Source: an uncultured Solibacteraceae bacterium (lineage in GTDB: Bacteria; Acidobacteriota; Holophagae; Holophagales; Holophagaceae). From it: 64,000 nt of DNA. Below are positions 1 through 64,000 of the stretch, in pieces. Made by a program: the position numbers and the translations under genes. The notes under the pieces were generated by a model. The model was not told where the DNA came from and searched no databases. It was given only the letters and a program-made list of their open reading frames with translations. How positions within the stretch are numbered: position 1 is the first letter of the stretch; each line of letters begins with the position of its first letter. Where the stretch lies: the NCBI GenBank assembly GCA_964589695.1, contig CAZPUI010000001.1, positions 29,866-93,865 on the forward strand, read 5' to 3'.

Positions 1-1018
1 GCCCAGAAACGCCCGAACTGCCGCCCGCGTCCAAGGCCTCGGCCAGGGCATCGAACCCGGCCTGAGCCTCGCCAGGGCCCTCGGATGGGGCGTTCTCGGC
101 GCCACTTTCAGCTTCCACGGCCTGAGGGTTAGAGGAAGCCTGTCCCTTGGTGGCATCTTCCTGCGGGCCATTCCCAGCGGTCCCCTCACCCTCGGACCCA
201 TCCCCTTGCGCAGCATCGGATCCAGGGCTGGGAGGGCCTTCAGTAGGTTCATCCCCATCCTCGGAGGCGTTTCCCGAACCGTTGGAGCCAGAGGGCTCTG
301 GTCCCTCTTCCGGGCTCTCGGGGCCCTGGGTCTCGTCTTGGCCGTTGCCCTGTTCCTGCCCCTGTTCCTGTGCTTTCTCCCTGGCCCCCTTTCGCAGCTC
401 ATTCAGGATCGCGATGGCCATGCGTTCGACTGTGGCCGTATCCTTCGCACCCACTGCCGCATCGATCATCGGTTCGATCCGAGGCATCAGCTCCAGGATC
501 TGCTGCCCACCTTCAAAACCGCCGACCGGCGCCAGGTCCTCCTGGTAGGCCCGCAACTGGATCGCCGTCATGGCAGAGGCCAGCATCGACCGGGGCGGCT
601 CCTTCGCCCACGCTGCCCTGGCAATCTCCATGACGATCCGGTTCATTTCGGCGATGTTCTGTTCGGCCCCCTTGTAGCGCAGGCCCATGAGGATCTCGAT
701 CCGCACGTCCTCCAGGATGTTCGTCAATTCGTGCACCAGGGCATCCCGGGAGGTCGAAGCGTTCACGGTCGTATGGATCGCGTGGGCCATTTCGTGATCC
801 ATGAGTCCCCGCACCGCCGTCAGGGTGAATCCCTGTGGCATCCGCTCCTCGGTCGGCAACACGATCCGGCGACACGTACCAGTTGCCCGGTCGAATTCGG
901 CCATGCCGGTGCGCGCCTGGTTGCTCAAGGCCACCACATTCACCTTGCCGTCTGTCAGGACCGACGCAAGGCCTCCAAGCAGGTCTGCCCGTTGCGTGGA
1001 GTAGATGCTGCTGGCCAT
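1..1018 (-). CDS. HExxH-motif protein, N-terminal 339 codons only (the gene continues past the left window edge). Probably the partner of the upstream AAA+ ATPase; a CobT/VWA-metallopeptidase-like role is inference.
   Basis: Absent from the ORF track because no stop lies inside the window. Minus-strand ATG at 1018..1016, GGAGG at 1028..1024 (5-nt spacer). Hand translation MASSIYSTQRADLLGGLASVLTDGKVNVVALSNQ...RGLMDHEMAHAIHTT...NILEDVRIEILMGLRYKG... stays open down to nt 1. The last ~130 visible residues are acidic Gly/Glu/Pro/Ser low complexity. Confidence 0.6.
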   Translation of the reverse strand, partial: MASSIYSTQRADLLGGLASVLTDGKVNVVALSNQARTGMAEFDRATGTCRRIVLPTEERMPQGFTLTAVRGLMDHEMAHAIHTTVNASTSRDALVHELTNILEDVRIEILMGLRYKGAEQNIAEMNRIVMEIARAAWAKEPPRSMLASAMTAIQLRAYQEDLAPVGGFEGGQQILELMPRIEPMIDAAVGAKDTATVERMAIAILNELRKGAREKAQEQGQEQGNGQDETQGPESPEEGPEPSGSNGSGNASEDGDEPTEGPPSPGSDAAQGDGSEGEGTAGNGPQEDATKGQASSNPQAVEAESGAENAPSEGPGEAQAGFDALAEALDAGGSSGVSG

Positions 1019-1124
1019 GAAAGCCTCCGTGAGATCCAGCCTCATGCCTGCCATCTGGGTCAGGTGGTCTGAGACCGTTGTTCCTTGCAAACACCCAAGA
1101 AGGCCCTCTCGGGCCCCAGTGGGC

Positions 1125-2762
1125 TCAGTTCCCAACCTCGCGCTGCACCGCCTCCCAGAGGATCCGGTACTCGTCCCGGGAGAATTTCCCTTCGGCGGCA
1201 ATCTCGAAAGCGAACTCCCAATCCTTCTCCTTCAGGAAGGCCTCGGCAAAGTCGATGGCGCTGCGGGTGCCCCATACGCCCATCACCTTGTCCTGGGCGA
1301 TGAGCCCGCGGATGAGCACCGAAACCCGGGCCACCAATTCGGCAACAAGGCTATCGATGCCGCGCTGCACGAGGATCCCGGCCTCAGCATCCTGCCGCGG
1401 GTTCTCCACCTGGATCACGATGAACCGGTTGAGCATCGCGCAGTTCATGGCTTGGGTACCGTGATACTGCCCGTAGTCATCGTGCAGTCCCAGGCTGTTG
1501 GCCGTGGCATAGATCCGAAAGTCAGCGTGAGGCCTCAGCACTTCGCCATCGTGCTCCTTGATCACCAGGGCGCCTCCAGGCTCCAGGACCGGATGGAGGA
1601 GCGCCAGGAGGGCGGGGTCGCCCATGTCGAGTTCGTCAATGAGGAGGCCCAGTCCCTCTCGCATCGCCCTGGGCAAGGCCCCGTCCACCCACTTCATCCC
1701 GCCCCCGGCGATGACGTAGTGCCCGATCAGGTCTGACAGCCCGGTCTGGCCCGATACGTTGATGCGCAACATGCCTCGGTTGGTGGACGCGTGGAAATCC
1801 TCGGTCATGGTGCTCTTGCCGGTGCCGGAGGGGCCCACGAGGAGGACACCTCGGTTCGCCTCGAAGGCATATGCGAACTTGCGCGCATGCCTGGCATCCC
1901 AGCTGTGGGCCCGCTTGGTAGGCACCAGGGGATGGGAGGGCCCCGGGCGGTTAAACCTGGAGAACTCCCGGTGTAAGTGCGTCGGGATAACGGGAGCTGG
2001 GGTGCCGGCCGCGGCCACTTGGGATGCCTGGCCCTTCAAAGCCGCAACCTGCCGCTGTAGCCGTTCCTTGCTTTCGACGGCCTCCAAGGCCCGAACCGCA
2101 GCCTCCCCATGAAGTTCCGCCACCCGGATCTGGTGCTTGCAGTCCCCGCTCCTCTCGGCAGCCTGGCAGTTACAGGCGGGGGGATTGAGCCGAACGCTGT
2201 AGGAGTTGGAACTGTTCACGCTCCTGACGCTGAAGATCCCAGCCTGAGCGGTCGGCTGAATGTTCGACGGAGGAATTTCCTGAACCCGCGAATGCACTGC
2301 AGGGAAATTGCCCGGTCGAAGGCGCTCGACCTCACCCCGAAGGCCGATGGAATCCAGCGGCTGGGCTTCGGGAAGGGGCCCAGGTGCGAACGGTGTGGCA
2401 ACTGGTGGCGCTGGAGCAGGGGTAGTCGCCGCTGGCTTGGGTCCTGCCTTTGGCGGGGGGGTGTTGGCAGGGACGGCGGCTGCAATAGCCCAATCAGGGG
2501 TGAGGGGGAGCCGCATGTTCCGCTCGTCCGCGGTCAGGCCGATGGTGTCTGTCTTGTCCCGGTAGCCTTCCGCTCGCTTCTTTGCGGCTGTCAGAAAGGC
2601 CTTGGCCTGGGGAACCTCCTTCGGCGTAAGGTTGGCCCCACGACGCCCCCAGAGCGTGAAGGTGAGCACGATGCCGGCCTCTTCCAGGACTTCAACGATG
2701 TAGATCGCGTCTCGTCCCTGGTTGTGGTGCAACACCACGCGTTCTTTCACGATTGCGGCCAT
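1125..2762 (-). CDS. WGR domain - SWIM zinc finger - AAA+ (AAA_5 / CobS / MoxR-like) ATPase fusion protein
   Basis: 545-aa ORF. N-terminus has ...LTFTLWGRRGANL... (WGR signature). YSVRLNPPACNCQAAERSGDCKH fits the SWIM pattern CxCx9CxH. Walker A is LLVGPSGTGKST and Walker B is LLIDELD, with ATANS downstream. ATG 2762 is preceded by GAGGTGA. Confidence 0.8.
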   Translation of the reverse strand: MAAIVKERVVLHHNQGRDAIYIVEVLEEAGIVLTFTLWGRRGANLTPKEVPQAKAFLTAAKKRAEGYRDKTDTIGLTADERNMRLPLTPDWAIAAAVPANTPPPKAGPKPAATTPAPAPPVATPFAPGPLPEAQPLDSIGLRGEVERLRPGNFPAVHSRVQEIPPSNIQPTAQAGIFSVRSVNSSNSYSVRLNPPACNCQAAERSGDCKHQIRVAELHGEAAVRALEAVESKERLQRQVAALKGQASQVAAAGTPAPVIPTHLHREFSRFNRPGPSHPLVPTKRAHSWDARHARKFAYAFEANRGVLLVGPSGTGKSTMTEDFHASTNRGMLRINVSGQTGLSDLIGHYVIAGGGMKWVDGALPRAMREGLGLLIDELDMGDPALLALLHPVLEPGGALVIKEHDGEVLRPHADFRIYATANSLGLHDDYGQYHGTQAMNCAMLNRFIVIQVENPRQDAEAGILVQRGIDSLVAELVARVSVLIRGLIAQDKVMGVWGTRSAIDFAEAFLKEKDWEFAFEIAAEGKFSRDEYRILWEAVQREVGN

Positions 2763-2830
2763 GGATCACCTCGATGGGTGACCAGGATCCGGTGGGGCAT
2801 TTCCTAATCTGTTTCTGAGACAGATACAAT

Positions 2831-3553
2831 GTGAGATTTGGTATTTCCAAATATTGGCCACCAGGAGGAAGTGTGACAAAGGCGGAGCTGGTTAAGGCCA
2901 TCCAAATACTTGAGAATATTGAACATCTCTCTGTAGATCAAGCCGATGCTATTGCTGCCTTAAAAGAGCATCTTGATAAAGGAGACTCGCATGGTCAAAA
3001 ACCCGACGTCGCTCAAATCATCAACGGAATTACACATATATGCTACGAATACTCAATGTTTGTAAACGCTTGGATATGGCATTCGCGTTTTTTCGTTTAC
3101 TGCAAGCCAAAATCTGAAATCCAATTTTCACCAGAATGGTTTAATTCAAATGTGTTTTTCGAATGCCTACTTATTCATATGCGAAATGTGAATGAATTTT
3201 TCCGAAACCCTCATTACGGCATCTTTACTGGTGCAAGACATGGAAACACACTAAAGGCAATAGACTATAATCCAAATTTTAGGCTTTCCAATGCAGAGCA
3301 GAGTTATTTGATTGAAACATCTACCCGTTTAAATACATATCTCTGTCATCCATCAGCAAGCAGAGTATCCGGCAAACAATATGACTGGAAAAAGCTGGCC
3401 ATTAAATTGTTGAAATTATGGCAAAAATTTAAAACAGGGATTAGAGAAGAGTACCGCGAATATTTTGATTGTGCTGAATTCGAGATTGATGATCCATCTG
3501 CGTTGTTTAAAGATTTCTTTCAAGCAATTGACTCGGAACGGCTGCAACCTTAA
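2831..3553 (+). CDS. Hypothetical protein in an AT-rich islet (no recognisable domain)
   Basis: 240-aa ORF in a visibly AT-richer segment. Codon usage is unlike its neighbours. The likelier start is GTG 2873, just after AGGAGG (2863..2868). The 3' end overlaps the convergent acyltransferase gene by 47 nt. Confidence 0.6.
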   Translation: MRFGISKYWPPGGSVTKAELVKAIQILENIEHLSVDQADAIAALKEHLDKGDSHGQKPDVAQIINGITHICYEYSMFVNAWIWHSRFFVYCKPKSEIQFSPEWFNSNVFFECLLIHMRNVNEFFRNPHYGIFTGARHGNTLKAIDYNPNFRLSNAEQSYLIETSTRLNTYLCHPSASRVSGKQYDWKKLAIKLLKLWQKFKTGIREEYREYFDCAEFEIDDPSALFKDFFQAIDSERLQP

Positions 3554-4664
3554 CACTCCTATTCCTCCACGCAAACAACGCAATCCCAGGTACCTCCACA
3601 AACCGGTAGAGCATCGACCCCAGGACCAGCGTCATCCCCACATAGACCGCCATGACGACCAGCGCTGGCCCCGGCATTAATCGAGCCGTAGGCACCGACA
3701 ACACCAATCCCAGGCTGAGCAGGGCCTGCGCGAGGTAGAGGCTGTAGATGCGATCCGACAGCCACCTGACCACACTGAAGACCACCGACGGCAGACCCCT
3801 CCTCATTGAGGCAAAGCTGACCAGCATGAACCCACAGCAAGCCGCATTTAGACTGAACCCGATCAGCACCAGGGGCAGCGGGCGGGGCATCCAGGTTCGC
3901 CATGGCGCAAGGGCGGCATAGAGGCCGATGAAAGCGGCCACGGCCAGGATCGGAGTGAAGGTCGGGAGCATGAAGGAACGACCGCCAAGCGCACTGCGCC
4001 GCACATCCCAGTGCAGGGCAAGCCAGAGACCGAGCAGCATCCCTTCGCAGTGGGCGAAGGTATTCAGGTAGACGACAGCGCCGAACGATTCGTTCAGCGA
4101 AGTCTTGGCCAAGTCCTGGAGCTGGGTCGCAACGATTTCTGGGTGTGCGATGGCAAGCCCTGCCCTGACGGCCAGGGGGATCCCGAAGACCGCAGCGAGT
4201 CCCCACCATGGGTGCTTGCGCGTCCGCAGAGCCACTGCCCCCAGCACCGGGATAAGCAGGTAGAACTGCGCCTCCGCTGAAATGGACCAGAGGGGCCCTA
4301 CCAGAGGAGCTTTCCAGTTCGCCTGGAAGAACAAGTACCCGGGGAGCTCTTCCAGGAAGCGGTGCCACAAAGCGCCACCGATGGGTCCGAGCAGGAGGCC
4401 AGCCAGTACAAGCGCAGCGAGGTAGGCAGGGACGAGGCGACCGGCCCGCTTCAGAAAGAACTGCGTGAGGGATCCTCCCGTCTCCTTGAGGCGGAGATAC
4501 CCGCTTCCCACCAGGAAGCCCGAGAGCACAAAGAACAGATCCACTCCCATCCACCCGGCACCGCCGATCACGCCGACAAAACGGTTGTCGGCGAGGCCGT
4601 GGTACAGGATCACCAGGCTGACCGCCCCGGCCCTCAGGATGTCGATTCCGGGATTGCGGTCCAT
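3507..4664 (-). CDS. Acyltransferase family 3 (OafA/YrhL-like) integral membrane O-acyltransferase
   Basis: The N-terminus MDRNPGIDILRAGAVSLVILYHG... is typical of Acyl_transf_3. About ten hydrophobic segments run through the 385 aa. AGGAGG lies 7 nt upstream of ATG 4664. Confidence 0.8.
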   Translation of the reverse strand: MDRNPGIDILRAGAVSLVILYHGLADNRFVGVIGGAGWMGVDLFFVLSGFLVGSGYLRLKETGGSLTQFFLKRAGRLVPAYLAALVLAGLLLGPIGGALWHRFLEELPGYLFFQANWKAPLVGPLWSISAEAQFYLLIPVLGAVALRTRKHPWWGLAAVFGIPLAVRAGLAIAHPEIVATQLQDLAKTSLNESFGAVVYLNTFAHCEGMLLGLWLALHWDVRRSALGGRSFMLPTFTPILAVAAFIGLYAALAPWRTWMPRPLPLVLIGFSLNAACCGFMLVSFASMRRGLPSVVFSVVRWLSDRIYSLYLAQALLSLGLVLSVPTARLMPGPALVVMAVYVGMTLVLGSMLYRFVEVPGIALFAWRNRSVKVAAVPSQLLERNL

Positions 4665-4695
4665 GGCAAGCCTCCTGGGATCGATCTTGCGGGCG

Positions 4696-4708
4696 GCGGA
4701 TTTTCCGC
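4696..4708 (-). promoter_or_regulatory. Element-wide upstream motif, copy 1 (sense GCGGAAAATCCGC, perfect palindrome)
   Basis: Plus strand reads GCGGATTTTCCGC. It lies 32 nt upstream of the acyltransferase ATG (4664), in the 47-nt gap after the Gly-rich operon. Confidence 0.7.
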
Positions 4709-4711
4709 CTC

Positions 4712-5080
4712 CTACTCGGAGCCAGCGAGCTTCCCAGCCAGAATCGCCTTCTGGATCACACCGGTTGCCCCGGCGCCCTCAAGCTTTCCGAGGGCTCCAG
4801 CGGCGGCGCCCAACTTCCCGAACTTTCCAAGGACAGGTATCGCGCCGACCCCCTTCTCGGCAGCGTCCTGCAGCGCCCCGTCAACTCCTCTGGACGCGTC
4901 AATCAGATGGATCCCTGCACCCACGGCAGACCCGATTCCCGTCGGATCCACCAGGCCAGCCTTGTTGACGAGGCCTTGCTGATCACTGGAGAGCAGCGGC
5001 TTAACGCCTGATTTGGCAGGCTCAGGCGATGGCAACGGACTGGGATCATTTTGCAGGCGCATTGACAAATCCTTTCCCAA
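4712..5080 (-). CDS. Gly/Ala-rich small protein (third gene of the Gly-rich trio)
   Basis: 122 aa. The Pro/Ser-rich N-terminus is followed by GxxxG/AxxxG-type repeats (GIGSAVGAGI, GKLGAAAGALGKLEGAGATG). Same strand as 5046..5654 and overlapping it. No signal peptide. Confidence 0.55.
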   Translation of the reverse strand: MGKDLSMRLQNDPSPLPSPEPAKSGVKPLLSSDQQGLVNKAGLVDPTGIGSAVGAGIHLIDASRGVDGALQDAAEKGVGAIPVLGKFGKLGAAAGALGKLEGAGATGVIQKAILAGKLAGSE

Positions 5081-5654
5081 ATTTCATCAGGCCCCAGAGG
5101 GCGGCCCCCGTGGCCACGGTCCCCCCCATGCCCAGGTTGAACCCGACCTTGTTAGCCACCACCCTCGCCAGAAGCGCTGCGCCGATGGACACAATTTCCG
5201 GGTTGTTCATCAAATGGAACTTAAGGCGGTCCATGAATCCACTTCCCGCCGGATAGCCATCGGGCCCCGCCTTCCCAGGGTCAGCTGGTTGGTCAGGTTC
5301 AACCCCCTTGCTGACAGAAGTGGGTTCAGGAGCGAAAGCCCTGGCGCGTTGGGGCCCGGGTGAGGCGACATCGACAGAACGGGAGGCTTCCGCCCCCACC
5401 GCGGGGCCGTCCTTCACCTCCAGGGCTGGTACTGCCTTGAAATCGGATCGGCCTTCGACCAGATCCTTGGATGACACGACGCCCCAGCTCTTTTCCATTG
5501 CCGCAGGAAACGGGAATCCTCCGCTCGGAGTCGTTTCGCCCTTGGCAAGAAGAGACGGGGGTTCTGGGGTTGCACCCATCGGAGCTGGCCCAGGAGCTGG
5601 CCCAGGCAAGGGTGCAATCGAGACGTCAGGGGAAGCCAGGCCAGGACACATCAC
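5046..5654 (-). CDS. Pro/Gly-rich protein with a C-terminal glycine-zipper-like hydrophobic tail
   Basis: 202 aa. The start overlaps the upstream stop as ATGA (5654/5651). The disordered-looking Pro/Gly/Ala N-terminal two thirds are followed by GFMDRLKFHLMNNPEIVSIGAALLARVVANKVGFNLGMGGTVATGAALWGL. This tail resembles the one in 5651..6337. Confidence 0.6.
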   Translation of the reverse strand: MMCPGLASPDVSIAPLPGPAPGPAPMGATPEPPSLLAKGETTPSGGFPFPAAMEKSWGVVSSKDLVEGRSDFKAVPALEVKDGPAVGAEASRSVDVASPGPQRARAFAPEPTSVSKGVEPDQPADPGKAGPDGYPAGSGFMDRLKFHLMNNPEIVSIGAALLARVVANKVGFNLGMGGTVATGAALWGLMKFGKGFVNAPAK

Positions 5655-6337
5655 TTGCCTTCCGTGGGCGGGGCTGGGGCTTGGGCACTCGCTCCCGATT
5701 TGCCGCCGAATACCATCTTGGCGGCGAGGCCAGCTGCTGCAGCGACGGCTCCGGAGAGGGCCAGGGACATCCCATTCGCAAGCAGTCCTCCGCCAGGCAC
5801 CACCGCCTTGAAGATCTTCGTACCAATTGAGCTCTCAGAACTGGCGCTCATCGCCAGCATCCCGATGCCCGCTGCAATGGCGGCCGTTTTCCCGGGATTA
5901 GCCTTCACCCAATCGATGGCTGTATCCAACATGCCCTTGTCTCCAGCAGCGGCAGGCCCTGGCACTCCCTCCTGCAGGACGCTGGTCTTCAGGGCGGCCC
6001 CTTCCGTACCGGGTGCCTTAATCGGATTCACGTCCTGGGTCACCGCCATCGAACGGTCAACATCCTGGCCTCTGTCATGGCCTGAAACCGCTCGACCAGC
6101 AGCCTGGAAGTCATTCCCCGGATTCGAGAGCCCAACCTTCCCGGCCTGGGCAACCCCGCCTCCAGTCCCCTGTTGGACGATCGATCGGAAATCGAAGGGT
6201 TCGCGCTGGGGCTGAGCCCCACCCTCTCCTCCCAACAGGGACAAGCCCATGGTAGAGCCAGAGTTGGGTTGGGCTGCCGGTTCAAGGCTTGCAGCCAAAC
6301 CTGGTGAGATTTCCTGACCCATCGATGGACCCGGCAT
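5651..6337 (-). CDS. Gly/Ala-rich protein with a C-terminal glycine-zipper-like hydrophobic tail
   Basis: 228 aa. AAGGAGG lies 7 nt upstream of ATG 6337. The N-terminus looks disordered and has no signal peptide. The tail is GMLDTAIDWVKANPGKTAAIAAGIGMLAMS...GGGLLANGMSLALSGAVAAAAGLAAKMVFGG. Confidence 0.65.
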   Translation of the reverse strand: MPGPSMGQEISPGLAASLEPAAQPNSGSTMGLSLLGGEGGAQPQREPFDFRSIVQQGTGGGVAQAGKVGLSNPGNDFQAAGRAVSGHDRGQDVDRSMAVTQDVNPIKAPGTEGAALKTSVLQEGVPGPAAAGDKGMLDTAIDWVKANPGKTAAIAAGIGMLAMSASSESSIGTKIFKAVVPGGGLLANGMSLALSGAVAAAAGLAAKMVFGGKSGASAQAPAPPTEGK

Positions 6338-6370
6338 AGAGACCTCCTTTGTCCGTCCAAGATCACTTGT

Positions 6371-6383
6371 GCGGATTTTTCGG
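6371..6383 (-). promoter_or_regulatory. Element-wide upstream motif, copy 2 (sense CCGAAAAATCCGC, one extra A)
   Basis: 34 nt upstream of ATG 6337, in the 112-nt intergenic gap. Confidence 0.6.
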
Positions 6384-6449
6384 GACGGGAATTCGTTGCA
6401 CTGATTGGCTTTCAGCCAGTTTCAGCCGCCAAACCCGCGAAAAGCGCAG

Positions 6450-7529
6450 TCAGCAGAGGTCTGCAGCCACCGTGCTCATCAGCCGACCGCATACCGGGGT
6501 GATCGCAGGGCTCATCAGCGCGTCTGCGAAGACCTCACCTGGGACAGGCACAACTTCGTCCAGGCCGTGGGTGAGTTCGGCCACGGCGCTCTGTAGGGCC
6601 TCCATGCGCCCGGTACCGAACAGCTCGGCGGGGAGCGCCTCCGGTCTCCAGCCGGTCACGGTGTAGACATCCTTCAGGAAGGCGGCCTGATCCGGGACTC
6701 TCGCAATGACTGAGTTCACCGGGCCCTGCTCTACGGCAGCCACCTGAACCCGCCGTGCCGTCCGGTGGATGATGCCACTGATGAGGCGAGGAAGCCCCAG
6801 CGGTGACAACACAAACACACCAGGCCCCCACTTTCCCAGCGGGGGAGCCTCTTTCCGCTCGCCCAGGATCTCGATGTAGGCGCCCTCGGCAATGGCCTGG
6901 CTGAGGTCAAAGGCACCGTCGGCACCCGTGGGATAGAGAGCGATCTCCACCTTTGGAAATTCGGCTCGGGCTCTCTGCAACGGATCCTCGATGGGCGGGA
7001 AAGGACCGAAGGGCGACACAAATGCCTCCCAGTCGGCGCTGTAGACCGCGATATGCCAGGACCCCTGTTGGATGGCGAGCAGGGTGTCGTTCCACCAGGT
7101 CTCTGGGTTCCTGGCGGAGCTCCCCACACCAAGAACCGGTTCGTAGGCGAGCGTGAGTTCCCCCTCCGGGAGTTCGGCCCGGTCCACCTTGGCCTGCTCC
7201 AGCTGCGCGGCGACCGACATGCAGCTGCGCCAGATTCGGATCCATTGCCCGTTGGCAAGCCGCGGTGCATGGAGGACGTAGTGTTCAGGCGGGGCAACCC
7301 AGCCCGAGAACCAGGTCTGCAGCTTGGTCTTGAGGGTGCCGTCGAAGAGTCCGCACCCGTACCGGTCCCGCCATTCAGCCAGGTCTGGATCGAGGCAGTC
7401 AGCGATGGTATCCCATCCGACAAGGCCACCTGCAATGGCTCGCAGTTCCTCGTCCTGGAGGTACTGCGGGGCCAGTGGCAGCAGGCACGAAGAGGCAGCG
7501 ATCGAGGCGTAGGTTGTTCTGCGATCCAT
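6450..7529 (-). CDS. Hypothetical protein (359 aa)
   Basis: Long ORF with protein-like composition. GGAAAGGG lies upstream of ATG 7529, and the upstream motif precedes it. No domain recognised. Confidence 0.6.
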   Translation of the reverse strand: MDRRTTYASIAASSCLLPLAPQYLQDEELRAIAGGLVGWDTIADCLDPDLAEWRDRYGCGLFDGTLKTKLQTWFSGWVAPPEHYVLHAPRLANGQWIRIWRSCMSVAAQLEQAKVDRAELPEGELTLAYEPVLGVGSSARNPETWWNDTLLAIQQGSWHIAVYSADWEAFVSPFGPFPPIEDPLQRARAEFPKVEIALYPTGADGAFDLSQAIAEGAYIEILGERKEAPPLGKWGPGVFVLSPLGLPRLISGIIHRTARRVQVAAVEQGPVNSVIARVPDQAAFLKDVYTVTGWRPEALPAELFGTGRMEALQSAVAELTHGLDEVVPVPGEVFADALMSPAITPVCGRLMSTVAADLC

Positions 7530-7562
7530 GGGGCATCCCTTTCCAAGCTGATTCTTGGAGCG

Positions 7563-7575
7563 GCGGGTTTTCCGC
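7563..7575 (-). promoter_or_regulatory. Element-wide upstream motif, copy 3 (sense GCGGAAAACCCGC, one substitution)
   Basis: 34 nt upstream of ATG 7529. It lies in a divergent intergenic region shared with the + gene at 7645. Confidence 0.55.
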
Positions 7576-7644
7576 TACCGGGAATTTGTGGACTCGTATC
7601 TGAGAGGATGAAGGCCTGGCAACACCTTCCTGGACAATCCCGCC

Positions 7645-8064
7645 ATGCCAAAACTCCCGACTCCCGACCCATGGTTTGAGCACGCCACCGAGCAGATCAC
7701 CCGGCTTGCTCCGGAATTCATCCACACCGAGCTCTGGGAAGAACTGGACCACGAAGGTGGCTCCTTCCCCCCCAACTTCGGTGTCCTCAGGTATGACGAG
7801 GGCGAGGAATGGCCTCGGCTGATCGGCTTCCTCTACGGGATCGCCGAGATCCAGGAGATGGTCTACGGATATTTCGTGGAAATCGACGATCAGCTGAGCT
7901 CTGAGCCCAAGGCTTCCCGCTACCGCAAGGAGCGGCTATTCCGCATTCCTGGCACTGATCCGGTCCGAGTGATCGATCCTCTCCAAGAGGCCGCGAACGA
8001 GTGGCACACCTTCGTGCCGTCAGATCCCCCTCGACCGGGGTTCAAGATCAACTTGGACATCTGA
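7645..8064 (+). CDS. Hypothetical protein (139 aa)
   Basis: ORF with plausible composition but a weak RBS. No domain recognised. Confidence 0.45.
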   Translation: MPKLPTPDPWFEHATEQITRLAPEFIHTELWEELDHEGGSFPPNFGVLRYDEGEEWPRLIGFLYGIAEIQEMVYGYFVEIDDQLSSEPKASRYRKERLFRIPGTDPVRVIDPLQEAANEWHTFVPSDPPRPGFKINLDI

Positions 8065-8099
8065 CAAGAGTGGGCCTCAAGGCCTTGAATCTACGCTGA

Positions 8100-9293
8100 G
8101 TGGAGGTCCATTTGAGCACACCCCTGGATCGAAAGCGCCTTGACGAGTTGAACACTGCAGACTTGATGCTCCTAATTGAGAATCAAGTCTCTGAGGGCAA
8201 GACGATTGACTTTAAGCGCATCCTACCGGGAATAACCGATAAGGACAGAAAAGAGTTCCTTCATGATGTCGCATCTTTTGCGAACGCCTCGGGAGGGCAT
8301 CTTGTTTTTGGAATCGATGAGGCGCAGGGCATCGCAACAGAGATCTTGGGTCTGAGGGATATCGACCCTGATAAAGAGGCTCTTCGGCTGGAAGAAGTAA
8401 TAAGGAGTGGGATTCGTCCACGCATCTATGGAATTCAGATCAGGGGAATCACCATTGAGAACGGAGCATTTGTCATCGTTATAAGGATTCCCAAGAGCTG
8501 GAATCCACCCCATCAGGTGACATTCCAGTCTGATATGCGGTTCTCTGCGCGAGGCCAAAGAGGGAAATACCTGATGGATGTAGACGAACTCCGTTCCACG
8601 CTGGAGCTCGCAAACACCGTTGGCGAGAAGGCACGCAACTTCCGCCTTGAGAGGGTTGCGAAAGTGCTAGCAAATGAAACGCCTTCCCAGGGCATTGAGG
8701 GCGGACACGTCATTTTCCACTTTCTTCCACTTTCTGCATTCTCGGGTGGATCCAGTCTGGAGTTCGCCAGGAACCATGGACACTACCCGTTCGAGGTTCC
8801 GCCTTTAATGCCGGGGGGCTTTAACCACCGCTACTGCTTTGATGGCTATCTCTTCACGCAGGGTTACCCGAGTCAAAATTCCTATCGGCTATTTTTTCGA
8901 TCGGGTGTAATGGAATACGTTGATTTTTATCCTACTGGTCAGGACCCATATGCCTTCAGGCTAAATTCGATAGTGGTAGAAAATTTCGTCCGGCAATGTC
9001 TTGAGCACGCCTTGAAAACTGCACAGACACTCGAAATTGATCCACCTGCATTCGTCGCACTAAGCCTTACCGGAATGAAAGGTTGGATCTGGAGTGTTGG
9101 AGATAGGCTAGTTCAACCACCTATCTCACGCTTTGATCGAGATCCTCTGCTGTTTTCAGAGAACTTCTTGGATGGGTTAGATTGCAACCTTGATGAAGTT
9201 CACAAAACCATTGTTGATCCTGTTTGGCAAGCAACGGGTTGGGAGCATTCAATGAATTTCCAGCAAGGGAAATGGACACCGAATAGTCCCTAA
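8100..9293 (+). CDS. AlbA_2 / Schlafen-type 'divergent AAA' (AAA_4) DNA-binding-domain protein
   Basis: The N-terminal region is ...ENQVSEGKTIDFKRILPG...FLHDVASFANASGGHLVFGIDE.... It matches the E-x-x-x-[DE]FK ... FAN-x-x-GG-x-[LI]-x-[FI]G[IV] signature of PF04326-type domains. The region is lower in GC. The start (GTG 8100) is uncertain. Confidence 0.65.
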   Translation: MEVHLSTPLDRKRLDELNTADLMLLIENQVSEGKTIDFKRILPGITDKDRKEFLHDVASFANASGGHLVFGIDEAQGIATEILGLRDIDPDKEALRLEEVIRSGIRPRIYGIQIRGITIENGAFVIVIRIPKSWNPPHQVTFQSDMRFSARGQRGKYLMDVDELRSTLELANTVGEKARNFRLERVAKVLANETPSQGIEGGHVIFHFLPLSAFSGGSSLEFARNHGHYPFEVPPLMPGGFNHRYCFDGYLFTQGYPSQNSYRLFFRSGVMEYVDFYPTGQDPYAFRLNSIVVENFVRQCLEHALKTAQTLEIDPPAFVALSLTGMKGWIWSVGDRLVQPPISRFDRDPLLFSENFLDGLDCNLDEVHKTIVDPVWQATGWEHSMNFQQGKWTPNSP

Positions 9294-9302
9294 ATCCCTC
9301 TG

Positions 9303-10619
9303 TCAGACCGGCCTCTCCACCGTCACCGGTACCATCACCTGGTTCAGATGCCCGCCAGCGTCCGCAGCCTCCACGACGAGCTGCACGGGAAACCCTACGT
9401 AGGGCGCCCCACCCTCTGATTTCCAGGTCGCGGTGATCACCTTGCGCAAGGGATCCCAGTTAAGCGTCGGTGTCGTGCTCACAGGAAGGCCCAGATACAG
9501 CACCGTAGCCTTGAACTTTGTCGTGTCGATGTCATCCCGTTCAGGATCTGAAATCACGAAGGTCCAGGCTGCTGTCGCCCCTGCGGGGATAGTGGTCGGG
9601 TTAGTGGGAGCCGCCGTGAGGACCGGCCCGAGGTTGTTCCGGATGGTCAGGAAGAGCTCTGACACGCCCACCACACCGTTGGCATTGGCACAGGTCAGGA
9701 CCAGGGAGATCTTGCGGTCCAGCAGGACCGTATCCATCGGAACCGCCCAGCTCATGGTGGCGACCTTGGTGATAGCGTCCCACCTGACAGCAGGGGCTGG
9801 GGTCAGCTCTCGGCCGGAATACACGGCCACTGCCCGCAAACTCCCCTCCCGGATCGCGTCTCCATTCGGGTCCGTCACCTGGTAGCGCAGTTCCACACCC
9901 GTGCCTTGCTTGAGCTCCTGGGGAGGATTAAGGGCAGCCACAGTGGGAGCTGGATTCTTCTCGATGGTGATCGCTTGGAAACTCGAAGCCTTCAAGCCCA
10001 CGTTGTTTTCCAGCTCGAAATCCAGGATCGCTGAGCCGGCGGCACCCATCGGTGGCGTCCAGGTGATGAGCTTGGTCGCTGGATCGTAGAGTGCCCCAGC
10101 CGGCTGGCGGAACGAGCACTGGACTGAACCGGGATCGTCATCCTCGAACGCCACGCGCCACCGGAACACCTTGCCCTCCACAGGCGGCACCCCATTCACG
10201 ATGGGAGTGACAGTAATCGCCTGCGGTGCCTTCCGGATTTCCGGCTGCAGTTCCCAACTCTGGTGGGCTTTGAGCCCGGAGGAGCTGGTCGCAGTTAGGA
10301 CGAAGGTGCACTTCTGGCCTGCATGGTAGAGGGCCGGTCTCCAGACCATCCGCTCGTTGTCCAGAAGCTCTGCCCCAGAGGGCCCCGAAAGAGACAGGGT
10401 GTAGGTTCGCTTGCTCTCCATTTGGACCACGGGCCGGTACTCGTAGGTGAGGCCGGGTTTGACCGGCAGCCCACTGGCGAGAGCGGTGGGCGGGGTGGTC
10501 GCGAAGACCGGCGGGGAGTCCCGATCGACCGTTGTGTTCGTCACCGTGGCCGAGCCACCACAACCCACGACCAGAAGCGTGATGGCCAGGGCCAGACTGG
10601 ATGCGCGCAGAGAATCCAT
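9303..10619 (-). CDS. Surface/periplasmic lipoprotein with tandem Ig-like (cadherin-like) repeats; last gene of the virB8-virB10 operon
   Basis: I chose the start MDSLRASSLALAITLLVVGCGG (lipobox VVGC) at 10619, after GGGGAGGG. Internal ~100-aa repeats are visible: ...LRYQVTDPNGDAIREGSLRAVAVYSG...RWDAITKVATMSW versus ...WTFVISDPERDDIDTTKFKATVLYLG...NWDPLRKVITATW. Confidence 0.7.
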   Translation of the reverse strand: MDSLRASSLALAITLLVVGCGGSATVTNTTVDRDSPPVFATTPPTALASGLPVKPGLTYEYRPVVQMESKRTYTLSLSGPSGAELLDNERMVWRPALYHAGQKCTFVLTATSSSGLKAHQSWELQPEIRKAPQAITVTPIVNGVPPVEGKVFRWRVAFEDDDPGSVQCSFRQPAGALYDPATKLITWTPPMGAAGSAILDFELENNVGLKASSFQAITIEKNPAPTVAALNPPQELKQGTGVELRYQVTDPNGDAIREGSLRAVAVYSGRELTPAPAVRWDAITKVATMSWAVPMDTVLLDRKISLVLTCANANGVVGVSELFLTIRNNLGPVLTAAPTNPTTIPAGATAAWTFVISDPERDDIDTTKFKATVLYLGLPVSTTPTLNWDPLRKVITATWKSEGGAPYVGFPVQLVVEAADAGGHLNQVMVPVTVERPV

Positions 10620-10630
10620 ATTCCCTCCCC

Positions 10631-11227
10631 TCACCAAACGATCCCTGCGGCCAGCTCGATCGAGAGGCCACCGATCTTGGAGCCGAGCTTCCCTGCCTTG
10701 ACGTAGCGCAGGCTTGCTTCCCAGTGGCTTGTGGTCGTCTCGCCGTGGCTCCTAGTCCCCAAGCCCAGCCCCAGCCCGGTCAAGGTCTCCTGCAGCACGG
10801 AGGTCGTCGTGGTGGTGGGGCTCGAGGTCTGGCGCTCCACCCGAGCACGGTTGAGGGAGGGACCGAACCAGACGTAGGCCCCGCCACTGGTCACATTGCG
10901 GGTATGGAGGACAAAGCGGAACGTAGTGCGTGCCAAGGTCGTTGTGACCTGGGGAGCCCCCTTCCCCGATTCGAGGCTGAGGCTGCGCAACCCATCCAGA
11001 TCGATGCCGAATTCCGACCGTCCCGGCCAGAAGTGGAATCGCGTGACAAGGCCTGCCAGTGCAGCGAGCTGACGCTCGCCGTTGGAGGTCTCACTGAACA
11101 CCGCGTACTCCTTGGACGGGCTCCACCCCACCCCAAGGGACAGGCCGACCCTGAACCTGTCGTACTCGCCGCCGGCCATGAGGCACGGGGCCACACACAG
11201 CAATGCCAAGAGTCGAGCGATTCGCAT
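10631..11227 (-). CDS. Small outer-membrane beta-barrel protein (OmpW/OmpX-size)
   Basis: The signal peptide is MRIARLLALLCVAPCLMAGG. Alternating hydrophobic beta-strand patterns run through it and it ends in ...IELAAGIVW (aromatic C-terminus). The start lies 3 nt after the virB10 stop. Confidence 0.6.
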   Translation of the reverse strand: MRIARLLALLCVAPCLMAGGEYDRFRVGLSLGVGWSPSKEYAVFSETSNGERQLAALAGLVTRFHFWPGRSEFGIDLDGLRSLSLESGKGAPQVTTTLARTTFRFVLHTRNVTSGGAYVWFGPSLNRARVERQTSSPTTTTTSVLQETLTGLGLGLGTRSHGETTTSHWEASLRYVKAGKLGSKIGGLSIELAAGIVW

Positions 11228-11229
11228 GG

Positions 11230-12276
11230 TTACTTCTCCGAGACCCAGACCGTGCGGTGTGGCTTGGCCATGAGTGAAGTGACGAGGATGACCTTGGCCA
11301 CGGTGCCTTCCTCGATGGTGATGTCGGGCTGAATCTTGGTGAAACGCTGCAGCAGCTGCTGGCTCGCCTGCCCGATGGTGCTCATTGCATTCATCCGGGT
11401 CATGTCGCCCATGCTCTGCTGCTGGCCGTAGGGCGAGACGTTGTTGGCCCCCCCACCCGTGAAGGCGTTCACGACCGCGAGTGCCATGGTTCCACCGAGC
11501 ATCCTCCCCCAGTGGTAGTCCACCTTCCCATCCACCCCCGTGATGCCCACGCGGTTGGCAGCCATGACGGGGACGGCGATGGGGATCACGCGCCCACCCG
11601 GGGTCATAAACTGGGAGAAGGTGATTTTGCCGCGAGCCTCGGTGTCGGATCCCATCTGGGCACAGGCACCAATGAGCTTCGAGCCCCTGGGGATCACGAT
11701 CATCCGCACATCCACATCCCAGATGTCGTAGATCAGTTGCCCGATTACGACACCGGGAATGGAAGTGTTCACGGCTGTCAGGAGGCGAATCTCCGCAACG
11801 GTCCCCTGGGCAACGAAGCCGAGGCCCTTTTCCCTCGCGACGTCAGGTCCGTCTTCCAAAGCCAAGGCATCGAGAGCACGCGAGGCCTCACTTCCGGGGT
11901 TCTGTGGCAGCCTTTGGGCCACTGCACCAAGGCTGGGCGCTTGCTGACTGCGAATGGCTCCGAGCACCGACGCATCCTCGGGAGTGAGTTCCTGGCGCTT
12001 CTGTTCGAGCAGTTCCTCGTAAAGCTTTCGCATGGCAGAAGCGGCCTGCTCCTGCTCCTTCCGGACCCGACCGCTCGAGTCCGCTTGGGCCTGGGCCTGA
12101 TGCACCTGCAGGTCCATCAGGTATCGGGCGTCCCGCTCCTCCTGGGCCAACTGGTCGTCGGACAGGAAACGTGCAGGAGCCTTCGGCGCGGGCGCGGCAT
12201 AGGGCGTCGGCTTCCTTTCCTGGCTGTGGCCGGAGAGGCCAACCAATGAGAGGGCGATCCCAACGATGAGACGCAT
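11230..12276 (-). CDS. virB10: VirB10/TrbI family T4SS protein
   Basis: The C-terminal domain is ...VIPRGSKLIGACAQMGSDTEARGKITFSQFMTPGGRVIPIAVPVMAANRVGITGVDGKVDYHWGRMLGGT...IQPDITIEEGTVAKVILV, typical of TrbI/VirB10. N-terminal signal/anchor is followed by a coiled-coil and Pro-rich linker. Confidence 0.85.
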   Translation of the reverse strand: MRLIVGIALSLVGLSGHSQERKPTPYAAPAPKAPARFLSDDQLAQEERDARYLMDLQVHQAQAQADSSGRVRKEQEQAASAMRKLYEELLEQKRQELTPEDASVLGAIRSQQAPSLGAVAQRLPQNPGSEASRALDALALEDGPDVAREKGLGFVAQGTVAEIRLLTAVNTSIPGVVIGQLIYDIWDVDVRMIVIPRGSKLIGACAQMGSDTEARGKITFSQFMTPGGRVIPIAVPVMAANRVGITGVDGKVDYHWGRMLGGTMALAVVNAFTGGGANNVSPYGQQQSMGDMTRMNAMSTIGQASQQLLQRFTKIQPDITIEEGTVAKVILVTSLMAKPHRTVWVSEK

Positions 12277-12277
12277 G

Positions 12278-13369
12278 CTACCTCCGAATCAGTGCGGGGT
12301 TCGGGATGACCGTTACGTGGGGCGTGCGCGCCACGAAGTCGTCCTGCACCCGGTAGCGCGAGGCTGATGGCCGATGCGGAATGAGGAGACTGCTGCCATC
12401 CTTCTCGGGGCTGATGTCGCTCGGAGCCTTCAGGCTGGCGCGATAAGCCCGATCCGCTTCCAGCACCTCCGAGGGATTGTAGGGACGGGGTCGTCCGGTG
12501 AGATACCCGGCCTTCACCCACCGAGTCACCGTCACAGGGTCCTTCTGTCCGACGGGGACGTAGGCGAATTGCACCGGGTAGGCGCCCCCATCGATGTCGG
12601 GGCTACCATCCGCATTCAATCCAGATGTCTCCGCAACGGTCGTGGCTTCGAGGGGCAACCCCGTTTTTGGATCGATGGAAGCGGGGCCACCCATGGCCCG
12701 GGTGGTGTCCTGAACGTTCGAGGGCCTGCCAGCAGGCGCACCAGCCTTGGCCTGAGCCTGAGCCTGAGTCTGCTTTGCCTTGACGGCCTCCGCTGCCCCC
12801 CCGATGTTGCCGGCCCGGAGCTGCGCCAACTGCTGGAGCAGGGCCGGGTTCTTCTCTCGAAGCACGGCCTCCTGCTCCTTGGTCATGTTCGGCACTGCCG
12901 TGAGCTGGCCCTTGGTGCTGGCCGTGTTCACCCTGTTGAGCCAGGCTTCGGCTCTCCTGGGGTCATGCTCCAGGAGCAGTGTCTTGCGGGAGTAGTGCAG
13001 GTACTCCAGCTCCGCCGCGGCAGCATCCTCTGCGTCCCTGGAGGCCTTGGCCTCCTGTTCCTTCTTGGCCTGTATCTCCTGGAGGAGCTTCAGCGAAGCT
13101 GGATCTCCCACCGGCTGGTCGGGAGAGTTGCCGGCGAGCGTAGCCACCTGGTCGGCCTTGGCTTGGTTCCCCTTCTCCTTCGCAGCCCTGAGCCGCTCCA
13201 GCTGCACATCCGCGGTGCTCTTTTCCTGAGGGGCCGCGTTGTTTTTCTGGACGATCACGACCACGAGCCAAATGAGCAGCACCGATGCAGTCACTATGGC
13301 GTAGAACCTGAACTTGCCGCTGTTGTAAAGGTTGCCTGCGTTGCCAACTGGGAGTTGTTCATCATTCAT
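12278..13369 (-). CDS. T4SS-associated bitopic membrane protein with a long coiled-coil (family not recognised)
   Basis: I chose start ATG 13369 (MNDEQLPV...), after GAGGGGGG and 14 nt beyond the virB9 stop. There is a single TM segment (FYAIVTASVLLIWLVVVIVQ), then Ala/Lys/Glu/Gln-rich coiled-coil, then a C-terminal globular part. The stop lies 2 nt before the virB10 start. Confidence 0.6.
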   Translation of the reverse strand: MNDEQLPVGNAGNLYNSGKFRFYAIVTASVLLIWLVVVIVQKNNAAPQEKSTADVQLERLRAAKEKGNQAKADQVATLAGNSPDQPVGDPASLKLLQEIQAKKEQEAKASRDAEDAAAAELEYLHYSRKTLLLEHDPRRAEAWLNRVNTASTKGQLTAVPNMTKEQEAVLREKNPALLQQLAQLRAGNIGGAAEAVKAKQTQAQAQAKAGAPAGRPSNVQDTTRAMGGPASIDPKTGLPLEATTVAETSGLNADGSPDIDGGAYPVQFAYVPVGQKDPVTVTRWVKAGYLTGRPRPYNPSEVLEADRAYRASLKAPSDISPEKDGSSLLIPHRPSASRYRVQDDFVARTPHVTVIPNPALIRR

Positions 13370-13382
13370 GGCCACCCCCCTC

Positions 13383-14321
13383 TCAGTTGGTCTGGAGCCA
13401 TGTGAAGATCGACTCGGCATCGCCGATCCGGACCACGCCCTTGTCCACAAGGCGCGGGATCACGAACACGTCGCGATCCCGCGGGTCGTTGCCGCTCTCC
13501 TGACGGTAGTTCAGGATGTTCCGCTTGCCCGCGGAGTCCACATGGAAGAACAAGGGCGACTCGTTGAGAGCTGATTTGAAGCGCACGAAGGTGCGCTCCC
13601 CATCGTTCACAACCGAATCCACCTCGAGCAGCTTGGGCTTCTGATTTTCGATTTTGTACCGCCGATCCGACTTCCGGACGAATTCGACCCCAGGGACGCC
13701 CCTGGGCGTATCTGGGGTGATGGTCCCTGGAACCGGTGGTGCCTTAGGCCCGCCCTTCGAGCCGGGCTGCGGGCCAGGCTGGGGGTCCAGGGAATCGACC
13801 GTTACATTCCGGCCTGAAGGCGTCCGAACGGGGGTCGTGGGGGAGGTGGGGGCGGGGAGACCTGCCGCGCCAGGCTGATTGGGCTGGCTTGGCGCCTGGC
13901 GGGGAGCAGGCGCCGTTTCTGGCTCTTGTTCCATGTCGGGTCTGAGAACGACCACCTTGCGATGGAAGTCCTGCTTGGTTCCCTCCACCAGATCAAAGGA
14001 GAAGATCCGGCCGCGTTCGGTCGCCACATGGATGTTGGTGGCGACCTTCTCCTCACTGGGACGCAGGGCGACCCAATTCCGGCCGTACTTCACTTCGAGC
14101 ACGCTGCCACGGATCCCCACCTCGACGCGAACAATGTCATCGTCTGCAGGGAAGAGCAGGATGGTCTTGTAGCCGACCTTGGTGCGGATGGTGTCAATGT
14201 CATCCTGCTCCGCTACGATCTCTGCGTATCCCCGTTTAAAGAGAACCTCGGTAGCGCCGAGGGTGCTGCACAACATCCACGCGCCGAGCAGGAACGCGAA
14301 GAAGCGGGTGATGGACCTCAT
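13383..14321 (-). CDS. virB9: VirB9/TrbG/CagX family T4SS outer-membrane-complex protein
   Basis: Signal peptide, then ...YKTILLFPADDDIVRVEVGIRGSVLEVKYGRNWVALRPSEEKVATNIHVATERGRIFSFDLV (VirB9 N-domain). A Pro-rich linker follows. The C-domain is ...NDGERTFVRFKSALNESPLFFHVDSAGKRNILNYRQ. Confidence 0.85.
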   Translation of the reverse strand: MRSITRFFAFLLGAWMLCSTLGATEVLFKRGYAEIVAEQDDIDTIRTKVGYKTILLFPADDDIVRVEVGIRGSVLEVKYGRNWVALRPSEEKVATNIHVATERGRIFSFDLVEGTKQDFHRKVVVLRPDMEQEPETAPAPRQAPSQPNQPGAAGLPAPTSPTTPVRTPSGRNVTVDSLDPQPGPQPGSKGGPKAPPVPGTITPDTPRGVPGVEFVRKSDRRYKIENQKPKLLEVDSVVNDGERTFVRFKSALNESPLFFHVDSAGKRNILNYRQESGNDPRDRDVFVIPRLVDKGVVRIGDAESIFTWLQTN

Positions 14322-14347
14322 AGATGGCTCCTATTTCTAAATGGAAG

Positions 14348-15193
14348 TTAATTGGCTGTCGGTTCGGTGAAGCCGGCCTTCTGGGCACCTGGGGCGTAGG
14401 ACTCGGTCGGGCCCGGGAGGCGCCGCACACCGCTATCCGCCTGGCTCGGATCGGCGAGCTCCACGTCCGCACCCTGGTATCGCGTAACCTGGTAGCGGAG
14501 CACCTTTACGCCGAGTGGGTTCCGCCGCACCCAGGCTTGCCGTAGGTCGTTGTCCGTGGTCTTGACGTAGTCGCCGAGCATGAATTCGAGGGCGATCTCG
14601 TGGCCGGTGGAAGTCCCCGGGCGATAGGCCCCCGTCTGGTCGCAATCGTCTAGGGCATAGCGAATGAAGGCCCTGGCCCCGCTCGATGCCCTCGCCTGGC
14701 CGAGGTTCTCGAGTCGGCACTGCAGGATGCGGACCCGCTTCAGGCCATTGCCGGTCGCGGCCTTGGCGAGGTCTTCACGCGCCTGTTTCACCCAACGCTC
14801 GAGACCATCACCGGTCAGGTAGATCCCGTTCAGTTCGATGGCTTCGGGGAGGGTGAAAGGATTGCGGGAGAACATCCGCATCACCAGGAGCTCGAGGCTG
14901 TTCACGACCTCGGGTTCCTCGGGGATGTACATCTCGTCCACCCGCACGGCCTCGGCGCGACCGACATCATTCACCCGCACGACGATGGGCAGGGTCCGCT
15001 TGAAATCGACCTGCTGCCTCCAGTGGATCATCAGCACCACGACGATCCCCATGGCCATGAGGACATTGGCAAAACGGCTAAGCAGCAAGGCGGTCTTGGG
15101 TGTCGCATGCAGCGCTACGAAATGCGCGCGAGCAAGCTTCATGTCCTCAAGCGTGTATGGATTCCGCTCGTCCGCCTTGGATGGTTTCGGCAT
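14348..15193 (-). CDS. virB8: VirB8 family T4SS protein
   Basis: N-terminal cytoplasmic tail, one TM segment (ANVLMAMGIVVVLMIHW), and a periplasmic domain. It ends with the VirB8-typical NPLG motif (RRNPLGVKVLRYQVTRY). Confidence 0.75.
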   Translation of the reverse strand: MPKPSKADERNPYTLEDMKLARAHFVALHATPKTALLLSRFANVLMAMGIVVVLMIHWRQQVDFKRTLPIVVRVNDVGRAEAVRVDEMYIPEEPEVVNSLELLVMRMFSRNPFTLPEAIELNGIYLTGDGLERWVKQAREDLAKAATGNGLKRVRILQCRLENLGQARASSGARAFIRYALDDCDQTGAYRPGTSTGHEIALEFMLGDYVKTTDNDLRQAWVRRNPLGVKVLRYQVTRYQGADVELADPSQADSGVRRLPGPTESYAPGAQKAGFTEPTAN

Positions 15194-15223
15194 TGCAGGC
15201 CTCCAGCATCCAGGCTTGGGCCT

Positions 15224-15236
15224 GCGGATTTTCTGG
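15224..15236 (-). promoter_or_regulatory. Element-wide upstream motif, copy 4 (sense CCAGAAAATCCGC)
   Basis: 31 nt upstream of the virB8 ATG (15193), in the 82-nt gap after the third virB6 paralog. Confidence 0.65.
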
Positions 15237-15275
15237 AGACGGGGAACAGAAGAAAAGGTGCCGTTGGCTGGACCT

Positions 15276-16415
15276 TTAGTGGCTCTTCAAATCCGCCTGA
15301 TACACCGATCGCAGGCTTCCATCCACCGCACCGCGCACCAACGCCCAGATCTCGTTCAGCAGGATCGCGATCAGGCCAAACAGGGCAAAGATCTGCAGGG
15401 ACAGGATCACGGCTCCGTACTTAGCCAGGATCCAGTTATAGCTCCCGACTTCGAAGGGATTGCTTCCGGCATTTGCACCCGTGATCATCACGCCGGAGAA
15501 AGCTGACCCGATGATCCCAGACGGCCCAAGCCAGAAGCTCGAGTCGTAGAGCGCGGACGCGAGCTGGCCCACGACGGCCGCTGCGATTGTGAGAGCAAGC
15601 ATCTGCTTGGCGATGTTGATCAGGAACCCCTGCAGGCTTCTGAAGTAGGCCAGAAGCACCAGCAGCGGAAGGAAGTGGAGGCACGCCTTCCACGCGAAGG
15701 CGATGAAGACGTAGTTCACGATGAGTGCCCTGGCCATCGCGATCTGCGTAAAGAAAAAGCTCATGTCTGCGAGCGCGTCGAACAGGGCCTTGAGAATGAG
15801 GTCCACCGCCGAGGTGACGAACTTGTCCAGCATCCCTGGATCCGAGGCGCCCTTGGCGGCGTCGAAGTTGCTGGCCTTGATGGCACGCTCCTGGGCGGCC
15901 TTGATTTCCTCTTTCCCCTTCTCGTAGATCTGGTGGTACTTCAGGCCCTCGACTGCAGTCAGGGCCTTCATGATGCCGGTCTTCATGCCGGCGACCGGCC
16001 TCGCAAGGAACTGGTTCTCCGTTCCGAGCCAGGAGCTGACCACCCTCTGCAGGGGGAGGGAGTCCTTCACCGCCGCATGAGTGCCGTCCATTCTGAATCG
16101 CACGTTGGACACGCCTGCGGCCCCGAGGGCGAGCACCAGGAAGACGAGAAGGCGCACCCCGTGGGTCGCGAATGTCCCGAACAGGCATCCCACTAGGCCG
16201 ATGAAGGTGCCTGACTGAAGGCCTTTGACGAGGGCCGTCAGGTAGTGGAACAGGAAGATCGCACTGATGATCATGAAGACTAGGTTCATCATCGAGCCGA
16301 TCGGCGCGATCGCATCCATGCTCGAAAAGACCGCTCCCGAGATGCTCTGCATCATCGAGACCATCATGGCGAAGTAGCTGTTCGCCTGTGTTCCCACATC
16401 CGGGAAGAGATCCAT
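15276..16415 (-). CDS. virB6: VirB6/TrbL-like polytopic membrane protein, paralog 3
   Basis: The true start MDLFPDVGTQ... is at 16415 (TGATG overlap with the upstream stop). The track's 594-aa version carries an Arg/Gly/His-rich N-terminal extension that I judge spurious. Multiple TM segments. Shares LLAYFRSLQGFLINIAKQ with the other two paralogs. Confidence 0.75.
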   Translation of the reverse strand: MDLFPDVGTQANSYFAMMVSMMQSISGAVFSSMDAIAPIGSMMNLVFMIISAIFLFHYLTALVKGLQSGTFIGLVGCLFGTFATHGVRLLVFLVLALGAAGVSNVRFRMDGTHAAVKDSLPLQRVVSSWLGTENQFLARPVAGMKTGIMKALTAVEGLKYHQIYEKGKEEIKAAQERAIKASNFDAAKGASDPGMLDKFVTSAVDLILKALFDALADMSFFFTQIAMARALIVNYVFIAFAWKACLHFLPLLVLLAYFRSLQGFLINIAKQMLALTIAAAVVGQLASALYDSSFWLGPSGIIGSAFSGVMITGANAGSNPFEVGSYNWILAKYGAVILSLQIFALFGLIAILLNEIWALVRGAVDGSLRSVYQADLKSH

Positions 16416-17749
16416 CACGCACCGCCCTTGTGGTAGGTCATCGTTCCGCCGAGGGCATCCTGGATCACGAGGCCAACCTTTGCGATGAGGGCTGCCATGA
16501 AGGCCAGGATCGTCATGGAGAGCATGGGAATGCCGTAGCTCACAGCAGTCCCTGAGGCGGACATGATCGAGTTGGCACCTCCGGCCGCCAGTTTGCTCCT
16601 CACCATCGCCTTGTACTTGATGGGATCCGGAGCCCCCTTCTGGATCGCCGCCATCTCGGCGTAGACCAGGCGGGCCCTGGATTTCAGCACACTGCCTGGA
16701 TCCTGGTTGGCCAACATATTGGTGGTCGCGGTGGCCACGATCTCCCGCACCTTCTCGGCCTGGAGCAGGTTGGCGGTCGTGACCGCGATGACCTTCAACG
16801 TGATCGCGCAAACAAGGAGGTGCTTCACGATCTGGACGAGAATCCCGGTGGTGGACTCGAAATACGCCAGGACCAGCGCGAGAGGCAGGCAGAAGAGTGC
16901 GATCTTGTAAGAGATGCCGACGTAGAGGACATTCAGCCAGAGCATCCGTGCGATCACCACGTCCGCGAAGAAGTAGGTGAACGTGATGATGAGGCTGGTC
17001 CCCAGGTTCACCAGACCATTCCCCAGCATGGCCATCCCGGTCATGGCGTCGTTGAACCACTGGGTCAGGAGGTTCCCGCCGTTCGATGGGGTCCCCGTTT
17101 GGCTTCCGGGAACGAGAGCCATCTCCTTCAGGACCTCGTCGGCGGCTTTGGCGGCCAGGGCCTTCATCGCGTCATCTCGGGTGCCATTCACGAGACTGAA
17201 CACGCTGAGGTCGCGGCTGGCGGTGGTGATGGCCGTACCCGCGAGGTTGATCATGGTCTCCGGCTGGAGGATGGGAAGGGCCACGGACTCGGACACCCAT
17301 TCGTCGGCCGCGTCTTCCCCCACCCCAGGAATCCGGTAGGTGGGCTCGTAGTTCGGGTCGTACTTGAAATACTCGAACGGCTTCCCGAAGTTCACGTAGA
17401 CCTGGTCGGGGATGAGGGCAATCGGGTAGTCCTCGCCAGCCTTGGTGATCAGGATCCCGTAGGCTCCAGCTCCAAGGAAACAAAAGATCATGGCTCTCAA
17501 ACCCCGTTTGACCAGTTCAGGGGACAGGAAGATGAGCAGGTTCTGCTCCCGGACGAAGTTGAGCACCATGCGCCCTAGCTCCAGGCTGAAGTGCAGCAAC
17601 ACCGCGGCGAACGCTCCGTAGAACAGGACATACATGAGCGGGTTTTGCGCGAAGGCGCCGTCCAGAACGCCCATGGCCTTCATTGCGACCTTCGCCATAG
17701 CCTTGGAGATCAGCAGGGCCGTGGACAGGCCGATGTTCAGCGGATTCAT
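16415..17749 (-). CDS. virB6: VirB6/TrbL-like polytopic membrane protein, paralog 2
   Basis: The true start MNPLNIGLSTALL... is at 17749 (ATGA overlap with the upstream stop at 17746). Multiple TM segments. The shared motif here reads VLAYFESTTGILVQIVKH. Confidence 0.75.
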   Translation of the reverse strand: MNPLNIGLSTALLISKAMAKVAMKAMGVLDGAFAQNPLMYVLFYGAFAAVLLHFSLELGRMVLNFVREQNLLIFLSPELVKRGLRAMIFCFLGAGAYGILITKAGEDYPIALIPDQVYVNFGKPFEYFKYDPNYEPTYRIPGVGEDAADEWVSESVALPILQPETMINLAGTAITTASRDLSVFSLVNGTRDDAMKALAAKAADEVLKEMALVPGSQTGTPSNGGNLLTQWFNDAMTGMAMLGNGLVNLGTSLIITFTYFFADVVIARMLWLNVLYVGISYKIALFCLPLALVLAYFESTTGILVQIVKHLLVCAITLKVIAVTTANLLQAEKVREIVATATTNMLANQDPGSVLKSRARLVYAEMAAIQKGAPDPIKYKAMVRSKLAAGGANSIMSASGTAVSYGIPMLSMTILAFMAALIAKVGLVIQDALGGTMTYHKGGA

Positions 17750-19050
17750 GTTTTCACCGTGGCAGCCTCGCGGCGCATAACATCGCTTGCATCGAAGCTG
17801 CCTTCGAGCGCGCCATTGATGACCTCGTGCAACTTCGCAATGAAGAGCACCATCACGCCGAGCACTGCGACCACGCGCATGACGGATTGGGCAACCCGGC
17901 TCGCGTTGCTCACGCTGGTCGTCGAAAATTTCTCCAGCCAGGTCGCCTCCTCGGCGGGGATGAGGTCCTGGAGTTGAAGTCCAATCCGCATCGCGAAGAG
18001 CTCTCCGGACGAGGGCTCCTCCTTGGCAGTGTTGCGGGCGAAGCGCGAATCCTTCAGTCCCATGGCGATGGCGGTCTTGACCTGCTGCTGGTCGAAGACC
18101 GCCGCGTAGACCGCCCCCATCATGTTGGCCAGGATCAGGAGCACCACCAGGTGGCGGACCATGGATACGGCAAAGCCCCGCAGGCTCGTGAAGTAGCTTA
18201 GCCCTGCTGCTGAGGGGATGAGGATCAGCGCCAGGAAGGTCGCGATCTTCACGTAGATCGAGAAGATGATCACGCCCTTCACCACAACCCACGAAAACCA
18301 GAAGTAGGCTGACCAGGCCAGGAACATAAAAAAGTAGTACCCAGCCATATTTCCGATGGTCGTCGGGATGACCTCAAGCATGCCCTTCATGGAGCCCTTG
18401 CCGTTCACGGCCGCATCCACCACAACACCAGCCACCGTTGCCAGTTTCCGGGCGCTTTCCAGCAGGCCGCCCTTCACCTGGGAGGTTCCGGAATCGGGGG
18501 AGATCCTCGCCTTGCGTCGCTCCCAAAGTGAGCGCATTCGCGGGTCTGATTCCGCGAGCTTCTCGTAGATCTGGTTCCGCCGCCGATCTGCGGCCTCGTT
18601 CAGGAATTCCTCGTAAGCCATGACCGTGTCAACGGCGCGGACCGCCTTGATGGCGGATTTCGCTCCCGAATCGATCTGGGATGTCACCGCGGAGTAGCTC
18701 ACCCCACCGAATTCGCCGGTATCCACCTTCAAGCCTGCGGCCAAGGAGATCTGCCCCCAGGGCGCCAACAGCACCATCAGGGCATAGAAGAACACCACCT
18801 TGCCAATGGCCAGCATGTCCTCGGGCCGGACATGGCCACTGGCGTCATGGACCCAGTGGTTGATGGCCTCCATGACCTTCCAGACAAGCACGAAGGTCAG
18901 GACGAGCCCTACGGCCACCGTCAGGGTGTTCAGCCCACCGAGAAGGGTGCCATTCACCCCGGTCACCGCATTGGCCCTGAAGATCCCGCTGATGAAAAAC
19001 ACCACCTGATTGGCGATCTTGATGAGTTCGGCAAGTGCGTCGGCCATCAC
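17746..19050 (-). CDS. virB6: VirB6/TrbL-like polytopic membrane protein, paralog 1
   Basis: 434 aa, GTG 19050 / ATG 19047, overlapping the upstream stop (19047..19049). Multiple TM segments. The shared motif here reads GLSYFTSLRGFAVSMVRH. Confidence 0.75.
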   Translation of the reverse strand: MMADALAELIKIANQVVFFISGIFRANAVTGVNGTLLGGLNTLTVAVGLVLTFVLVWKVMEAINHWVHDASGHVRPEDMLAIGKVVFFYALMVLLAPWGQISLAAGLKVDTGEFGGVSYSAVTSQIDSGAKSAIKAVRAVDTVMAYEEFLNEAADRRRNQIYEKLAESDPRMRSLWERRKARISPDSGTSQVKGGLLESARKLATVAGVVVDAAVNGKGSMKGMLEVIPTTIGNMAGYYFFMFLAWSAYFWFSWVVVKGVIIFSIYVKIATFLALILIPSAAGLSYFTSLRGFAVSMVRHLVVLLILANMMGAVYAAVFDQQQVKTAIAMGLKDSRFARNTAKEEPSSGELFAMRIGLQLQDLIPAEEATWLEKFSTTSVSNASRVAQSVMRVVAVLGVMVLFIAKLHEVINGALEGSFDASDVMRREAATVKT

Positions 19051-20636
19051 TGCCCCCTGAGGGTTTTCACCCGGGCGGCCAGGGCCTCTGGGGTCAAACC
19101 CGGATCGACCAGGTTCAGTCGCTCCAGGATCCGGCTCGACATCTCCTGGTAGTTCTCCAGCTTGCCTTGGGCGGCCTGGACATCGGCCGCCGCCCGCTGC
19201 ATCTGCTTCTTAAGGAGGATGAAGGCATCCGCTTGGCGGTTCTGTGCATCGTTCCTGATGCGACTGTGCAGGAGCTTCCGGATGGCGATGGCCTCGAGGT
19301 ATGCCGCGTAGGTGGCCTTGGCGTACTGCACGTTCGCCTTGTGGATGATCCGGGGGCCCGAATCCTCGCCCACATCCGGATTGTCGGCGAGGTTGTTCAA
19401 CAGGTCCCCGGAGAGCTCGCCGATGGTCTTGTAGGTGTTGAACACGCTGTCCAGGAAGCCGGTGTTCTCGGGAAGGGCCTGGTTCCGTCTCGCCTGCTCA
19501 CTCTCGCGTTCCTTCGTGACGTTGGTGGTGACAGCCAGTTCCGCCACCAAGCGGCGAATTCGCTTGGACTGGCCCTCGAACACACGGTCGGGCTGGTCGT
19601 ACCAGTACTGGATCTCGGTCTCCAGAGGGGCCACCATCATCGCCAGTTTGGCGGGGCTGGCGCTGTGAAGCTTGCGGAGTTCCGCGATTTCGCTGTTGAT
19701 CTGCTGGATGCGAGCTTCCGCGATGGTCTCCAGTCGCTTCTTGAGGAGCTTGGGACTCGGGCGATCGTCCTGGAGTTTCGCCGAATAGGTCAGACCGTCA
19801 TCCACCATGCTCCGACCCATGACGCCTTCGAACCAGGTCCGGTCCAGAAGTTCATTCGCATCCCTTCCCACCTGGATCAGCCCCTTGTCGATCGAGCCGT
19901 CGTAGGGGCTGGGACTGATGTTCAGGTCGATGTCTGAGAGTTTCGTAGGGCCCTTGTAGGCCAACCTGGGCGCGTCCCAGCTGCCGATGAAGGGGTTGTC
20001 AAGACCCAAGCGGCTGAGGATGTCGCCTCCGGATGCGCCGTTCTTGTAGGTCAGGCCTAGGTGCAGTTTCTCGGTGACGACCCCGAAATCATCGGTCTTG
20101 GTGGGCTCCCAACTGGGGAGCGTGTCCAGCAGATCGATCTGAAGCAGCGCGCCGTCCCAGGCCCGACTCATCACCTCGGCTTTCCGGTAGAGCTGATAGG
20201 CCTTGAGGGCACGCTGGAAGTTGGTCATGGCCTCCTTGCTCACGCCGAGCTGAGGAGCCAGGTCCTCCATCCAGTCATTCATCGAGTTGAGCCCTTCAGT
20301 TGCCCGCTTGGTGAGCTTCGTCATGTCCGCAGTGACATCTGCCAGCCCGCCGCTGATCCAGTCCATCGCGCGTCTGTACCAGGCTGCCTTGTTGGCCTTG
20401 GTCACTGCCCCGCCGAAATCGTTCCCCGCCACGGTGTTGTAGTAGTGATGGCCAGTGGAAAGGGGTATCACATCCCGCAGCACGTTCTGCGCGAATTCAA
20501 TGGTGGCGGTATCGGCAAAGGGACTTGTTGGATATCCGGTGAACGAGAAATGGCGATCCACCTTATTTTGGGCACAACCTGGTGAGCCTCCCGCTAGAAG
20601 CAGAAGTGCCGTCAGCATTGCTCGCAGGTATCCCAT
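19047..20636 (-). CDS. Secreted ~500-aa T4SS-associated protein, family member 5 (positionally VirB5/TrbJ-like)
   Basis: 529 aa. The signal peptide is MGYLRAMLTALLLLAGGSPGCAQ. The mid-protein motif RLAYKGPTKLSDIDLN resembles those in 24637..26259 and 26259..27701. The C-terminal half is helical-looking and rich in A/E/K/Q/R/L. Confidence 0.7.
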   Translation of the reverse strand: MGYLRAMLTALLLLAGGSPGCAQNKVDRHFSFTGYPTSPFADTATIEFAQNVLRDVIPLSTGHHYYNTVAGNDFGGAVTKANKAAWYRRAMDWISGGLADVTADMTKLTKRATEGLNSMNDWMEDLAPQLGVSKEAMTNFQRALKAYQLYRKAEVMSRAWDGALLQIDLLDTLPSWEPTKTDDFGVVTEKLHLGLTYKNGASGGDILSRLGLDNPFIGSWDAPRLAYKGPTKLSDIDLNISPSPYDGSIDKGLIQVGRDANELLDRTWFEGVMGRSMVDDGLTYSAKLQDDRPSPKLLKKRLETIAEARIQQINSEIAELRKLHSASPAKLAMMVAPLETEIQYWYDQPDRVFEGQSKRIRRLVAELAVTTNVTKERESEQARRNQALPENTGFLDSVFNTYKTIGELSGDLLNNLADNPDVGEDSGPRIIHKANVQYAKATYAAYLEAIAIRKLLHSRIRNDAQNRQADAFILLKKQMQRAAADVQAAQGKLENYQEMSSRILERLNLVDPGLTPEALAARVKTLRGQ

Positions 20637-20683
20637 GGCTGGCCTCGACCGACACAGGGGCCGGTGTGGTCAGGATGGGTCGT

Positions 20684-20696
20684 GCGGATTTTCTGG
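20684..20696 (-). promoter_or_regulatory. Element-wide upstream motif, copy 5 (sense CCAGAAAATCCGC)
   Basis: 48 nt upstream of ATG 20636. It lies in the divergent region shared with the XRE regulator gene. Confidence 0.65.
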
Positions 20697-20791
20697 ATTC
20701 TCTCCCCGCACAATGGCGGCCTGCAGGTGACAAGTGTCTTGAGTGCCTTCACGAGGGTCGTTATATGTTGGAAGTCACTGAGAGGAAACCC

Positions 20792-21511
20792 ATGGCGAGA
20801 CCAAGAAATACCTCGGTTCCAAAGGTACATTTGAAACCTGATGCTCTGCCTGACTGGGCCAAAAAGATGAAGGAATATCGGGAGAACGCCGGCTTCACAC
20901 AGGTGGATCTCGAAAAAGCAATGAACGCCCCTGCCAATACCCTAAGCTTGGTTGAACGGGGAAAGCGGCTGATCACTACTGTCGACCGAACCAAGTTTTT
21001 CGAGCTGATTGGACAGCACGAAGACCTCGAGATTCCCGTGAGAATCGTGAAGGAAGCGAAGGCCAAGCGGCCGGCGGTTCCCAAACAGATTAAGGCCTCG
21101 AAACCCAGCAAACCCGCATCCTTGAAAGGGCCAGCCAGGGCTTCCACGGGGCGGAAACCCAATGCCAAGGTCGAGCCAGTAACCCCTCAGGTGCCGGAAG
21201 CGGCGCTCCCCAGCCCGTCTTCGCCTGGGCCGACCGAGGTTGTGGCCCCTGAGCGTGCGGTCGCCCCTCCGGCGGTGGAACGGGTCCAGGACGCTCCCAA
21301 GACCGCCTCCCGGGCAAGGGCACAGAAGAGCATGGAAACCCAAGGGACTCCCACAACGCCAGCCAGCCCCTCGGGCCTCTCTCCGGTTAAGGACGCGGTG
21401 CTGCGCGATATCGCCCGCATCCTTGGCAATCCTGGCCTGAGCGATAGCCAAGCCAGAAACCTTCACGGGCTCTTCACCTCGCTGGCCGTAAACGCCCTGC
21501 TGGGGGGCTGA
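20792..21511 (+). CDS. XRE/Cro-C1 family helix-turn-helix regulator with a Pro/Ala/Ser-rich disordered C-terminal half
   Basis: The HTH is ...YRENAGFTQVDLEKAMNAPANTLSLVERGKR.... I chose start ATG 20792 (MARPRNTS), after GAGAGGAAA. The track's 20582 start would overlap the divergent gene. It is the only + strand gene inside the virB block. Confidence 0.7.
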   Translation: MARPRNTSVPKVHLKPDALPDWAKKMKEYRENAGFTQVDLEKAMNAPANTLSLVERGKRLITTVDRTKFFELIGQHEDLEIPVRIVKEAKAKRPAVPKQIKASKPSKPASLKGPARASTGRKPNAKVEPVTPQVPEAALPSPSSPGPTEVVAPERAVAPPAVERVQDAPKTASRARAQKSMETQGTPTTPASPSGLSPVKDAVLRDIARILGNPGLSDSQARNLHGLFTSLAVNALLGG

Positions 21512-21578
21512 ACTTTCAACCGAGGCTGTCCCGCCGTTTCGTGGTTTCGAGGGGGCCTTGGAAATGAGATACCTCTCT

Positions 21579-23096
21579 TCAGAACGGCACCGTCGTTGCC
21601 ATCTTCTGCCACGCCGACGCATCGATGGCCTGCTTCGCCGCATTCATCGCCTGCAGCTCCTGAATTCGCCGCTCACCCTGCAGCAGCGCCGTGAAGTACC
21701 ACGCGATGTCCTCCTTGGCATCCTTCACGACCTCCACACCCTTCGCCTGGGCCGCGAACTGGTTCTCCGCTGCCAGCATCTGTCGGATCCCATGGAGTTC
21801 CTCAGCCGTGAGGTGCCGGTACATCGCCTTGGTGAGGGCTGCCTGTGCCTCGGCAGCGGGACCACCAGATACGGCCTGAGGAGGCGCAACCTTCCCCTTC
21901 GACAACAGGGTGATGGCCTGCCAGATGATGTAGATCGCCCGGTCTACCTGCTCGTTCCCGGTGATTTCGGGTTCCTGCACCATGAAGGATGGATTCGACC
22001 AGGCCTTTTGGTATTTCTTGAACCGCTCGGAGAGCCTGGCGATGGTGATCCGCCGCTCCGAGGTTTCCAGCCTGCTCAGCACCTGGTGGACGATTTCGGC
22101 TTGTTGGACCCAGGGAGCATTGCGGGAGATCTCGACCCCGAGCGTTTCCGCTTTGGTCTTCTCGAGCTTTGCGATCTCGAGCTTGATGGCGTCTTGCATC
22201 TTCACGCGGTCCTGGACGTTCATGCTCGAGAAAGCCCTGCCCTCCTCGGAACTCGGATTCCTCAGGGCCGCATCAAGCCGGTTCCACTGGTCCTGCAGTG
22301 CCTGGATCCGCCGGTCGATCACCGCGGCTTTCTGGGTGGCCAGGGCTTTCGGGCTGAGCCGTCCCACGTTCATTTCCAGGTTGTTGTCCACCCCTATGTC
22401 CGACAGGAACCTGGCCGCTGAGACCGTCCCGTCGTAGAAGCCCGAGAGCAGCTGCTTCTGGATCTCGTCTTCGGCGAGGTTGTCGGCTCCCCAGACCGAA
22501 CCATCGATCTTGATGTCAGACCAGGAGCGGGGATACCTGATCTCCACCAGCTTCACGCTCCCCCGGGGCCGGTAGTACGGGTTGTCGCCCATCATCGAGG
22601 CGTTCGTTTTCCAGGTATTCGACCCATGCTTCGGCAGGAAGCCGACCATGATGCTACGCCCCGGCCCACCGCTTATGGAGTCGGGCTCCTGGATGATCAT
22701 GTTGGGGATGAATTTGCAGACGTTGATCCGCAGCTGGTACTCATCCAGGAAGCGGATCATCGCCTTCGCCTGCGCCACTAGCTCCGCGCCCTTCTGGATC
22801 TCGTTCATGAAGAGCAGCACCTTCTGGAAGCTGTCCCCTACCTTCGTAAAGAGATTCGCCCCCCCTGTGAACACCTGGGTGCGCCCAGAGGTGGCACCCG
22901 CGATATGGCTGCCGCCGGCCAGGACCCATCGCGCGTCGTGCTGAACGGCCCAGGCCATGTCACTGAAGGAAGGCGGCATCACGAGGGATCCACCGTTGAA
23001 GGTCGGCACCTGGTACCAAAGATCACTCGGATCGAACTGAGCCTGGAGCCGTGCCCCCGCCAGGATCAGGATGAGCGCCAGAAGGAGTTTCCGCAT
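21579..23096 (-). CDS. Secreted ~500-aa T4SS-associated protein, family member 4
   Basis: 505 aa. The signal peptide is MRKLLLALILILAGARLQAQ. It carries the motif GSVKLVEIRYPRSWSDIKIDG. The C-terminal half looks helical. Confidence 0.7.
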   Translation of the reverse strand: MRKLLLALILILAGARLQAQFDPSDLWYQVPTFNGGSLVMPPSFSDMAWAVQHDARWVLAGGSHIAGATSGRTQVFTGGANLFTKVGDSFQKVLLFMNEIQKGAELVAQAKAMIRFLDEYQLRINVCKFIPNMIIQEPDSISGGPGRSIMVGFLPKHGSNTWKTNASMMGDNPYYRPRGSVKLVEIRYPRSWSDIKIDGSVWGADNLAEDEIQKQLLSGFYDGTVSAARFLSDIGVDNNLEMNVGRLSPKALATQKAAVIDRRIQALQDQWNRLDAALRNPSSEEGRAFSSMNVQDRVKMQDAIKLEIAKLEKTKAETLGVEISRNAPWVQQAEIVHQVLSRLETSERRITIARLSERFKKYQKAWSNPSFMVQEPEITGNEQVDRAIYIIWQAITLLSKGKVAPPQAVSGGPAAEAQAALTKAMYRHLTAEELHGIRQMLAAENQFAAQAKGVEVVKDAKEDIAWYFTALLQGERRIQELQAMNAAKQAIDASAWQKMATTVPF

Positions 23097-23104
23097 GTCG
23101 CCAC

Positions 23105-24634
23105 CTACCGCATCGGGAAGAAGGATTCGTGGAGCAGCTTCCCGATCTGGCCGGGACTGAGCACCTGGCTTTCCGCCTGCTGGGCCCCCTGCAGGAGCTG
23201 CAGCCGCTTCCGGAGGCCATCCAGGCGCTCGGATGCCTCGCGGACATTCAGGAGCCCCTTGGCGATGCTGGGTGCGAGTTTGTCAGCGAACTCACGCTTG
23301 GCCTTCAGCGAGTAGATCTGCCGGATGGCCCGGAGCTCGTCCCGGATCATCTTGTTGACCGCGGCGTCGGTCGCTTCGAGCCTAAGTTCGGTGAGCTGCT
23401 CCTCACCCATGACGACGTCTGCGCTGCTTGAGGCGGAGGTGGCCATCATGTCCTCCACGTCCTTGATCCACTTCAGGTAGTCCTCGTTCTCCAGCGGCAG
23501 GGTGATGTTGTTCATGTCCGCTGCCAGTGCTTGAGCGGCCCAGACATCCGCACCCCGTCGTTCAACTCCGTCCTCCATGGTTCTCTGTTCGAGCTTTGCG
23601 ATGGCATTGAAAGCTGCTCGGTTCGCCGAAACCCAGGAGGCGCTCTCAGAAGGACCTATGATTTCCCGCATTCCCCGCCCGATCTCGCTCACGGCGTCAT
23701 TCCAGAAGTCGATGGACTCCTGGGTAAGCTGCCGGACTTCATCCCGCTGGGTGGCGACCGTCCACCGTCTGCCGCGGGTGTCGTTGTCGCCGTACCCGGC
23801 CACCTGGCGCTTGAGCATCGAGAGGCTGGTCATCAATTCATGCATGTTCCGCTGCAGGCGGTACATCACCACGCGCCCGGTCTGGTCATCCTTCATGTAG
23901 TGCGCCAGGGCCCCGTAGAAGGAAGGCTTCACGGCGAGGCTTGGCACCAGGCCCTTCAGGTTGGAGAGCTGCACCTTGTTTTCGAGGCGGTAGCGCGGGT
24001 CGCTGAAGTCGGTCAGCTGTTTGATATTCAAAAGGGCCCCATCGCTTGCGGGCATCACGCTCAGGGTCAGCAGCGGATCACTGGAGTCGTTTTCGTTGAT
24101 GACGCCGATCTTCGGGGCAAGTTTCCAGAGGTCGATGGTGATGTCCCCGCTCTTCAGGGCAAGCACCATGTTTCGATACCTCCCGTAGAGCTTGAGGCTC
24201 TGGTCCCCCACTTCGAGCCATTCCCAAAAAGACAGGGAGGACGGTGCCTTTCCTGTCAGGGGGCCCAGCAGCTTCTTGTTGGTCGCCTTCTCCTGCACCA
24301 GCACCGTCGAGCGTAGGACATTCGACCAGGCCACGCTCTTTCCGTACTCCACTGCGTTGTGGTACGAGGCGTTCTCTGTCAGAGATTGCCAGGGCGCCTT
24401 GCTGGCCGCCGGGATGTAGTAGTAGTCCGTACTCCATTTGCTCGTGGGCCGGGTACCCGGGATCGGGATGGTGATTTCCGGGATCAAGTAGATGCGGGGT
24501 TGGTACCAGGTGAGCCCATAGAAGGTGTAGTTCGGGCCAGGCCGTGTGCCATCAAGTATCGGAAACTGCGCCAGGGCCCTGGTGGCGGTGACCAGGCTGG
24601 CCACGAGGAGGAGGAATCGGAGCAAGCGCAGCAT
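23105..24634 (-). CDS. Secreted ~500-aa T4SS-associated protein, family member 3
   Basis: I chose start MLRLLRFLLLVASLVTATRALAQ at 24634, after GGAAGGTGA and 2 nt beyond the upstream stop. The C-terminal half looks helical. It is the most divergent of the five. Confidence 0.65.
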   Translation of the reverse strand: MLRLLRFLLLVASLVTATRALAQFPILDGTRPGPNYTFYGLTWYQPRIYLIPEITIPIPGTRPTSKWSTDYYYIPAASKAPWQSLTENASYHNAVEYGKSVAWSNVLRSTVLVQEKATNKKLLGPLTGKAPSSLSFWEWLEVGDQSLKLYGRYRNMVLALKSGDITIDLWKLAPKIGVINENDSSDPLLTLSVMPASDGALLNIKQLTDFSDPRYRLENKVQLSNLKGLVPSLAVKPSFYGALAHYMKDDQTGRVVMYRLQRNMHELMTSLSMLKRQVAGYGDNDTRGRRWTVATQRDEVRQLTQESIDFWNDAVSEIGRGMREIIGPSESASWVSANRAAFNAIAKLEQRTMEDGVERRGADVWAAQALAADMNNITLPLENEDYLKWIKDVEDMMATSASSSADVVMGEEQLTELRLEATDAAVNKMIRDELRAIRQIYSLKAKREFADKLAPSIAKGLLNVREASERLDGLRKRLQLLQGAQQAESQVLSPGQIGKLLHESFFPMR

Positions 24635-24636
24635 GA

Positions 24637-26259
24637 TCACCTTCCGAGGATCTGGTTGTTCCGCCAAGCCTGGAGCCCCGCGGTACCCATCTTCAGCTTC
24701 GTCAGCGCCAACTCCCGCTCATGGGCCGCAAAGAGTGCCGCCTCATGGGCCTGGCTGGACTCGGGGTCATTCTCGATGCCCTTGGCAGCCACCTTCTCCA
24801 GTTCCAGGACGTAGAGGAGCTTTCGGCAGGCCCGCAGTTCCTCCCAGAAGTAGTAGCCGAACCGGACTGCAAACATCCGGGCTTGGTAATCGCGCATGGT
24901 GCGGTAGACATCGCTCGTAGGGTCAGCCTGGTCATCCGCGCTCTGGTTCGCATCCCCCTTCACAATGGCCGCCACGTCCCAGGGGAGTTCGATTGCGTTC
25001 AGGTAGGGAACAAGGGAGGGAAACCATTTACCCGTGAACTTCAGGAACTCCTTGATCTCATCCTGGGCCACCTGCCCATTCCACCCATTCACCATCTTCG
25101 CCCACTTGTCTTCCAGCTTCTTGATCTCCGCGGCCCTTTCCATATTCATCGTGAAGGCCACGGCGTTGTCTGCCTGGGCGGACAGCTGCTGGTAGAAGTT
25201 GGCACTCGCCTCCGCCTGGCGGTATGCCGCCTGGGCGTCCTCGATGTACCGAGCCGTCATGGCGCCGTATTCGGAGGCCACCACATTGATGGGTCGCGCC
25301 TCGAGGTAGGCCCGCAGAGCAATCAGGCTGTCGAAGGCCTGGTTGCGCTTGGCAGCCAGCTGTTTGAGCTTCTCGGCCAGGTTCCGCGGGGAATCTGCAT
25401 CCCGCATGGCTTCCCCCACGCGCTTCGAGACCATGGTCCGGATGGCAGCCAGACCCTCACCAGCCGCACGGGTGGCCCGGTCAGCAGCTTCCAGGAAATT
25501 GGCAATGTCCCCGCCCATGTTGCCGGACACCGGCACATAGGCTTCCTCGGCCTCGAGGTTCAAGTCCCCGAAGGACCGAGGTCCCTTGAAGGTAATGCGG
25601 GAACGGTTCTCCCCATCCCAGGTCGGATCGTCCTGGAAGTACTCAGTGACCTGGCGCCAGTTCGCCCGACCCCTGGGGACGATCCCGAGGCTCACCACTC
25701 CGAGGGGCTTCGAGACGACGGTCCACCTGGATCCCCCGGGCAGCGCAACCACGCCGTCCACATCAGGGACCATCGACGCCTCGTACTGCGTGAAATCGAT
25801 GTTTCGCATCATCTGCCAGGCGTTGATCTCGAACCGCATGCCTGCCAGGCAGCTCTTGAGGAGAGCCATCGTCCGCAAGGAGACGCGCGCCTTCTGGTAG
25901 ATGGTCAGCCCCTGGAACATCTTGGTGATAGTCGCCTGGTTGCCGCCAGCGGGCTGGGTGGCGAAGGGGTTCTTCGAGAAGCGCTTCACCCACTCCGGAG
26001 CGTGGTAGGTCCAGAACTTCGCTCCGTTGTCCGTAGACACACCAGTCTCCGGAGTGGGGACCTCGCTGGCGTTGTAGGTTGCATGTCCCACTACCTTGGC
26101 TGCAATGGCAGGGCCGATCATCTTGAGGCCCATCTCGGCCTCTTTCTTCGCCCACTCCTTGTAAGTGATTGCGTCATCGGGATCCAGGACCCACGTGGTC
26201 TGGGCCCGGCCCTCCACCGGACAAAGGAAGAGCACCAGGAGAAACAGCCACCACCGCAT
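24637..26259 (-). CDS. Secreted ~500-aa T4SS-associated protein, family member 2
   Basis: 540 aa. The signal peptide is MRWWLFLLVLFLCPVEGRAQ. It carries the motif SRITFKGPRSFGDLNLE. The start overlaps the upstream stop as TGATG at 26259. Confidence 0.7.
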   Translation of the reverse strand: MRWWLFLLVLFLCPVEGRAQTTWVLDPDDAITYKEWAKKEAEMGLKMIGPAIAAKVVGHATYNASEVPTPETGVSTDNGAKFWTYHAPEWVKRFSKNPFATQPAGGNQATITKMFQGLTIYQKARVSLRTMALLKSCLAGMRFEINAWQMMRNIDFTQYEASMVPDVDGVVALPGGSRWTVVSKPLGVVSLGIVPRGRANWRQVTEYFQDDPTWDGENRSRITFKGPRSFGDLNLEAEEAYVPVSGNMGGDIANFLEAADRATRAAGEGLAAIRTMVSKRVGEAMRDADSPRNLAEKLKQLAAKRNQAFDSLIALRAYLEARPINVVASEYGAMTARYIEDAQAAYRQAEASANFYQQLSAQADNAVAFTMNMERAAEIKKLEDKWAKMVNGWNGQVAQDEIKEFLKFTGKWFPSLVPYLNAIELPWDVAAIVKGDANQSADDQADPTSDVYRTMRDYQARMFAVRFGYYFWEELRACRKLLYVLELEKVAAKGIENDPESSQAHEAALFAAHERELALTKLKMGTAGLQAWRNNQILGR

Positions 26260-27701
26260 CAGAAGGCCCCCCAGCCCAGGTCCGTCATCTTCTGCCGGAT
26301 GGCCCGCTGCTCGCGGATCCGCTCGGCGATGAAATCCAGGTGACCCGTCTGGGCCCTTAGCGTGTTGATTTCCTGGGAGCTCTCCTGGATCTGCTTCACA
26401 CCCTCCAGGGAGGCATCCATACGCTGCAGGGCCGCCACGATGTTGCGGAGTCCCTGGGCCTCCTCGAACTGGTCATGGACGTAGAGAGAGGCCAGGCCCT
26501 TAGCCTGGAGCTTGATGGCGTCCCCATGGGGATTCAGGCCGAACATCTTGTCAACCGCATCCCAGAAGTTGAGGACCTGCAGCCCCATAGGCTTCCAGAT
26601 GGAAGGGTTGGCAGGATCGATGATGCCATCCACGCTCTTCGCCTGCCCGAGGTGGCGCAGTTTGTCGTCAACCTCCCCGCTCTGCTGCCGACGTTCCAAG
26701 GCCTCCAGACGGCCGATCACCTGGTTCACCTCGTGCTGGAGGTTCATGGCGAAGGCGATCTTGGCACTCTGATCGGTCATAACCTTGTCGCCGAACCCCT
26801 GCCAGTAGTCCACCTCCGGCTTCACCAGTTCCACCGCCTTGTTGATGGACATGCCGTGATCGATGTAGAGCCTGAGGATGGTGTTCAGGATGCTCGTGGC
26901 TTCCCTCTCGTAGAGCGAGGCTTGGAGCTTCAGCTGGGTCGGGGAAGCCCGGCCTTCCATCAGGATTTCGCCCGTGTCCTGCAGGACCTGGGTATTAACG
27001 CGCATCCCCCAGCCCGCAATCCGGGCCGCAGCCGAGAGCAGGGCCTCGTAGGAATGCGCCATGACATCCCCCAGAGCCTCGGTACCGAAGACGTCATCAG
27101 TCAATGGGGAGGGATCGAACCCCTGGAAGGCGGCGCCGATGTCACTCCAGTAGGGCAGGTCCAGCGTGATGCGAGAGCCCCCGCCCCCGCCAGCTCCGGC
27201 CAGGAAGTCATCGGCAGGGAACATGAAGTCCCGCCAGTCCGTTTGCAATTCGGGGGGCACCAGACTGAGGGAGAGCATCTCCTTGTCGCCAACGATTGGG
27301 CGTCCTTCGGGATCAACTCCGATCTCGGTGGGGGCAAGGACCTTTATCTGGGGGATGAGGGCCCATTCCCGGCCCCGGAAGTCCATGTTCTTGAATGCGT
27401 ATTTGACGTTCCGGATGGTGCGGACCAGGCGGAGAAATTTCGCGTAGGCCCGGAGCGCAGCGTAGGACTCTTGGGAGATTGCGCTCGTGAGAAGCAGATT
27501 CTGTGCGACTTTCTGCGCTGCAATGTTCGCTTCGAGCTTCCCCCGGGTAGCCTCCAGAGCGGTCAGGTACCCCGTCAATCGGCTGTCATGGGTCACCTGC
27601 CAGATATGGAACCCAGGGGTCTGTGCGCGTCCAGAGGCACACCCGGCGAGGTATCCCAGCAGCAGGGCCATGCGAAGGAGGGAATGGAGCAGGAGGCGCA
27701 T
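26259..27701 (-). CDS. Secreted ~500-aa T4SS-associated protein, family member 1 (probable lipoprotein)
   Basis: 480 aa. The N-terminus MRLLLHSLLRMALLLGYLAGCASGRAQ contains an LAGC lipobox. It carries the motif SRITLDLPYWSDIG. The start lies 9 nt after the virB4 stop, with AGAGGG upstream. Confidence 0.7.
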   Translation of the reverse strand: MRLLLHSLLRMALLLGYLAGCASGRAQTPGFHIWQVTHDSRLTGYLTALEATRGKLEANIAAQKVAQNLLLTSAISQESYAALRAYAKFLRLVRTIRNVKYAFKNMDFRGREWALIPQIKVLAPTEIGVDPEGRPIVGDKEMLSLSLVPPELQTDWRDFMFPADDFLAGAGGGGGSRITLDLPYWSDIGAAFQGFDPSPLTDDVFGTEALGDVMAHSYEALLSAAARIAGWGMRVNTQVLQDTGEILMEGRASPTQLKLQASLYEREATSILNTILRLYIDHGMSINKAVELVKPEVDYWQGFGDKVMTDQSAKIAFAMNLQHEVNQVIGRLEALERRQQSGEVDDKLRHLGQAKSVDGIIDPANPSIWKPMGLQVLNFWDAVDKMFGLNPHGDAIKLQAKGLASLYVHDQFEEAQGLRNIVAALQRMDASLEGVKQIQESSQEINTLRAQTGHLDFIAERIREQRAIRQKMTDLGWGAF

Positions 27702-27710
27702 TGGAGCCCT

Positions 27711-30416
27711 CTAGGCCTGGGTCTCGGCCAGGAAGCGTTCTGCATTCGGGCTTCGCTTGGCCGCAGCAAAGATCTCACCTATGGCTTGGAAGGCCTGGAA
27801 GGGGGTGTAGTCCTCGCTGAAGCGGCAGTTGGCCAGGAACTTGGACCTGAAGGCGCTCTCAGAGGGAGAGGTCGTGTAGATCGCGTAGCTGGTGGAGTCC
27901 GGCTGAAGGATCAGGTAGCGCCGCATGCCGCCGCTATCCATTAAGAAGGCTCCCTGGGGCAGGTTCTTGATCTCATCCACCAGGTGCTGAGGCATCCCGA
28001 GGCCGGTCCTCGGGTTGGTCAACGCCTCGGAAGCGCTGAGGGAGAGGTAGATCCTCGTCGGGACGCCAGCCCCACGGAATGCGTCCCAGAAGATCCGATC
28101 GAAAGTGAACTGGGACGGATCCTGGGTCGCCAGGCCAAAGGTTCCGCCCTTCTTGCGCCAGGTGGTCCAGGCCGTCACCACGAAGGTGCGCAGCTGTTGC
28201 GTGATGAATTCGGACTTCCAGTCGCCCTGCCTTGGCGTGAGGAAAGCGGCAGCCTCGTCGATGAAACAGAGCTTGCGGGTGCCGGCCAATTCCTCGGATT
28301 CGACGGCGGCCGAGATCCGACGGAGGATGTACATGAACACCGGACCTCGGGCGTTGTCCGGAACGTGCTCCTCCTCGAAGTTGAACACCACGAAGTCGCT
28401 GTTGGAGAAACCATCCGGCTCGGCCGGAAAGATGTGGCCGAATTCACCGCCTGGCAGCCAGGGCGCAAGGCGCTTGGCCAGCGCGGAATGACCCATCAAC
28501 CCGCCCGCTAGCATCTCCAGGCTCCCGATCCGCTGCGTGTCCTCGATCTCCTTACCCATCTGAAGGAGGGCTTCCCCGAGAGCCGAGGCCTCCTGCTCCG
28601 TCAGCTCTGCCCTGGTCGTGGCGCCGGCAGCCATCATGAGCCCTAGGAGCTGGACCAGATCGGGGACGGCCGATCGGATCTTCTCGGGACGAAGATCGAA
28701 CGGGTTCAGCTTCGATGGGCTCAGGGGATCGGCGATGTTGATGTAGGCCCCGCCCTGGAGCTGGCACAGGCTCTTGTAGCTGTGTCCCTTGTCGATGAGC
28801 CAGCGCTTGAGCCCACAGGGCGCGGTGCGCGTTCCGGCATAGCGCCCGAAGTTGTTCACCAGGAAGTTGATCAGGAAGCTCTTGCCACCCCCCGATTTCC
28901 CCAGAACCGCGAAATGGGAGATGTTCCCTACCGAGAGGTAGACGTTCACTGGGAAGCCCATCATGGTTTCCGGGCTGAAGTAGCTAAGGCTCGCCAGGGG
29001 TTCCGGGAACTCGCAGCCCTTCGGCGGGGTGGCCCCCCGCCCTTCCGAAGCGCGGTAGGGCAAGTTTACGGCCATGGCAGACGAGGTCTGCAGCACCCGC
29101 GTGTGGAATTCGTAGAGGCGATTGCCCGGCCACACGCTGAAAAAGGCGCAGTCCTTCGTCAGTGCCTCGTGGGTGAGGACGATGCCGTGGCGGTTTGCGG
29201 CAGCCTCGAGCCTTCTGCAGGCGATCCGCAGTTCCTCCTGGTTCCGCCCTGAAAGCACAATCGTCCCGCTCCATTTCGCAAAGGGGCGACCCCGCACGCT
29301 CTCCTTGAGCGCACATGTCATGTCCTCGATGCGCTTGGTCTTGAGGGGATCGCCCTTGGTAAAACCGCCTTGGTTGTGGGCGGATCTAATGCGCTTTGCG
29401 ATAAAGCCGGAGCTCTCCTCCACGTTCATACGTTCCAGGCGGGTATGCACAAGCATTTCGCAGGGCAGGTGACGGATGTGGCGGAGCACATCGACCTGCA
29501 AGGGATCGCGGAACCCCCTGATGGTGAAAACCCGCAGTGGCCTTGAGCCAGAGTAGATGGTCTGGGGGTGCCGCCAGTCGAGCGGAGCCCGAGGAATCCA
29601 GTGGGCTAGGTAGGTCGGGGTCGGCAGGAACGCGTGCTCGGAGACCTCCGGATCCCAGTTCCAGAGCCTCTGGAGCAGGTAGAAGGCATCGAATCCCTTC
29701 AGGGGCATGAAGTTCAAGGAGGTCGCGCCGACGGCAGCCGCAGCATCCTGATTGATGTCGCTGCCCATGTTCAACCGTTCCATCTTGGCGACCACGCCAT
29801 CCATGGCGGCCTGGAATTCACCGATCGCGTCCAGGAGCCGGGCCTGCTGCACCGTCGATGCCTTGTCCCCCGAAAAGACCTGGGTGAGCCGCTCCTGGAA
29901 GATCTTGCGGGCATCAGGGTTGCTGATGGCCTTGAGCGCCAACATGACGAGACCGGAAACACTCGCGCCGAGGCTGTTCGACCCGATGCCCGTCTTCCAC
30001 TCAAAGGCGTAGACCAACCGGGTTCGATGGTACGTGGAGCCCTCCAGCTGCCTTGACCGGGCCTGGTCGATTGCATTGACCAAAGGGTCCCGATAGTCGC
30101 TGTGCAGGGGCCGCCAAGTGTCCGTCTCCTTCAGGTAATACTGCCGAAGGGAGAGCCGCAGATCCGCCTCGTTGAATGCGCCACTGAGAAGGTCGGTGTG
30201 CTCCAGCTTCTGCTCCTCAGAGAGACAGCTCGAATCGATCCCTTCCGTTTCCCAGAAGGCCACCAGGTCCCAGTTCTGCAGCACCAGGACGTCGAAATCC
30301 TCTGTCACGAAACCTACCACTGGGATCCGCTCCTCAGCCAGTTCGAACTGATTCCGAACTCTGTTCCGGTGCAGCTGCTTTTCGAGCGTGCTCTCAGCCA
30401 GATCAAGGGAAGCCAT
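27711..30416 (-). CDS. virB4: VirB4/TrbE/CagE family T4SS ATPase
   Basis: 901 aa. Walker A is VLGKSGGGKSFLINFLV and Walker B is KLCFIDEAAAF. Size and position (after virB2/virB3) are canonical. Confidence 0.9.
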   Translation of the reverse strand: MASLDLAESTLEKQLHRNRVRNQFELAEERIPVVGFVTEDFDVLVLQNWDLVAFWETEGIDSSCLSEEQKLEHTDLLSGAFNEADLRLSLRQYYLKETDTWRPLHSDYRDPLVNAIDQARSRQLEGSTYHRTRLVYAFEWKTGIGSNSLGASVSGLVMLALKAISNPDARKIFQERLTQVFSGDKASTVQQARLLDAIGEFQAAMDGVVAKMERLNMGSDINQDAAAAVGATSLNFMPLKGFDAFYLLQRLWNWDPEVSEHAFLPTPTYLAHWIPRAPLDWRHPQTIYSGSRPLRVFTIRGFRDPLQVDVLRHIRHLPCEMLVHTRLERMNVEESSGFIAKRIRSAHNQGGFTKGDPLKTKRIEDMTCALKESVRGRPFAKWSGTIVLSGRNQEELRIACRRLEAAANRHGIVLTHEALTKDCAFFSVWPGNRLYEFHTRVLQTSSAMAVNLPYRASEGRGATPPKGCEFPEPLASLSYFSPETMMGFPVNVYLSVGNISHFAVLGKSGGGKSFLINFLVNNFGRYAGTRTAPCGLKRWLIDKGHSYKSLCQLQGGAYINIADPLSPSKLNPFDLRPEKIRSAVPDLVQLLGLMMAAGATTRAELTEQEASALGEALLQMGKEIEDTQRIGSLEMLAGGLMGHSALAKRLAPWLPGGEFGHIFPAEPDGFSNSDFVVFNFEEEHVPDNARGPVFMYILRRISAAVESEELAGTRKLCFIDEAAAFLTPRQGDWKSEFITQQLRTFVVTAWTTWRKKGGTFGLATQDPSQFTFDRIFWDAFRGAGVPTRIYLSLSASEALTNPRTGLGMPQHLVDEIKNLPQGAFLMDSGGMRRYLILQPDSTSYAIYTTSPSESAFRSKFLANCRFSEDYTPFQAFQAIGEIFAAAKRSPNAERFLAETQA

Positions 30417-30428
30417 GGCATATTCCTC

Positions 30429-30839
30429 TCAATTGAGTGCCAAGGCCGCCGACTCGTCACCCCGAGCAGCGGCACTCCGAAGCGCCGCCCATTCGGTGAG
30501 GGACACAGCTTGGCCCGATGGCAAGTAGACGAATAGGGATTCAGAGCAGTCCTCGCCTGAGGGGATGGTCCAAGAACGTGCCTTGAGGCGGGTGGCCAGT
30601 TGAGCAATCAGTTTCGGTTGATGCACCATCCGCCTTGCCAGGGCCAAGCTTAGAAAGACAATGCCGAACATCCAGCTGAACATCCCGAGACCCAGGGGAA
30701 TGCCACTGAGCAGCAGTCCGGGTAGGAATCCAGCCAGGTTCAGCCCTTTGACCGTGATCGGTTCGTTCAGCTCCACGAAGAATCGATGCACGCGTTCTAG
30801 TCTTTCCGGTTGTGTATTGTTCTCGGATGGTTCGGTCAC
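30429..30839 (-). CDS. virB3: VirB3/TrbD-like small membrane protein (call is mainly positional)
   Basis: 136 aa, GTG start. It has a hydrophobic hairpin, GFLPGLLLSGIPLGLGMFSWMFGIVFLSLALA. It sits between the pilin gene and virB4, and its stop lies 12 nt before the virB4 ATG. Confidence 0.5.
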   Translation of the reverse strand: MTEPSENNTQPERLERVHRFFVELNEPITVKGLNLAGFLPGLLLSGIPLGLGMFSWMFGIVFLSLALARRMVHQPKLIAQLATRLKARSWTIPSGEDCSESLFVYLPSGQAVSLTEWAALRSAAARGDESAALALN

Positions 30840-30856
30840 GCCCGCCCCCGATCCCT

Positions 30857-30884
30857 TTAAAAAAGGGGGCCAACCAAGGCCCCC
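30857..30884 (-). terminator. Intrinsic terminator/attenuator hairpin between the pilin gene and virB3
   Basis: The minus strand reads GGGGGCC-TTGGTT-GGCCCCC followed by TTTTTTAA. That is a 7-bp GC stem (30865..30871 / 30878..30884) plus a T-tract (30859..30864 as A on the + strand). It lies about 40 nt after the pilin stop. Confidence 0.65.
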
Positions 30885-30921
30885 GAGAGAAGAAACAGCA
30901 AAATGAATCAGCCCCTTTTAA

Positions 30922-31335
30922 TTAGGTTGTCGAGAACATGGTGTCAAGGTTGAGCATGGTTCGAATGGTGGTTGTTTGTGCAATGCAAACCACACCAAGG
31001 GCGATACCAATAAGTCCTGTTCCGATTTTCACTACTTTCTGATAACCTTCCTCATTGCCAGTGATGCCATTGAAACCAACAACGAGCCCGCCGATTCCGC
31101 ACAGACCGCCAAACAACCTGATTCCGAGGTTGATATAGGGGTTGGCAGTCGTCTGGAGCTGTCCAGCGATGGCCGTTGCTCCGCCGCCGCCCGCGGTGGC
31201 CGTAACAGTGGAGAGCAGCAGCACCGCCGCGATCATCGCAGCGCGACGGGCCCTGGAATCCGTCATCAAGGTGACGTAAGCCTTCTGCGAGAAGGACCGT
31301 GCCTTCGTCGCAATGGTTGTGAGAGCGTTCTTCAT
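30922..31335 (-). CDS. virB2: VirB2/TrbC-like pilin precursor
   Basis: I chose start MKNALTTIATK... at 31335, after GAGGAGGAG. It has a long basic leader, a hydrophobic signal region (AAMIAAVLLLSTVTATAGGGGATA), and two further hydrophobic segments (LFGGLCGIGGLVVGF, GLIGIALGVVCIA). The track's 178-aa form extends upstream across the regulatory motif. Confidence 0.7.
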   Translation of the reverse strand: MKNALTTIATKARSFSQKAYVTLMTDSRARRAAMIAAVLLLSTVTATAGGGGATAIAGQLQTTANPYINLGIRLFGGLCGIGGLVVGFNGITGNEEGYQKVVKIGTGLIGIALGVVCIAQTTTIRTMLNLDTMFSTT

Positions 31336-31405
31336 TGGCTCCTCCTCGTGAGAAGTGAGTGATGGGGATGGATGCTCGGAAGGTTTGTCATCCGCAAGGG
31401 CAGAA

Positions 31406-32479
31406 TCACGCCTGCGGATTTTCCGCCATGGCCAAAAAGGATTTTTTTTGAGCTGCATCTACCAGTATTTGAAACCTTTCTGTTGGGCTACTTCCATCCC
31501 AGACAGGCTCACCCAAACACCAAAAAATGCGGTCCACATCAGGGAAAAAGCGCAAAAGGTGGGGCGGAAAAATCGAGCGCATCGGCGAGGATTCCGCCAG
31601 GATGTCCTGGAACTCGCGGAGGGTTGGAGGTCTTTGGAGGTATTCGCAGGCTTCCTTGTAGAGGGCATCCCTGACTTCCTGGAGATGCCAAGGCTCCGAA
31701 TCCGCGTTCTGACCTCGCTGGGAACGCTCTGCGTGGTACTTGGATAGGAAGGATCCCGACATGTGGTGGTTGGCGCGGGCGGGGATGACGTTCCACTCGT
31801 TGTCGGGGCCGCCCTGGACTGGGTCCAGCACCTCCCGCCGACGGCCGATGAAGGCAATGACACCCACGCCCTCCGCGGCCAGTTCGGAATCAACCTGGGA
31901 GAGCAGGTGCGACAAGAATGCATGACGCGCACTGTTACCGACTGTGATGGTCACATCGACGGTGTCACCCATCTGTGTTTCGCATCCAAATACCTGGAGC
32001 ATGGCCTCAGGATTGCCGACGATCAGCGTCTGGCGGCGGGAGGTGGCCTCCCCGCGACACCTCCAGCCCAGGGTGTCCGCCTGCGACTCAATGCGCCCGA
32101 ACACCTCCCAGTCGTCCGGCTTCAGGATCCTGGCCTTCAACACCTCGCTGTAGTCCACCCCCAGGACCACGACCGGAACCTGGTCCATTCCTTCCGGCGC
32201 CCTCCAGGCTGCCGTGAGGGCCCTCGCCAGATGGAAATCCAAGGGCAGGCTCTCCGTCAACCGTGGGTCAATCCACTCCTGAATCGTCAGATCGTCTCCG
32301 GTGAAATGGGACCTCTGTCCGCACCTCACCATCCGCGCAAGCCGAACGGCCCAGGGCTCCCTGACCTGCTCCAGATCCGCCAGAACAAACGCTCCCCTAT
32401 TCTTCAAAGTCCACCTCTTCCAAGAGACCTTGCTGCTCCTCGTCTTCTCCGGCTGCCTCGACGGGCCAGGGAACGCCAA
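31406..32479 (-). CDS. Hypothetical protein (up to 357 aa; start uncertain)
   Basis: Long ORF with protein-like composition. Its 5' end overlaps the upstream ORF by 83 nt, so a later start is possible. No domain recognised. Confidence 0.5.
   Translation of the reverse strand: MAFPGPSRQPEKTRSSKVSWKRWTLKNRGAFVLADLEQVREPWAVRLARMVRCGQRSHFTGDDLTIQEWIDPRLTESLPLDFHLARALTAAWRAPEGMDQVPVVVLGVDYSEVLKARILKPDDWEVFGRIESQADTLGWRCRGEATSRRQTLIVGNPEAMLQVFGCETQMGDTVDVTITVGNSARHAFLSHLLSQVDSELAAEGVGVIAFIGRRREVLDPVQGGPDNEWNVIPARANHHMSGSFLSKYHAERSQRGQNADSEPWHLQEVRDALYKEACEYLQRPPTLREFQDILAESSPMRSIFPPHLLRFFPDVDRIFWCLGEPVWDGSSPTERFQILVDAAQKKSFLAMAENPQA
31414..31426 (-). promoter_or_regulatory. Element-wide upstream motif, copy 6 (sense GCGGAAAATCCGC, perfect palindrome)
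   Basis: 79 nt upstream of the pilin ATG (31335). It overlaps the last codons of ORF 31406..32479. Confidence 0.65.
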
Positions 32480-33314
32480 GGAGCATCTCGGTGGCAGGTG
32501 CCCTTCCCTGCAGCCAACGTTTGTTCCGGTGGATCACGGGAGGCGGCTCATGGCGCAAAACCACCCAAATGTCTCTGGGACGCAGACCTCCATTCCTGAA
32601 TGTCCCCCGGTGCAACATCTGCATTTCGCCTGGGTCTCCTGAGACTTGGTCTGCGAGGAAGCAAAGGGTCAAATGCATGAAGGCCCCGGGCCCTAGGAAC
32701 GGGATGAGGACCGTTTCCGCTGCGTGATTTCGAACATTTCGCCGGAAGCCCACCAAGACGGGGCCCCGGGCTCGCTCGGTTCTTGAACCAACACCATGCT
32801 CCTCGGTCGCCATCACCCGGATATCTCGCGACCTTGCATGGGGGTGGGCGTCCATATCCAGGATGTCCCACAGCTCATCCAAGGCCTGGGGCGCTGCCGA
32901 GAAGAATTCGAAGCATGGCCAGTCGATCATCAGTGTCCGCTGCGCCCTCTGGCTCCGAGTGGCACTCGTCTCGCGAACGACATCCTGCTTGAATTTGAGG
33001 TCGGCCGTGACCCTGAGCAGCTCCTCCAGGGTGATCTCAGTGATGCCCTCATGGTGGGACGACATCACGGCCACCCGCAACCGCCTGGCCAGAGCTTCCA
33101 ACGTGTCGGCCTCATGACTGGCCATGAGTAGGGCCCTGATCAGGCACAGGCTGAACCGGATCGGCATGCCTGGCACCGGATGTTCCTGGCTGAGCCGGAC
33201 GAACAGGTCTTTGCGATGGCTCACCGTCGCAAGATGGGCCAGATCTGAGATCTCCGTGAAATCGGCATCCTCAAGGATGCGCGCCACAAGAGGCTTAACC
33301 GTTACGGCGTGCAT
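32397..33314 (-). CDS. Hypothetical protein (~305 aa)
   Basis: I chose start MHAVTVKPLV... at 33314, a 13-nt overlap with the upstream gene. No domain recognised. Confidence 0.5.
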   Translation of the reverse strand: MHAVTVKPLVARILEDADFTEISDLAHLATVSHRKDLFVRLSQEHPVPGMPIRFSLCLIRALLMASHEADTLEALARRLRVAVMSSHHEGITEITLEELLRVTADLKFKQDVVRETSATRSQRAQRTLMIDWPCFEFFSAAPQALDELWDILDMDAHPHARSRDIRVMATEEHGVGSRTERARGPVLVGFRRNVRNHAAETVLIPFLGPGAFMHLTLCFLADQVSGDPGEMQMLHRGTFRNGGLRPRDIWVVLRHEPPPVIHRNKRWLQGRAPATEMLLGVPWPVEAAGEDEEQQGLLEEVDFEE

Positions 33315-33982
33315 TGAGACACCTTCGCGGCGGGCACGTGGAGCGGCCATTTGGGAGCCCCGAGGAGGGCGAGTAGTGGGACGTTCACTTCCCCCACTGC
33401 CACCAAAATCGAGAGCAGGTCACCTGGATCTACCCGGCCCGACCTGCCGAACAGTTTGGTCCGCTCCTGCCGCACCCTCGTCGCGAGGCTCTTGAAGCGA
33501 GCGCTTAGATCCTTGCCGACAACGAAGCTGATTTCCTCCGTGCGGGAATCCTGCCCTGCGTAGAAGGTCAGTGTGCTGCTCATCGACATCCTGGCCTGGA
33601 TTGCCCGCGCTTCAAGTTCGAGTGCGAAAAGGGCCTCTACCGCCACACACAGCTCCTGGAATGCCTCCGCGGCGGCCTCTTGGGTGGGTGCGGTTTCGAG
33701 GCTATGGGTCTGAACCATGAAGGCCATAGCCATGCTCTCAACCGTCCGAAATTGCTGGAGGATCGCTTCCAGGCTCTTGAAGAACCCATCCTCCACAGGA
33801 TTACCCTTTCGCCCGCTCACCTCTGCCCCACGCCGTTTCAACATGGCCCGCACTTCATTTCGAGCCGTTTGGACGTAGGTCTGCAGTTCCCGTCCTTTAT
33901 CCATGACCTCGCCGCCAAGTTTCAGCATGGATTCCGTCTTGCCGTCGGCCAGTTCCGCAATTCTGGGTCGCAGCATCGTCAT
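33302..33982 (-). CDS. Hypothetical protein (226 aa), first gene after motif copy 7
   Basis: GAGGAGG lies 4 nt upstream of ATG 33982. The composition looks helical. No domain recognised. Confidence 0.55.
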   Translation of the reverse strand: MTMLRPRIAELADGKTESMLKLGGEVMDKGRELQTYVQTARNEVRAMLKRRGAEVSGRKGNPVEDGFFKSLEAILQQFRTVESMAMAFMVQTHSLETAPTQEAAAEAFQELCVAVEALFALELEARAIQARMSMSSTLTFYAGQDSRTEEISFVVGKDLSARFKSLATRVRQERTKLFGRSGRVDPGDLLSILVAVGEVNVPLLALLGAPKWPLHVPAAKVSQCTP

Positions 33983-34008
33983 GCCTCCTCGCGATCAGGC
34001 TATGGGCT

Positions 34009-34021
34009 GCGGATTTTCCAC
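34009..34021 (-). promoter_or_regulatory. Element-wide upstream motif, copy 7 (sense GTGGAAAATCCGC)
   Basis: 27 nt upstream of ATG 33982. It lies only 7 nt from the divergent + start at 34028. Confidence 0.65.
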
Positions 34022-34027
34022 CGGAAA

Positions 34028-34762
34028 ATGCGCACGAGCCAAAATCGGGAGATGCCACTTGCCCCTGCGAAAGGCCTCACCCCGCCCCTCGAACGTCAGC
34101 TCAACCCGGGCATTGCCTCTGAGGACCTGAGCCGACTTCTGAATCGCCAGAGGGCCCAGTCACCCGATCAAATTGGCGTCTGCAGCCAATGCGGGTACGA
34201 GGGGCCCGTCTGGTCCATGGATGCCGCACAACGCATCGACCTCCAGGAATCCCTCGCCATCCCCGCCATCTCCGGCGACTACCTCTCCTGTGCCATTTGC
34301 GAGATCGGACGAAGCGCCACCATGCGCTACATTTCCGTCTTTCGCGGGTTCGTCTGGTATCTCTTCGGTACAGAGAAAAGCCCGAGCCAGGAGGTAATCA
34401 ATCGTTCCATCTGGCGGGCGGCACTGGTGGGGGAACCGCGCTTTCGTGAGACGCACCGGGCCCAGCTGCGGGATGATCTCGCCCTCGATCGCATTGGGCG
34501 CGGCTTCAAGCTCTCCGAGGAAGTGCTCACCCCTTCCGAACGCGCTGCTGCAGAGGGGTACATCTTCAGCCTAATCCCGCGGAATCGGGGGCTGACCCCA
34601 TTGCACCGAGGCGCCCTGCTCGGATCACTGGGCGTCCACCACCTGCTTCAGGAAACGGAGCAAGGACGGCTTTCACCGCGGTGGATCGATCATTTGCGGT
34701 ACTTCCCGACGCCATCGGGACTGCTTCATTTCAGTTTGCAGAAGCGGGTGACCGCGCCTTAA
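34028..34762 (+). CDS. Hypothetical protein with a CxxC...CxxC zinc-ribbon-like motif
   Basis: The in-frame ATG 34028 is the first start that does not overlap the divergent gene. It contains VCSQCGYEGPVWSMD...LSCAICEIG (two CxxC pairs). The start is uncertain and no clear RBS is present. Confidence 0.45.
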   Translation: MRTSQNREMPLAPAKGLTPPLERQLNPGIASEDLSRLLNRQRAQSPDQIGVCSQCGYEGPVWSMDAAQRIDLQESLAIPAISGDYLSCAICEIGRSATMRYISVFRGFVWYLFGTEKSPSQEVINRSIWRAALVGEPRFRETHRAQLRDDLALDRIGRGFKLSEEVLTPSERAAAEGYIFSLIPRNRGLTPLHRGALLGSLGVHHLLQETEQGRLSPRWIDHLRYFPTPSGLLHFSLQKRVTAP

Positions 34763-34782
34763 CTATCAGTATTTGGAGGCCC

Positions 34783-35433
34783 CTACGGTTCGCGGTGTGT
34801 CTGGCCGTTGCGAATGAGAGTTATCCAGCCGCGACATGGGGCCACAAGGCTCTGGAAATTGGCCTCGTCGCTGAGAGTCCGAATCGCAGCAAAAGCCCGG
34901 ATGGGGACGCCTGGAAAGGCCTCTTCAAGACACTGAGCGCAACCCAGCAGGGTGGCACCACGTGTAACCACGTCGTCCACGAGCAGGGTTTCCCTTGGAG
35001 TGAGCATTGGACGATGCACCTCCAATGTCTCATGGTGCTGCTGGACGGTAGACCGGTCGGCCGCCTTACTGGTGGCCGATTTAGGCAACGCCCTGCTGCG
35101 TGCCAAGCAGGGGACTACTTCGGCCACAAGCCCGGCAGCTTTCATTGCCTTGGCCATCTCCTCTGGCACCCAGAGAGAGTCTCGACGGGCCAAGGTGCTA
35201 CTGGGAACCGGCACTGCCACAGGCGAACCATCGATCCACTCTGCGAAATCCAGCGTGGCAAGTTGCTCTGTTAACCGTTGAGCAACTAACTGTGACACTG
35301 TGAGCGAGGCTGATCTCAACACCTGATTTGATTTAAGTGCAAGCATTAATTGCTTAGAGCGTTCTCCTAGCTCCGTTTTCGGGCGAGGAGTGTATGTCAA
35401 ATAGGACGCAAACTCGAGCTTAAAACACGGCAT
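34783..35433 (-). CDS. Phosphoribosyltransferase-domain protein (ComF-family PRTase fold without the N-terminal zinc finger; ShosT-like)
   Basis: The PRPP-binding loop is TLLVDDVVTRGATLLG. It has ~216-235 aa and no Cys pairs at the N-terminus. The start (35433 or 35490) overlaps the DprA-like gene. Confidence 0.7.
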   Translation of the reverse strand: MPCFKLEFASYLTYTPRPKTELGERSKQLMLALKSNQVLRSASLTVSQLVAQRLTEQLATLDFAEWIDGSPVAVPVPSSTLARRDSLWVPEEMAKAMKAAGLVAEVVPCLARSRALPKSATSKAADRSTVQQHHETLEVHRPMLTPRETLLVDDVVTRGATLLGCAQCLEEAFPGVPIRAFAAIRTLSDEANFQSLVAPCRGWITLIRNGQTHREP

Positions 35434-36151
35434 CGAGGTGTCCGGCAAACCCTGGACTTGGTATGGCGTCGAGTAGATCCTCAAGGTCACTCAGCACATT
35501 TGCACCATAGTCCAACATCTTGGATGGCCAGGCGAGGGCTGGGTTATCGACGATCGACCGAAGTAGGAATAGTGGTCGACCAAGGCGGAGTGCTTCCCAG
35601 CCTTGTGAAAGCGAACCACTGGATTCTCCAGCTTCGACAATGACCGAGGCATGGCTTAGCAAGGCCATGGTGCGGTTTCTAAGTGGGAAATTGCCCTTGT
35701 AGGTTCGCGAACCAAGCGGGAATTGAGACACCACCAAATGCTCAACCGCCAGGCGAGCTTGTAGATTGCGATTTTCGGAAGGGTAGGCTTGGTCAAGAGG
35801 TGTCCCAAGCACGGCAATGGTTTTCCCGCCCGCCTCGAGTGCGGTTTTGTGGGCCTCTGTGTCAATGCCACTGGCCAAGCCAGAGACAATGGTCACGCCA
35901 CGCTCAACCAGCTCACGCGCCAGTCGTCGCGATCGGCGTAGGCCGTCATCCGAGGCTTTGCGGGCACCAATGACCGCCACCCGCGGAACCAACCCCATCC
36001 ATTCCGAGTGTCCTGAAAGGTAGAGTAGCTTCGGAGCATTGCGCTCTTCGACTTCGTTGAGTGGGCCCAAGAGCTGCATTGGCGTCATGGTCAGCACCGA
36101 CCCCCCTGCCAGCTCTCCCATGGAACCTCCGATCTCACTTTCAGGCCGCAC
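35420..36151 (-). CDS. DprA/Smf-like Rossmann-fold DNA-processing protein (short form; ShosA-like)
   Basis: The sequence is RVAVIGARKASDDG...GVTIVSGLASGIDTEAHKTALEAGGKTIAVLGTPLDQAYPSEN...VVSQFPLG...FPLRNRTMALLSHASVIVEAGESSGSL. This is the classical DNA_processg_A signature. Confidence 0.8.
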   Translation of the reverse strand: MRPESEIGGSMGELAGGSVLTMTPMQLLGPLNEVEERNAPKLLYLSGHSEWMGLVPRVAVIGARKASDDGLRRSRRLARELVERGVTIVSGLASGIDTEAHKTALEAGGKTIAVLGTPLDQAYPSENRNLQARLAVEHLVVSQFPLGSRTYKGNFPLRNRTMALLSHASVIVEAGESSGSLSQGWEALRLGRPLFLLRSIVDNPALAWPSKMLDYGANVLSDLEDLLDAIPSPGFAGHLDAVF

Positions 36152-36221
36152 CCCATTTTACGCCTTACTGTTCGAATCTGGGCTTGGAAGTAGTCATCTT
36201 GTGCCGTCTGATCCCGCCTTC

Positions 36222-36566
36222 TCAGCCCCGGGCGACCTTCCCCCGCGTCACCCCGGCGTCCATGACCATTTTCGCGAACGTCGCCAGCATGGCCACCGTT
36301 CCAAAACCGACGACAAGATTGGTCCCGATTCCGCCGGGACCGAATGCGCTCCCCAGGGAGTTCATCGCGCCAGTTGCCAGGCCTGCAGGACCTTGCCCGA
36401 GAGATCCCTGCACGCTCGCCGCCGGATCCTGGGCCAGCCCGCGGCTGGCATTGGCGGCGCCGTCCACCGTGGTCACGTTGGAATCGAGAACCGCCCCGCC
36501 CTTCCCGATCACATCCCCACCTGCTCCCTTGAGGGCCCCGAAGCTTAATGACATTCCTGAAGACAT
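36222..36566 (-). CDS. Gly-rich small protein with a C-terminal hydrophobic segment
   Basis: 114 aa. AGGAGGA lies 4 nt upstream of ATG 36566. No signal peptide. GALKGAGGDVIGKGGAV...GLATGAMNSLGSAFGPGGIGTNLVVGFGTVAMLATFAKMV is the same style as the 4712..6337 trio. Confidence 0.6.
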   Translation of the reverse strand: MSSGMSLSFGALKGAGGDVIGKGGAVLDSNVTTVDGAANASRGLAQDPAASVQGSLGQGPAGLATGAMNSLGSAFGPGGIGTNLVVGFGTVAMLATFAKMVMDAGVTRGKVARG

Positions 36567-36575
36567 GCCGTCCTC

Positions 36576-37790
36576 CTATTGCAGAAGCGGCCCGAGGGCC
36601 TTGGCCGGCGATGGCAGGTACTGGGCTTTGGCGGCGGCCAGGAACCCAAGATCCGTCATCACCGAGTGAAGTTTCGCCTTCGTGCACTCGTTGTCGGTGA
36701 TGTCGTCGATCCCCGGCATCAGGCTCCACCGGAGGCCATAGAGCTTCACCTGCACCCGCATGGGGCTGTGCACATCCGTTACATGCTTGAAGAGCGTTTC
36801 CCGAACCTCTTCCAGGTTCATGGGGGGGTTCAGGCCCATCAAGCGGTAGGCCATCACATCTTCGGCTTCGCTGAGCAGCCACAGGTGGGTGGTCGGGGCC
36901 GTGGGCCGCGGGAGGATCACATAGGTCGTCACGTCGGCAGAACTGCCATAGACGACGGTGGACCCATTCATCCACTTGTACTCGATACTGCGTGGGGTCC
37001 ACCGCTCGCGCAGCAGGTCCACCGACAGCAGCTGGGGATTGAAGACCACGAAACCGTTGGGCGGGGGTTCCAGGAGCTTCCCCACCCTGATGGGGAACGG
37101 GAAACCCAGGGCCGCGTAGACCGCAAAGGACGCCTCCGCCTCGGAGAGCTCTGCCGTCCTGAAGCGGTTACGCCGCTCAGGATCCTGGTCTGGAGCGAGG
37201 CGGGCAGCTGCATCGTCCTGGCCAATTGGGCCCTGATACTTCGCGGCGAGGACCTTCATAGCCTGGAGGATTTCACTCGGTCGGACGGGTTTCGGATCCT
37301 TCCAGGGCCAGATCTGGCGTGCCTCCTCATCGGTAAGCCCGGCGATCCTGGCCAGCCTTTCCCGCCTTCCAGGACCAATGGGACCGAAGGCGTCCTCCTC
37401 AATCAAAGCGTCTTCTCCAACGTCTTCCCGAGTTTCGGCCACATCGGCACTCATCCCGGTCCTGGCGTCCACCAGGTCAGTCCGGAACCCACCACCGAAC
37501 CTCGGATCCAACCGTTGAATTAGATTGCGGTTTCTAATGCTTCTTGCGCCCTCAGCAAGGATCTGTTTTTGGAAATGGTCCGCCTGAATTTCATGTTGGA
37601 TTTTAAGCTCTTCTTCGATTTGTCTACCAAGTGGTGGCGCATCATTTCCAACCCGCCGAGGAGCTTGGTCTAGTAGTATCCTTGTCGAGCCACTTGGGCG
37701 GTTCTGATTGTAGCTCTGGGAATAGCCATAACAACAATCAAAGATGCTAGAAACAACAAGAATTGCATACCCATTAATCAGTTTCCGCAT
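36576..37790 (-). CDS. Secreted hypothetical protein (404 aa) with a compositional breakpoint inside the gene
   Basis: The signal peptide is MRKLINGYAILVVSSIFDCCYG. The first ~100 codons (about 37500..37790) are AT-rich like the upstream gene. The rest is high-GC like the backbone. Confidence 0.6.
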   Translation of the reverse strand: MRKLINGYAILVVSSIFDCCYGYSQSYNQNRPSGSTRILLDQAPRRVGNDAPPLGRQIEEELKIQHEIQADHFQKQILAEGARSIRNRNLIQRLDPRFGGGFRTDLVDARTGMSADVAETREDVGEDALIEEDAFGPIGPGRRERLARIAGLTDEEARQIWPWKDPKPVRPSEILQAMKVLAAKYQGPIGQDDAAARLAPDQDPERRNRFRTAELSEAEASFAVYAALGFPFPIRVGKLLEPPPNGFVVFNPQLLSVDLLRERWTPRSIEYKWMNGSTVVYGSSADVTTYVILPRPTAPTTHLWLLSEAEDVMAYRLMGLNPPMNLEEVRETLFKHVTDVHSPMRVQVKLYGLRWSLMPGIDDITDNECTKAKLHSVMTDLGFLAAAKAQYLPSPAKALGPLLQ

Positions 37791-39451
37791 GGCTTTGCCT
37801 GATCATGTCCATTTTGGCAAACGAATCCCCTTCTTTGAATTTCCTTGCCAGATCCAATTGAAACGATTCTTTGTTTCCATTCGGTTAGATATGTATATCT
37901 ATATACAAGAGGATCGGAAAGATCATAATCATTTGCCAGATTTTTCACGCTCGCAGGTGGTGGGATGTTTGAAACGTTATACGATGCCCAGTTCAGGCAG
38001 TCACCGGGAGGAGTTCTTGATGTTCCCCATTCGATCGTGGCTCCTGGAATAGATTCAGGGTTTTGGGCTCCCTGTGGCCAAAGAAGTTTGGGGCCCCGTG
38101 GATCAGTGAACGAGGTGCCATATCTGGCATATTTATCATCAAAGGAGCTGTAAATCCATTCTAAAGTTCCATACCAATATTCTTTGACACCCTCTGAAAT
38201 CGTCTCTGTCCATTCTTTGTATATCACAGAAGCAGAACAACACTTACATTTCTGCTGTGGAGTCGTGCTACCACCAGAACCACCCGTTGTTTCGAAATCC
38301 TTTAAGAGACTATCTGGTTCCAGGTTCGTTAACGATGTCATTCCAGTCAACAAACCATCCAGGTTGGGTGGGGTAATATTCAAATCCCCTTCCTTGGTAA
38401 CTATAAGGTATGGAGAATTCACCGTCGTCCATGGTTTCGGACCTGTGTCTTTGAGTCGGGGTGGCAGGATTGGATTCCAATCCATAGTAACCATAGAATC
38501 ATCTGTTGTTCCCATTACAGGAACTGTATTTGTATACTCGATCCCCAATTCTTTTGCAGTTGGCTTTGATGCATCACTTGAACCTTTCTCCTTCTGCCAT
38601 GTTAAATCCTTTTCACCTAACATGCGATTTGCTTGAATTTCCTTTTCTTTTTCAAAATCTCGGCTGGAATCACGAACATATCCATCTTCAACAACTATTT
38701 CTCCATTTTCGTCGGAAGACTCAACCAGTCTTTCCACATCACTTTCAGTGGCGAAAGCTCGCGCGACACTCTCAGACCCACCAATTACTGTGATCCGGTA
38801 GTACTCACGCTCGCCAATGAGACTATCGTGCGCTTGCTTGCGACGCGCCATGTCAGCACGCCACTGAGCAATCTCCTCTTCTGTAAGAGGTTTTCCTGCC
38901 TTTTCAGCCTCAAGGACCTTCACTCTCTGTTGAAAATTCAATTTGAAAGTTTCTTCATCGAATTGTCTAATTATTTGGGCTGTTTCTTCGCCATATTCTT
39001 CACCCTTTTTCTTATAATAATCACCAACAGCCTCACCATCCGGTATTGTTGAACCAAAACCATTTCCTGCAGTGCCACCTTGCACCATCGCAATGGTCAA
39101 TTTTGTCAAATTTCCATTAATGTTTGCATCAAACAATTTTCGAAGCTCATTCACATCAAGAATCGGCATTGTGCTGGAAGAATAGTTTCCATCCTGTGCC
39201 TCTGGTTGGACAACTATTGGTTGCCCCTTCGTAACAGCATTCATTAAAGTCAGACTTCTGAATGACAATTGTGCTTGTCTTTGCGCTTCAAATGATAACG
39301 AATCGTAATCAGGATAATATGTATAAATGTCCCTTTTCCCATCGGCTGCGCTGATCACGGCCGTCCCGCGTGTTTCTCGCACCACCGTTTGTCCAAAACA
39401 TGGCACTAAGAACCCGATGCCACACGCTAAAATTGAAATTACTTTTAACAT
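37778..39451 (-). CDS. Secreted hypothetical protein (~557 aa) encoded in an AT-rich insert
   Basis: I chose start MLKVISILACGIGFLVPCFGQ at 39451, a signal peptide. The codon usage is AT-rich. The middle is Lys/Glu-rich and a Cys cluster (QQKCKCCSAS) is present. No domain recognised. Confidence 0.6.
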   Translation of the reverse strand: MLKVISILACGIGFLVPCFGQTVVRETRGTAVISAADGKRDIYTYYPDYDSLSFEAQRQAQLSFRSLTLMNAVTKGQPIVVQPEAQDGNYSSSTMPILDVNELRKLFDANINGNLTKLTIAMVQGGTAGNGFGSTIPDGEAVGDYYKKKGEEYGEETAQIIRQFDEETFKLNFQQRVKVLEAEKAGKPLTEEEIAQWRADMARRKQAHDSLIGEREYYRITVIGGSESVARAFATESDVERLVESSDENGEIVVEDGYVRDSSRDFEKEKEIQANRMLGEKDLTWQKEKGSSDASKPTAKELGIEYTNTVPVMGTTDDSMVTMDWNPILPPRLKDTGPKPWTTVNSPYLIVTKEGDLNITPPNLDGLLTGMTSLTNLEPDSLLKDFETTGGSGGSTTPQQKCKCCSASVIYKEWTETISEGVKEYWYGTLEWIYSSFDDKYARYGTSFTDPRGPKLLWPQGAQNPESIPGATIEWGTSRTPPGDCLNWASYNVSNIPPPASVKNLANDYDLSDPLVYRYTYLTEWKQRIVSIGSGKEIQRRGFVCQNGHDQAKPCGN

Positions 39452-39462
39452 GTTATCCCCCA

Positions 39463-40911
39463 TTAAGCCAATTGTGTTATCTGGAGTGGCGCTACGGACG
39501 AACCGTTTAAATCAAGTTCGAGTAATTCGTGCATATGTGCTGCACGCCCGACAGCCCGCAGCCTGCCGACGTGCGTGAAATGAGCCTCATGCCACCAATC
39601 GGGCATTTGCATTCCCTGATCCTTGAGCTCCAGTCCGAAAAAGGGGATCCCCACCATGGTGAGTTGTCGCTCAGGAACCTGAATCGTCTTGCCGCCCAGG
39701 AGGTCAACCTGGACTAATGCGTTGCGTGTCTTGAAGAGCGGATTCAAATGGTAGGTGTGGCCATCTGATCCCAGGACCTCGGTGATGCGCTCCACCCGCC
39801 TCCGGGGCCTTAGGGTGAAGGAACCATCAGGCAACACCATCCGCTCGTTGATGCGCTCCATCACGACGACCAGTCGAATGGATTCTCCGATGGCCAGGCG
39901 CAGGCTCTCTTCTCGCGAAGTCGGCCTGGCGGAACGCAGCATTGATTCCATGCGGGTCAGGGCCCCGAAATCGTCGTGGGCATGGAGGGTAGCCGCCCCG
40001 TAGTGACCACTCGCGATGGCTTCCATGAAAGCATCTGCTGCCGAGAGGCTCGGATCCGGCGAATCCCTTATCTCGCCGACGATGATCCAATCGGGAAGCG
40101 CCCGCAGAGCGCGCTTCAGAAGAGATTTCATGCTCTCGTCCCTGAAGTCCCCGCCACTCGCGATCATGGGCCGAGTGCGGAAACCGCGGTAGAGCGGGTG
40201 GACGATCTTCAGCTCCGGGGTGTCCTCGATCGTGATCGGGATCTCCCACTCGGGAATCTCCCCAGCCATGGCCTCCAACAGCGTGGTCTTCCCCGCCCCG
40301 GTTCCCGCAACCACCAGGAACGGACAGTGCGCCTGGATGGCCATCCGAAGCACATCCCAGGCCTCGGCCGTCAGTGAGCGGCAGGCGATGAAATCGTCCC
40401 GGCCCAACTTGACCGAGCTGAATCGCCGGATGTTAAAGGTGGTGGTGCTGTCCACCGTCAGCGGGGGGCACCACCCCTGGAGACGGCTTCCATCCTCCAG
40501 GTTGGCTTCCACTGCCACATCCCCGAGTGGATTGCCCGGTGACCACAATGGCCGCTGTTCGACACAGGTGTGGATCCGATTCAGTCCAGCCAGCAGGTCC
40601 GATTCGTCGGGACGACGGGCCCCGCAGGGCCAACCTGTCGGCACCGGCAGGTCAGGGTCGAAATTGAGGGACGTGAGGATCATCCCGGTGCTCGATTGCA
40701 CCCATACCGCCTTTGGCCCCTTCACGATGATTTCGGAGACCCCCTTCCGCCTCATGAGCGGCAGCAGCATCTTCCACGCGCTACACCAGAGGAACTGGGT
40801 CGCTCCCGGGCTCCATTTGCTGCGCTCGCTCTGCTCAATTATCCAAGGTATGTCAGGCCCTGGTTCGAATTCCCATGGTTCGAAGACCTGGAAGGTTGGA
40901 TCAATTGCCAT
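39463..40911 (-). CDS. virB11: VirB11/GspE-family T4SS traffic ATPase with a ~150-aa N-terminal extension
   Basis: Walker A is VVAGTGAGKTTLLEAM. The Asp box and Walker B read IPITIEDTPEL...WIIVGEIRD. The His box is GAATLHAHD. At 482 aa it is longer than the ~330-350 aa typical of VirB11. Confidence 0.85.
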   Translation of the reverse strand: MAIDPTFQVFEPWEFEPGPDIPWIIEQSERSKWSPGATQFLWCSAWKMLLPLMRRKGVSEIIVKGPKAVWVQSSTGMILTSLNFDPDLPVPTGWPCGARRPDESDLLAGLNRIHTCVEQRPLWSPGNPLGDVAVEANLEDGSRLQGWCPPLTVDSTTTFNIRRFSSVKLGRDDFIACRSLTAEAWDVLRMAIQAHCPFLVVAGTGAGKTTLLEAMAGEIPEWEIPITIEDTPELKIVHPLYRGFRTRPMIASGGDFRDESMKSLLKRALRALPDWIIVGEIRDSPDPSLSAADAFMEAIASGHYGAATLHAHDDFGALTRMESMLRSARPTSREESLRLAIGESIRLVVVMERINERMVLPDGSFTLRPRRRVERITEVLGSDGHTYHLNPLFKTRNALVQVDLLGGKTIQVPERQLTMVGIPFFGLELKDQGMQMPDWWHEAHFTHVGRLRAVGRAAHMHELLELDLNGSSVAPLQITQLA

Positions 40912-41344
40912 GTCTCCCCTCCACTACCACCCGAACCCGGTCTTTGGCGACGAGGGGCAGGCTCATGGCCTCCGGAAGCACGAGCGCACCCGTCACTGGA
41001 ACGGCAGGCAACACAAAGCCGCGTTCCCCTGTGGTTCCGCAGACCGCCTCCACCACCACATCCCCATCAAGCCAGGCCACATGGAGCTTCTGCCCCAAAG
41101 GGACGATCACGGGAGAGCGGCCTCGGAATGGAAAGGCGATGAGTGCCGGCTCGACGGGTCTCCCCCACCCCTCCACCCGCTCGAGGGCATCGCTCCTTAC
41201 TGCTGCCCAGACTGCGTATTTCCGCTCGAAGCAAAGGACCATGCCCCGGCCGCTCTCCATCCTCACGGCGCGGCTCTTCTGGGCCCCGCACGCCACCAGA
41301 AGCGCTGCAAGGGCCCCACCCAGGGACAGCCAACCTGTCCGCAT
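40901..41344 (-). CDS. Small lipoprotein (VirB7-like role possible; inference only)
   Basis: 147 aa. MRTGWLSLGGALAALLVACGAQ carries the lipobox LVAC. Its 3' end overlaps the virB11 start by 11 nt. Confidence 0.55.
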   Translation of the reverse strand: MRTGWLSLGGALAALLVACGAQKSRAVRMESGRGMVLCFERKYAVWAAVRSDALERVEGWGRPVEPALIAFPFRGRSPVIVPLGQKLHVAWLDGDVVVEAVCGTTGERGFVLPAVPVTGALVLPEAMSLPLVAKDRVRVVVEGRHGN

Positions 41345-41346
41345 GC

Positions 41347-42213
41347 TTACTTACCAGCTGGAACCGGCTGGGCTCCGGGGAGACCACCTCCGGCTAGCCC
41401 CTTGGACAGATCGATCGAAGTAAGGGTTCCGTCCTTCTTCGCCTGCTCAGCCTGGGCCTTCACCTGCTCCAGGAGCGGAACCGGGTTGGCCATGGCCTCC
41501 TCAAGGCTCCGCATCGTCGCGTCCAGGTTTGCGTTGGCTCGCACTTCCTCCTTCAACTGGTCGAGGTTGATCACCCCACCGTTGGCCTCCGACATCTGGA
41601 TCTCACGCTTCAGGAAGGGGTCCCGGTAGCTGAAGCCCACCCCGCCCTGTCGCTCCTTCTCGTTCTCCTGAAGCTGCTTCAGAAAGCCATCCCGAAGTGC
41701 AGCCGCTTGGTTCTTGAGGGCCGAGAGTGTCTGAACGCGCCTGGCACGTTCGTCCTCCTGGATTTCCGGCATGGCTGCAACCCTGGCGAGGAGCCTTTCC
41801 ATCTTCTGGCTCCACTCCTCCAGCACGATGGCATTGGCACTGATTGCCCGCTCCTCGCGGTAGTGGATAACGCGGAATGCTCGCTCGAGAGCCCGAACAT
41901 CCGCGGCCCTAGTCCAGAAGTAGACTCCCGTTGCGCCAAGGGCTATACCCGCACAAGCAATCAGCAGGGACTTCACTGCCAGGTTGGCCTTTCGAAGCCG
42001 GTTGTTCGCGAGGCTCAACTGCTCCTGCAGCGCCGAATTCACGCGCTTGAGCTCGCCCCGAGAGGCAGCGCCTCGCTCCTCTCGCCCGATCTCTCGGCAG
42101 GACCTGGCCTTCTCCGGGTTGGACTCACTATGCGTCTGAGACAGCCCAGGATCTGTTGAAGGTTCAACCCCGAGTCCAAGAAGGGCGTCCAGTGCTTGGG
42201 CATTCGCATTCAT
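41347..42213 (-). CDS. Membrane-anchored coiled-coil protein (288 aa)
   Basis: GGAGGCGGAG lies upstream of ATG 42213. There is one TM segment (LLIACAGIALGATGVYFW) and the remainder is rich in E/R/K/A/L/Q. No domain recognised. Confidence 0.6.
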   Translation of the reverse strand: MNANAQALDALLGLGVEPSTDPGLSQTHSESNPEKARSCREIGREERGAASRGELKRVNSALQEQLSLANNRLRKANLAVKSLLIACAGIALGATGVYFWTRAADVRALERAFRVIHYREERAISANAIVLEEWSQKMERLLARVAAMPEIQEDERARRVQTLSALKNQAAALRDGFLKQLQENEKERQGGVGFSYRDPFLKREIQMSEANGGVINLDQLKEEVRANANLDATMRSLEEAMANPVPLLEQVKAQAEQAKKDGTLTSIDLSKGLAGGGLPGAQPVPAGK

Positions 42214-42241
42214 CTCCGCCTCCGACCCCAGGATCGGGGCG

Positions 42242-42254
42242 GCGGATTTTCCGG
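42242..42254 (-). promoter_or_regulatory. Element-wide upstream motif, copy 8 (sense CCGGAAAATCCGC)
   Basis: 29 nt upstream of ATG 42213, which heads the virB11-containing gene string. Confidence 0.65.
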
Positions 42255-42267
42255 GATAAAGGCGTCT

Positions 42268-43089
42268 TCAGATGCTTACGCCGAATTCCGGCACTGCACC
42301 GTGGGCCCACCAGGTGGCGAAGGCCTGGCCATCGTCATGAACCAAGTCAAGACACTGCGCAATCGCGCAAATCTGTTCGTGAATGGGATTCGCGTGATCC
42401 ATCTTCAGTGGAAGTTCGATGACCTTCGGCAGTTTGAAGAACTCCATGGACATCTGAAGTCCATAAGCACCCAGGAGAAGGCCAATAGCGGACTCTACAT
42501 CGGGACCCACCAATGACCGACAGACCACTAGGTTGGCTCGGGTCTCGTCAATGAACTCGATGCGTCCGAGCAGCGGAATATCCTCGGGCCAGGCAGCCAG
42601 ACCAAAAAGCCTCCCAAGAACCGCTGACGGGAAAGTCGGTTCGGAGAGATCCATCCGAGCCCTGATTGCGCGAGCTTCGACCGCTCCAGGGAAGCTCTTT
42701 GCAAACGACCAGAACGGAGTCACTTGGGATGCTAGCTCCTGCTGGGTGCGCAGCAATTCCTTCTGATCGATTGACCAACGCAGTTGGCATGCAGCATCTG
42801 CTACCGCAGCCCTGGCAAACGGCCCCGAACAGCCAATTCGCTCCAGCAGCGAGGCCGAGAGCTCTTTGCCAAGTACCTCCACCAAAACCTTCAGGGCAGA
42901 GATATTGGTACCCGTCAGCACAGACATCCGGCTAGTTGAATACCCTAGACCCTGAACGTGGGCAATCAACTTCATGCCCCGACTCAGGAACCTTGGATCG
43001 GAGGCGGATTGAAGGAACGTCTCGCCAACACCAGCCGATCCAACTTGGTCAGCGAGTTCCCAGAGAGTCCTGAGGTTACGTAGCAACAC
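42268..43089 (-). CDS. Hypothetical protein (273 aa)
   Basis: ORF with protein-like composition. No domain recognised. Confidence 0.5.
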   Translation of the reverse strand: MLLRNLRTLWELADQVGSAGVGETFLQSASDPRFLSRGMKLIAHVQGLGYSTSRMSVLTGTNISALKVLVEVLGKELSASLLERIGCSGPFARAAVADAACQLRWSIDQKELLRTQQELASQVTPFWSFAKSFPGAVEARAIRARMDLSEPTFPSAVLGRLFGLAAWPEDIPLLGRIEFIDETRANLVVCRSLVGPDVESAIGLLLGAYGLQMSMEFFKLPKVIELPLKMDHANPIHEQICAIAQCLDLVHDDGQAFATWWAHGAVPEFGVSI

Positions 43090-43134
43090 GATGCATTATT
43101 GCGCAGGGTGGGAATTTTCGGCCCAACGAAAAAT

Positions 43135-43914
43135 TCAGGTTGCGACTTTTCGAACCTTTTCGAAACGGAAATCCTCCGGCGAGTAGAGTTCGCCACTCTT
43201 TGCACCGAGGAGATGCAGGCCGTGGAAATACATGGCCTGCGCAAAACCGAGTTTCGTGATTGTTCGGTGCCCAGCGTCCTTGTCTAGAACGACGCATGGC
43301 TCGCAAAGTTGGTGGCGCGGCGCCAGGGTCCAGATTCCGCCCAGGGCTTGTGGATCCAGGGAAAGGGACCATTCCTGCGAATCCCAGTTGCTCCCCGTGA
43401 GAACCACCGAGACAGGTTCCCCCACCACTTCGCCGCTCAGACCCGAGCGAACGGACTGAAGCACCTTCCACCAGGTGGAGAGTCGCACCTTGTACTTCGT
43501 TGCTGGTTCGGTGATGCCATTCATCATGCGCCCGAGGTCGCTCCATAAAAGCGTTGGCGAAGAACCACCGTAAAGGTTCGAGAAGATGGCGAAAGGAATC
43601 ACGCTTGGGAACAGGCTGAATAAGGCTTCGGCATCCGTTGGGGGTCTGTCCTCAAGGGTTTTCCCCGCAGGGTCCCTTCGTCCAAAGGAATCCCAGGGAA
43701 ACCCGCACTCGACCGCAAACGTTACCAGCTGGTCGTTGTCGAGCAGGAAGCCGTCTTCCGGATTCGGTCTTCGCACCCCAAGCTGGGTCTTTGCCCCTGC
43801 AGCTAGGCTTATGCCGCGCAGCTTCGACCCGTGGTTTGTGGATTGCGGAGATGGCGCCTTACCCAGGCCCTCAGGTCTTCCGGTATCTTCCTCGTCCTCA
43901 GGCCATTGAGGCAT
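43135..43914 (-). CDS. Hypothetical protein (~260 aa)
   Basis: I chose start MPQWPEDEED... at 43914, a 17-nt overlap with the upstream gene. No domain recognised. Confidence 0.45.
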   Translation of the reverse strand: MPQWPEDEEDTGRPEGLGKAPSPQSTNHGSKLRGISLAAGAKTQLGVRRPNPEDGFLLDNDQLVTFAVECGFPWDSFGRRDPAGKTLEDRPPTDAEALFSLFPSVIPFAIFSNLYGGSSPTLLWSDLGRMMNGITEPATKYKVRLSTWWKVLQSVRSGLSGEVVGEPVSVVLTGSNWDSQEWSLSLDPQALGGIWTLAPRHQLCEPCVVLDKDAGHRTITKLGFAQAMYFHGLHLLGAKSGELYSPEDFRFEKVRKVAT

Positions 43915-44965
43915 GGGGCAGAACCGCTTCCGGATCAAGTGTTCTTGTATTGAGGGATGGAATAGGAACCTCCGCCCTGACAACAGGCGCAACGGGGGTC
44001 CGAATCGCGATGACAGGTAGGTTGTTGATGCATAGCTCGGGTCGGGTTTTTGGAGTGAACCTGTTAGCTAGGCTGGTTCGCAGATCCGACCAATTCCTTG
44101 CCCTAACCTCCCATCGTGCCCCTCGATTTTCGTAGTCTTCGCTGAGCTGATGCACGACGGCCTCTAGACCGGTGTCTCTATCGAAAACTATGACGCTCAG
44201 TAGGTGAGGGCCGAGAGCAACCACCATGCTCGTACCGCTGTACTCGCCTACCAGCATTGTTTCGAGCCGTGGTCTTTTCGGCAGGGAGACGACCGCGAAA
44301 CCAGTCTGTTGATGTTCTTCCTTATCTGCCTCGCTAGACGAAACGAGGCTTAGAGCGCGTTTTGATTCTCCGAGGTACCCCTGTTCCCGATGGCACAGGT
44401 GGAAGGCGACTAGCCACGGTCGGTCGACAATGACCCGGTCAAGGCCCCAGTGCTCAGGGATAGGAACGCCCGTCATGTACGCAAGCATTGCGTCGGACCA
44501 AGCTAGCACCGCCTGTTCAGTATTTTGGTAGCTCGTGACCATCGAAGGCGTGGCAATGAGCCGAGCGGCGAGGAGTCTTTGCGCCTTTTCGCGGTACACA
44601 ATGGTGAGTTCGGCCAGGACCTTTTCGATGGTTTCACCGCGGTGGAATGCCACGTTCAAGGGCATTCCCTTGGCAACGAAGTCAATTCGTTCAAGGAGGC
44701 CTTCAGGGCGAAGCATAGCGTCAACCTGCTCACCCACCGCCATCAAGTAGGCTTCGCCACCAGCAACGCCCGCTACGTAGGCCATGCAAGCCAGTTCGCG
44801 AGGTCGCGCCATCAGCACGTCAATACCGCCGCGGGTCCACTCGCCGGCACGTTTAGGGTCGAGCCCAAGGTGATTGGCCCATTCCGGGCCTACTTGCTCC
44901 CGCAGGAACTTGGCAAGGGTGACTGCGTGCGAGCGGATTTGGGTTTTGCGTCGTTCGTTGATCAT
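43898..44965 (-). CDS. Hypothetical protein (~355 aa)
   Basis: I chose start MINERRKTQIRSHAVTLAKFL... at 44965, 8 nt after the upstream small-ORF stop. The track's longer N-terminus looks non-coding. No domain recognised. Confidence 0.5.
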   Translation of the reverse strand: MINERRKTQIRSHAVTLAKFLREQVGPEWANHLGLDPKRAGEWTRGGIDVLMARPRELACMAYVAGVAGGEAYLMAVGEQVDAMLRPEGLLERIDFVAKGMPLNVAFHRGETIEKVLAELTIVYREKAQRLLAARLIATPSMVTSYQNTEQAVLAWSDAMLAYMTGVPIPEHWGLDRVIVDRPWLVAFHLCHREQGYLGESKRALSLVSSSEADKEEHQQTGFAVVSLPKRPRLETMLVGEYSGTSMVVALGPHLLSVIVFDRDTGLEAVVHQLSEDYENRGARWEVRARNWSDLRTSLANRFTPKTRPELCINNLPVIAIRTPVAPVVRAEVPIPSLNTRTLDPEAVLPHASMA

Positions 44966-44975
44966 TGTTCTATCT

Positions 44976-45188
44976 CTATGACTTAGGGACCTGCGTGTTG
45001 TTCGGTGATTGAATCGCCCCTGCTGTCGCACATGTGGGTGGCACCAGAATTGAGACGTTCGTCGCGTTGAACTGGTCACTATCACTGGGATACTTGATCG
45101 TCGTCGTCAGACTATTTGGATCACTACCAGCCGTTACATTTACCAGTTGATGCTCCAAAAACCTCGAAAAGAATGGCAATTCGGACAT
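44976..45188 (-). CDS. Small ORF (70 aa), Ser/Thr/Asn/Pro-rich, strong RBS
   Basis: AGGAGGAAA lies 4 nt upstream of ATG 45188. It sits directly downstream of the LytTR two-component cassette and directly upstream of 43898..44965. Confidence 0.45.
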   Translation of the reverse strand: MSELPFFSRFLEHQLVNVTAGSDPNSLTTTIKYPSDSDQFNATNVSILVPPTCATAGAIQSPNNTQVPKS

Positions 45189-45280
45189 CGCTTTCCTCCT
45201 GCTTCAAGGTGGGGCGACGCATAGGAGCACGTCAAGACACTCCAACGCCAGCGGTAGTTTTTCGGACGCGAACGGCTCTA

Positions 45281-46000
45281 TTACGATAATTCCTTTTTTG
45301 ATCCTAGGGCCGCCCTGACAATTGCTACTCGGCGTCGAGACACACGAACTGCCCTCGACCCAGAAAGGTTTATCATCATGACGTCCCCTGATAACTCGTA
45401 GCTCTCAACGGCTTCCACGCGGATTGCAGTATCGCGACCAGTTTGGACGAAGCCCTCTAAACGTTCCATGGCTTGAATGAGCGAATTCCAAGGGCCACGG
45501 TACATTGTGCCATGCACAAATGCCCAAATGACATTTCCTTCCCTTTCAAGGTGATCTATTTCGCAGGCTGAGATTATCTCAGAGAATGGTCTTCCATCCC
45601 GAGTTCGCTCCATCGTAACCTTGATTTTTGAATTCCTATTAGTATTCCTGATTGACTCGACAATACGGTGAATATCTTCCTGAAATATCGGTTTTTCCAG
45701 AACAGCGTAATAATTAAGTTTTATAACTGAATATGCGTGCTGCTTGAGAAAGGCAGTGACGATTACCACCGGAGGCATATGCGGAATATTTGCTAATGCC
45801 TCAGGTCCAGTTATTCCTGGCATTTGGAGGTCTGAAAAAATCACATCAACATCGCCGGAATGATGAATAAGAAATTTCCTAAAGTCACTACCAGACCAAA
45901 ATTCAGCGACTATTTGAACACCCTCATTTTCGAGAATATTTCGAAGATGTGCACGACTTGCTGGTAAATCTTCTGCTATGACAGCTCTTAGTTTTTTCAT
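45281..46000 (-). CDS. LytTR-family response regulator (REC + LytTR DNA-binding domain)
   Basis: The start MKKLRAVIAEDLP... is at 46000 (ATGA overlap with the kinase stop). The receiver Asp context is DVIFSDLQMPGITG. The C-terminal LytTR-like region reads ...IDHLEREGNVIWAFVHGTMYRGPWNSLIQAMERL...FVQTGRDTAIRVEAV. The gene is AT-rich. Confidence 0.8.
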   Translation of the reverse strand: MKKLRAVIAEDLPASRAHLRNILENEGVQIVAEFWSGSDFRKFLIHHSGDVDVIFSDLQMPGITGPEALANIPHMPPVVIVTAFLKQHAYSVIKLNYYAVLEKPIFQEDIHRIVESIRNTNRNSKIKVTMERTRDGRPFSEIISACEIDHLEREGNVIWAFVHGTMYRGPWNSLIQAMERLEGFVQTGRDTAIRVEAVESYELSGDVMMINLSGSRAVRVSRRRVAIVRAALGSKKELS

Positions 46001-47091
46001 GGTTTCACCGGAACTACTACACACGATACAGCTTTTGTGGCCTCGATATTTAACCAGAGATTGGCTGAGTTATTTTTATAGACGATGGAAAGCCGTTTCC
46101 GTAGATTTGCCAATCCAGTTCCCAATCGGGTACTTTCACTTTCTTGTAAATTTGGTGCAACTGAATTTTCAACTAAAAAAACAATCTTATCATCTTGTAT
46201 TTTGCCGTTCATTGTTATGACCCCATTCCCACCCAAGTTGGTAATACCATGCTTAATAGCGTTTTCAACTAAAGGCAAAATTACAAGGGGAAGAATTTCA
46301 AAGTCATCAATCCCTTCCCAGTTCCATTCAATTTGTATGCCACCTTCAAAACAGAGATTTTGGAATTGTATATATTGTTCGATTATTCGCCTTTCTTCTC
46401 TTACGGGGTGTTTTTTTACATCTGAAGTTTTCATTATATCACGAAGATGCATTGAAAGTAATTTCAGCGCTTCCTGAGTTCGTTTTTGACTAATTGAAGC
46501 GATTCCTGTGATGACATTTAAGGAGTTGAATAACGCATGCGGAGATAGTTGGTTTTTTAACAATTGTGACTGAATTGAGTTTGAAAATTGTCGAATGACA
46601 TTGGAATAATTTTTTGATGTTTCATAACTAGCAACAAAATAGGACAAAAGTAAACCAAATGGCAATCTTTCGGATATGAATCCAATAATATAGTATTTTA
46701 TCAAACCGGGTTTCCAAAAATCTCTATGTTGCGCAACATATACTGCAAAAAGGTCAATCATTAGCATTATACAGGATATTATAATTATTGGCTTTAGTAT
46801 GTTTTCGCGCCCATTCTTTCTCCATTCCATGTGCCACAAGCTAGGAAGAACGATAGTCATCAGCAGGGCACTGATGAAAGCAATAATATCACTAGTGTAA
46901 TCGCGGTACCAAGTTATCGAGTTTAAATTCTTAACGGATAATATTGCCGCCAGTATGCCAATCGTAACTGATGCGTTGAAAACCGCGAAACTATAGTACG
47001 TCCACCTCGTTAGGCGCTTCCCGATTTGATCCCAGCCCGGAGAAGCATCACGGTCAGATTCGGCCATTTCGTCTACATATCTGCTTTGCAT
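45997..47091 (-). CDS. LytS/YehU-type sensor histidine kinase (His_kinase PF06580-type H-box + HATPase_c)
   Basis: 364 aa. The N-terminal half has ~5-6 TM segments. The H-box is QLLKNQLSPHALFNSLNVI. The ATPase motifs are LVENAIKHGI and GTGLANLRKRL. The gene is strongly AT-rich compared with the backbone. Confidence 0.8.
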   Translation of the reverse strand: MQSRYVDEMAESDRDASPGWDQIGKRLTRWTYYSFAVFNASVTIGILAAILSVKNLNSITWYRDYTSDIIAFISALLMTIVLPSLWHMEWRKNGRENILKPIIIISCIMLMIDLFAVYVAQHRDFWKPGLIKYYIIGFISERLPFGLLLSYFVASYETSKNYSNVIRQFSNSIQSQLLKNQLSPHALFNSLNVITGIASISQKRTQEALKLLSMHLRDIMKTSDVKKHPVREERRIIEQYIQFQNLCFEGGIQIEWNWEGIDDFEILPLVILPLVENAIKHGITNLGGNGVITMNGKIQDDKIVFLVENSVAPNLQESESTRLGTGLANLRKRLSIVYKNNSANLWLNIEATKAVSCVVVPVKP

Positions 47092-47139
47092 GTTGCTCTC
47101 GATTTCTGCTAAAGTCCTATAAAACCCAGGAGGTTAGAA

Positions 47140-47514
47140 GTGGTTGAAATTATCCGTATTGGAGACGTTCTTGAGTTGGTGCTGACCCAAATTGCTGGAA
47201 GGCAAAACGGCTTCCTGCAGGCGGTGGTAATGGATGATTGGACCCGCCGGGCTGTGGCTACTGCAATAGTGTGTTGGGAAAGAAGTTGTCCCGAAGCGTT
47301 TCATACCCAACCGGGTGAATGGCCTGCAGGGAAGGTCATCCTGGAACAGTCCAATCTTGCACCAGTCGCAGCCATTAGTGATCTGACAAAAGCAGTAATT
47401 GAGCTCAAGGGTGATTCTCGAAGGACTGTAGTAATGTCTATTCTGGATCACCTTGACTCCCTCGACGCCCAAAGTCCGGTGGCGGCACTCCGTACTCCTG
47501 AAACAGTGCCGTGA
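47140..47514 (+). CDS. Hypothetical protein (124 aa), low confidence
   Basis: GTG 47140 follows AGGAGG (47129..47134 region). It overlaps the convergent HTH gene by 77 nt, and an antisense ORF (47134..47472) also exists. Coding status is unresolved. Confidence 0.35.
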   Translation: MVEIIRIGDVLELVLTQIAGRQNGFLQAVVMDDWTRRAVATAIVCWERSCPEAFHTQPGEWPAGKVILEQSNLAPVAAISDLTKAVIELKGDSRRTVVMSILDHLDSLDAQSPVAALRTPETVP

Positions 47515-47701
47515 TCATGAGTCTGGCGGTGGAGGCGGGAACCCTTTCTCCCTTTGCCCAGAAAGCTAGGTACCGCCTCGATACGCCTAAAGACTTGGCC
47601 AATTTCCCGACGCCCCGCATTCGTTGAGCCAGAGTAAGCCAAGGTTCAGGAAGTTTGATACTAGGAGCCATCTCCCAATGATAGGGATCTATGATCCCCA
47701 T
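47438..47701 (-). CDS. Small Cro/YdaS-like helix-turn-helix protein (~87 aa)
   Basis: I chose start MGIIDPYHW... at 47701, after AAGGAGA. The HTH reads LTLAQRMRGVGKLAKSLGVSRRYLAFWAKGERVPAS. Confidence 0.55.
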   Translation of the reverse strand: MGIIDPYHWEMAPSIKLPEPWLTLAQRMRGVGKLAKSLGVSRRYLAFWAKGERVPASTARLMITALFQEYGVPPPDFGRRGSQGDPE

Positions 47702-47745
47702 GCAAGTCTCCTTATGCTTCCGAACACCCAGGTCACATGCGCGGA

Positions 47746-47776
47746 CATGCGCGGAATCGCATGTCACCACATCGTT
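47746..47776. repeat. 31-nt direct repeat, copy A (preceded by a 10-nt tandem duplication CATGCGCGGA at 47736..47745)
   Basis: CATGCGCGGAATCGCATGTCACCACATCGTT. 28 of 31 positions are identical to copy B at 48502..48532. Confidence 0.8.
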
Positions 47777-47997
47777 AGTTTCACAGAACGAACCTTTCCA
47801 TCGGCGAATTTTGCGGCTGGGAAATCTCCTTTTGCTCCAATTGCAATTTCACGAATGCATTTCATAGCATTTGACACACGATTTCACCGATTGTTCTCTA
47901 TACAATAGCATTTTGTACACCGCCATAGCGAACATTCATTGTCGGAATTGCGGACTCCCTTACGATTTGGAGTCCCAGATGCAATGCTGACCCCAGG

Positions 47998-48327
47998 ATG
48001 GCCACCTACCACCCCGATGTGATCGCCGCCCTACAATCTTTTCAACAAACAGCACAAAGGCAATTTGGACCAAGTGCTGAAGCTGTTTCTATTACCGACG
48101 AAGACTTGATTGAACCCGATTCGTGGGCACGCAAGACGCTCATATTCGGAATCATTTTGACCGGAACCTTGGCCCTATGCCTCCTTTGGACTGATCTTTG
48201 GTCGGAAGCTCTTGTTAATACAGTAGTTGGCTCTCCTATGCCTCTTCTCGCGGCGACGCTGAGGTGGCTCCTGATCGCTCTATCAAGCCTGTTCTGCATC
48301 CGGGGCATTCTGCATCTCGCAACCTAG
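47998..48327 (+). CDS. Small membrane protein (109 aa)
   Basis: There are two or three hydrophobic segments (TLIFGIILTGTLALCLLW; PMPLLAATLRWLLIALSSLFCI). No domain recognised. Confidence 0.5.
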   Translation: MATYHPDVIAALQSFQQTAQRQFGPSAEAVSITDEDLIEPDSWARKTLIFGIILTGTLALCLLWTDLWSEALVNTVVGSPMPLLAATLRWLLIALSSLFCIRGILHLAT

Positions 48328-48501
48328 CGCTCGGGACCAGATTTCTATCGCTATTTCCGCTTCCCGCGGCATTAGTGTTACTCCATCGTCCTTATCTTTG
48401 GTTTTACACAGGTTGTTACCTGCAAACGTCAATCTTTGTCGATTTTCATCCAGGTTTTCCCCTCGGACCACCCCTCCCTCTTTCATCAGGTAATGGTGCT
48501 C

Positions 48502-48532
48502 CATGCGCGGAATCGCACATCACCACATCATT
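48502..48532. repeat. 31-nt direct repeat, copy B
   Basis: CATGCGCGGAATCGCACATCACCACATCATT. Its CAT (48502..48504) is the start codon of the minus ORF 48283..48504. Confidence 0.8.
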
Positions 48533-48634
48533 CGCGGCCTGCAAACGCCAGCACCTGTCGTATCTTACTTATGTTTGCGTCTGTCTATTTTGCCCGTGAT
48601 GATCCAACTTTAATATTGTCTACGCTTGTAGACA

Positions 48635-49777
48635 TCACATTCGACCCGCCAACTTCTGCCGATCCAGCCACTCCAAGCAAACCCTCGCCCTCGCTGCATC
48701 TACCTTGGCCTTGGCAAGCAGTTCATCCATTTCCTTCGCATCGCCACCCACTGAGCTCCCCCGGGCCGCTTCTAGCTTCTGGGCCTCGGCCTCCCCCGCC
48801 AGGTAGACCGTCAGTTCCTTCTGTTCCAGTGCAACGTATGCGTCAACCGCCTCGAGGGCCTCTCGCAAGCGATCCCCCCGTTGGAGCACCACTGTTTCAT
48901 TAGGCTGTCCTCCTCGGGTCTGGTAGGCGACGATACCCCCCAACACCACCAGGACTGATGCCGCGAGCAACCACCGAAGAGTCCCCTTCCCCACCGCTTT
49001 TGTGCCGATTTTCCCGACAGGCACCGGAGAGACTCCCACCCCCCTCTCCCGCCTACCTATTTCCTTCCGGACCTGGTCGTCCTCGGAGATTAGATCCCGG
49101 GGAATTTCATCCCCTTCATCCACGGCCATGCTCGGTATTCCAACCTCTTCCTGCGCCCGCACCACTGACATGGCAAGGTGCGCCTCGATTGCCATCCGGA
49201 GCGTCCGGACCTCTTCGCTCGACCTGGCCAACGCCTCCTTCAGCGGAGCGACCTCGGCCCTAATCCCTTCTCTCAGAATCTCCCGTGCTACTGCGAGGTC
49301 CTCCGGCCTCGCCACCGCCAGGTATCCCGGACTCGGTTCTGCCTCGGCTTCACGGAGGTCCGCCTCTGTCTCTTCCACGACTTCGGTCAGCGCTGCTGCG
49401 ATGTCTGAGCCGGGAGGTTCCACCATAACGTCATCTTGGTTCACATCCGCCAGGTCCGCCCCCCGCGCACGGCAGTCCTCGTCCAAAGCACGCGGTTCCT
49501 CCGCCCGAATCGTGCGCACGATAACTGCCTCGGCCTCCTGGATAGTTCGCGAGTACGGCTCGGTTGCCCTCGCCGGAACTGCTCCATCTCCCAGAAGACG
49601 CTTCAGGTCCTGGTCCGGATCCAACACCTCGACAGGTCCCCCCTGCCCTTCCTGCCGTTCCCTGCTTTCAGTGAACTTGGCGATGTCCTTCGCGATCTCC
49701 ACGCAAAACTCGTCCCGGTTTCTCTCCAGTTTTGTCTGAGCCGCCCTCAGTGAATCGCGAGTCTCTTCCGCCAGCAT
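48635..49777 (-). CDS. Acidic coiled-coil protein with one TM segment (380 aa), immediately downstream of the coupling-protein gene
   Basis: AGGAGG lies upstream of ATG 49777, which is 12 nt after the T4CP stop. The TM segment is TLRWLLAASVLVVLGGIVAY. The flanks are Glu/Asp/Arg/Ala-rich. Confidence 0.6.
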   Translation of the reverse strand: MLAEETRDSLRAAQTKLERNRDEFCVEIAKDIAKFTESRERQEGQGGPVEVLDPDQDLKRLLGDGAVPARATEPYSRTIQEAEAVIVRTIRAEEPRALDEDCRARGADLADVNQDDVMVEPPGSDIAAALTEVVEETEADLREAEAEPSPGYLAVARPEDLAVAREILREGIRAEVAPLKEALARSSEEVRTLRMAIEAHLAMSVVRAQEEVGIPSMAVDEGDEIPRDLISEDDQVRKEIGRRERGVGVSPVPVGKIGTKAVGKGTLRWLLAASVLVVLGGIVAYQTRGGQPNETVVLQRGDRLREALEAVDAYVALEQKELTVYLAGEAEAQKLEAARGSSVGGDAKEMDELLAKAKVDAARARVCLEWLDRQKLAGRM

Positions 49778-49789
49778 GGCCGCCTCCTG

Positions 49790-52700
49790 CTATCGGCTCG
49801 GATTGATAACCCGCATCTGCCAAAGCCTCACGGCCGGCAGCATGTAGAGGTCCTTCCCATTCCACTTCTTCCCCACCTTGGGCAGGCGGTGATTGGTGTG
49901 GCTCTCACTGTAGTTCCTAACTTCAGGTGAGGTAATCAGGAAGTCCGGCTTGCAGAGAATACGTCTCGGCGGCTTCGGCACTGCGCCATCCCAGGTACTG
50001 GCCACTGCGTGGAAGGCCGGGAGGAACACCAGTAGCGCTGGATCGACGAGATAGCGCTCCTCCTCCTTTACCGTCACTTGCACGCTCCCACCACCGGATT
50101 TCCCGCGGGCACCGAACTGGGCATCCTGGGCGGTCATCTGCTGGAAGCTCTGAGTCAGGTTTCGTTCGGTCACCTGTTGGCGACATTTCCCCCCAAGGAG
50201 ATCAGCACACTCCTCTGCCTCCTTGGTGTTGTTCAACTTCATGACGATCCGGTTGGGGAAATTGGTCAGGAGGTTGTCCGCCACCTTTTCTTCCATCATC
50301 GAGTAGATGGAACTCGGACCCTGCGTTGCTATCACGTTAATTGATTTGTTGGAGCGGGCAACGCTTGCGTATTTTGCATCACTTTCCCCCTCCAGGAAGA
50401 AATGGCACTCATCGATGATCAGCACGACGTACCGTTCCGTGTTTGGCATCTCCTCCAATGCGTCATTGACCGAGCGGATCTCGTCTGACAGCTGCGAGAT
50501 CTTGGCAAAAAGGCTCAAGGAGTCCCGGTAGGCCTCCTTTCCGAGGAAACCCAATTCCCGCTCCACGGCTGATGCCTGTGTGTCCAGGAAATCCTGCGCC
50601 GTCTGGGCGAACATGGTCGATACCGGCAGCACTATCCCAAGCGGCACCTCCGCAAGCATCCTTTCTGCCGCCTCGTGCATGGACGGATCGGTCAGCAGCC
50701 CCTCAAGACCGTACACCCCGAGGCCGCTCCAGATGTCGTACCGTCTTTCCCGGATCTGCCTTGCTGAATCTAACGCCCCGTGCACCTCGGCCTTGAACTG
50801 CTCGGCCTGTCTCCGCACCCACCCCCCGCCCTGCTTTGCCTCGCAGACAGCCTGGAGATCCTTCTCCGCCATCCCACGAGGAGTGCCGTCTTCACGCAGG
50901 GTCCACGCGGGCCAACCCGCCTTCTTAGCGTTCTGCGCCAGCAATCGGAGCATGTGGCCTGCCCAAAAGGTCTGCCGGATCACGCTGAAGGTGCCTCCAT
51001 CGCCAGCCCCCCCCTCAGCGCTTTTACACCCGGCGAGTCCCATGAAAAGAACCAGGCCCTTGTCCAGAATGTCAGGCCTGAAGCAGGTGCCAAGCAGCAG
51101 CTGGGCCCCTGTCCTCTTGTTGTCCGAGTTGTCCGCGTGCGAATAGAAGCCGTACATCGGCGACACCTGCGTCGTCTGGTGATCGCTGCTGGCTCCCACC
51201 CAAGGGCCCAGGGCCCTTTTCCAGATCAAACGCTCCTGCACCCGCTGTTTCAGGTCCTCTCGTTGGGCCTTCAACTGGTCGATCTTCAGGCGGCCATGCT
51301 CTGCACGAAGGCCCTTGTTGGAAGCTCGTTGCCCGTCCCTGAGCTGGACGTATTTCTGGAAGCTCCTGTTCACAAGCGCCATGACGATCTTGCTAACCCC
51401 CTGGTGCCGCTCCTCCGGAAGGGCCACCGTAACGATCTTCCCGTGCTGGAAGATCCATCCCCAGCCAGGAAAGCTGATATCCGCTTCGCGCTGCGGCGCG
51501 AAGCTCAGCTGATAACCAGGTGCCAGGAAGGCCTGCGTCACGACACTGATCGTCTGGATGATGTTGACCTTGGTTTCGCCCTTGTCAGCCCCCGCGGCCG
51601 TCCAGCTGCCGTAGTACCAGTTCTTGATGTTCTGGATGCTGACCACCTCTTCCGAAGTCGCTGCCCGCCTCCCCTTCCCGTTCAGGAGGTCCTCCAGACG
51701 CTTGATCACCAAAGCGAGTTCGTCAGGTTCGCCGATCAGCCGAGCCAGGATCGGGAAGGTTGTGTATCCGTAGAGGATCTTCGTCGCTGAAAGCAAATTG
51801 GTGATCAGTGCATTGCCAGCATTCTCCCAGAAGGGGTCTGGCTTCCCTCCTTTGTTCTGGGTTGCGAACACGGTCCGCACGAATGTCGCTGCCACGTTCA
51901 CAACATCAAGGCCAGGAAGGTGCATGGGATTGAACTGGAAAGGCCCATCACACCTATGCCCCGTGTTCGGAGCAACGTAGTTTCGGAAGCCCAGTAGGCC
52001 AGCGCATTGGTATTCCGCCAGCCCTTGAACGGCCTGGGAGAGCGCCAGGAAGCCTTGAGCGCGAGCCTCGATCCCCTTGTGGTCGTAGGCATCGAGGGCT
52101 ACCACAAGCCCAGACCAGAGCACCTGGGCCCACGCCGGGTCCCAGGCGCTGACGAGCGCCGGTGTCAGGACGTGCCCGTGGGGCCTCCCGATCCAGCACT
52201 GCCCTACCCCGCCCACACGCATCACCAGGCTATCGATCAGCAACTTGTCGTCTCCCCGAGGAATCCACTTCGAATTCACGAACCCAGGCGAGACTCCGAA
52301 CATGGCGGAGACCACCTCGCGCTCGTGCTCGTGCGCTTCCTCCATGGCCAACACGAGGTTCTGGATCTCCCGGTTCCGCCCTGCTTCCTGGCAGGCTTGG
52401 ATCACGGGTGAACCTTCCTCATGCAACCGAGCGACGAGGTGCTGAAGGGAAGCATCCATGCTCCATTTGCCGACAGCGTCGACAACGATGCCTCCCACCA
52501 TCGCGAACACTTCATCGATGGCTGCTGTAACGAGCCTCGTCTCGCTTGCAACTAGCCCGGAGATGAGGGCGTCCAGCTTTGCCTCCCGCCAACGGTTCCG
52601 GAGCCAGGTCACTACATCCCCACTCGGAAAGAGTTCGGGCATGGCTTGCACCTTTGGCGTTCCCTTGCCCGGCCCTATCCCGAACCCGCCATCACCCTGC

Positions 52701-54979
52701 GAGCCGTCGTGCTCGAACTGCAGGCGCGCAGCGTGTCCAGCCACGATCTCGCCCACGTGCTGCGGCCAGGTGAGCAGTAGGTCACTTCGAACGGTGGCTA
52801 AGAATTCCCCGATGATCTTCCCTGCCTCGAATCGTTCAGGCCGTGCCCCCGCAAGCCCGACGGCATTCAGAATCCTCGCGCTGCTTTCTGTCCACGCCAC
52901 ACTCTCCGCTCCCAGGAGTTTGCACTCCCCCAGCAGCTCGCCAATCTGCCTGGCGATGCCCTCCGCCAGAAGCTCCTCAATTGCCCGGCATCTGTCCGCC
53001 CCTTCAACCAGCGCAACGATCGGGTCGGGTTCGGCATACGAAGTCCCCATCTTTGCCTGGACTTCAAGGGACTTTGGTCTTGGTTCAGGATCAGTGGATT
53101 TCAGGACTGTGAACTTCCGGAAAGCACCATGCCGAATGTCAGTGGCAACATCAGCATCAGCGAAGGCTGCGAGGCTCTCCAGAAGGGACCGTACTTCCCC
53201 ATGAATCTGCGGCTGGAATGTCTCGCGTTCATCCCCCAGGAGGGAACCTTCGCCAATAGCTTCCTTCAGGGGTGTCGAAGCCACTTTCAACCAGCGCGTG
53301 AGGGCGATGATGAGTGGTCGCCATTCCTTGAGGTGCCCGAGCACGGTCCCAGCATGATTGATGGCCGTGGCCAGATGCCACATGTCCTGTATCAGGATCC
53401 GTCCGGTGCGGTTGATTCGGGCCTCGCGCAGCAGGAGACGGTGACGGTATTGGGCAACGGGTTCCCCCGGCCGGTTCTTAGTGGGAGCCATGTCCCGAAC
53501 CATCTGACGAAGTTCGGCAAATTCCTCCAGCTCGTTGCGCTTCACGCCTGCAGTTTCCGGCCCCATGGGTCTCGGAGATCCAGGCGTACCGACCATCTGC
53601 TTGAAGGCTTCCCCTGGCGGTACTCCATCTGAGTGTATTTCGCTTGGCACACCCTTCACATCAATGCCTGTCCCGTACCGGCCGTCTCCCGCGACGAACA
53701 ACCGACCCACGACGCGCAACACGGCTGCGGCCAGGTTCCTCGCAACTTCGGTGTAGGCCATAGCAACCTCGGCGCTTTCCCCACCTCCTGCCTGCTGGGA
53801 CGACCGGGACACCTTGACCGCTTTTGTGAGCGCATCGAGCCTGAAATCCCCATTCGCTCCGAACAACTTGATCCCATTACCCATGCCTTCGTTGGCGCGG
53901 CGCTCCTGACCTGGGTTTTCGGGAGCTTCCATCATGGCCCGAGCTGCCTGTCGCACCCGATCATGCGTGGCAAGAATCCTCTCGACCCGCACCTCGTCGT
54001 AACCCAATTCGAGCAGGTCGTTCTCCCGCCCGATGAAGGGCTTTCCCGAAGCAAGGAACTTCTGAAGCATCGGCGATGCTTTCCGAGCATGGGGCCCCTG
54101 GGAGGGCACTCGACCACTCCGCTCCCAGAAGGGGTCAACACCAGCGGAAAGCAGTGTCTCGCGCACATCGGGCGGTAGGGCTGCTTTCGGGTCCAGAACC
54201 AACCCTGCTACCTTCTCTACCCCCTTACCTTGAGGGTCGTAATCAATGTCCGCTTTCCAGCCGAACAACTGCCGCATTATCGGCTTCAGGACAGCTGTTG
54301 TTTTTCCGCAGCCGGTCGTTCCAAAGCAGACCGTCCCTCCCGTGACCAAACCCTGGAAGGGGATGGAGTAGAACTTCGCCTCCTCACCGAGCTTCTGTCC
54401 CTCATTCTCGTAGTGCTCCCCCAGCACCACATCGATCTGCTGTTGGGTTGGGTCGAAGGGACAGGCTTCCTTGTAGTAGCAAAGGGCAGTCTCCTGAATA
54501 TCCGTGTCCTTGCACAGGACCGAGCGCGTCCACTCCTGGTACTGGAGCACCTGGAGCTCGCTGCGACTGACAGTCTGCCTCTCCTTCAATGAAACCATCC
54601 ACGCAACCGTGGCCGCGGCCTGGGCCCCCAGGAGGAGGAATCCATTCAGGGCCCCCGGGATCAGTTGCATGCTTCCGTCAACGCTTGAAAGACCACCGAG
54701 GAAGGCCTTGGTAACCGGCCCGGCCATGGCCGTCGCTCCGACCGTCATCAGACCCACCAACCCACCCGCCCCGAGGAGCGGATTCTTGTGGGGCTTGTGC
54801 CGCTCCAGGTAGACCGTGGCCTTCTGGAAATTCCGCATCTTCCGGAAGGCTTCTTTCTGGGGACGCGTCCACTTCTTGGACCTGCGTTTGTGGTCCGCGA
54901 TTTCGAGTGGCGACGGCCGCAGGCTCGCAGGATAAAAGCTACGGATCTCGATCGGATTCTCAGTCGACTTCTTCTTCAC
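49790..54979 (-). CDS. virD4: Giant VirD4/TraG-family type IV coupling protein (1729 aa) with a ~740-aa insertion in the nucleotide-binding domain
   Basis: The N-terminus has two TM segments (LLGAGGLVGLMTVGATAMAG; LNGFLLLGAQAAATVAWMVSL). Walker A is FGTTGCGKTTAV (aa ~219-230, nt ~54290-54325), followed by LVLDPKAAL. Only at aa ~1000-1050 come the T4CP-typical FQFNPMHLP...GKPDPFWENAGNALITNLL. Walker B is VVLIIDECHFF (aa ~1518-1528, nt ~50400-50430). The C-terminal NVIATQGPSSI...FPNRIVMKLNN...AEECADLLG follows. The start is GTG. Confidence 0.8.
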   Translation of the reverse strand: MKKKSTENPIEIRSFYPASLRPSPLEIADHKRRSKKWTRPQKEAFRKMRNFQKATVYLERHKPHKNPLLGAGGLVGLMTVGATAMAGPVTKAFLGGLSSVDGSMQLIPGALNGFLLLGAQAAATVAWMVSLKERQTVSRSELQVLQYQEWTRSVLCKDTDIQETALCYYKEACPFDPTQQQIDVVLGEHYENEGQKLGEEAKFYSIPFQGLVTGGTVCFGTTGCGKTTAVLKPIMRQLFGWKADIDYDPQGKGVEKVAGLVLDPKAALPPDVRETLLSAGVDPFWERSGRVPSQGPHARKASPMLQKFLASGKPFIGRENDLLELGYDEVRVERILATHDRVRQAARAMMEAPENPGQERRANEGMGNGIKLFGANGDFRLDALTKAVKVSRSSQQAGGGESAEVAMAYTEVARNLAAAVLRVVGRLFVAGDGRYGTGIDVKGVPSEIHSDGVPPGEAFKQMVGTPGSPRPMGPETAGVKRNELEEFAELRQMVRDMAPTKNRPGEPVAQYRHRLLLREARINRTGRILIQDMWHLATAINHAGTVLGHLKEWRPLIIALTRWLKVASTPLKEAIGEGSLLGDERETFQPQIHGEVRSLLESLAAFADADVATDIRHGAFRKFTVLKSTDPEPRPKSLEVQAKMGTSYAEPDPIVALVEGADRCRAIEELLAEGIARQIGELLGECKLLGAESVAWTESSARILNAVGLAGARPERFEAGKIIGEFLATVRSDLLLTWPQHVGEIVAGHAARLQFEHDGSQGDGGFGIGPGKGTPKVQAMPELFPSGDVVTWLRNRWREAKLDALISGLVASETRLVTAAIDEVFAMVGGIVVDAVGKWSMDASLQHLVARLHEEGSPVIQACQEAGRNREIQNLVLAMEEAHEHEREVVSAMFGVSPGFVNSKWIPRGDDKLLIDSLVMRVGGVGQCWIGRPHGHVLTPALVSAWDPAWAQVLWSGLVVALDAYDHKGIEARAQGFLALSQAVQGLAEYQCAGLLGFRNYVAPNTGHRCDGPFQFNPMHLPGLDVVNVAATFVRTVFATQNKGGKPDPFWENAGNALITNLLSATKILYGYTTFPILARLIGEPDELALVIKRLEDLLNGKGRRAATSEEVVSIQNIKNWYYGSWTAAGADKGETKVNIIQTISVVTQAFLAPGYQLSFAPQREADISFPGWGWIFQHGKIVTVALPEERHQGVSKIVMALVNRSFQKYVQLRDGQRASNKGLRAEHGRLKIDQLKAQREDLKQRVQERLIWKRALGPWVGASSDHQTTQVSPMYGFYSHADNSDNKRTGAQLLLGTCFRPDILDKGLVLFMGLAGCKSAEGGAGDGGTFSVIRQTFWAGHMLRLLAQNAKKAGWPAWTLREDGTPRGMAEKDLQAVCEAKQGGGWVRRQAEQFKAEVHGALDSARQIRERRYDIWSGLGVYGLEGLLTDPSMHEAAERMLAEVPLGIVLPVSTMFAQTAQDFLDTQASAVERELGFLGKEAYRDSLSLFAKISQLSDEIRSVNDALEEMPNTERYVVLIIDECHFFLEGESDAKYASVARSNKSINVIATQGPSSIYSMMEEKVADNLLTNFPNRIVMKLNNTKEAEECADLLGGKCRQQVTERNLTQSFQQMTAQDAQFGARGKSGGGSVQVTVKEEERYLVDPALLVFLPAFHAVASTWDGAVPKPPRRILCKPDFLITSPEVRNYSESHTNHRLPKVGKKWNGKDLYMLPAVRLWQMRVINPSR

Positions 54980-55014
54980 CGCGGACCCCCGGCCATCACG
55001 AGTTTCTTGACTGT

Positions 55015-55344
55015 CTATTCAGCGGCCGATCCTGCCCGCCCAGGTGTCTTGCCGAAGCTGAAGATTCTCGCCTTTGCCTCTTCGACTTTTTCGGCAGGTA
55101 ATTTGGCAAGAGCCTGGCGGTCTCGGGCATTGAGAAACCCGTCGAGCACAAGCCCGAAAACGTCGGTCCAAGCCACCTCCGAATTGCCCTCTGCCGAGAC
55201 GGCCACGACCCTCGCGAAAAGATCCGCCGTTTCCGCCTTCAAGGGGGCCTTCTTGAAGAAGACATTCTGCTTGCTGAGACGGAGGCTCCCGGCCCTCTGC
55301 CTGAGGCTCTGCAGGTTGCTCTGTGTGGTGGTTTTGTTGTCCAT
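55015..55344 (-). CDS. Small hypothetical protein (109 aa) upstream of the coupling-protein gene
   Basis: ORF with plausible composition. It occupies the position of a relaxosome accessory gene, but no motif is recognised. Confidence 0.5.
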   Translation of the reverse strand: MDNKTTTQSNLQSLRQRAGSLRLSKQNVFFKKAPLKAETADLFARVVAVSAEGNSEVAWTDVFGLVLDGFLNARDRQALAKLPAEKVEEAKARIFSFGKTPGRAGSAAE

Positions 55345-55435
55345 GACAAGGTTCCTTATAGAGATGCCGAACGATGGGTCCGCTCGGACGCTGGAAATGG
55401 TCGTTTCCCCCGAATGGGGGGGTCTTGGGACCGGT

Positions 55436-56632
55436 TTATGTCGCTAGATTGCTCAGGGTGTGCTTGAAATTGCTGATTTCGCCCGCGAGCTGGTCACATT
55501 CTCGGCTGCATATCGCCACATAATTCGGATCTGCTAGGGTCTGTGCGAATTCAAGTCGCGCCTTTGCTGCTGTTAAATCGTCCTTGAGCTGCCGTAAGCT
55601 AACTTTGGATGGTCCACCTAAAGGTCCGTCCAAGATCTCCGTGCGTTCTCTCCTGGGTTCATTTTGGTTTTCACACCGGTTCTTCGGTTCTTGCATGGTC
55701 TCGGCTTGGTTTCCTCGGGATGTCCCCACTGTCTCTCCTGAGGCTCGCTGGTCATTTTCTGGCGCTTCTCCGGTCACACTGCGGTCTTTGCTTTGGTTTG
55801 CTGTCGCAAGACCAAAATCGGCCCAATTTCCAGGAAAAACCCTGCCAGGCTGGAATGGACTAAATCGTTTGAAGTAGCGCGATCCCCTTAGTTTAGATCT
55901 CATGTGTTCTTGGAAGTCCGTCGTCCAGGAACTGATGGCTTGCCATGAACTTGGTTCGGGAATTCCACATGAAAATGGATCATTTTCCGGGCAGTGCAAG
56001 CGAACTGAACGCACAGAGCTGAAACCACCAGTTGACCATTCGGCAGTCAGGCTCCGCTCCACCATTTCCCCGATTACATCGCTCCAGACGACGTGAAACC
56101 CCTTACCTATTCCATGGAGTACGACGCGCCAATCCCCACCGGATGAGACCACATCATCGAGCAAATCCCCATGTCTCCTGAGCATCAATTCCATTTCCTG
56201 CGAATAGGCGATGATGTGGATGACTCGAAAGGCCAGTTCATCGATTACAAGAACGCCGCCCACCGGAAAGTCCTCGGGGTAATCCTCCAGGAATCGATCA
56301 CCAGGAAGGTACATTTGGGTCCTTTTCGCTCCTCCGTCATTACCCAAAGGGGCCACCAACCCCATAACTTCCAGAACAGGGATTTCCCTCTGCCGTACAG
56401 GTGTCGTGAGCTTCGGCATCCGAGCAGCCAATTCACCTGCATTCACATCGGAGGCGATACGCCTTCTCGCGCGCAGGGCTGCTTTCCTGCCGACATTTTG
56501 GTGCGGTGACGGCCCTCGCGCGAATAGATCTTCAAGCCAAAGCGGGGCTCCCGAGTGGCTGAGCAGAAACCGATCAAGTTTATATGTTCCAAAGATCTGA
56601 GAAGTAGTTTGTTCACCGCCCGACAAATACAT
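55436..56632 (-). CDS. Hypothetical protein (398 aa)
   Basis: Long ORF with protein-like composition. The C-terminus has a Gln/Glu/Arg/Asn-rich linker and a coiled-coil. No HUH or other relaxase motif seen. Confidence 0.55.
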   Translation of the reverse strand: MYLSGGEQTTSQIFGTYKLDRFLLSHSGAPLWLEDLFARGPSPHQNVGRKAALRARRRIASDVNAGELAARMPKLTTPVRQREIPVLEVMGLVAPLGNDGGAKRTQMYLPGDRFLEDYPEDFPVGGVLVIDELAFRVIHIIAYSQEMELMLRRHGDLLDDVVSSGGDWRVVLHGIGKGFHVVWSDVIGEMVERSLTAEWSTGGFSSVRSVRLHCPENDPFSCGIPEPSSWQAISSWTTDFQEHMRSKLRGSRYFKRFSPFQPGRVFPGNWADFGLATANQSKDRSVTGEAPENDQRASGETVGTSRGNQAETMQEPKNRCENQNEPRRERTEILDGPLGGPSKVSLRQLKDDLTAAKARLEFAQTLADPNYVAICSRECDQLAGEISNFKHTLSNLAT

Positions 56633-57794
56633 CTCCCCCCCTCATTCCCCTATTTCCTCGGTGACTGAACACACGCCTGATGTACCCGGCCGCTGCCTTT
56701 GCCCGCACGCCTGCAGGCTTGTAGGAATGCCCGAGTCCGACGACTTCAACCTCTTGCCTGATCTTGTACTTCTCCGGACCAAAGTCGGAGGCGATTGAGA
56801 TATCTGGGAAGGTTGCGAGTTCTGGCGACTCGGACCGAATCTGGTCCTCCAATTTGATGGACTTGATGCTTGCCCCCATGGCTTCGTTCTCGTGCATGAA
56901 GAACACGACAGCATCGCCCACCACCTGCTCGTGAAACTCGCGGTTTTGAGGCTTCAGATTCCTTGGTCCACCACCCGATCCGATCAATCGTGGATCAGCC
57001 TCCCTCGCAGCCTTCCACCCCTTCTTCGTGAGGCTGAAACCCTCCAGAACCCCTGCTCCGATGGGAATAGGTTCGTAGGCTAGGAACCCCTCGTCTCTCA
57101 GACGATCCACCTTCAGGATGATCGATAATCCTGCCTCAGGTTCTAGGGCGATCAGTTGCTCCATCGAGGGCCTTCGGAGCCAACCGGACCATGCCAGGAG
57201 ATCACCATCTTCCATGCGCGTTCTGCTGTCGCCGAGCAGCGCAAGGGCGCGGTCGATGATCGAGGAATCTCCCTTCCTTGAGGGGTGCAAATACACCCCC
57301 AGGTGTTCCAGAACATGGCCCCTCATCAGCAGGTCCAATGCGGTGTATCGGCGAGCGAGAAACTCCAACCGCTTGTCCAGGGAATCCACTGGTCCGACCG
57401 AAAGAGGATGAGATGTTCCAAACACCCTCGGATCGAGCCCTTCGATTACCACGCGACCCGCATCCGTAAGGTTCCTTGGGCGGTATTCTTCTGCCAACCA
57501 CCGACCTCTCTTTGGCCAGATTTCAGGCGTATACAGAGCCTTGGTTCCCTGCTTTTTAGCCTCTGTTGGTGAAGCAGTTTCTGACCCAAAACGGTCGCTA
57601 GCCGCCTGGATTCCATCGGGCAGAAAGAGGCGATTCAGCGGTACACCCAGCAACCGCCGAGCATGGCGTTGCCCGTCACCCAATTCCGCATGTCCCTGGT
57701 GGTCCTGGAAGAACTCCCGGTGGACTGGACGTGTCCGATCCACTGTCGGATATGGCCCCCGTTCCAGGTCTAGCATCGGTCGGTTTTCGCTCAT
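56613..57794 (-). CDS. Hypothetical protein (~393 aa)
   Basis: I chose start MSENRPMLDLERGPYP... at 57794 (ATGA overlap with the upstream stop at 57791). No motif recognised with confidence. Confidence 0.55.
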   Translation of the reverse strand: MSENRPMLDLERGPYPTVDRTRPVHREFFQDHQGHAELGDGQRHARRLLGVPLNRLFLPDGIQAASDRFGSETASPTEAKKQGTKALYTPEIWPKRGRWLAEEYRPRNLTDAGRVVIEGLDPRVFGTSHPLSVGPVDSLDKRLEFLARRYTALDLLMRGHVLEHLGVYLHPSRKGDSSIIDRALALLGDSRTRMEDGDLLAWSGWLRRPSMEQLIALEPEAGLSIILKVDRLRDEGFLAYEPIPIGAGVLEGFSLTKKGWKAAREADPRLIGSGGGPRNLKPQNREFHEQVVGDAVVFFMHENEAMGASIKSIKLEDQIRSESPELATFPDISIASDFGPEKYKIRQEVEVVGLGHSYKPAGVRAKAAAGYIRRVFSHRGNRGMRGGDVFVGR

Positions 57795-58072
57795 GGCCGC
57801 AACCCTCGGGCCATACGCTCCGCCTCGTCCCCTACCCTCTTCCCACTGCCATTCCCGAAGGCCATGGCCAGGCTGATCGGCAGAGACAGCAACCCAGCAC
57901 AAAGGATGATTGGTAGCAGCCCGTTTTCCTGTAGCAGTGGCTCCATTAGGTCCCACTGTTTCCTGAAGACAAACCAGAATTCGAACCCGACAATTCCCAG
58001 GCCCAGAAGGAACCCGAGAAGCATGTTGGTCGCGCGAGGATCCTTCTCTTTCGACCCAGCACCCTTAGCCAT
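57791..58072 (-). CDS. Small two-TM membrane protein (~93 aa)
   Basis: I chose start MAKGAGSKEKD... at 58072, an 8-nt overlap with the HU-like gene end. The TM segments are MLLGFLLGLGIVGFEFWFVF and LLPIILCAGLLSLPISLAMAF. Confidence 0.5.
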   Translation of the reverse strand: MAKGAGSKEKDPRATNMLLGFLLGLGIVGFEFWFVFRKQWDLMEPLLQENGLLPIILCAGLLSLPISLAMAFGNGSGKRVGDEAERMARGLRP

Positions 58073-58436
58073 TGGCACCACCAACTTCCGCATGGGCAGA
58101 GGCCTTTCTCGCGACCTTCTTGACCCTCGTGACTGGACCATCCTCTTGCATGCGTTCTGCCATTTCTTTGGCAATCGCAGCCCTGATTCTGGGCTTGGTG
58201 ATTCCGGTCCAATCGGTCCCCTTTGGCGTTTGACGTCTCTGGGGAAGGCCATGTAAGGCTTCAATAACACCGATCCCTGCAAGGTGAACCGTCTTGCCTT
58301 CGAGCAGGGCACGCCTGAGTAACAAATTCAGTGCATCCACGATGTCCCTGGCCACCATCAGGTTTGGAATTCCTTCAGGGAAGGTGGCCTTCAGTTCACG
58401 AGTCAAGTCGGTGACGGTGTATGTAGTTTTCTTCAT
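58065..58436 (-). CDS. HU/IHF-family DNA-binding protein with a basic C-terminal tail
   Basis: I chose start MKKTTYTVTDLTRELK... at 58436, after AAAGGAGAG. The pattern is ...ARDIVDALNLLLRRALLEGKTVHLAGIGVIEALHGLPQRRQTPKGTDWTGITKPRIRAAIAKEM. It fits the HU fold: helix-helix, G-x-G, and an R-x-x-R/K arm. Confidence 0.7.
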   Translation of the reverse strand: MKKTTYTVTDLTRELKATFPEGIPNLMVARDIVDALNLLLRRALLEGKTVHLAGIGVIEALHGLPQRRQTPKGTDWTGITKPRIRAAIAKEMAERMQEDGPVTRVKKVARKASAHAEVGGANG

Positions 58437-58466
58437 GCGCACTCTCCTTTCGTCAGTTTCTGAGCT

Positions 58467-58479
58467 GCGGATTTTCCGC
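58467..58479 (-). promoter_or_regulatory. Element-wide upstream motif, copy 9 (sense GCGGAAAATCCGC, perfect palindrome)
   Basis: 31 nt upstream of the HU-like ATG (58436). It lies in the divergent region shared with the + gene at 58514. Confidence 0.7.
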
Positions 58480-58513
58480 AACCAGCAAACTCCGAAGGAA
58501 AGGAGGCGTAACG

Positions 58514-58954
58514 ATGGTGATCTTCAAAAGGTTCGAGCACCACAGAACTAAAACCGCGTGGGCTTTCGAGTTTGGTGTCCTGACCCTCCTTAGCGGTGGT
58601 GTCTATGCCGTCCTGTGGCTGGCTGCCCAGGGCCCTAGACTTTCACGGGAAGCGTTCCATCTGAGAGCCCTCAATCACCTCCATCCAGAAACGAACCCAT
58701 CTCCCTGGCCCTGGCTCCGAAAAGCCTCCTTGGCCTGGGTGTCTTCCTGTATCGGGCTATTTTTTCTGTCGCTCTTGGTGGCCGGGCTTTCGACACCGCT
58801 TCTCAGGAACCACCCGCATTGGGTTGGCTACATCGGTCTTGTCATCGTGCTTCCCGTGATGGTTATGCTCGCGGAGGGCTTCAGGCTGGTCTTTCAGGTG
58901 ATGAAGGCAGCGTGCTTCCCACCCCGGGTTCTGAGTGGTTTGATGGAAGCCTGA
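58514..58954 (+). CDS. Membrane protein (146 aa, ~4 TM)
   Basis: AAAGGAGG lies 7 nt upstream of ATG 58514. Hydrophobic segments include AFEFGVLTLLSGGVYAVLWLAA, SLAWVSSCIGLFFLSLLVAGL and WVGYIGLVIVLPVMVMLA. Confidence 0.6.
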   Translation: MVIFKRFEHHRTKTAWAFEFGVLTLLSGGVYAVLWLAAQGPRLSREAFHLRALNHLHPETNPSPWPWLRKASLAWVSSCIGLFFLSLLVAGLSTPLLRNHPHWVGYIGLVIVLPVMVMLAEGFRLVFQVMKAACFPPRVLSGLMEA

Positions 58955-59009
58955 GGTTGGCGTTTCGCTGGAACCTCTGAAGCCGACTTGCCTCCATCCT
59001 CAGTGGCTT

Positions 59010-59069
59010 CTGCCCGGCGTCAATTAGAAACGTGCTTCGCGATGCACAGGGGTAATTGTCGCCGGGCAG
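59010..59069. repeat. 10-bp perfect inverted repeat CTGCCCGGCG ... CGCCGGGCAG (40-nt spacer), interlocked with a 10-nt direct repeat CAGTGGCTTC (59001..59010 and 59067..59076)
   Basis: Read directly from the sequence. It lies in the ~520-nt non-coding region between 58954 and the parA start. Confidence 0.8.
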
Positions 59070-59295
59070 TGGCTTCCTGCCTTTGGGACTCCACGCCTGA
59101 CGAAGGCCTCTGTGGACCTGCACAAAAAATGTAGCAGCCAAACTTTCCCCAAGATTTCGAATCGGTTACCCAGCCGAATGGCCCTTCAATCCACATCCGA
59201 CGCGGAAAACCAATCCCGGAGGCGCTGTTTCCTGGTCCGCGACAACTCGTTCTCTCAGACACACGCAATCTAACTCCTATGTTGTCTGCTAGATC

Positions 59296-59425
59296 TTGCT
59301 TCCTTGCTTGCTGTCTTGCCCTCTTTCTTGGTTTTCTCATATCTTTGTTTCTTCCTTTTCCCTTTGGTGCTTTCCTGTCTTCGTTTTTTCATCTTTTGTT
59401 CCCTTTCGTTTTTCCTTGTTCATGG
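59296..59425 (+). other. Strongly strand-asymmetric pyrimidine (C/T) tract, ~130 nt
   Basis: The + strand is ...ttgcttccttgcttgctgtcttgccctctttcttggttttctcatatctttgtttcttccttttccctttggtgctttcctgtcttcgttttttcatcttttgttccctttcgtttttccttgtt..., almost devoid of A on the + strand. The ORFs drawn through it (59279.., 59296.., 59304..) translate to Phe/Leu/Ser/Cys strings. Confidence 0.75.
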
Positions 59426-59474
59426 GTTGTGCTGTATGCTTACTCGGTGGTTTGCACCCTTGGGAGATCCCTCC

Positions 59475-60713
59475 ATGCCTTCTTCTCACTTTGTCGTTGT
59501 GCCTCCCTCTAACCAAAGTGATATGCCAAGTATCCACTGGCGGGTGGTGGATGGATCCCTTCCTCTCAATCGCGTACTAGTTATCGGCAGTCCGAAGGGT
59601 GGGAGTGGGAAGACCTCGCTCACCACCTTTGCTGCCAGCGAACTGGCTCGGCTAGGGGCTAGAGTGCTCCTCGTCGAGGCCACCGAGGGGCAAGCTCCAC
59701 TGACCCAAGCGTTCGCCTTTGCCGACGCATACTCAGAGCTCGGCACAGGGCTTGGATTACACCTTCAGCGCATCATTGGCTATCCAAAGGACGGGGAAAC
59801 CTATTCCCAGACCCTGGCGCGGCTTAGAGGAATGGCGAGCATAGAAGCTGGCCAGGCCTGTGGCTCCATACGACGAGTCAGCGTATCGCCAGTAAACCCA
59901 ACCTTGGGCTTCGACTTCCTGCCATGTGGGGAATCCAATCTGGCCGAGGTGGCGTCCAGTTCGAAGATGGCCCAGCGCCCCATTCGCCGGGCAATGTTCG
60001 CCGCATTCCTCGAAACCCTCGCACAGGCTCGTGGTGGCGGCTGGGACTTCATTCTCATTGACGTGCTCCCGTCAGCGGAGTCCCCGATTGTGAAGGGGGC
60101 CATGGGTGTAGCCGACGCGTACGCACTCGTGGTTGACACGAAGTCCGCTCAGCCTCTACCAGGCTGGGGCGTGCTCATGGAAGAAATCATGCGAATCCAG
60201 CAGGCCCGAGAAGAGGAGGGCAAAGCACCCGACATATTCAAGGGGATCATACTGAACAAGGTCAACCTATCCAGGTCGAACTTCACCCAGAAAATCAACA
60301 ACTTGAAGATCCGAGTCAAGCAGCATGAGGCAGCTGCTGAAGGTGTGGATGTCCCGGTTCTAGCTCAGATCAGGGAGCTCACCAGCCTGGCTCTTCTTGG
60401 CTTCAACGTCCATGCGGTCGCACAACTTGCAGCAGCTTACGGTGGGCGGATCCCCGAGGATCTTGACAGCCTCACCGACGATGATGTCCATCGTCTCGTT
60501 CTGTTTGAGAAAGGTCTCTCCGCAGAAGGGAATCCACTGCCGGTGGCTGCTGGTATCGAGTGGCTGGCCAGTCTCCTTCCAGGCTCCCGCAAAACCCTGA
60601 TGCTCGAAGCCCAACTGCTCCACCCCATGCTCCTCGAACTGGCAGGAGACGCAGCTGCTGTCGAGGCCCTACGTGGATACTTTGCAGTCGTGAGCCAATC
60701 CGACGCCGACTGA
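59475..60713 (+). CDS. parA: ParA/MinD-family partition ATPase (large, ~412 aa, with a C-terminal extension)
   Basis: I chose start MPSSHFVVVPP... at 59475, after GGGAGA. The deviant Walker A is VIGSPKGGSGKTSLT. Walker A' reads VLLVEAT and Walker B reads FILIDVLPS. Confidence 0.8.
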   Translation: MPSSHFVVVPPSNQSDMPSIHWRVVDGSLPLNRVLVIGSPKGGSGKTSLTTFAASELARLGARVLLVEATEGQAPLTQAFAFADAYSELGTGLGLHLQRIIGYPKDGETYSQTLARLRGMASIEAGQACGSIRRVSVSPVNPTLGFDFLPCGESNLAEVASSSKMAQRPIRRAMFAAFLETLAQARGGGWDFILIDVLPSAESPIVKGAMGVADAYALVVDTKSAQPLPGWGVLMEEIMRIQQAREEEGKAPDIFKGIILNKVNLSRSNFTQKINNLKIRVKQHEAAAEGVDVPVLAQIRELTSLALLGFNVHAVAQLAAAYGGRIPEDLDSLTDDDVHRLVLFEKGLSAEGNPLPVAAGIEWLASLLPGSRKTLMLEAQLLHPMLLELAGDAAAVEALRGYFAVVSQSDAD

Positions 60714-60723
60714 GGGGTGATCC

Positions 60724-61383
60724 ATGGCAATCGATCCTCGCTCCCGTCTCGCAGCCACTCTGAAAGAGGTCCCGAACCGTGCAGACAGGGCCTCGACCGG
60801 GTTCTTGAGCTTCGCACGACGTCAAGACCCAGAACCTCCGCCACCAATGCCAACCGAGATACCCGAGGAACAACGGGAAATACCCACGGTTGACATTGTG
60901 TCCATGCAACGCAGCGAGCACCCTGTGAACCAGGCGCCTCTCCCCGTGCTGCAATCAACCGAGAAGGGGAAGGGTACTTCCACTTTGGCCAAACTGGCGA
61001 GTGGGCGGGACCTGGCCAAAGAGACCGGCGGGACCAAACGTAGCATCATCTTCGACACCGAAGTTTGGTCATTCCTGAGGACCCTGATGATCAAGCAGTC
61101 CGCTGCCCAAAAGCGCAGGGTCACGCTCACTAGCATCATCCACGAGGGACTGAAAAATCCGCTTGATCCCGAAACTGCCCGCGCCGGCAAAGAGTTGCTG
61201 ACCCAGCGGCACCGCCTATATGGGACAGTCTCTACCAACGTGATCATCCCTGATTCGCTGCTGGAGGCCATGCAGCGTGAAGTGGAAGCCTACACCACCA
61301 CCAGAACAATGCTAAGCATTGGTGCTGTGGCAGAACTCCGGGTTGCGTCGTGGGCTGTCCAGCACCCGCTGTGGCCTACTTAA
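60724..61383 (+). CDS. Putative centromere-binding protein with two ribbon-helix-helix-like repeats (ParG/CopG style); inference
   Basis: It starts 11 nt after the parA stop. The N-terminal half looks disordered. It is followed by KRSIIFDTEVWSFLRTLMIKQSAAQKRRVTLTSIIHEGL and STNVIIPDSLLEAMQREVEAY...SIGAVAELRVASWAV (beta-alpha-alpha pattern twice). Confidence 0.45.
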   Translation: MAIDPRSRLAATLKEVPNRADRASTGFLSFARRQDPEPPPPMPTEIPEEQREIPTVDIVSMQRSEHPVNQAPLPVLQSTEKGKGTSTLAKLASGRDLAKETGGTKRSIIFDTEVWSFLRTLMIKQSAAQKRRVTLTSIIHEGLKNPLDPETARAGKELLTQRHRLYGTVSTNVIIPDSLLEAMQREVEAYTTTRTMLSIGAVAELRVASWAVQHPLWPT

Positions 61384-61810
61384 TCTGCGAGCGCACCCAG
61401 TCAGAGACGAGCGCCGTAATGGTCGATCCCCTTCTGGCAGCCAGGTGTCTCAGTGGCTGCACGATGTTCCATAGATTCCAGGATTCCTGAAGAATTTGTT
61501 GGGATGAGATTCCCAGCTCAAAAGCATTTTCTTTCAAAGTCCTGTGATCCTGCTCTTGCATTCGGAAGATAACGCCAACTGGTTTTTTCTTAGCCTGGTT
61601 TAATTTAGAAGTGTTTTCAATGGTTCTTTGGACCAATTGAGATACGATATTTGGGTTTTTTAATGGATCATATTCCTCACTGTTGAAAGTTGTTTCGGTA
61701 TCATCTGCTCCAACAACACCCTGCATGCTCGCGAGCAGGGCTTTGATGGATTCTGGATCTGATACTGGATCCTTGAGGCTTTGTTTTGGTTTTCTATTCG
61801 ACGCAGCCAA
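61376..61810 (-). CDS. Putative ribbon-helix-helix centromere-binding protein (partner of the ParA at 61794..62483)
   Basis: 144 aa. The start overlaps the parA stop by 17 nt. KKPVGVIFRMQEQDHRTLKENAFELGISSQQILQES fits an RHH beta-alpha-alpha pattern. Confidence 0.5.
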   Translation of the reverse strand: MAASNRKPKQSLKDPVSDPESIKALLASMQGVVGADDTETTFNSEEYDPLKNPNIVSQLVQRTIENTSKLNQAKKKPVGVIFRMQEQDHRTLKENAFELGISSQQILQESWNLWNIVQPLRHLAARRGSTITALVSDWVRSQIK

Positions 61811-62483
61811 GGATAATCTCCTTCACAAACTTGGAGTGATTGTGCGATGGGCTATATTCCCAAATGGCGAGACCGTTAAGGATTGCTTCTCCAAATTTTT
61901 CGCTATGCAGGATTTCTCCTAGGTAGGCGACGTTCTTTTTATATACCAGGGCGTCTTTGATAATTCTGCCCATCTTTGTAGTTCTAAAATCCGTGAGTAG
62001 TGACCTTGAAACGAGCAACCTTACGCTAAGTCTCCTTCTTTGTTCGTTGACGACCCAAAGGATCTGCTCGAGTGGGCCGAAGGATTCCATCTCTGTGTGA
62101 CCCAGGCGTATTGGGTGGATGGCCACATCACTTATGGTTAGGGCTGTCGCGAACTCTTCCCCGGAAGTTGGATTGGTGTCGATTACCACATCCTCGAAGT
62201 TTGCTCGACACTGCAGCACGGTACTTTCCAGGTGTTCTCGCGATTGAACCTGTACGAAAGGAATTTCTGGAATGTTCAGTTCGGGATGAAGCTTCCTGTA
62301 TTCCTCTCTCCTCCGGAAGAGACGGGACCCTTGACTGCCCTTCACATCCGAGTCCAGAAATAGTACGTCTCTGCCTTCAGCGGCCAGAAGCGCTGCCATT
62401 GATATGGCTGTACATGTCTTTCCTGTTCCACCCTTGAGATGGGCTACCACGTAGACCCTAGACTGTTTTCGATCGCGGACCAT
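61794..62483 (-). CDS. parA: ParA-family partition ATPase (small, 229 aa, type Ib-like)
   Basis: The deviant Walker A is VVAHLKGGTGKTCTAISMA. Other motifs are VLFLDSDVKG and VVIDTNPTSG. Moderately AT-rich. Confidence 0.8.
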   Translation of the reverse strand: MVRDRKQSRVYVVAHLKGGTGKTCTAISMAALLAAEGRDVLFLDSDVKGSQGSRLFRRREEYRKLHPELNIPEIPFVQVQSREHLESTVLQCRANFEDVVIDTNPTSGEEFATALTISDVAIHPIRLGHTEMESFGPLEQILWVVNEQRRRLSVRLLVSRSLLTDFRTTKMGRIIKDALVYKKNVAYLGEILHSEKFGEAILNGLAIWEYSPSHNHSKFVKEIILGCVE

Positions 62484-62532
62484 TCGCTGAGTATGGCAGG
62501 CATTGCGTTGGAGATGAAACCAAAGTTGCTAT

Positions 62533-62568
62533 CATGCTATCATGCTAGCTTGTTAGCATGATAGCATG
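62533..62568. repeat. 15-bp perfect inverted repeat CATGCTATCATGCTA-(GCTTGT)-TAGCATGATAGCATG upstream of the small parA operon (candidate operator / centromere-like site)
   Basis: The arms are 62533..62547 and 62554..62568. Each arm is itself a direct repeat of the ATCATGCT unit. It lies 50-85 nt upstream of ATG 62483. Confidence 0.8.
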
Positions 62569-62723
62569 CTACTACTATTTCTCAAACGGTGGAGGTTACC
62601 CATGGACCCCAGTTCAGACCTGGGATACCGTCACCTCAACGGACCTACCAGATCTCCATCTTTTAGGAGTTGTTCTTTGTTCGCCTTGCCTTCGGCTTGT
62701 TCAAATTTCCCTTCTCAGAGTCT

Positions 62724-62736
62724 CCGGAAAATCCGC
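62724..62736 (+). promoter_or_regulatory. Element-wide upstream motif, copy 10; the only + strand copy (CCGGAAAATCCGC)
   Basis: It reads in sense orientation on the + strand, 135 nt upstream of the ATG (62871) of the right-edge ORF. Confidence 0.55.
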
Positions 62737-62870
62737 TGGCCTCACAGTTTCCCATGGGTGCTCCCAAATATTGGGTATGGCTCGCAAGAATTCTGCTTGA
62801 TCTAGGTTCTATGTCGTTTTGCCTAATCCTCATTTCTATCAAGGGTTAGGGTCTTCCTGGGGGCCCCTCT

Positions 62871-64000
62871 ATGTGTACACAACCAGAAGGCCAGACCAGG
62901 AGAAGCCTCCGCGATCTTGTGTTCGGGAGCCTCTCTGAGGCTGGCTTGGTTGATCTCGCAACCATTACCCCTCGCTCGCCATACCTTCTACCACTTCCCT
63001 GTGTCTGGCCACTTCCACGCAACTTCGCCTGGCGTTTCTGGATTCACGGTGCCCCGCAGGAGACCCTCACAGCTCTGGGCATTGACCCCTTCCAGCAGTC
63101 ACAGATCCAATCGTTGGCACCATCTGCCCTCGATGAGAAGCTCTACCATCTCTGGGAGTTAATGGGGGAGCGCTTCAACCTCGGGAACGCCTATGGTGTG
63201 AGCTATCAGCGGGAGACACTCCCCGAAGGTCTCTCTTCAGCAATTCTCCAGCGCTTCCTCGAGTTTGTGTACGATCAATTGGCCATTTTGGATGCCGATC
63301 GGATAAGGGATCTCCTTGAGGGGGACCTGTGTATTAAGTTGCGTATTCCTAGTCATTTTCAACTTCAAAATGAAATCGGAGTTCGCGGTAAGAACATATT
63401 GCTTCAGATATTATCTCTAGGCGGTGTCTTAATTCCACAACAGATATCAAGCATTAGGACATTCCACGAGGATCAGGAATTTGTCTCTTGCAATTTTTCT
63501 AGCACAGTTGTAGGGACAGAACATTACTTCAACCATGACAAACGCTACAAACACGATAAGGTAATATCGCTACCAAAGCACACTTTGGCTTATGCATGGG
63601 GAATGCGTTACGTTATGGCGCACAGGTGCAACGTTAACCCAGCATCTGATGATGCTGTTAATACTGTAACGAAAATATCTAAATGGCTACGAACGTTACC
63701 TGATACTGAAAGGCGACTCGCTCGTCATATCATTCTATCCCCTGGAAGTAATGGTTCCTTCGCCTACCTAAGCGACCCATACTGGGCGTACCAAGTCACT
63801 GGCATCACCATTTGCTCTAATGCCTTCACAAGATCTAGTGCAACCGACATGGCCAGTTTTAGGAAACAAATTATCCGTTCCATGGCCATCATAACTGAAT
63901 CATTACCCAATATCGAAATAATTGCCATTACTCAGATTGTATCAGACGCCGTAAAGGACATACTCTCAGCCCTGTCCTCTCGGCACTCCAAGCCTGAAAC
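62871..64000 (+). CDS. Hypothetical protein, N-terminal ~376 codons only (runs off the right window edge)
   Basis: Absent from the ORF track because no stop lies inside the window. An in-frame TAG is at 62847 and the first ATG is at 62871. Hand translation MCTQPEGQTRRSLRDLVFGSLSEAGLVDLATITPRSPYLLPLPCVWPLPRNFAWRFWIHGAPQETLTALG...ILSALSSRHSKPE stays open to nt 64000. The second half becomes AT-rich. No domain recognised. Confidence 0.55.
   Translation, partial: MCTQPEGQTRRSLRDLVFGSLSEAGLVDLATITPRSPYLLPLPCVWPLPRNFAWRFWIHGAPQETLTALGIDPFQQSQIQSLAPSALDEKLYHLWELMGERFNLGNAYGVSYQRETLPEGLSSAILQRFLEFVYDQLAILDADRIRDLLEGDLCIKLRIPSHFQLQNEIGVRGKNILLQILSLGGVLIPQQISSIRTFHEDQEFVSCNFSSTVVGTEHYFNHDKRYKHDKVISLPKHTLAYAWGMRYVMAHRCNVNPASDDAVNTVTKISKWLRTLPDTERRLARHIILSPGSNGSFAYLSDPYWAYQVTGITICSNAFTRSSATDMASFRKQIIRSMAIITESLPNIEIIAITQIVSDAVKDILSALSSRHSKPE

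Follow-up and report, generated by a model that had tools for sequence, protein, structure and literature searches.

A dyad-like box coupled at a fixed distance to a −10-like hexamer as the possible upstream half of a two-part promoter in a conjugative element

A short motif recurs ahead of the operons of a rare conjugative (T4SS) element, probably of acidobacterial (Acidobacteriota) origin, in the 64-kb window (the whole stretch of DNA analysed here), and the question is what signal it represents. The first-pass annotation took it to mark essentially every transcription unit, and regarded it either as a core-promoter element or as the operator of an element-encoded regulator. Our answer, held with moderate confidence, is that a two-part promoter lacking a −35 element heads about 13 transcription units of the element, and that the motif forms its upstream half.

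The exact 10-mer GAAAATCCGC was counted eight times in the window, against 0.15 occurrences expected from dinucleotide shuffles (shuffle maximum, 2), and these copies lie at the coordinates and on the strands reported previously. The two variants reported at 6371 (GAAAAATCCGC) and 7563 (GGAAAACCCGC), each one-off from the 10-mer, were also present, and all ten listed copies are oriented towards the next downstream gene, as had been claimed. Nine of the ten are intergenic, while intergenic DNA makes up 7.1% of the window (P about 4e-10); the exception to the claim that every copy is intergenic is the copy at 31414, which extends over the final codons of ORF 31406..32407. The distances from the motif end to the start codon are 31, 33, 33, 30 and 47 nt for the copies at 4696, 6371, 7563, 15224 and 20684, and 78, 26, 28, 30 and 134 nt for those at 31414, 34009, 42242, 58467 and 62724, respectively, in agreement with the earlier values, which count one nucleotide more. 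One copy had been missed: an 11th, with one mismatch (GGAAAATGCGC; 34023–34033, + strand), heads the divergent gene 34052–34762, itself absent from the earlier list. The site is a dyad, CGGA-AAA-TCCG, because the three left-half positions before the A-run are C, G and G in 9/10, 8/10 and 9/10 copies, respectively; to call only the right half invariant was thus too strong. The box is absent from the XRE gene, both ParA loci, the LytTR two-component island and the genes at 43–45 kb. It therefore does not mark essentially every transcription unit. Its specificity for the backbone operons of the element is supported.

A second conserved feature is found downstream of the box: a hexamer, nAnnnT, lies exactly 6 nt from the motif, with both the A and the T present in 10/10 copies (chance probability of these two columns, about 2e-14). 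The 6 nt between box and hexamer are weakly conserved and contain no invariant position, and 13 units of the window keep the coupling at exactly 6 nt. The resulting layout is (G/C)CGGAAAATCCGC, 6 nt, nAnnnT, about 7 nt, and then the first purine of the Shine-Dalgarno sequence (SD) or the A of the ATG; the gap between the hexamer and the SD is 6–7 nt in six or seven units. Across the aligned box sites, the information content at the −35 position is nil, and a consensus scan called no canonical sigma-70 promoter at any of them. The earlier idea that the motif is a promoter-associated signal is borne out. We read the hexamer as the −10 element; in that case the box would span about −31 to −19 and be centred near −25. 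A canonical promoter has just spacer DNA in this interval.

The units on the minus strand are as follows. Unit 4684..4708, composed of the box GCGGAAAATCCGC (4696–4708), N6 and the hexamer CAAGAT (4684–4689), heads the acyltransferase gene 3507–4664 (Pfam Acyl_transf_3), and unit 6359..6383 (CCGAAAAATCCGC, N6, GATCTT) heads 5651–6337, 5046–5654 and 4712–5080. The virB8-virB9-(390 aa)-virB10 string (14348–15193 onwards; Pfam VirB8, CagX and TrbI) follows unit 15212..15236 (CCAGAAAATCCGC, N6, AAGCCT, 7 nt, GGAGG). The same box, with N6 and CATCCT, forms unit 20672..20696 ahead of 19047–20636 and the genes down to 15276, which gave no Pfam match and three of which had been labelled VirB6-like. 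Unit 31402..31426 (GCGGAAAATCCGC, N6, GATTCT) heads the pilin gene (30922–31335), a gene previously labelled VirB3-like that has no Pfam match, virB4 and four genes of ~500 aa. Unit 33997..34021 (GTGGAAAATCCGC, N6, TAGCCT, 7 nt, AGGAGG) heads 33302–33982, 32397–33350 and 31406–32407; for the first of these genes, the second in-frame ATG (33976), 7 nt after GGAGG, is the likelier start codon. Unit 42230..42254 (CCGGAAAATCCGC, N6, GATCCT, 6–7 nt, GGAGG) precedes 41347–42213, 40901–41344 and the gene for a VirB11-like ATPase (39463–40911 onwards; Pfam T2SSE). On the plus strand, unit 62724..62748 (CCGGAAAATCCGC, N6, CACAGT) has a distant next start codon (62871), and the 11th copy forms unit 34021..34045 (CCGGAAAATGCGC, N6, CAAAAT at 34040–34045, 6 nt, ATG 34052), whose mRNA is predicted to be leaderless.

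In one of the two readings offered by the first-pass annotation, the −10 element would lie inside the box, at GAAAAT, with CCGC as a GC-rich discriminator; transcription would then start at a conserved A/G 5–7 nt further on and yield leaders of 24–30 nt. The downstream nAnnnT, then at about +5 to +10, might cause sigma-dependent promoter-proximal pausing like that at lambdoid late promoters. GAAAAT likewise fits nAnnnT, as does GATTTT on the opposite strand, by which bidirectional use could be explained. After CCGC come an A (6/10) and a G (8/10) where transcription could plausibly begin, and in related elements the T ending the A-run keeps a distance of 10–11 nt from the second hexamer. However, copy 7563 carries GAAAAC, which loses the critical T, and yet heads a conserved core gene; the related lineages L015/L016 have GAAAAG or GAAAAAC; and a perfectly conserved word of 11–13 bp exceeds what a −10 element needs. 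The model also leaves the invariance of the second hexamer and its 7-nt distance to the SD unexplained, and gives the divergent gene SD-less or mis-spaced leaders in three lineages. A −10 hexamer shortly before an SD-less ATG is the classic leaderless geometry (PMC3160421), and the divergent gene 34052–34762 has precisely this arrangement, CAAAAT-N6-ATG. Because of this geometry, the spacing to the SD and the invariant A and T, the downstream hexamer rather than GAAAAT is read as the −10 element, and we consider the model with GAAAAT improbable.

Syntenic elements with 43–57% protein identity, one of which resides in an Acidobacteriota MAG, carry their own version of the box and a −10 at orthologous operon starts: AGAAAATCCCT-N6-TAGGCT in L011, ACAAAATTCGC-N6-TAGGAT in L008, GGAAAAGTCCC-N7-TAGTCT in L015/L016 and GGAAAATCTCC-N7-GACACT in L017. 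The good TAGnCT hexamers that relatives have at the downstream position are a further reason not to place the −10 at GAAAAT, and the spacing is conserved within 1 nt across lineages despite the divergence of the intervening bases. The promoter of unit 20672..20696 has orthologs in L008, L011, L015 and L016, and the box before the pilin gene in L011 and L008. The ortholog of the divergent gene shows TACGCT-N7-ATG in L011 and TATCCT-N6-ATG in L008, both with SD-less ATGs, and in L015/L016 the 19047–20636 ortholog has an SD-less ATG 8 nt after the hexamer. The box is uniform inside each element and different between elements, the pattern expected of co-evolution between a regulator and its site. 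In the L001/L012 lineage the spacing differs (A-run, N15–16, TAGnAT), and no clear box was found in the L005 lineage; the architecture is therefore not uniform over the whole family. The box–hexamer pair may also be a host-wide promoter type.

An alternative sigma factor of the element or the host, for which the box would be the upstream element and the hexamer the −10, in the style of a late-gene sigma cascade, would account for two conserved elements at a fixed spacing and for the A-run directed towards the gene in all copies; the A-run of the L001 lineage, 15–16 nt from TAGnAT, even has normal −35/−10 spacing. In the window, however, only 6 nt separate the box from the hexamer, about 6 bp less than domain-4/domain-2 contacts require, and the spacing, as judged from the sequence, resembles neither sigma-54 (GG-N10-GC) nor ECF (GGAAC-N16–17-CGT) promoters. 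No sigma-70 or ECF domain was detected in any window protein scanned. Dyad symmetry and use by divergent promoters suit a dimer better, and a dedicated sigma factor seems quite improbable.

Such divergent use is seen at two palindromic boxes. The box GCGGAAAACCCGC (7563–7575; unit 7551..7587, both strands) is flanked 6 nt off each side by a −10-like hexamer, AAGAAT (7551–7556) towards gene 6450–7529 on the − side and GAATTT (7582–7587) towards genes 7645–8064 and 8100–9293 on the + side. The perfect palindrome GCGGAAAATCCGC at 58467–58479 (unit 58455..58491, both strands) likewise has hexamers 6 nt off on either side: GAAACT (58455–58460) on the − side, leading to the HU-like gene 58065–58436 and the coupling-protein string, and CAAACT (58486–58491) on the + side, followed by 7 nt and AAAGGAGG and leading to gene 58514–58954. 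The paired hexamers around a single box are exactly 25 nt apart in the window, L011 and L008, and the far-side hexamer is restricted to boxes with a divergent gene (2/2, versus 0/about 7 without one). With a good palindrome, one bound factor would thus serve two divergent promoters. That a single box serves both strands also speaks against a transcribed RNA signal in the 5′ leader, whether a processing site, a stabilising hairpin, a translational element or RfaH/ops-like antitermination. The fixed, short distance to the start codons and the ability of GCGGAAAAUCCGC to form a 5-bp hairpin in three copies would suit such a signal, and ops/RfaH-type signals are used by long conjugation operons of other systems. 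On the other hand, the leaders fold no more stably than shuffled sequences (Z-scores −2.7 to +0.9, mean about −0.7), no Rfam match was obtained, the ATG of gene 34052 lies only 18 nt from the box, and no NusG/RfaH-like protein was found among the window proteins. An RNA signal is thus highly improbable.

The best explanation of the two-part promoter, one to which we would give an even chance, is a regulon-wide hybrid promoter that needs a dedicated factor, with PafBC-type sigma adaptation as the closest parallel. The hexamer would be read as a −10 by a sigma-70-family holoenzyme via A-11 and T-7, and transcription would begin about 7 nt past it, giving minimal leaders of 8–15 nt or leaderless mRNAs. 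Leaders starting at the SD are unusual. The box would be the binding site of a dedicated, sequence-specific factor, probably a dimer encoded by the element, which would make up for the missing −35 and the weak −10, so that the backbone operons all fire together. The window hexamers mostly lack T-12 (present in 1/13), and such weakness fits activator dependence. Activation from −25 has few precedents. The earlier idea of a regulator site is supported in outline, and one regulator probably coordinates the transfer genes; if the explanation is true, this dedicated regulator is probably the switch for the entire DNA-transfer machinery.

The same box may instead be an operator, the hexamer again being the −10: a dimeric repressor encoded by the element would bind it and, by occlusion, keep RNA polymerase off all backbone promoters. 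This model we regard as less likely than the hybrid promoter but as a serious competitor. The symmetry of CGGA-AAA-TCCG, its many copies on a single replicon and its place inside the expected polymerase footprint, where a dyad occupies the textbook position of a repressor operator, all suit it, as does the presence of an XRE-family HTH gene and two ParA loci. Comparable systems would be KorA, KorB and TrbA on RK2 or the R388 network: on IncP/IncW plasmids, global repressors act at operators that recur at set positions relative to the promoters. On this model, transcription by the host polymerase would need only the −10, a promoter type common in high-GC bacteria. A −35 element is missing from many mycobacterial promoters (PMC8635444). 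However, repressed plasmid promoters are usually strong, and simple occlusion does not need a 6-nt coupling that is exact in 13 units and kept to ±1 nt across lineages; the XRE protein was the sole representative of any repressor family detected in the window, with nothing ParB/KorB-like. The operator proposed in the first-pass annotation is compatible with the data, but a positive core-promoter role is preferred because of the fixed coupling, the weak −10 and the missing −35.

Among the window proteins, no DNA-binding factor tied to the box was found. One candidate box-binding regulator is the 236-aa CxxC...CxxC Zn-ribbon protein encoded by 34052..34762 (+), whose gene is conserved and divergently placed in L001, L005, L008 and L011, the lineages covering this junction; Pfam, NCBIfam and PDB searches gave no match, that is, no detectable homology or fold match. 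The XRE-family HTH gene (20792..21511, +) has no box. By eye, TTGAGT-17-TATATG (or -19-TATGTT) lies upstream of it, where the consensus scan gives no call, and its product could be an upstream switch of the regulon.

Several known systems resemble this arrangement in part. KorA OA, KorB OB (a 13-bp palindrome in 12 copies), TrbA and the R388 network provide the global repressor operators of IncP/IncW plasmids: these too are short palindromes, about a dozen per replicon, in or near backbone promoters, and ParA-type partition genes occur on the same element. KorB sites, however, vary in distance and accompany strong canonical promoters, whereas here a fixed position goes with weak core elements, and no KorB/ParB homolog turned up in the window. 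With AcaCD (IncC plasmids), SetCD (SXT/R391) and the tra boxes of TraR (Ti plasmids), an element-encoded activator site is repeated before each transfer operon and coordinates the transfer genes; those boxes lie at or upstream of −35 (class I/II) rather than at −31 to −19, and no FlhDC-like or LuxR-like protein was found in the window. MerR promoters have a dyad operator in the −35/−10 spacer, and divergent pairs surround one operator in mer operons; shared features are thus the divergent pairs and a dimer site centred around −25, between the elements of an ordinary promoter. MerR promoters, in contrast, keep recognisable −35 hexamers, 19–20-bp spacers and 18–22-bp dyads, against no −35 and a 13-bp dyad here, and no MerR-family protein was found in the window.

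In T4 middle promoters, a MotA box at −30 acts with AsiA ('sigma appropriation'), and the repeats of SARP-activated promoters end 8 bp before the −10 (see PMC8635444 and PMC10936776). Both resemble the present case in that a specific box takes the place of the −35 and acts with an ordinary −10; the sequence, position and symmetry of the box differ, and MotA, AsiA and SARP homologs were not detected in the window. The proposed mode of action would be like that of these boxes or of the −26-element hybrid promoters of PafBC sigma adaptation. Mycobacterial PafBC promoters have the form tGTCgg-N10-tAnnnT, with a −26 element and no −35 (PMC8635444). The box here differs in being 11–13 bp long and dyad-like, in ending 6 nt rather than 10 nt from the −10 and in being able to serve two divergent promoters; its regulon is the conjugation apparatus instead of the DNA-damage response, its transcription starts are inferred from sequence rather than mapped, and the window yielded no WYL/HTH PafBC-like protein. 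Nevertheless, both promoters are bipartite, with a TAnnnT-type −10 and no −35 (PMC8635444), both have a regulon-specific element at fixed spacing in the −28 to −23 zone, and in both, putatively here, many operons are switched by one factor.

The 10-mer GAAAATCCGC was found eight times in the 64-kb window, exactly where the first-pass annotation had placed it; dinucleotide-preserving shuffles gave an expectation of 0.15 copies and a maximum of two. When one mismatch to GGAAAATCCGC was allowed, the variants at 6371 and 7563 were both recovered, and a further copy, which had been overlooked, was found on the plus strand at 34023–34033 (GGAAAATGCGC). The ten copies noted originally had all been regarded as intergenic. 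This applies to nine of them (P of about 4 × 10⁻¹⁰, the intergenic share of the window being 7.1% in our own gene list), while the copy at 31414 shares sequence with the final codons of the ORF lying upstream. As described before, all ten copies are directed at the next gene, and the distance from the motif end to the start codon is nearly constant in seven of them (26–33 nt); the remaining distances are 47, 78 and 134 nt. The right half had been thought to be the only invariant part of the motif. However, conservation extends to the three bases that precede the A-run (C, 9/10; G, 8/10; G, 9/10), and the site is thus the dyad CGGA-AAA-TCCG, referred to as the box hereafter.

For the alignment, the ten copies were anchored on the motif, with the G of GAAAAT as the reference for column numbers. 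Outside the motif, just two columns are informative, A at + 17 and T at + 21, each found in 10/10 copies, and these make a hexamer, nAnnnT, located exactly 6 nt 3′ of the motif (CAAGAT, GATCTT, AAGAAT, AAGCCT, CATCCT, GATTCT, TAGCCT, GATCCT, GAAACT and CACAGT). The six bases between the motif and the hexamer are weakly conserved, and none of these positions is invariant. The flanks carry no information except this hexamer and every copy stands at a gene start, which does not indicate an interspersed repeat (REP/MITE-like). The sigma-70-family − 10 element is marked by an A at position 2 and a T at position 6; the hexamer has both (A2, T6) and may therefore function as a − 10. The window hexamers are weak, T at − 12 being found in 1 of 13. 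The information content at the − 35 position of the 10-site alignment is nil, and a consensus scan called a canonical sigma-70 promoter at none of the motif sites. A Shine–Dalgarno (SD) sequence (GGAGG or similar) lies about 7 nt past the hexamer in six or seven units. Thus, the constant motif-to-ATG distance results from a chain of fixed modules: the box, 6 nt, the hexamer, 7 nt, the SD, 6–8 nt and the ATG.

This box-hexamer module heads about 13 backbone transcription units: the acyltransferase; a three-gene string labelled Gly-rich in the first-pass annotation; the 359-aa gene (6450–7529); virB8-9-10; the 529-aa gene (19047–20636) with genes labelled VirB6-like there (no Pfam match); the pilin, a VirB3-like gene (likewise so labelled, no Pfam match), virB4 and four large genes; the 226-aa operon (start, 33302–33982); the VirB11-like string; the string of the HU-like gene (58065–58436) and the coupling protein; three plus-strand units; and the 62727 unit. 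The motif had been said to mark essentially every transcription unit, and this is true of these units only: the XRE gene, both ParA loci, the LytTR island and the genes at 43–45 kb are without it. The LytTR two-component island is of low GC content. The promoter pair of the XRE gene appears canonical by eye, yet it was not called by the consensus scan, so that the contrast is a weak one.

Further units carry the module. The copy at 34023 is followed by ACGAGC, CAAAAT, CGGGAG and the ATG at 34052, and the T of CAAAAT lies 7 nt before the A of this ATG, as in a leaderless mRNA: bacterial leaderless genes are marked by a TANNNT that begins ~ 12 nt 5′ of the start codon (PMC3160421). Two palindromic boxes face genes on both sides. 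The box at 58467–58479 is a perfect palindrome; its minus-side hexamer is GAAACT, and on the plus side AACCAG-CAAACT, 7 nt, AAAGGAGG and the ATG of gene 58514 follow. At the box at 7563–7575, GAATTT is found 6 nt off on the plus side, towards gene 7645. Such far-side hexamers are present only where a divergent gene exists.

The module also bears on gene-start annotation. The database protein P0027 (244 aa) begins at an ATG at 34028, inside the box, and the ATG at 34052, 7 nt past the hexamer, is the more plausible start. For the 226-aa gene, it is the second ATG (33976), versus 33982, that is properly spaced from the SD. The box-hexamer pattern can be used for annotating gene starts, at least two of which it corrects here (34052 and 33976), and for spotting related elements in metagenomes; as a signal, it is robust and useful for annotation. 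A membrane acyltransferase (Acyl_transf_3) was found to be conserved in at least two lineages (3507–4664 in the window; 8394–9605 in L017, the related MAG described below). It lies directly 3′ of a box in the window, while in L017 the box precedes a 158-aa ORF just upstream, with which the acyltransferase is probably co-transcribed. Being conserved and box-linked, it looks like part of the backbone regulon, not cargo.

Relatives of the element are rare. VirB4 has six other clusters among 5.8 billion proteins (43–53% identity); no near match of the element was found in the PLSDB plasmids, and the VirB4 scan gave no relative in the GTDB representative genomes. The VirB10 scan provided one close genomic match, a MAG labelled Acidobacteriota (L017, 57% identity), several metagenomic contigs and distant Proteobacteria. 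A scan of JGI metagenomes added members of the known lineages only, and no new lineage. Reads of the element itself are present in SRR13723393 and SRR13723396, and long contigs (128–164 kb) are available for the relatives L015, L001 and L100.

The gene order is conserved in these relatives, and their orthologous operon starts carry their own versions of the module. In lineage L011, these are AAAAAATCCCG-GACCCA-TAGGCT (pilin), AGAAAATCCCT-GATCCA-TAGGCT and AGAAATTCTCG-CCTTCT-TAGACT; in L008, ACAAAATTCGC-CATCCA-TAGGAT-7 nt-GAGGAG, AGAAATTTTCTCC-TCCC-TAGTCT (pilin) and CACAAAATTTGCGC-TCCA-TAGACT; in L015/L016, GGAAAAGTCCC-N7-TAGTCT-8 nt-ATG (no SD), GGAAAAACTCCC..GAATCT-7 nt-AGGAG (virB8 ortholog) and GGAAAAACTCTC..GAAATG-7 nt-GGAGG; and in L017, GGAAAATCTCC-N7-GACACT and GAAAAAGTCGC..AACAAT-6 nt-AGGAGG. 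The box sequence is near-identical inside one element and different between elements. L011 and L008 each have a single box between the ortholog of the 226-aa operon and the divergent gene, flanked by − 10-like hexamers at a separation of exactly 25 nt, which is also seen in the window at 58467; the ATG of their divergent gene lies 6–7 nt past its own hexamer without an SD. In the more distant L001/L012, an GAAAAAAT A-run is followed after 15–16 nt by TAGnAT, which is the normal − 35/ − 10 spacing (L001, 2834–2910, 6100–6184, 8990–9078 and 18848–18894; L012, 2190–2215); the position of the upstream element apparently differs between lineages by roughly half a helical turn. No clear box was found in L005, another more distant lineage. 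As for lifestyle, a tyrosine integrase gene at the end of L015 (19232–20209) suggests an integrative element, and the window has two ParA-like genes (59304–60713 and 61794–62483) and no integrase was seen there, as would suit a plasmid; the family may alternate between the two lifestyles.

Two hexamers could serve as the − 10. The first-pass annotation had proposed GAAAAT, inside the motif, which itself matches nAnnnT, but five points favour the downstream hexamer. First, the invariance of the latter and the fixed 7 nt that separate it from the SD would be left unexplained. Second, the divergent gene in three lineages shows the downstream hexamer-N6/7-ATG without a usable SD, and the L015/L016 ortholog of 19047–20636 shows the downstream hexamer-N8-ATG. 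Third, the copy at 7563, ahead of a conserved core gene, reads GAAAAC, and the L015/L016 boxes read GAAAAG or GAAAAAC. Fourth, good TAGnCT hexamers occupy the downstream position in the relatives. Last, a − 10 needs less than a perfectly conserved word of 11–13 bp. We therefore regard GAAAAT as an improbable − 10. With the downstream hexamer in this role, transcripts would begin near the first purine of the SD or at the ATG, and the box would lie at about − 31 to − 19.

Taken as they stand, the box and the downstream − 10 hexamer may form an activator-type hybrid promoter without a − 35, a reading to which we give an even chance. A dedicated, probably dimeric, element-encoded factor would bind the box and enable initiation at all backbone operons; the sigma adaptation by PafBC is the closest documented mechanism. 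The weak core elements and the exact spacing maintained across lineages were counted for positive control. The main rival, a global repressor whose operator is the box, as on IncP and IncW plasmids, would suit its dyad symmetry and its position inside the polymerase footprint, and has perhaps half the probability of the hybrid promoter. It is quite unlikely that an alternative sigma factor reads the box and the hexamer together: the box is too near the hexamer for the domain-4 geometry of sigma-70 or ECF factors, and the GG..GC spacing is wrong for sigma-54. Sigma-54, ECF, sigma-32 and sigma-H-like readings were all ruled out by spacing. Least probable is an RNA signal in the transcribed leader, since Rfam has no match in the window and the leader folds are no stabler than shuffles (mean z-score around − 0.7). 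A promoter for a T7-like single-subunit polymerase, with an AT-rich stretch from − 17 to − 13 and a CATA|G start, was considered and rejected: no polymerase-sized candidate gene has a match, the window shows no conservation at + 1, and the sites are both symmetric and bidirectional.

The factor itself may be encoded beside one of the boxes. In the window proteins scanned, Pfam and NCBIfam gave no sigma, WYL, FlhDC, LuxR, MerR or ParB domain. The divergent gene at 34052–34762 encodes a 236-aa protein with a CxxC...CxxC pattern, and its homologs occur at the same place, divergent from the operon upstream of the pilin, in L001, L005, L008 and L011, the four related lineages for which DNA across this junction was retrieved. 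It belongs to an orphan family, with 14 representatives among 1.84 billion clusters in an exhaustive search; a word-based search returned the protein itself only. No match was found in Pfam, NCBIfam or, by sequence, the PDB, and its AlphaFold model (mean pLDDT of 74) has no fold match in the PDB (best E-value, 0.99). Since its place beside a box is conserved and it has its own box promoter, this putative leaderless Zn-ribbon protein is the best candidate for the box-binding factor, by position only. The XRE protein (20792–21511) could act as an upstream switch. A bolder, though doubtful, version of the hybrid-promoter reading would be an undescribed promoter-specificity system, carried by a rare T4SS element family in Acidobacteriota, in which an orphan dimer at about − 25 would adapt the host housekeeping polymerase to − 35-less promoters. 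One site would then license initiation both ways, running the conjugation regulon including the factor's own gene. If true, this would be a second, unrelated case of sigma adaptation, on a mobile element.

Other sequence features were found in the window. An 8-bp-period repeat array (TATCATGC/TAGCATGA) with nested inverted repeats occurs at 62518–62571 and 62483–62495, just upstream of the ParA gene at 61794–62483 and at its promoter; it differs from the box and is likely to be the centromere or operator of the partition locus. This gene has no box and is probably leaderless, as CATACT is followed by 6 nt and the ATG. The GC content is 43–52% at 37778–40000, within the VirB11 string's 561-aa gene, and at 45000–48000, which spans the two-component island, versus about 61% elsewhere. 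Two 31-nt direct repeats (CATGCGCGGAATCGCAYRTCACCACATC..; 47746–47776 and 48502–48532; 90% identical, 756 bp apart) lie in a 1.5-kb gap beside the low-GC LytTR/histidine-kinase genes (45281–47091) and may have been left by the insertion or recombination of a cargo island. On the minus strand, a strong GC-rich hairpin with a T-run (30865–30884) is found directly 3′ of the pilin gene, before the VirB3-like gene, and is probably an attenuator setting pilin excess. L005 carries three tandem pilin paralogs (8304–9549).

If the hybrid-promoter reading is correct, the modules would provide a transcription-unit map of a deeply divergent conjugation system and a regulator family as a concrete candidate. 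They would also exemplify − 35-independent hybrid promoters beyond the Actinobacteria, in a compact design that joins promoter, SD and start codon at fixed distances. In Acidobacteriota, from which the element probably comes, promoters and mobile-element regulation are almost unstudied.

Finally, the box promoters can be compared with known systems. Canonical sigma-70 promoters have a TTGACA-like − 35 located 16–18 bp upstream of the − 10, and the box promoters lack this − 35. Sigma-54 promoters have GG and GC doublets 10 nt apart (− 24/ − 12) and depend on an AAA+ enhancer-binding activator; in GGAAAATCCGC the doublets are 7 nt apart, and the sole AAA+ protein detected, a dynein-related/McrB-like ATPase (AAA_5), is not a sigma-54 activator. 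ECF promoters combine a GGAAC-like − 35, a 16–17-nt spacer and a CGT-like − 10 with an ECF sigma gene nearby, whereas the box-to-hexamer spacing is 6–10 nt, the hexamer is of the nAnnnT type, and no Sigma70_r2/r4 match was found in the window proteins scanned. The boxes of the AcaCD/SetCD/TraR type sit at or upstream of − 35 and are accompanied by an FlhDC-like or LuxR-like activator gene. The present box is 26–33 nt from the start codons in seven of the ten units and is thus not upstream of − 35 at those seven, and no FlhDC-like or LuxR-like activator was found among the window proteins scanned. A KorB/ParB-type operator is a palindrome to which a ParB-family protein binds, its gene adjoining that of a ParA; the genes downstream of the ParA-like genes here (60724–61383, 219 aa, and 61376–61810) match neither ParB nor any other family. 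The PafBC hybrid promoters, tGTCgg-N10-tAnnnT, have a − 26 element and no − 35, and are transcribed by the housekeeping holoenzyme, the factor lying between the DNA and sigma domain 4 (PMC8635444). Promoters of this type combine a canonical − 10 with a specific element at about − 28 to − 23. The box promoters would have a similar anatomy if the hexamer is the − 10, which would put the box at − 31 to − 19 with starts as deduced here, but the spacing is 6 nt here and 10 in PafBC, and neither a WYL nor a PafBC-like protein was found among the window proteins scanned in Pfam and NCBIfam. As none of the named families was matched in full, we class the box promoters as working like PafBC-, SARP- or MotA-type promoters, while belonging to none of them. 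A literature search by sequence word gave irrelevant matches only, and one for Acidobacteria promoters found no paper. Sites shared by a whole regulon on mobile elements, and hybrid promoters that lack a − 35, are each already known; the new combination is a dyad box whose centre would be near − 25, at 6 nt from the presumed − 10, and which is common to divergent promoters, with leaders reduced to the SD or nothing, conserved in a deep T4SS family including an Acidobacteriota MAG.

Follow-up and report, generated by a model that had tools for sequence, protein, structure and literature searches.

Five exported paralogs at the VirB5 position of a divergent type IV secretion locus

The window, a stretch of 64,000 nucleotides from an uncultured Solibacteraceae bacterium, carries a type IV secretion system (T4SS) locus in which VirB4, components of the VirB6, VirB8, VirB9, and VirB10 types, VirB11, and a coupling protein (T4CP) are all present (Table 1). 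Five minus-strand open reading frames (ORFs) of 480 to 540 amino acids (aa), designated A to E, follow the VirB4 gene; all five are intact and lie where a sequence-only reading of the window had placed them. That reading described the five genes as consecutive, but a plus-strand HTH gene lies between D and E. It also set the block between virB4 and virB6, and VirB4 is indeed upstream and a VirB6-like protein downstream, but the VirB6 slot holds three genes (F, G, and H) rather than one. The gene junctions VirB4-A-B-C-D and E-F-G-H are TGATG or ATGA overlaps or spacers of 2 to 9 nt, and the TGATG at the A/B junction agrees with the translational coupling suggested earlier.

Table 1. Genes and motifs of the T4SS locus (window coordinates)
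Feature	Position	Strand	Description
VirB4-family ATPase	27711..30416	-	901 aa; divergent; directly upstream of A to E
Paralog A	26259..27701	-	480 aa; signal peptide ...GRA/QT; exported helical protein (predicted)
Paralog A motifs	27135-27176; 26445-26465	-	SRITLDLPYWSDIG; EEAQGLR
Paralog B	24637..26259	-	540 aa; signal peptide ...GRA/QT; start overlaps stop of A (TGATG)
Paralog B motifs	25555-25602; 24823-24843	-	
Paralog C	23105..24634	-	509 aa; signal peptide ...ALA/QF; most divergent of A to E
Paralog C motifs	23948-23998; 23321-23341	-	
Paralog D	21579..23096	-	505 aa; signal peptide ...LQA/QF; hub linking A, B, C, and E
Paralog D motifs	22506-22559; 21783-21803	-	
HTH gene (XRE-type)	20792..21511	+	239 aa; HTH_31 5e-5, HTH_3 3e-4; between D and E
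Paralog E	19047..20636	-	529 aa; signal peptide ...GCA/QN; stop overlaps start of F
Paralog E motifs	19920-19967; 19278-19298	-	
F	17746..19050	-	434 aa; polytopic VirB6/TrbL-like, first of three paralogs; 6 hydrophobic segments
G	16415..17749	-	444 aa; second VirB6-like paralog; ATGA overlap with F
H	15276..16415	-	379 aa; third VirB6-like paralog; TGATG overlap with G
VirB8-like	14348-15193	-	Pfam VirB8 8.7e-6
VirB9/CagX	13383-14321	-	Pfam CagX 1.2e-21
Gene with no assignment	12278-13450	-	390 aa; between VirB9 and VirB10 genes
VirB10/TrbI	11230-12276	-	Pfam TrbI 5.3e-30

The VirB4-family ATPase matched the profiles TIGR00929 (2e-50, below the curated cutoff), Pfam P-loop_TraG (1.7e-11), and CagE_TrbE_VirB (3e-4). 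Its identity to any plasmid VirB4 was at most 24%, and to GTDB species representatives no more than 27% where the match was full length or covered the Walker region, with values up to 38% over segments of 80 to 115 residues only. A scan of GTDB contigs with the single VirB4 sequence gave no match, and a scan with a six-sequence VirB4 alignment recovered distant VirB4s only (19 to 27% identity over long matches). Neither 185,579 species-representative genomes nor the plasmid database contain this T4SS type, which current MPF typing would probably overlook or misassign. The VirB6-like trio is internally related (hhalign probabilities of 97.7% for F-G and 98.1% for F-H), and 1 of 15 members of this family has a Pfam TrbL/VirB6 match (5e-5). 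The locus also yielded a T2SSE/VirB11-like match (9.5e-25), TraG-D_C/TrwB domains of a T4CP within a 1729-aa protein, and, on the same element, a DprA-type gene. No exported VirB5 candidate of canonical size was found elsewhere in the operon.

Each of A to E begins with a Sec-type signal peptide, predicted cleavage of which would leave an N-terminal Gln. The sizes and all of the A-Q junctions described earlier (GRAQT, GRAQT, ALAQF, LQAQF, and GCAQN) were found; the junction is not special to these proteins, however, as it recurs in other exported proteins of the window as well as in all 30 orthologs examined. This distribution fits the Bacteroidetes Q-rule for signal peptide junctions, a trait of the host (PMC5837995). 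Signal peptides, called by hydropathy and motif inspection rather than with a dedicated predictor, were present in 30 of 30 orthologs, with no second hydrophobic segment. The LAGC lipobox reported for A is present in the window, but of the six loci compared, only one other has a Cys at that position. Because this Cys is not conserved in orthologs, we rejected a lipoprotein identity for A as a family feature.

Eight other loci with DNA (L001, L002, L004, L006, L007, L030, L032, and L033) and one gene table without DNA carry the same block, so it does travel with this T4SS type, as had been anticipated. In all nine loci with DNA, including the window, VirB4 is followed by A, B, C, D, and E as one-to-one orthologs and then by VirB6-like membrane proteins. 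Paralogs A to E are fully in view in six of the eight other loci, while L030 has only the C terminus of VirB4 and L033 is cut inside B. The membrane proteins that follow number three (~380 to 505 aa), with only the first two genes or a cut third recovered in L001, L002, and L004. Further downstream, L007 keeps the core genes in the same order (CagX and TrbI matches), and L032 has a CagX gene at the matching position. Every related T4SS locus seen has the same copy number of five, the same gene order, and one-to-one orthology, with no copy gained or lost, and A to E measure 470 to 575 aa across all loci. Mean ortholog identity is 36 to 40% for A to E, compared with 47% for VirB4 (range, 41 to 60%) and 23 to 27% for the VirB6-like proteins F and G. 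By class, identities range from 29 to 53% for A (7 loci), 28 to 50% for B, 30 to 46% for C, 33 to 50% for D, and 29 to 47% for E.

The HTH gene is seen in this window only, being absent from all eight other loci, and is not a member of the paralog set. A minus-strand ORF at 20942-21643 (233 aa) was discarded as an Arg-rich antisense of it. A promoter and terminator scan around the insertion gave nothing above shuffled expectation. Since the insertion splits the block and leaves E without visible damage, tight cotranscription of all five genes is not obligatory. Separately, a solo C-type gene was observed in L031, on an unrelated small element, and so at least one paralog can stand alone.

Profile comparisons indicate that A to E are an old paralog expansion, with similarity far beyond chance. 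All-against-all hhalign, a check proposed with the sequence-only reading, linked 9 of the 10 pairs at 95.8 to 99.5% probability, collinear over 220 to 380 columns (profiles of 10 to 16 sequences each). Paralog D paired with A (99.5%), B (99.0%), E (98.7%), and C (97.3%); the other strong pairs were A-B (98.5%), A-E (98.2%), B-C (97.7%), C-E (96.0%), and B-E (95.8%), and the lone weak pair was C-A (18.6%). Controls scored far lower, at 0.1 to 0.6% for the VirB6-like proteins F, G, and H (0.1% for F, which is thus unrelated to A to E) and at most 0.6% for TrbJ. Identity between classes is only 15 to 22%, which implies an ancient split without recent duplication or turnover. The mid-protein motif earlier quoted for at least four of the proteins is present and mutually aligned, with a diverged version in C (PRYRLENKVQLSNLKGL). 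An E/R pair in the C-terminal helix (EELxAIR) is invariant in a 20-sequence alignment of all five classes and at least 90% conserved in a 47-sequence alignment of the family. Divergence between paralogs is largest in the N-terminal ~70 to 120 residues.

A to E are soluble, as the lack of a second hydrophobic segment indicates, and nearly all alpha-helical by structure prediction. In the AlphaFold2 model of mature A (47 sequences; pLDDT 70.8, pTM 0.41), a long N-terminal helix is followed by a beta hairpin and a disordered motif loop, and then by a helical bundle and a C-terminal helix of 80 residues; the model of D (21 sequences; pLDDT 59, pTM 0.31) is poor and consists mostly of long helices. 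Both models have helical C-terminal halves, in line with the sequence-only reading. The predicted shared architecture opens with a long N-terminal helix and a small beta element, continues with an extended, conserved loop (DNP...Y.GPR.LSDI) and a helical bundle, and closes with a C-terminal helix of ~80 residues. Foldseek comparison of the A and D models with the PDB placed no VirB5, TraC, or CagL chain among the best 50 matches listed; BAR and coiled-coil proteins gave the best E values (0.4 and 0.7), and with models this modest (pTM 0.41 and 0.31) a fold resemblance could be missed. Mature A (pTM 0.41) had no significant match in the PDB or BFVD, and a likeness to the ClyA and SmhB pores (E = 2 to 5) was not significant.

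Family searches were equally unproductive, as the earlier failure to assign A to E to any named T4SS component had foreshadowed. In Pfam (hmmscan of 47 members, E <= 10), VirB5/TrbJ (PF07996) was not among the 25 of 47 matched families listed, the remainder having matched one member each. The F-type families TraH, TraU, TraN, TraW, and TrbC, the first three of which had been named earlier as families that profile searches might match, were likewise absent from those 25. The five window proteins had no match in NCBIfam, to VirB5/TrbJ and F-type Tra families included, and a PHROGs search with A to E returned nothing. Searching PDB sequences with family profiles found only designed helical proteins and no T4SS chain. 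Each paralog profile and the pooled profile aligned to a 120-sequence TrbJ alignment, which represents the P-type branch only, at a probability of no more than 0.6%. An exhaustive HMM search of 1.84 billion (1.84e9) representative proteins recovered 41 relatives only and none of VirB5 size; all 41 fall in class A, B, C, D, or E, in roughly equal numbers. (When the pooled alignment of 20 sequences was used in a word-indexed homolog search, only D-type proteins came up; all classes were seen through the exhaustive search.) To judge from these searches, A to E are a previously undescribed protein family outside every named T4SS family. Two unannotated families are thus defined, A to E and the VirB6-like trio of F, G, and H.

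In our preferred reading, to which we give a probability of roughly one-half, A to E are nonredundant, all-helical proteins, exported by Sec, that serve as structural subunits in the periplasmic axial part of a new T4SS lineage and are functional analogs of VirB5 or IcmX. The five proteins would be made in near-equimolar amounts and would assemble in the periplasm, on a VirB6-like inner-membrane platform, into a hetero-oligomeric axial structure that may be a stalk or a pilus base or tip complex. In R388 this role belongs to VirB5, an unrelated protein of half the size that acts as a homopentamer, and in Dot/Icm it belongs to IcmX. Each paralog would hold a fixed position, in one ring of five different subunits or in successive layers, rather than act as an alternative adhesin. 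A heteromeric stalk or tip is plausible, and the fixed number, order, and orthology, the slower evolution of A to E than of the VirB6-like proteins, and the similar class counts point to nonredundant structural subunits rather than variable adhesins. Although the block occupies the VirB5 slot by gene position, Pfam, hhalign, PDB sequence search, and Foldseek detected no VirB5 homology; the proposed VirB5-like role is therefore an analogy drawn from gene position and cellular location. In this reading, the family would be confined to one deep-branching T4SS lineage on plasmid- or ICE-like elements, in hosts that follow the Bacteroidetes Q-rule.

The sequence-only reading had favored an expanded set of periplasmic or pilus-tip/adhesin-like subunits that could diversify recipient or target recognition. 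Multiplicity would then broaden or switch recognition; the model is Bartonella Trw, in which trwJ (VirB5) and trwL are present in tandem copies. There is precedent in the multiple variable VirB5 copies of Bartonella (PMC12857230), and A to E are exported, several in number, located at the VirB5 position, and most different from one another near the N terminus. We nevertheless consider this quite improbable, because copy number, order, and orthology do not vary among related loci, the depth of the split leaves no sign of recent turnover, and A to E are more conserved than the VirB6-like proteins.

A second alternative is a stacked axial rod, in which each paralog would form its own homo-oligomeric layer and five layers would build a long periplasmic rod or cylinder, much like the paralogous flagellar rod proteins, and not a single mixed ring. 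Long N- and C-terminal helices flank a variable middle in the models, the five classes are equally conserved, and larger central cylinders are found in expanded T4SSs (PMC12857230). Flagellar axial proteins showed no similarity to A to E in the Pfam or Foldseek output, however, and we regard the rod as unlikely. It differs from our preferred reading in geometry only. A third proposal would make A to E a Sec-exported cargo or translocon, a multisubunit secreted complex (e.g., an alpha-helical pore former) that is pushed out by the T4SS, in analogy with the five subunits of pertussis toxin and the Ptl system. The Ptl system lacks a VirB5. It has been suggested that pertussis toxin takes the place of VirB5 (PMC12857230), five Sec-exported proteins do adjoin a T4SS here, and the Foldseek likeness to ClyA and SmhB, although very weak and not significant, is to pores. 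Yet the genes do not make up a separate cargo operon but are flanked by virB4 and the virB6-like genes, and their stop and start codons overlap; in every locus they covary with the machine, and their rates of evolution are those of core components; and the T4CP and DprA-type gene on the element are typical of DNA transfer. Such a cargo is very improbable.

A more specific form of the axial-subunit reading can be offered tentatively and is doubtful as it stands. In the R388 system, a VirB5 pentamer sits on a VirB6 pentamer (PMC9259494), and DotA and IcmX of Dot/Icm are also pentamers (PMC12857230). It is possible that the homopentameric VirB5 cap has here been replaced by an obligate heteropentamer, with one copy each of A to E on a mixed platform of the three VirB6-like paralogs; the number five is not mirrored in that platform. 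If this were true, the stalk would be symmetry broken, and each position would be free to specialize (e.g., in docking the pilin, gating the channel, or contacting the recipient). Of all parts of a T4SS, the stalk is the least well understood and the least conserved, and many systems appear to be without VirB5. A lineage that keeps VirB4, VirB6, VirB8, VirB9, VirB10, and VirB11 yet fills the VirB5 position with an orphan set of five paralogs would show that unrelated proteins can be used to rebuild the axial part. With five distinguishable subunits, one could also examine how pilus nucleation and substrate passage are related to the symmetry of the stalk and to the position of each subunit.

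Among known components, VirB5/TrbJ proteins (PF07996; TraC of pKM101, TrwJ of R388, and VirB5 of Agrobacterium) resemble A to E in having a signal peptide and in being periplasmic and helix rich, and in virB-type operons their gene, too, separates virB4 from virB6. Position is a weak criterion, however, since trbJ has another place in trb operons. VirB5 is a three-helix bundle with a globular appendage and measures ~220 to 260 aa (TrbJ, ~260 aa), against 470 to 575 aa for A to E. It is also encoded by a single gene, whereas A to E are five distinct paralogs in which no sequence, profile, or fold similarity to it was found and which, unlike VirB5/TrbJ, form a closed family of 41 representatives worldwide. 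IcmX of the Dot/Icm (type IVB) system is comparable in size to A to E. Like them, it is exported to the periplasm and larger than VirB5, and in the central channel it works together with a VirB6-like protein (PMC12857230); in contrast to the five genes here, it is a single gene, and neither sequence nor fold searches of the PDB matched A to E to any T4SS chain. Bartonella Trw shares with our locus the presence of several genes at the VirB5 position (PMC12857230), but there a canonical VirB5 has been duplicated into variable copies, which are credited with antigenic or host-range variation, while A to E are five ancient classes of fixed number and order without VirB5 homology. The rvh system of Rickettsiales also keeps five paralogs of a component of the stalk region as a conserved set, in a T4SS without a recognizable VirB5 (PMC2653234). 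There, the polytopic VirB6 itself has been expanded (RvhB6a-e), whereas the set of five in our locus consists of soluble exported proteins, accompanied by three copies of the VirB6-like component.

In the window, the minus-strand gene chain VirB4-A-B-C-D-E-F-G-H, in which A to E are exported proteins and F, G, and H are VirB6/TrbL-like polytopic membrane proteins of a divergent type IV secretion system (T4SS), has overlaps or short spacers at all junctions but one. At that junction, an XRE-type HTH gene lies between D and E, and the sequence-only reading of A to E as five consecutive genes thus holds for the lineage but not literally for the window. A minus-strand ORF at 20942-21643 was rejected as a gene, as it is an Arg-rich antisense shadow of the plus-strand HTH gene. 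Since the HTH gene splits the operon, E-F-G-H and the VirB8 to VirB10 genes must be reached by read-through or have a promoter of their own. The HTH protein may be a regulator acquired by the element; the insertion was found in none of the related loci, where the D-E gap is ~1 to 90 nt.

Features of the T4SS region in the window
Feature	Positions	Strand	Length (aa)	Remarks
VirB10	11230-12276			signal peptide ends ...GHSQE
390-aa protein	12278-13450	-	390	between VirB9 and VirB10; one TM segment, Ala/Gln/Lys-rich region
H	15276-16415	-	379	then VirB8-, VirB9-, and VirB10-like genes
G	16415-17749	-	444	TGATG overlap with H
F	17746-19050	-	434	ATGA overlap with G
E	19047-20636	-	529	overlaps F
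XRE-type HTH gene	20792-21511	+	239	Pro/Ala-rich tail; inside D-E gap
D	21579-23096	-	505	~940-nt gap to E
C	23105-24634	-	509	8-nt spacer to D
B	24637-26259	-	540	2-nt spacer to C
A	26259-27701	-	480	TGATG overlap with B
VirB4	27711-30416	-	901	9-nt spacer to A
VirB2-type pilin- and VirB3-like ORFs	30429-31458	-	178, 136	small, hydrophobic (hydropathy); just upstream of VirB4
DprA	34783-36151	-		DNA_processg_A, 2.7e-53; adjoining ComF-like ORF
561-aa protein	37778-39463		561	signal peptide ends ...CFGQT
Low-GC patch	44000-48000			43-52% GC; LytS-type histidine-kinase gene
1729-aa protein	49790-54979	-	1729	TraG-D_C, TrwB_AAD_bind confined to last ~250 residues
ParA-type ATPase	59304-60713	+

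All-against-all profile comparison confirmed that A to E are paralogs. Pairwise BLAST and phmmer gave weak yet collinear signals, and hhalign with four-sequence ortholog profiles already linked most pairs via D (control membrane protein F versus A to E, 0.1%). With 10 to 16 sequences per class, 9 of 10 pairs reached 95.8 to 99.5% probability over 220 to 380 collinear columns, with A-C as the sole weak pair (18.6%). The signal-peptide junctions and mid-protein motifs quoted earlier were all found in A to E. In a pooled 20-sequence alignment, the classes share a signal peptide with Q at its end, blocks of the forms DNP...R..Y.GPR.LSDI (which includes the earlier motif), R.SP, and LE..ER, and a C-terminal EELxAIRxL block; the E and R of this last block are invariant in 20/20 sequences and at least 90% conserved in a 47-sequence alignment. 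Identity between classes is 15 to 22%, so the split is ancient.

Ortholog-bearing contigs were retrieved for several matches, and every related T4SS locus has A-B-C-D-E, exactly five and in the same order (L033 seen from within B), so that the block accompanies this T4SS type; the F-G-H trio is also kept. Mean ortholog identity across loci is 46.7% for VirB4 and 39.7, 37.1, 36.0, 40.0, and 37.0% for A to E, compared to 23.3% for F and 27.0% for G; A to E therefore diverge at a pace like that of core components of the machine and clearly more slowly than the VirB6-like proteins. The 5+3 gene module is fixed and welded to VirB4, with conservation at core-component level. A solo C-type member, P0046, occurs at L031 10001-11455 in a small integrated element adjoining EF-G; it has 484 aa and a signal peptide that follows the Q-rule, and shares ~30% identity with window C. 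Besides an integrase, the element carries a 619-aa T4CP, an HTH_17 excisionase-like gene, and a possible relaxase, but neither VirB4 nor the other paralogs. It may be mobilisable and supply its own form of one subunit.

Lengths (aa) of the genes following VirB4 in related loci
Locus	Member	A to E	F to H	Remarks
L001	P0003	486, 546, 528, 548, 537	461, 503, 445+
L002/L003	P0006	471, 539, 505, 511, 528	407, 446, 417+
	P0004	485, 561, 533, 550, 540	460, 505, 442+	gene table alone
L004/L005	P0005	five genes	445, 474, 93+	third ends with contig
L006	P0019	475, 536, 514, 531, 538	417, 469, 417
L007	P0015	489, 547, 513, 508, 526	447, 442, 422	then CagX, TrbI
L030	P0030	515, 553, 520, 510, 559	480, 450, 406+	contig begins with C-terminal end of VirB4
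L032	P0053	512, 545, 509, 533, 575	458, 445, 419
L033	P0044	C, D, E	425, 433, 406	contig begins inside B

The family is closed. A HMMER search with a profile (alignment A2) that combined the D and A families with the window's own B, C, and E proteins gave 41 matches at E ≤ 1e-3 among 1.84 billion representative proteins; BLAST placed all 41 in one of the five classes A to E, which were about equally represented, and no intermediate, ancestral-looking, or differently sized relatives were among them. The earlier view that the proteins fit no named T4SS family holds: Pfam (no significant match for the five), NCBIfam, and PHROGs were empty for A to E, PDB searches by sequence profiles returned designed helical proteins alone, and among 47 members Pfam at E ≤ 10 listed just the coiled-coil ABC_tran_CTD, in 6 members. 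Each class profile scored ≤0.6% (hhalign) against 120 sequences of TrbJ, the P-type VirB5-family protein, collected with a genuine, annotated trbJ gene as the starting point.

AlphaFold2 performed poorly on D (21 sequences; pLDDT 59, pTM 0.31) and gave pLDDT 70.8 and pTM 0.41 for mature A (47 sequences; 80 to 97 in the C-terminal half). The A model (mature numbering) has an N-terminal helix of ~65 residues, a beta hairpin (93-119), a low-confidence loop (130-179) bearing the conserved PR.LSDI motif, a helical bundle (181-323), and a terminal helix of ~80 residues (367-448) bearing the conserved E...R pair. Foldseek searches of PDB and BFVD with these models gave best E values of 0.1 to 0.7 to generic BAR, coiled-coil, and tape-measure-like helices, with no T4SS chains among the top matches listed. 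Low monomer confidence, both for long exposed helices and for a conserved but disordered loop, would be expected of a subunit that folds fully only within an assembly.

Signal peptides end in [AG]Q in 30/30 orthologs from six loci. Such ends ([AG/S]Q) are nearly without exception in A to E, the 561-aa protein, and VirB10, as well as in L001 to L007. This is the Q-rule of Bacteroidetes (pyroglutamate N termini), under which, in >99% of species, Gln follows signal peptidase I cleavage in the majority of substrates; Ignavibacterium is also high (PMC5837995). The A-Q junction, proposed earlier as a shared trait, is present in A to E but not particular to them, and reflects the host rather than a family signature. 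It points to a host in Bacteroidota or a close (Ignavibacteriota-like) relative; in contrast, the element has ~60% G+C and its VirB4 lacks a close relative among GTDB species representatives. The LAGC lipobox noted in A is present in the window but not conserved in orthologs.

VirB4 is real and very divergent (TIGR00929, 2e-50, far under the model cutoff), with ≤24% identity to any of 72,556 plasmids searched and, across 185,579 species-representative genomes, ≤27% over full-length or Walker-region matches and 31 to 38% solely over short segments of 80 to 115 residues. Neither small ORF upstream of it matched Pfam (the 178-aa ORF is probably shorter, with an internal Met start), and no other exported protein of ~220 aa that would suit as a canonical VirB5 was found in the operon. 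Proteins with VirB11-like and T4CP domains lie further upstream, and the ~1,450-residue N-terminal part of the 1729-aa protein had no Pfam match except a weak DEAD. L007 has a 363-aa gene in the position of the 390-aa gene; neither was assigned to a family. F, G, and H, which occupy the VirB6 position, are mutually paralogous (hhalign, 97.7 to 98.1%), and 1 of 15 family members has a Pfam TrbL/VirB6 match (5e-5). The trio (15276-19050, minus strand) is faster-evolving than A to E, at 23 to 34% identity. DprA, ParA-like genes, and the size of related contigs (109 to 158 kb) are suggestive of a large plasmid or ICE, in which the low-GC patch looks like cargo from a different background. Polyvalent-protein modules (ART-PolyVal, LPD1, RNase_T) occur near T4SS genes at L001 534-2014 and L006 17338-21596; such modules are typical of conjugative elements injecting anti-defence proteins.

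A to E are thus soluble, helical, exported proteins, five paralogs of ancient origin that make up a closed orphan family, and they may serve this T4SS as nonredundant structural subunits of its axial part in the periplasm. The sequence-only reading held that they could diversify recipient or target recognition, under which copy number should vary and evolution be fast, the pattern of Bartonella Trw (PMC12857230); the fixed five and core-component rates across loci are the reverse of this. A role as cargo or toxin, modeled on the five pertussis-toxin subunits, is unlikely, since the genes are embedded in the T4SS operon and co-vary with the machine.

As axial subunits, A to E would do the job of the VirB5 pentamer of R388, which sits on a VirB6 pentamer (PMC9259494), or of IcmX in Dot/Icm, which works with DotA (PMC12857230). 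Five paralogs for a five-fold stalk hint at a heteropentamer, but the match is numerical only, and the platform has three paralogs rather than five; a stacked-layer rod built of A to E is an equally possible geometry. A heteromeric stalk, if shown, would sharply raise the value of the finding. The T4SS itself is a known kind of system; no description of its lineage, of the A-E family, or of a fixed set of five paralogs in place of VirB5 was found in the protein-family libraries or literature searched. The nearest conceptual precedent is the rvh system of Rickettsiales, which lacks VirB5 and has five conserved paralogs of VirB6 (PMC2653234).

Follow-up and report, generated by a model that had tools for sequence, protein, structure and literature searches.

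The stretch of DNA analysed here, which we call the window, is 64,000 nucleotides long and carries the genes of a T4SS together with a gene for an unusually large coupling protein (T4CP). The T4SS genes that were assigned, each on the same strand as the others, are those for VirB10 (TrbI, 11230-12276), VirB9 (CagX, 13383-14321), VirB8 (14348-15193), VirB4 (27711-30416) and a VirB11-type ATPase (T2SSE, 39463-40911). Genes for ParA and DprA are also found in the window, and many large unassigned ORFs lie within the T4SS cluster. The T4CP gene occupies positions 49790..54979 of the minus strand and, according to the ORF list and its translation, encodes a protein of 1729 aa, with a GTG start at 54979 and a stop codon at 49790-49792. 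The alignment with its relatives begins at residue 1, and along the whole ORF the GC content of the three codon positions is distributed as in a coding frame, with GC2 lowest. It belongs to an operon in which the gene order up3-up2-up1-T4CP-dn1 is strictly conserved, and we refer to its product as the giant T4CP.

The product of this ORF is a VirD4-type coupling protein in which the RecA-like motor and the all-alpha domain are canonical, in agreement with a sequence-only reading of the DNA that had assigned it to the VirD4/TraG type and had placed every motif it quoted correctly. Two Pfam families match above their cut-offs, TraG-D_C (34.8 bits against a cut-off of 22, aa 1518-1650) and TrwB_AAD_bind (33 bits against 20.5, aa 1506-1665), both confined to the C-terminal half of the nucleotide-binding domain (NBD). 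In NCBIfam there is a match to VirD4-like CD1115 at aa 1015-1065, and the equivalogs score far under their cut-offs, as expected of a remote member.

Read from its N-terminus, the protein begins with a region (aa 1-184, nt 54428..54979, minus strand, as for all features of the gene) that contains two hydrophobic, putative transmembrane helices of 19-21 residues at aa 67-87 (nt 54719-54781) and aa 111-132 (nt 54584-54649); these reach Kyte-Doolittle values of 1.4-1.64 in 19-residue windows, and their positions are kept in the family alignment. The first part of the NBD (aa 185-284, nt 54128..54427) holds the Walker A motif GTTGCGKT (G220-T227, nt 54299-54322) and, at aa 262-283, the 'LDPK' strand with the helix that follows it. 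A further 'DPFW', at aa 282, is fortuitous; relatives have DPV or DPI at this place. The canonical middle (aa 997-1207, nt 51359..51991) comprises a strand and 'FNP' (aa 1016), the 'DPFWENA' / DPFWENAGNALITNLL block (aa 1048), helices equivalent to the all-alpha domain and a return to the NBD marked by 'FAPxxxxDISFPxW' and 'LVNRSFQKYVQLRD'; a quarter (25%) of its columns are invariant in the family. The all-alpha domain that follows the 'NP' motif is thus present, with aa 1014-1201 aligning to residues 213-411 of ordinary T4CPs. The C-terminal part of the NBD (aa 1509-1729, nt 49793..50455) contains IIDECH at aa 1521 with the Walker B residues D1523 and E1524 (nt about 50402-50425), the sensor motif ATQGPSS (aa 1551), IVMKLNN (aa 1578), AEECADLLG (aa 1588) and a family-specific tail. 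Across 11 family members the Walker A consensus GxxGxGKT, D1523 and E1524, and T1552 and Q1553 are all invariant.

Between these canonical parts the chain is interrupted twice. An ordinary T4CP of 614 aa (P0010) pairs with the giant protein in three blocks, residues 101-185 with aa 173-266, 213-411 with aa 1014-1201 and 410-535 with aa 1489-1610, so that its first gap spans about 28 residues against about 750 in the giant T4CP, and it has no residues at all at the second (411 to 410 across aa 1201 to 1489). When aa 200-1399 were used as the query, more than 70 ordinary T4CPs matched at aa 200-288 and 1010-1220 only; those aligned are 590-700 aa long and share 20-30% identity with the giant T4CP over the common parts. 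Alignment to the DotL profile and within the family narrowed the first insertion (insert 1) to about aa 285-996, nt 51992..54127, which is about 710 aa and essentially the span of 51980-54170 that had been proposed to split the NBD by some 740 aa. It occupies the loop that connects the helix following the 'DPK' strand with the strand leading into 'FNP', and its entry lies about 20 residues ahead of 'NP', the motif in front of the all-alpha domain. The second (insert 2; aa about 1208-1508, nt 50456..51358) is about 300 aa long. The sequence-only reading had called the whole stretch from 'DPFW' to Walker B oversized; this holds for the 300 or so residues of insert 2, while about 190 residues of the stretch (about 1014-1207) are canonical.

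Both insertions are found in every member of the giant family and differ in character. Insert 1 (712-821 aa in the giant relatives; absent from ordinary T4CPs) is predicted to be all-helical and is mildly acidic, with a pI of about 6. Its conserved islands, at aa about 301-350, 476-525, 626-675 and 926-996, enclose a variable, fast-evolving middle (676-925). The 39 invariant residues of insert 1 include clusters of acidic and basic residues (G317, R318, D321, E324 and D328; R491, R495, Y511, R512, R518 and E519; P651, D652 and P653) and a single Tyr, with no His and no Cys. Insert 2 (263-303 aa in all members) is helical and consistently basic (pI 8.7-9.5 across the family), opens with a long hairpin of two helices and stops just ahead of the Walker B strand. 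The 11-member alignment contains no invariant His in either insert. Both are under purifying selection, with dN/dS of about 0.2-0.3 (0.18-0.30 in insert 1 and 0.21-0.31 in insert 2), compared with 0.07-0.25 for the NBD segments and 0.07-0.14 for the C-terminal NBD.

The sequence-only reading had seen no recognisable motif in the larger insert, and the database searches bear this out: insert 1 has no sequence match in Pfam, NCBIfam, PHROGs or the PDB, and its family profile retrieved from the PDB only designed coiled coils, at E >= 0.02. Structural searches with its model were equally negative, the best Foldseek E values being 0.088 in the PDB, with TM below 0.12, and 0.05 in BFVD. Internal duplication was not detected, either by BLAST of the giant T4CP against itself or by hhalign among the quarters of insert 1, the all-alpha domain and insert 2 (all <= 2% probability). 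Fusion of a neighbouring gene was also considered as the origin of the inserts and rejected, as hhalign of the inserts against up1, up2, up3 and dn1 gave at most 0.2%.

Structure models were made of the protein lacking insert 1 and of insert 1 itself. In the former (pLDDT 83.7, pTM 0.73) the two halves of the motor reassemble and fold confidently, although the underlying alignment was dominated by ordinary T4CPs, so that a good fold was to be expected and is not independent proof; as modelled, the motor sequence can fold without insert 1. Its first NBD part has pLDDT 78-96, its canonical middle is helical with pLDDT >90, and in insert 2 the helices at model residues 268-299 and 302-334 reach about 90, the remainder 50-90. 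Foldseek searches of the PDB with this model gave Cag-beta (8dol, 1.6e-5), TrwB (1e9s/1e9r/1gki, 3e-5) and DotL (6sz9, 1.9e-2), each at a probability of 0.99-1.0, with HerA also among the best matches. The AF2 model of insert 1, built from 7 input sequences, is all-alpha and of low confidence (mean pLDDT 56).

The design is shared by a small group of proteins. About ten distinct relatives, some intact and some truncated by contig ends, share both the layout and the neighbourhood of five genes; the complete ones are 1706-1794 aa long and show 28-49% identity between clades. Assemblies from JGI, ENA and Logan contain contigs with uninterrupted orthologues whose domains come in the same order, and the long reading frame is therefore genuine. 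HU-like and LysM genes are present at relatives' loci, and an ankyrin-repeat gene adjoins one relative (L001). The family was recovered only by an exhaustive HMMER scan, a word-indexed protein search with the whole protein and with the family alignment having returned the query itself and one fragment of 208 aa. No match to the giant T4CP or its lineage was found by tblastn against 72,556 sequenced plasmids, in scans of GTDB genome contigs (185,579 species representatives) or in IMG/VR, and a literature search on large or insert-bearing T4CPs found no description of it. The two-insert design was found only in this small and so far undescribed family from metagenomes.

The four neighbours, all on the minus strand, were defined by synteny. 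The gene up1 (55015..55344, 109 aa) lies 35 nt upstream of the T4CP start, up2 (55436..56632, 398 aa) overlaps up3 by 20 nt, and up3 (56613..57956), three genes upstream of the T4CP, is a 447-aa ORF whose real start is probably further downstream. On the other side, dn1 (48635..49777, 380 aa) has its start 12 nt beyond the T4CP stop; in relatives this start and the stop overlap by 14 nt. Neither up1, up2 nor dn1 has a Pfam match. In the alignment dn1 has a single hydrophobic helix, beyond which comes a helical C-terminal region where gaps and prolines are few; dn1 is predicted to be a conserved bitopic membrane protein.

The gene up3 is syntenic at every relative locus with available flank and has 48 invariant columns, including HEQxVGD, HE, PD and (D/E)IEVxG. 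Direct searches gave no Pfam match at E up to 5, no tblastn match to plasmids and only non-significant MarR matches in the PDB. Relaxases of the MOBC / Replic_Relax type combine a winged-helix N-terminal part with a PD-(D/E)XK-like catalytic domain. When the up3 profile was aligned by hhalign to a Pfam-confirmed fragment of Replic_Relax (PF13814, the MobC superfamily; PMC5357655), the score was 31.0 (E 0.002, probability 14%), against 14.8 +/- 2.6 and a maximum of 23.3 for 100 shuffles (z about 6). These sequence comparisons make up3 a candidate winged-helix and nuclease-like protein, possibly a remote relaxase of the Replic_Relax/MOBC type, and the element probably has a relaxase candidate of its own. 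No Pfam relaxase was present among the roughly 57 larger ORFs of the 64-kb window that were tested.

Set beside T4CPs of the VirD4/TrwB type, such as TrwB of R388, VirD4 and Cag-beta, the giant protein has a putative N-terminal anchor of two helices like theirs, a RecA-like NBD in which Walker A, Walker B and TQ are all present, blocks of the 'DxKG', 'NP' and 'DPFW' type, an all-alpha segment between NP and Walker B and a T4SS locus, and its predicted fold matches TrwB and Cag-beta. It differs in its 1729 aa against about 500-800 aa, in the two lineage-specific helical insertions and in the distance from Walker A to Walker B, which is about 1300 residues in the giant T4CP and about 250 in the VirD4/TrwB type. 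The best PDB sequence match of the giant-family profile is DotL (IcmO; 3.6e-8). A conceptual likeness exists to the Legionella coupling complex (DotL-DotM-DotN-DotY-DotZ-IcmSW-LvgA), in which the substrate-receptor surface is greatly enlarged (PMC12857230); there, however, the enlargement consists of a C-terminal extension and separate auxiliaries, whereas in the giant T4CP the mass is within the NBD, and its inserts have no detectable similarity to any Dot/Icm protein. F-like TraD binds TraM through its C-terminal tail, and in TraG-TraJ pairs the coupling protein has a separate partner in the membrane, TraJ (PMC7431656, PMC12857230). Those T4CPs, too, have extra modules, which in their case serve relaxosome recognition, and the giant T4CP is followed by the conserved bitopic dn1. 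Their additions, however, take the form of tails at the termini or of proteins of their own and not of large insertions within the chain, and no sequence similarity was found. The splitting of a P-loop head by hundreds of helical residues recalls SMC/Rad50-type ATPases, and there were weak, non-significant structural matches to the MukB coiled coil and to SbcC-like proteins. This is an analogy of topology only: the SMC/Rad50 head is of the ABC type and that of the giant T4CP of the FtsK/HerA/VirD4 type, no homology was detected, and the single antiparallel coiled coil of those ATPases, with its hinge or hook, contrasts with the multi-helix bundles and loops predicted here.

How such a protein might work can be sketched from these comparisons. 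A membrane-anchored hexameric ATPase would take substrates and pass them to the T4SS encoded in the same window. Its chain leaves the motor twice, in a helical excursion of about 710 aa and then in a basic helical one of about 300 aa before the Walker B strand. With these inserts the hexamer would present a larger substrate-receptor face to the cytoplasm, and they would be a built-in platform on which the cognate transfer substrate docks. This substrate would probably be a relaxosome composed of the products of the four co-conserved neighbours, among them the one that resembles a remote MOBC/Replic_Relax relaxase. In other systems comparable tasks fall to auxiliaries acting in trans, DotM/N/Y/Z-IcmSW on DotL, TraM on TraD and CagF/CagZ on Cag-beta; the inserts may do the same in cis. 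That the giant T4CP is functional and that its inserts form a docking platform for its substrate or relaxosome is, in our judgement, somewhat probable. The circumstances that argue for docking are the entry of insert 1 near 'NP', the alternation of conserved islands with a fast-evolving middle and the strictly conserved operon. A role in substrate recognition is plausible because the inserts adjoin, in sequence, the all-alpha domain, where known T4CPs recognise their substrates, and it is consistent with purifying selection and, by analogy, with the auxiliary complexes of T4CPs (PMC12857230). A bolder version, in which the giant T4CP and its four neighbours would constitute a previously unseen module for initiating DNA transfer, with a receptor or adaptor of about 1,000 residues that has no known relative, replaces the auxiliaries and works with a highly divergent MOBC-like nuclease, we consider doubtful.

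Other explanations of the inserts have to be weighed against the docking platform. They could be regulatory or architectural, acting as an autoinhibitory lid, as a scaffold for oligomerisation or spacing, or as a tether to other T4SS ATPases or the downstream bitopic protein. Insert 2, which comes directly before Walker B and opens with its long hairpin, is placed where it could act as a gate to the active site; Cag-beta, the top structural match, is regulated by CagZ and locked by it; and the conservation of dn1 and the overlap of its start with the T4CP stop in relatives suggest a stoichiometric partner. About 1,000 residues are nevertheless large for a lid, and the fast-evolving middle of insert 1 fits co-evolution with a partner or substrate better than a fixed structural role; we regard this reading as unlikely, though not negligible. 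It is also conceivable that the system exports protein effectors and is not conjugative, the inserts then being an effector receptor, comparable to the all-alpha domain of Xanthomonas VirD4, a receptor for XVIPCD signals, or to the DotL complex, one for Dot/Icm effectors. The lack of a Pfam relaxase among the ORFs tested, the ankyrin-repeat gene beside one relative and the large unassigned ORFs inside the T4SS cluster would all suit such a system. ParA, DprA and the HU-like and LysM genes of relatives point instead to plasmid- or ICE-like surroundings, up3 shows a weak likeness, above the shuffle controls, to a Replic_Relax/MOBC relaxase, and T4CP genes typically adjoin relaxase genes (PMC12857230); we hold effector export to be distinctly improbable.

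It is still less likely that the coupling ATPase carries, in either insert, a fused DNA-processing enzyme (a relaxase, primase, helicase or nuclease), and the suggestion of the sequence-only reading that the larger insert may substitute for a relaxase finds no support. The invariant acidic and basic clusters and the one invariant Tyr in insert 1 and the basic nature of insert 2 speak for such an enzyme, but the lack of an invariant His or Cys leaves no HUH, HD or zinc motif, both inserts are predicted to be all-helical, without the beta-sheet core of known relaxase, primase or helicase folds, no family in Pfam, NCBIfam, PHROGs or the PDB matches, and a separate relaxase candidate, up3, lies nearby. 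As for an artefact, whether an assembly chimera, a frameshift that joins genes or a selfish insert such as an intein, unusual length alone speaks for it, and we regard it as having almost no chance of being correct in view of the uninterrupted orthologues of 1706-1794 aa with the same domain order, a coding GC pattern throughout, dN/dS below 0.31 and no internal duplication. An intein (Hint) was rejected specifically, the insert boundaries having no conserved Cys/Ser/Thr or His-Asn and the prediction being all-alpha and not beta-rich; the retention of insert 1 across the family down to 28% identity also disfavours it.

Coupling proteins decide what T4SSs export, be it plasmids, ICEs or effectors, and their recognition of substrates is poorly understood, the best-studied cases involving the small all-alpha domain, terminal tails or separate auxiliary proteins. 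The giant T4CP is a three-times-oversized version of a known ATPase type, and its extra residues, about 1,000 at two defined loops, show that very large excursions can be accommodated within the NBD of a T4CP. Should the inserts be a receptor, the protein would offer structural work a natural single-chain 'coupling complex', whose operon partners are unannotated except for the weak MOBC-like signal in up3. Annotation pipelines that use length filters or domain-architecture rules may miss or mis-split such genes. The conserved operon is, moreover, a marker for uncharted conjugative or T4SS elements seen only in metagenomes.

The ORF that the sequence-only reading gave as 49790..54979 (GTG start, 1729 codons) exists, though on the minus strand, and all of the motifs quoted there are present in its product, a giant VirD4-type type IV coupling protein (T4CP). 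Walker A (GTTGCGKT) lies at aa 220, LDPK at aa 262, FNP at aa 1016, DPFWENAGNALITNLL at aa 1048 and Walker B (IIDECH) at aa 1521, followed by ATQGPSS at aa 1551, IVMKLNN at aa 1578 and AEECADLLG at aa 1588. Pfam matches are to TraG-D_C at aa 1518-1650 (34.8 bits, cut-off 22) and to the C-terminal half of TrwB_AAD_bind at aa 1506-1665 (33 bits, cut-off 20.5), and NCBIfam identifies a VirD4-like block at aa 1015-1065; neither database has a match to aa ~290-1000 or ~1210-1500. GC2 is the lowest of the codon-position GC values in every 100-codon window along the ORF, indicating that the frame is coding throughout. The defining features of VirD4-type T4CPs that could be assessed were found, apart from the membrane anchor, which is putative and read from a hydropathy scan (two hydrophobic stretches, aa 67-87 and aa 111-132). 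This is almost certainly a genuine T4CP with two insertions in its nucleotide-binding domain (NBD).

An exhaustive HMMER scan of 1.84 billion representative proteins with aa 200-1399 as the query retrieved ~70 ordinary T4CPs of ~500-960 aa (mostly 590-700), which match the giant protein only at aa ~200-288 and ~1010-1220. Local phmmer alignment to an ordinary 614-aa T4CP, P0010, gave three blocks (Q173-266/101-185, Q1014-1201/213-411 and Q1489-1610/410-535), so that the first gap holds ~750 residues in the giant protein against ~28 in the ordinary one, and the second ~290 against none. Profile alignment to DotL recovered the canonical local layout 'D-x-K-G, helix, G-R-e-e-D loop, strand, N-P' and, with the family alignment, placed insert 1 inside the G-R-e-e-D loop at aa ~285-996 (nt 51992-54127, minus strand), close to the interval originally proposed. 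The family alignment places insert 2 at aa ~1208-1508 (minus strand), between the helix 'LVNRSFQKYVQLRD' and 'MPNTERYVVLIIDECH'. The region from DPFW to Walker B had been called oversized, which is true of this discrete second insertion and not of the rest of the region, ~190 residues of canonical sequence in which the all-alpha domain lies. A second 'DPFW' at the start of insert 1 (aa 282-285, window 54133-54144) looks like a duplicated motif, but the resemblance is coincidental: all relatives have DPV or DPI (DPI-L) at this place.

The same scan recovered full-length relatives of 1706-1792 aa (P0002, P0004, P0005 and P0006), P0003, which is cut short where its contig ends, and some fragments, on contigs from JGI, ENA and Logan assemblies. 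A degenerate-pattern scan with alignment of insert 1 added eight loci in JGI metagenome contigs, three of which (L007, L008 and L012) duplicate the already found P0002 and P0005; at each locus the blocks follow in the same order in an ORF that is either uninterrupted (1716-1794 aa) or truncated by the contig. Uninterrupted giant ORFs of one block order in separate assemblies show that the read-through is real. The inserts lack the conserved boundary nucleophiles or His-Asn of an intein and are predicted to be all-helical, and an artefact or intein can be discounted with near certainty. The family comprises at least three clades with mutual identities of only 28-49%, and all members keep the lengths of insert 1 (712-821 aa) and insert 2 (263-303 aa). 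Estimates of dN/dS from three pairs of more similar family members were 0.18-0.30 for insert 1, 0.21-0.31 for insert 2, 0.13-0.25 for the N-terminal NBD and 0.07-0.14 for the C-terminal NBD; the inserts thus change more quickly than the C-terminal NBD and all-alpha segment, yet selection on them is purifying. Searches of 72,556 plasmids, 185,579 GTDB species-representative genomes and IMG/VR turned up no relative. A word-indexed protein search missed all of the 1700-aa relatives that the exhaustive scan recovered, even with their own sequences in the query alignment, and indexed negatives do not equate to absence for this family.

With hhalign, no kinship was found among insert 1 (taken in quarters), the all-alpha domain and insert 2 (probabilities <= 2%), so internal duplication was rejected, and so were fused copies of neighbouring genes (<= 0.2%). 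The pI of insert 1 is mildly acidic across the family (5.7-7.4, with a single member departing from ~6) and that of insert 2 consistently basic (8.7-9.5). Modelled as aa 255-1020 from an alignment of seven family sequences, insert 1 is predicted with low confidence to be almost wholly alpha-helical (mean pLDDT 56, pTM 0.59), scoring better at aa ~524-684 and ~934-1004. Foldseek searches with this model gave nothing significant in PDB (best E 0.088, TM < 0.12) or BFVD, and sequence and profile searches of PDB with insert 1 returned designed coiled coils only (E >= 0.02). For the motor, insert 1 was cut out (aa 185-268 fused to aa 1012-1729) and the alignment combined the giants with 41 ordinary T4CPs; this construct is predicted to fold (mean pLDDT 83.7, pTM 0.73). 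Its best PDB matches, at probabilities of 0.99-1.0, are Cag-beta (8dol, 1.6e-5), TrwB in many chains (from 3e-5), HerA and DotL. In the model the motor halves can reassemble, an outcome to which the ordinary T4CPs in the alignment predispose it. Insert 2 is helical in this model, starting with a hairpin of two helices of ~32 and 33 residues (pLDDT ~90).

The T4CP gene forms a tight minus-strand operon with three genes upstream, up3 (56613-57956), up2 (55436-56632) and up1 (55015-55344), and one downstream, dn1 (48635-49777). The order up3-up2-up1-T4CP-dn1 is kept in every relative locus with available flanks, while the nearest ordinary T4CPs lie in ordinary T4SS clusters without these four genes. 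Neither up2 nor up1 has known relatives. In the up3 product 48 columns are invariant, among them HEQxVGD, HE, PD and (D/E)IEVxG, and there is no direct Pfam match. The up3 profile can be aligned over 170 columns to a protein fragment, in the very region where that fragment exceeds the Pfam Replic_Relax threshold (hhalign 31.0, E 0.002, probability 14%; 100 shuffles gave 14.8 +/- 2.6, maximum 23.3). PF13814 corresponds to the superfamily of MobC relaxases (PMC5357655, Table 1), whose members have a winged helix and kinship to PD-(D/E)XK nucleases (PMC12857230), and this weak but non-random similarity makes up3 a candidate relaxase. The dn1 product, with one hydrophobic helix and then a helical C-terminal region, is a predicted bitopic membrane protein; the dn1 start and the T4CP stop overlap in relatives. 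Among the relatives, L001 has an ankyrin-repeat gene (9645-10175), and a few kb downstream of the giant T4CP gene L002 (18596-23329) and L004 (17421-22202) encode a C39-peptidase ABC exporter and an HlyD-like partner; upstream there is LysM in L002-L004 and an HU-like gene in L004 only.

On the same strand the window carries a T4SS, with genes for VirB10/TrbI (11230-12276), VirB9/CagX (13383-14321), VirB8 (14348-15193), VirB4 (27711-30416), a VirB11-type ATPase (39463-40911) and two ParA-like proteins (59304-60713 and 61794-62483). A DprA/Smf homologue (35420-36151, minus strand; DNA_processg_A, 2.7e-53) has T4SS ATPase genes on either side, as would fit an element that handles single-stranded DNA. 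VirB4 shares only ~24% identity with the best match among plasmids, and most other ORFs in the window have no Pfam match; the whole element is very divergent. The interval from VirB8 to VirB4 (15276-27701, minus strand) holds about nine large ORFs (430-625 aa), none with a Pfam match, an unusually big complement of unknown genes for a T4SS cluster; those at 15276-19050 are weakly paralogous (25-32% identity over 75-180 aa, E 1e-10 to 7e-7), as are 21579-23096 and 26259-27701 (E 2e-4). GC falls to 0.44-0.52 at 44000-48000 (~0.6 elsewhere), in the stretch that separates the VirB11 block from the T4CP operon. The dip takes in a LytTR response regulator and His_kinase sensor pair (45281-46024 and 45997-47091, minus strand) and ~1.5 kb of short ORFs only; it may have been inserted later, or may have a regulatory role or contain an oriT. 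At the left end, an AAA_5 (McrB/MoxR-like) ATPase (1125-2762, minus strand) and a Schlafen AlbA_2 protein (8100-9293, plus strand) may be defence-type cargo.

The giant T4CP has intact catalytic motifs, a T4SS encoded alongside and two conserved, selected helical insertions at defined NBD loops. A regulatory or architectural role of the inserts is conceivable but unlikely. A relaxase-substituting insert had also been suggested; no His or Cys is found among the invariant residues (39 in insert 1, 10 in insert 2), which excludes HUH, HD and zinc motifs, and an embedded DNA-processing enzyme is highly improbable. That the inserts are the receptor of a protein-effector T4SS we consider rather improbable.

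In known T4CPs (TrwB, VirD4, DotL) the all-alpha domain faces the cytoplasm and recognises substrates (PMC7431656, PMC12857230). Insert 1 enters ~20 residues before the 'NP' motif preceding this domain and has conserved islands with a fast-evolving middle between them, which makes a docking platform the most likely role of the inserts. They would then be a built-in platform for a cognate substrate complex, acting in cis as DotM/N/Y/Z-IcmSW, TraM or CagF/CagZ act in trans. This role is tentative; the statement as a whole, of a T4CP with two NBD insertions serving as a docking platform, is on balance probable. The protein differs from every characterised VirD4-type T4CP in its size, 1729 aa against ~500-800, and in carrying large insertions inside the NBD instead of terminal tails or separate auxiliary subunits; no description of such insert-bearing giants was found in the limited body of papers that could be searched. 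Large helical insertions in P-loop ATPases have precedent, but both this architecture and the wholly unannotated partner operon would be expected to surprise a T4SS specialist.
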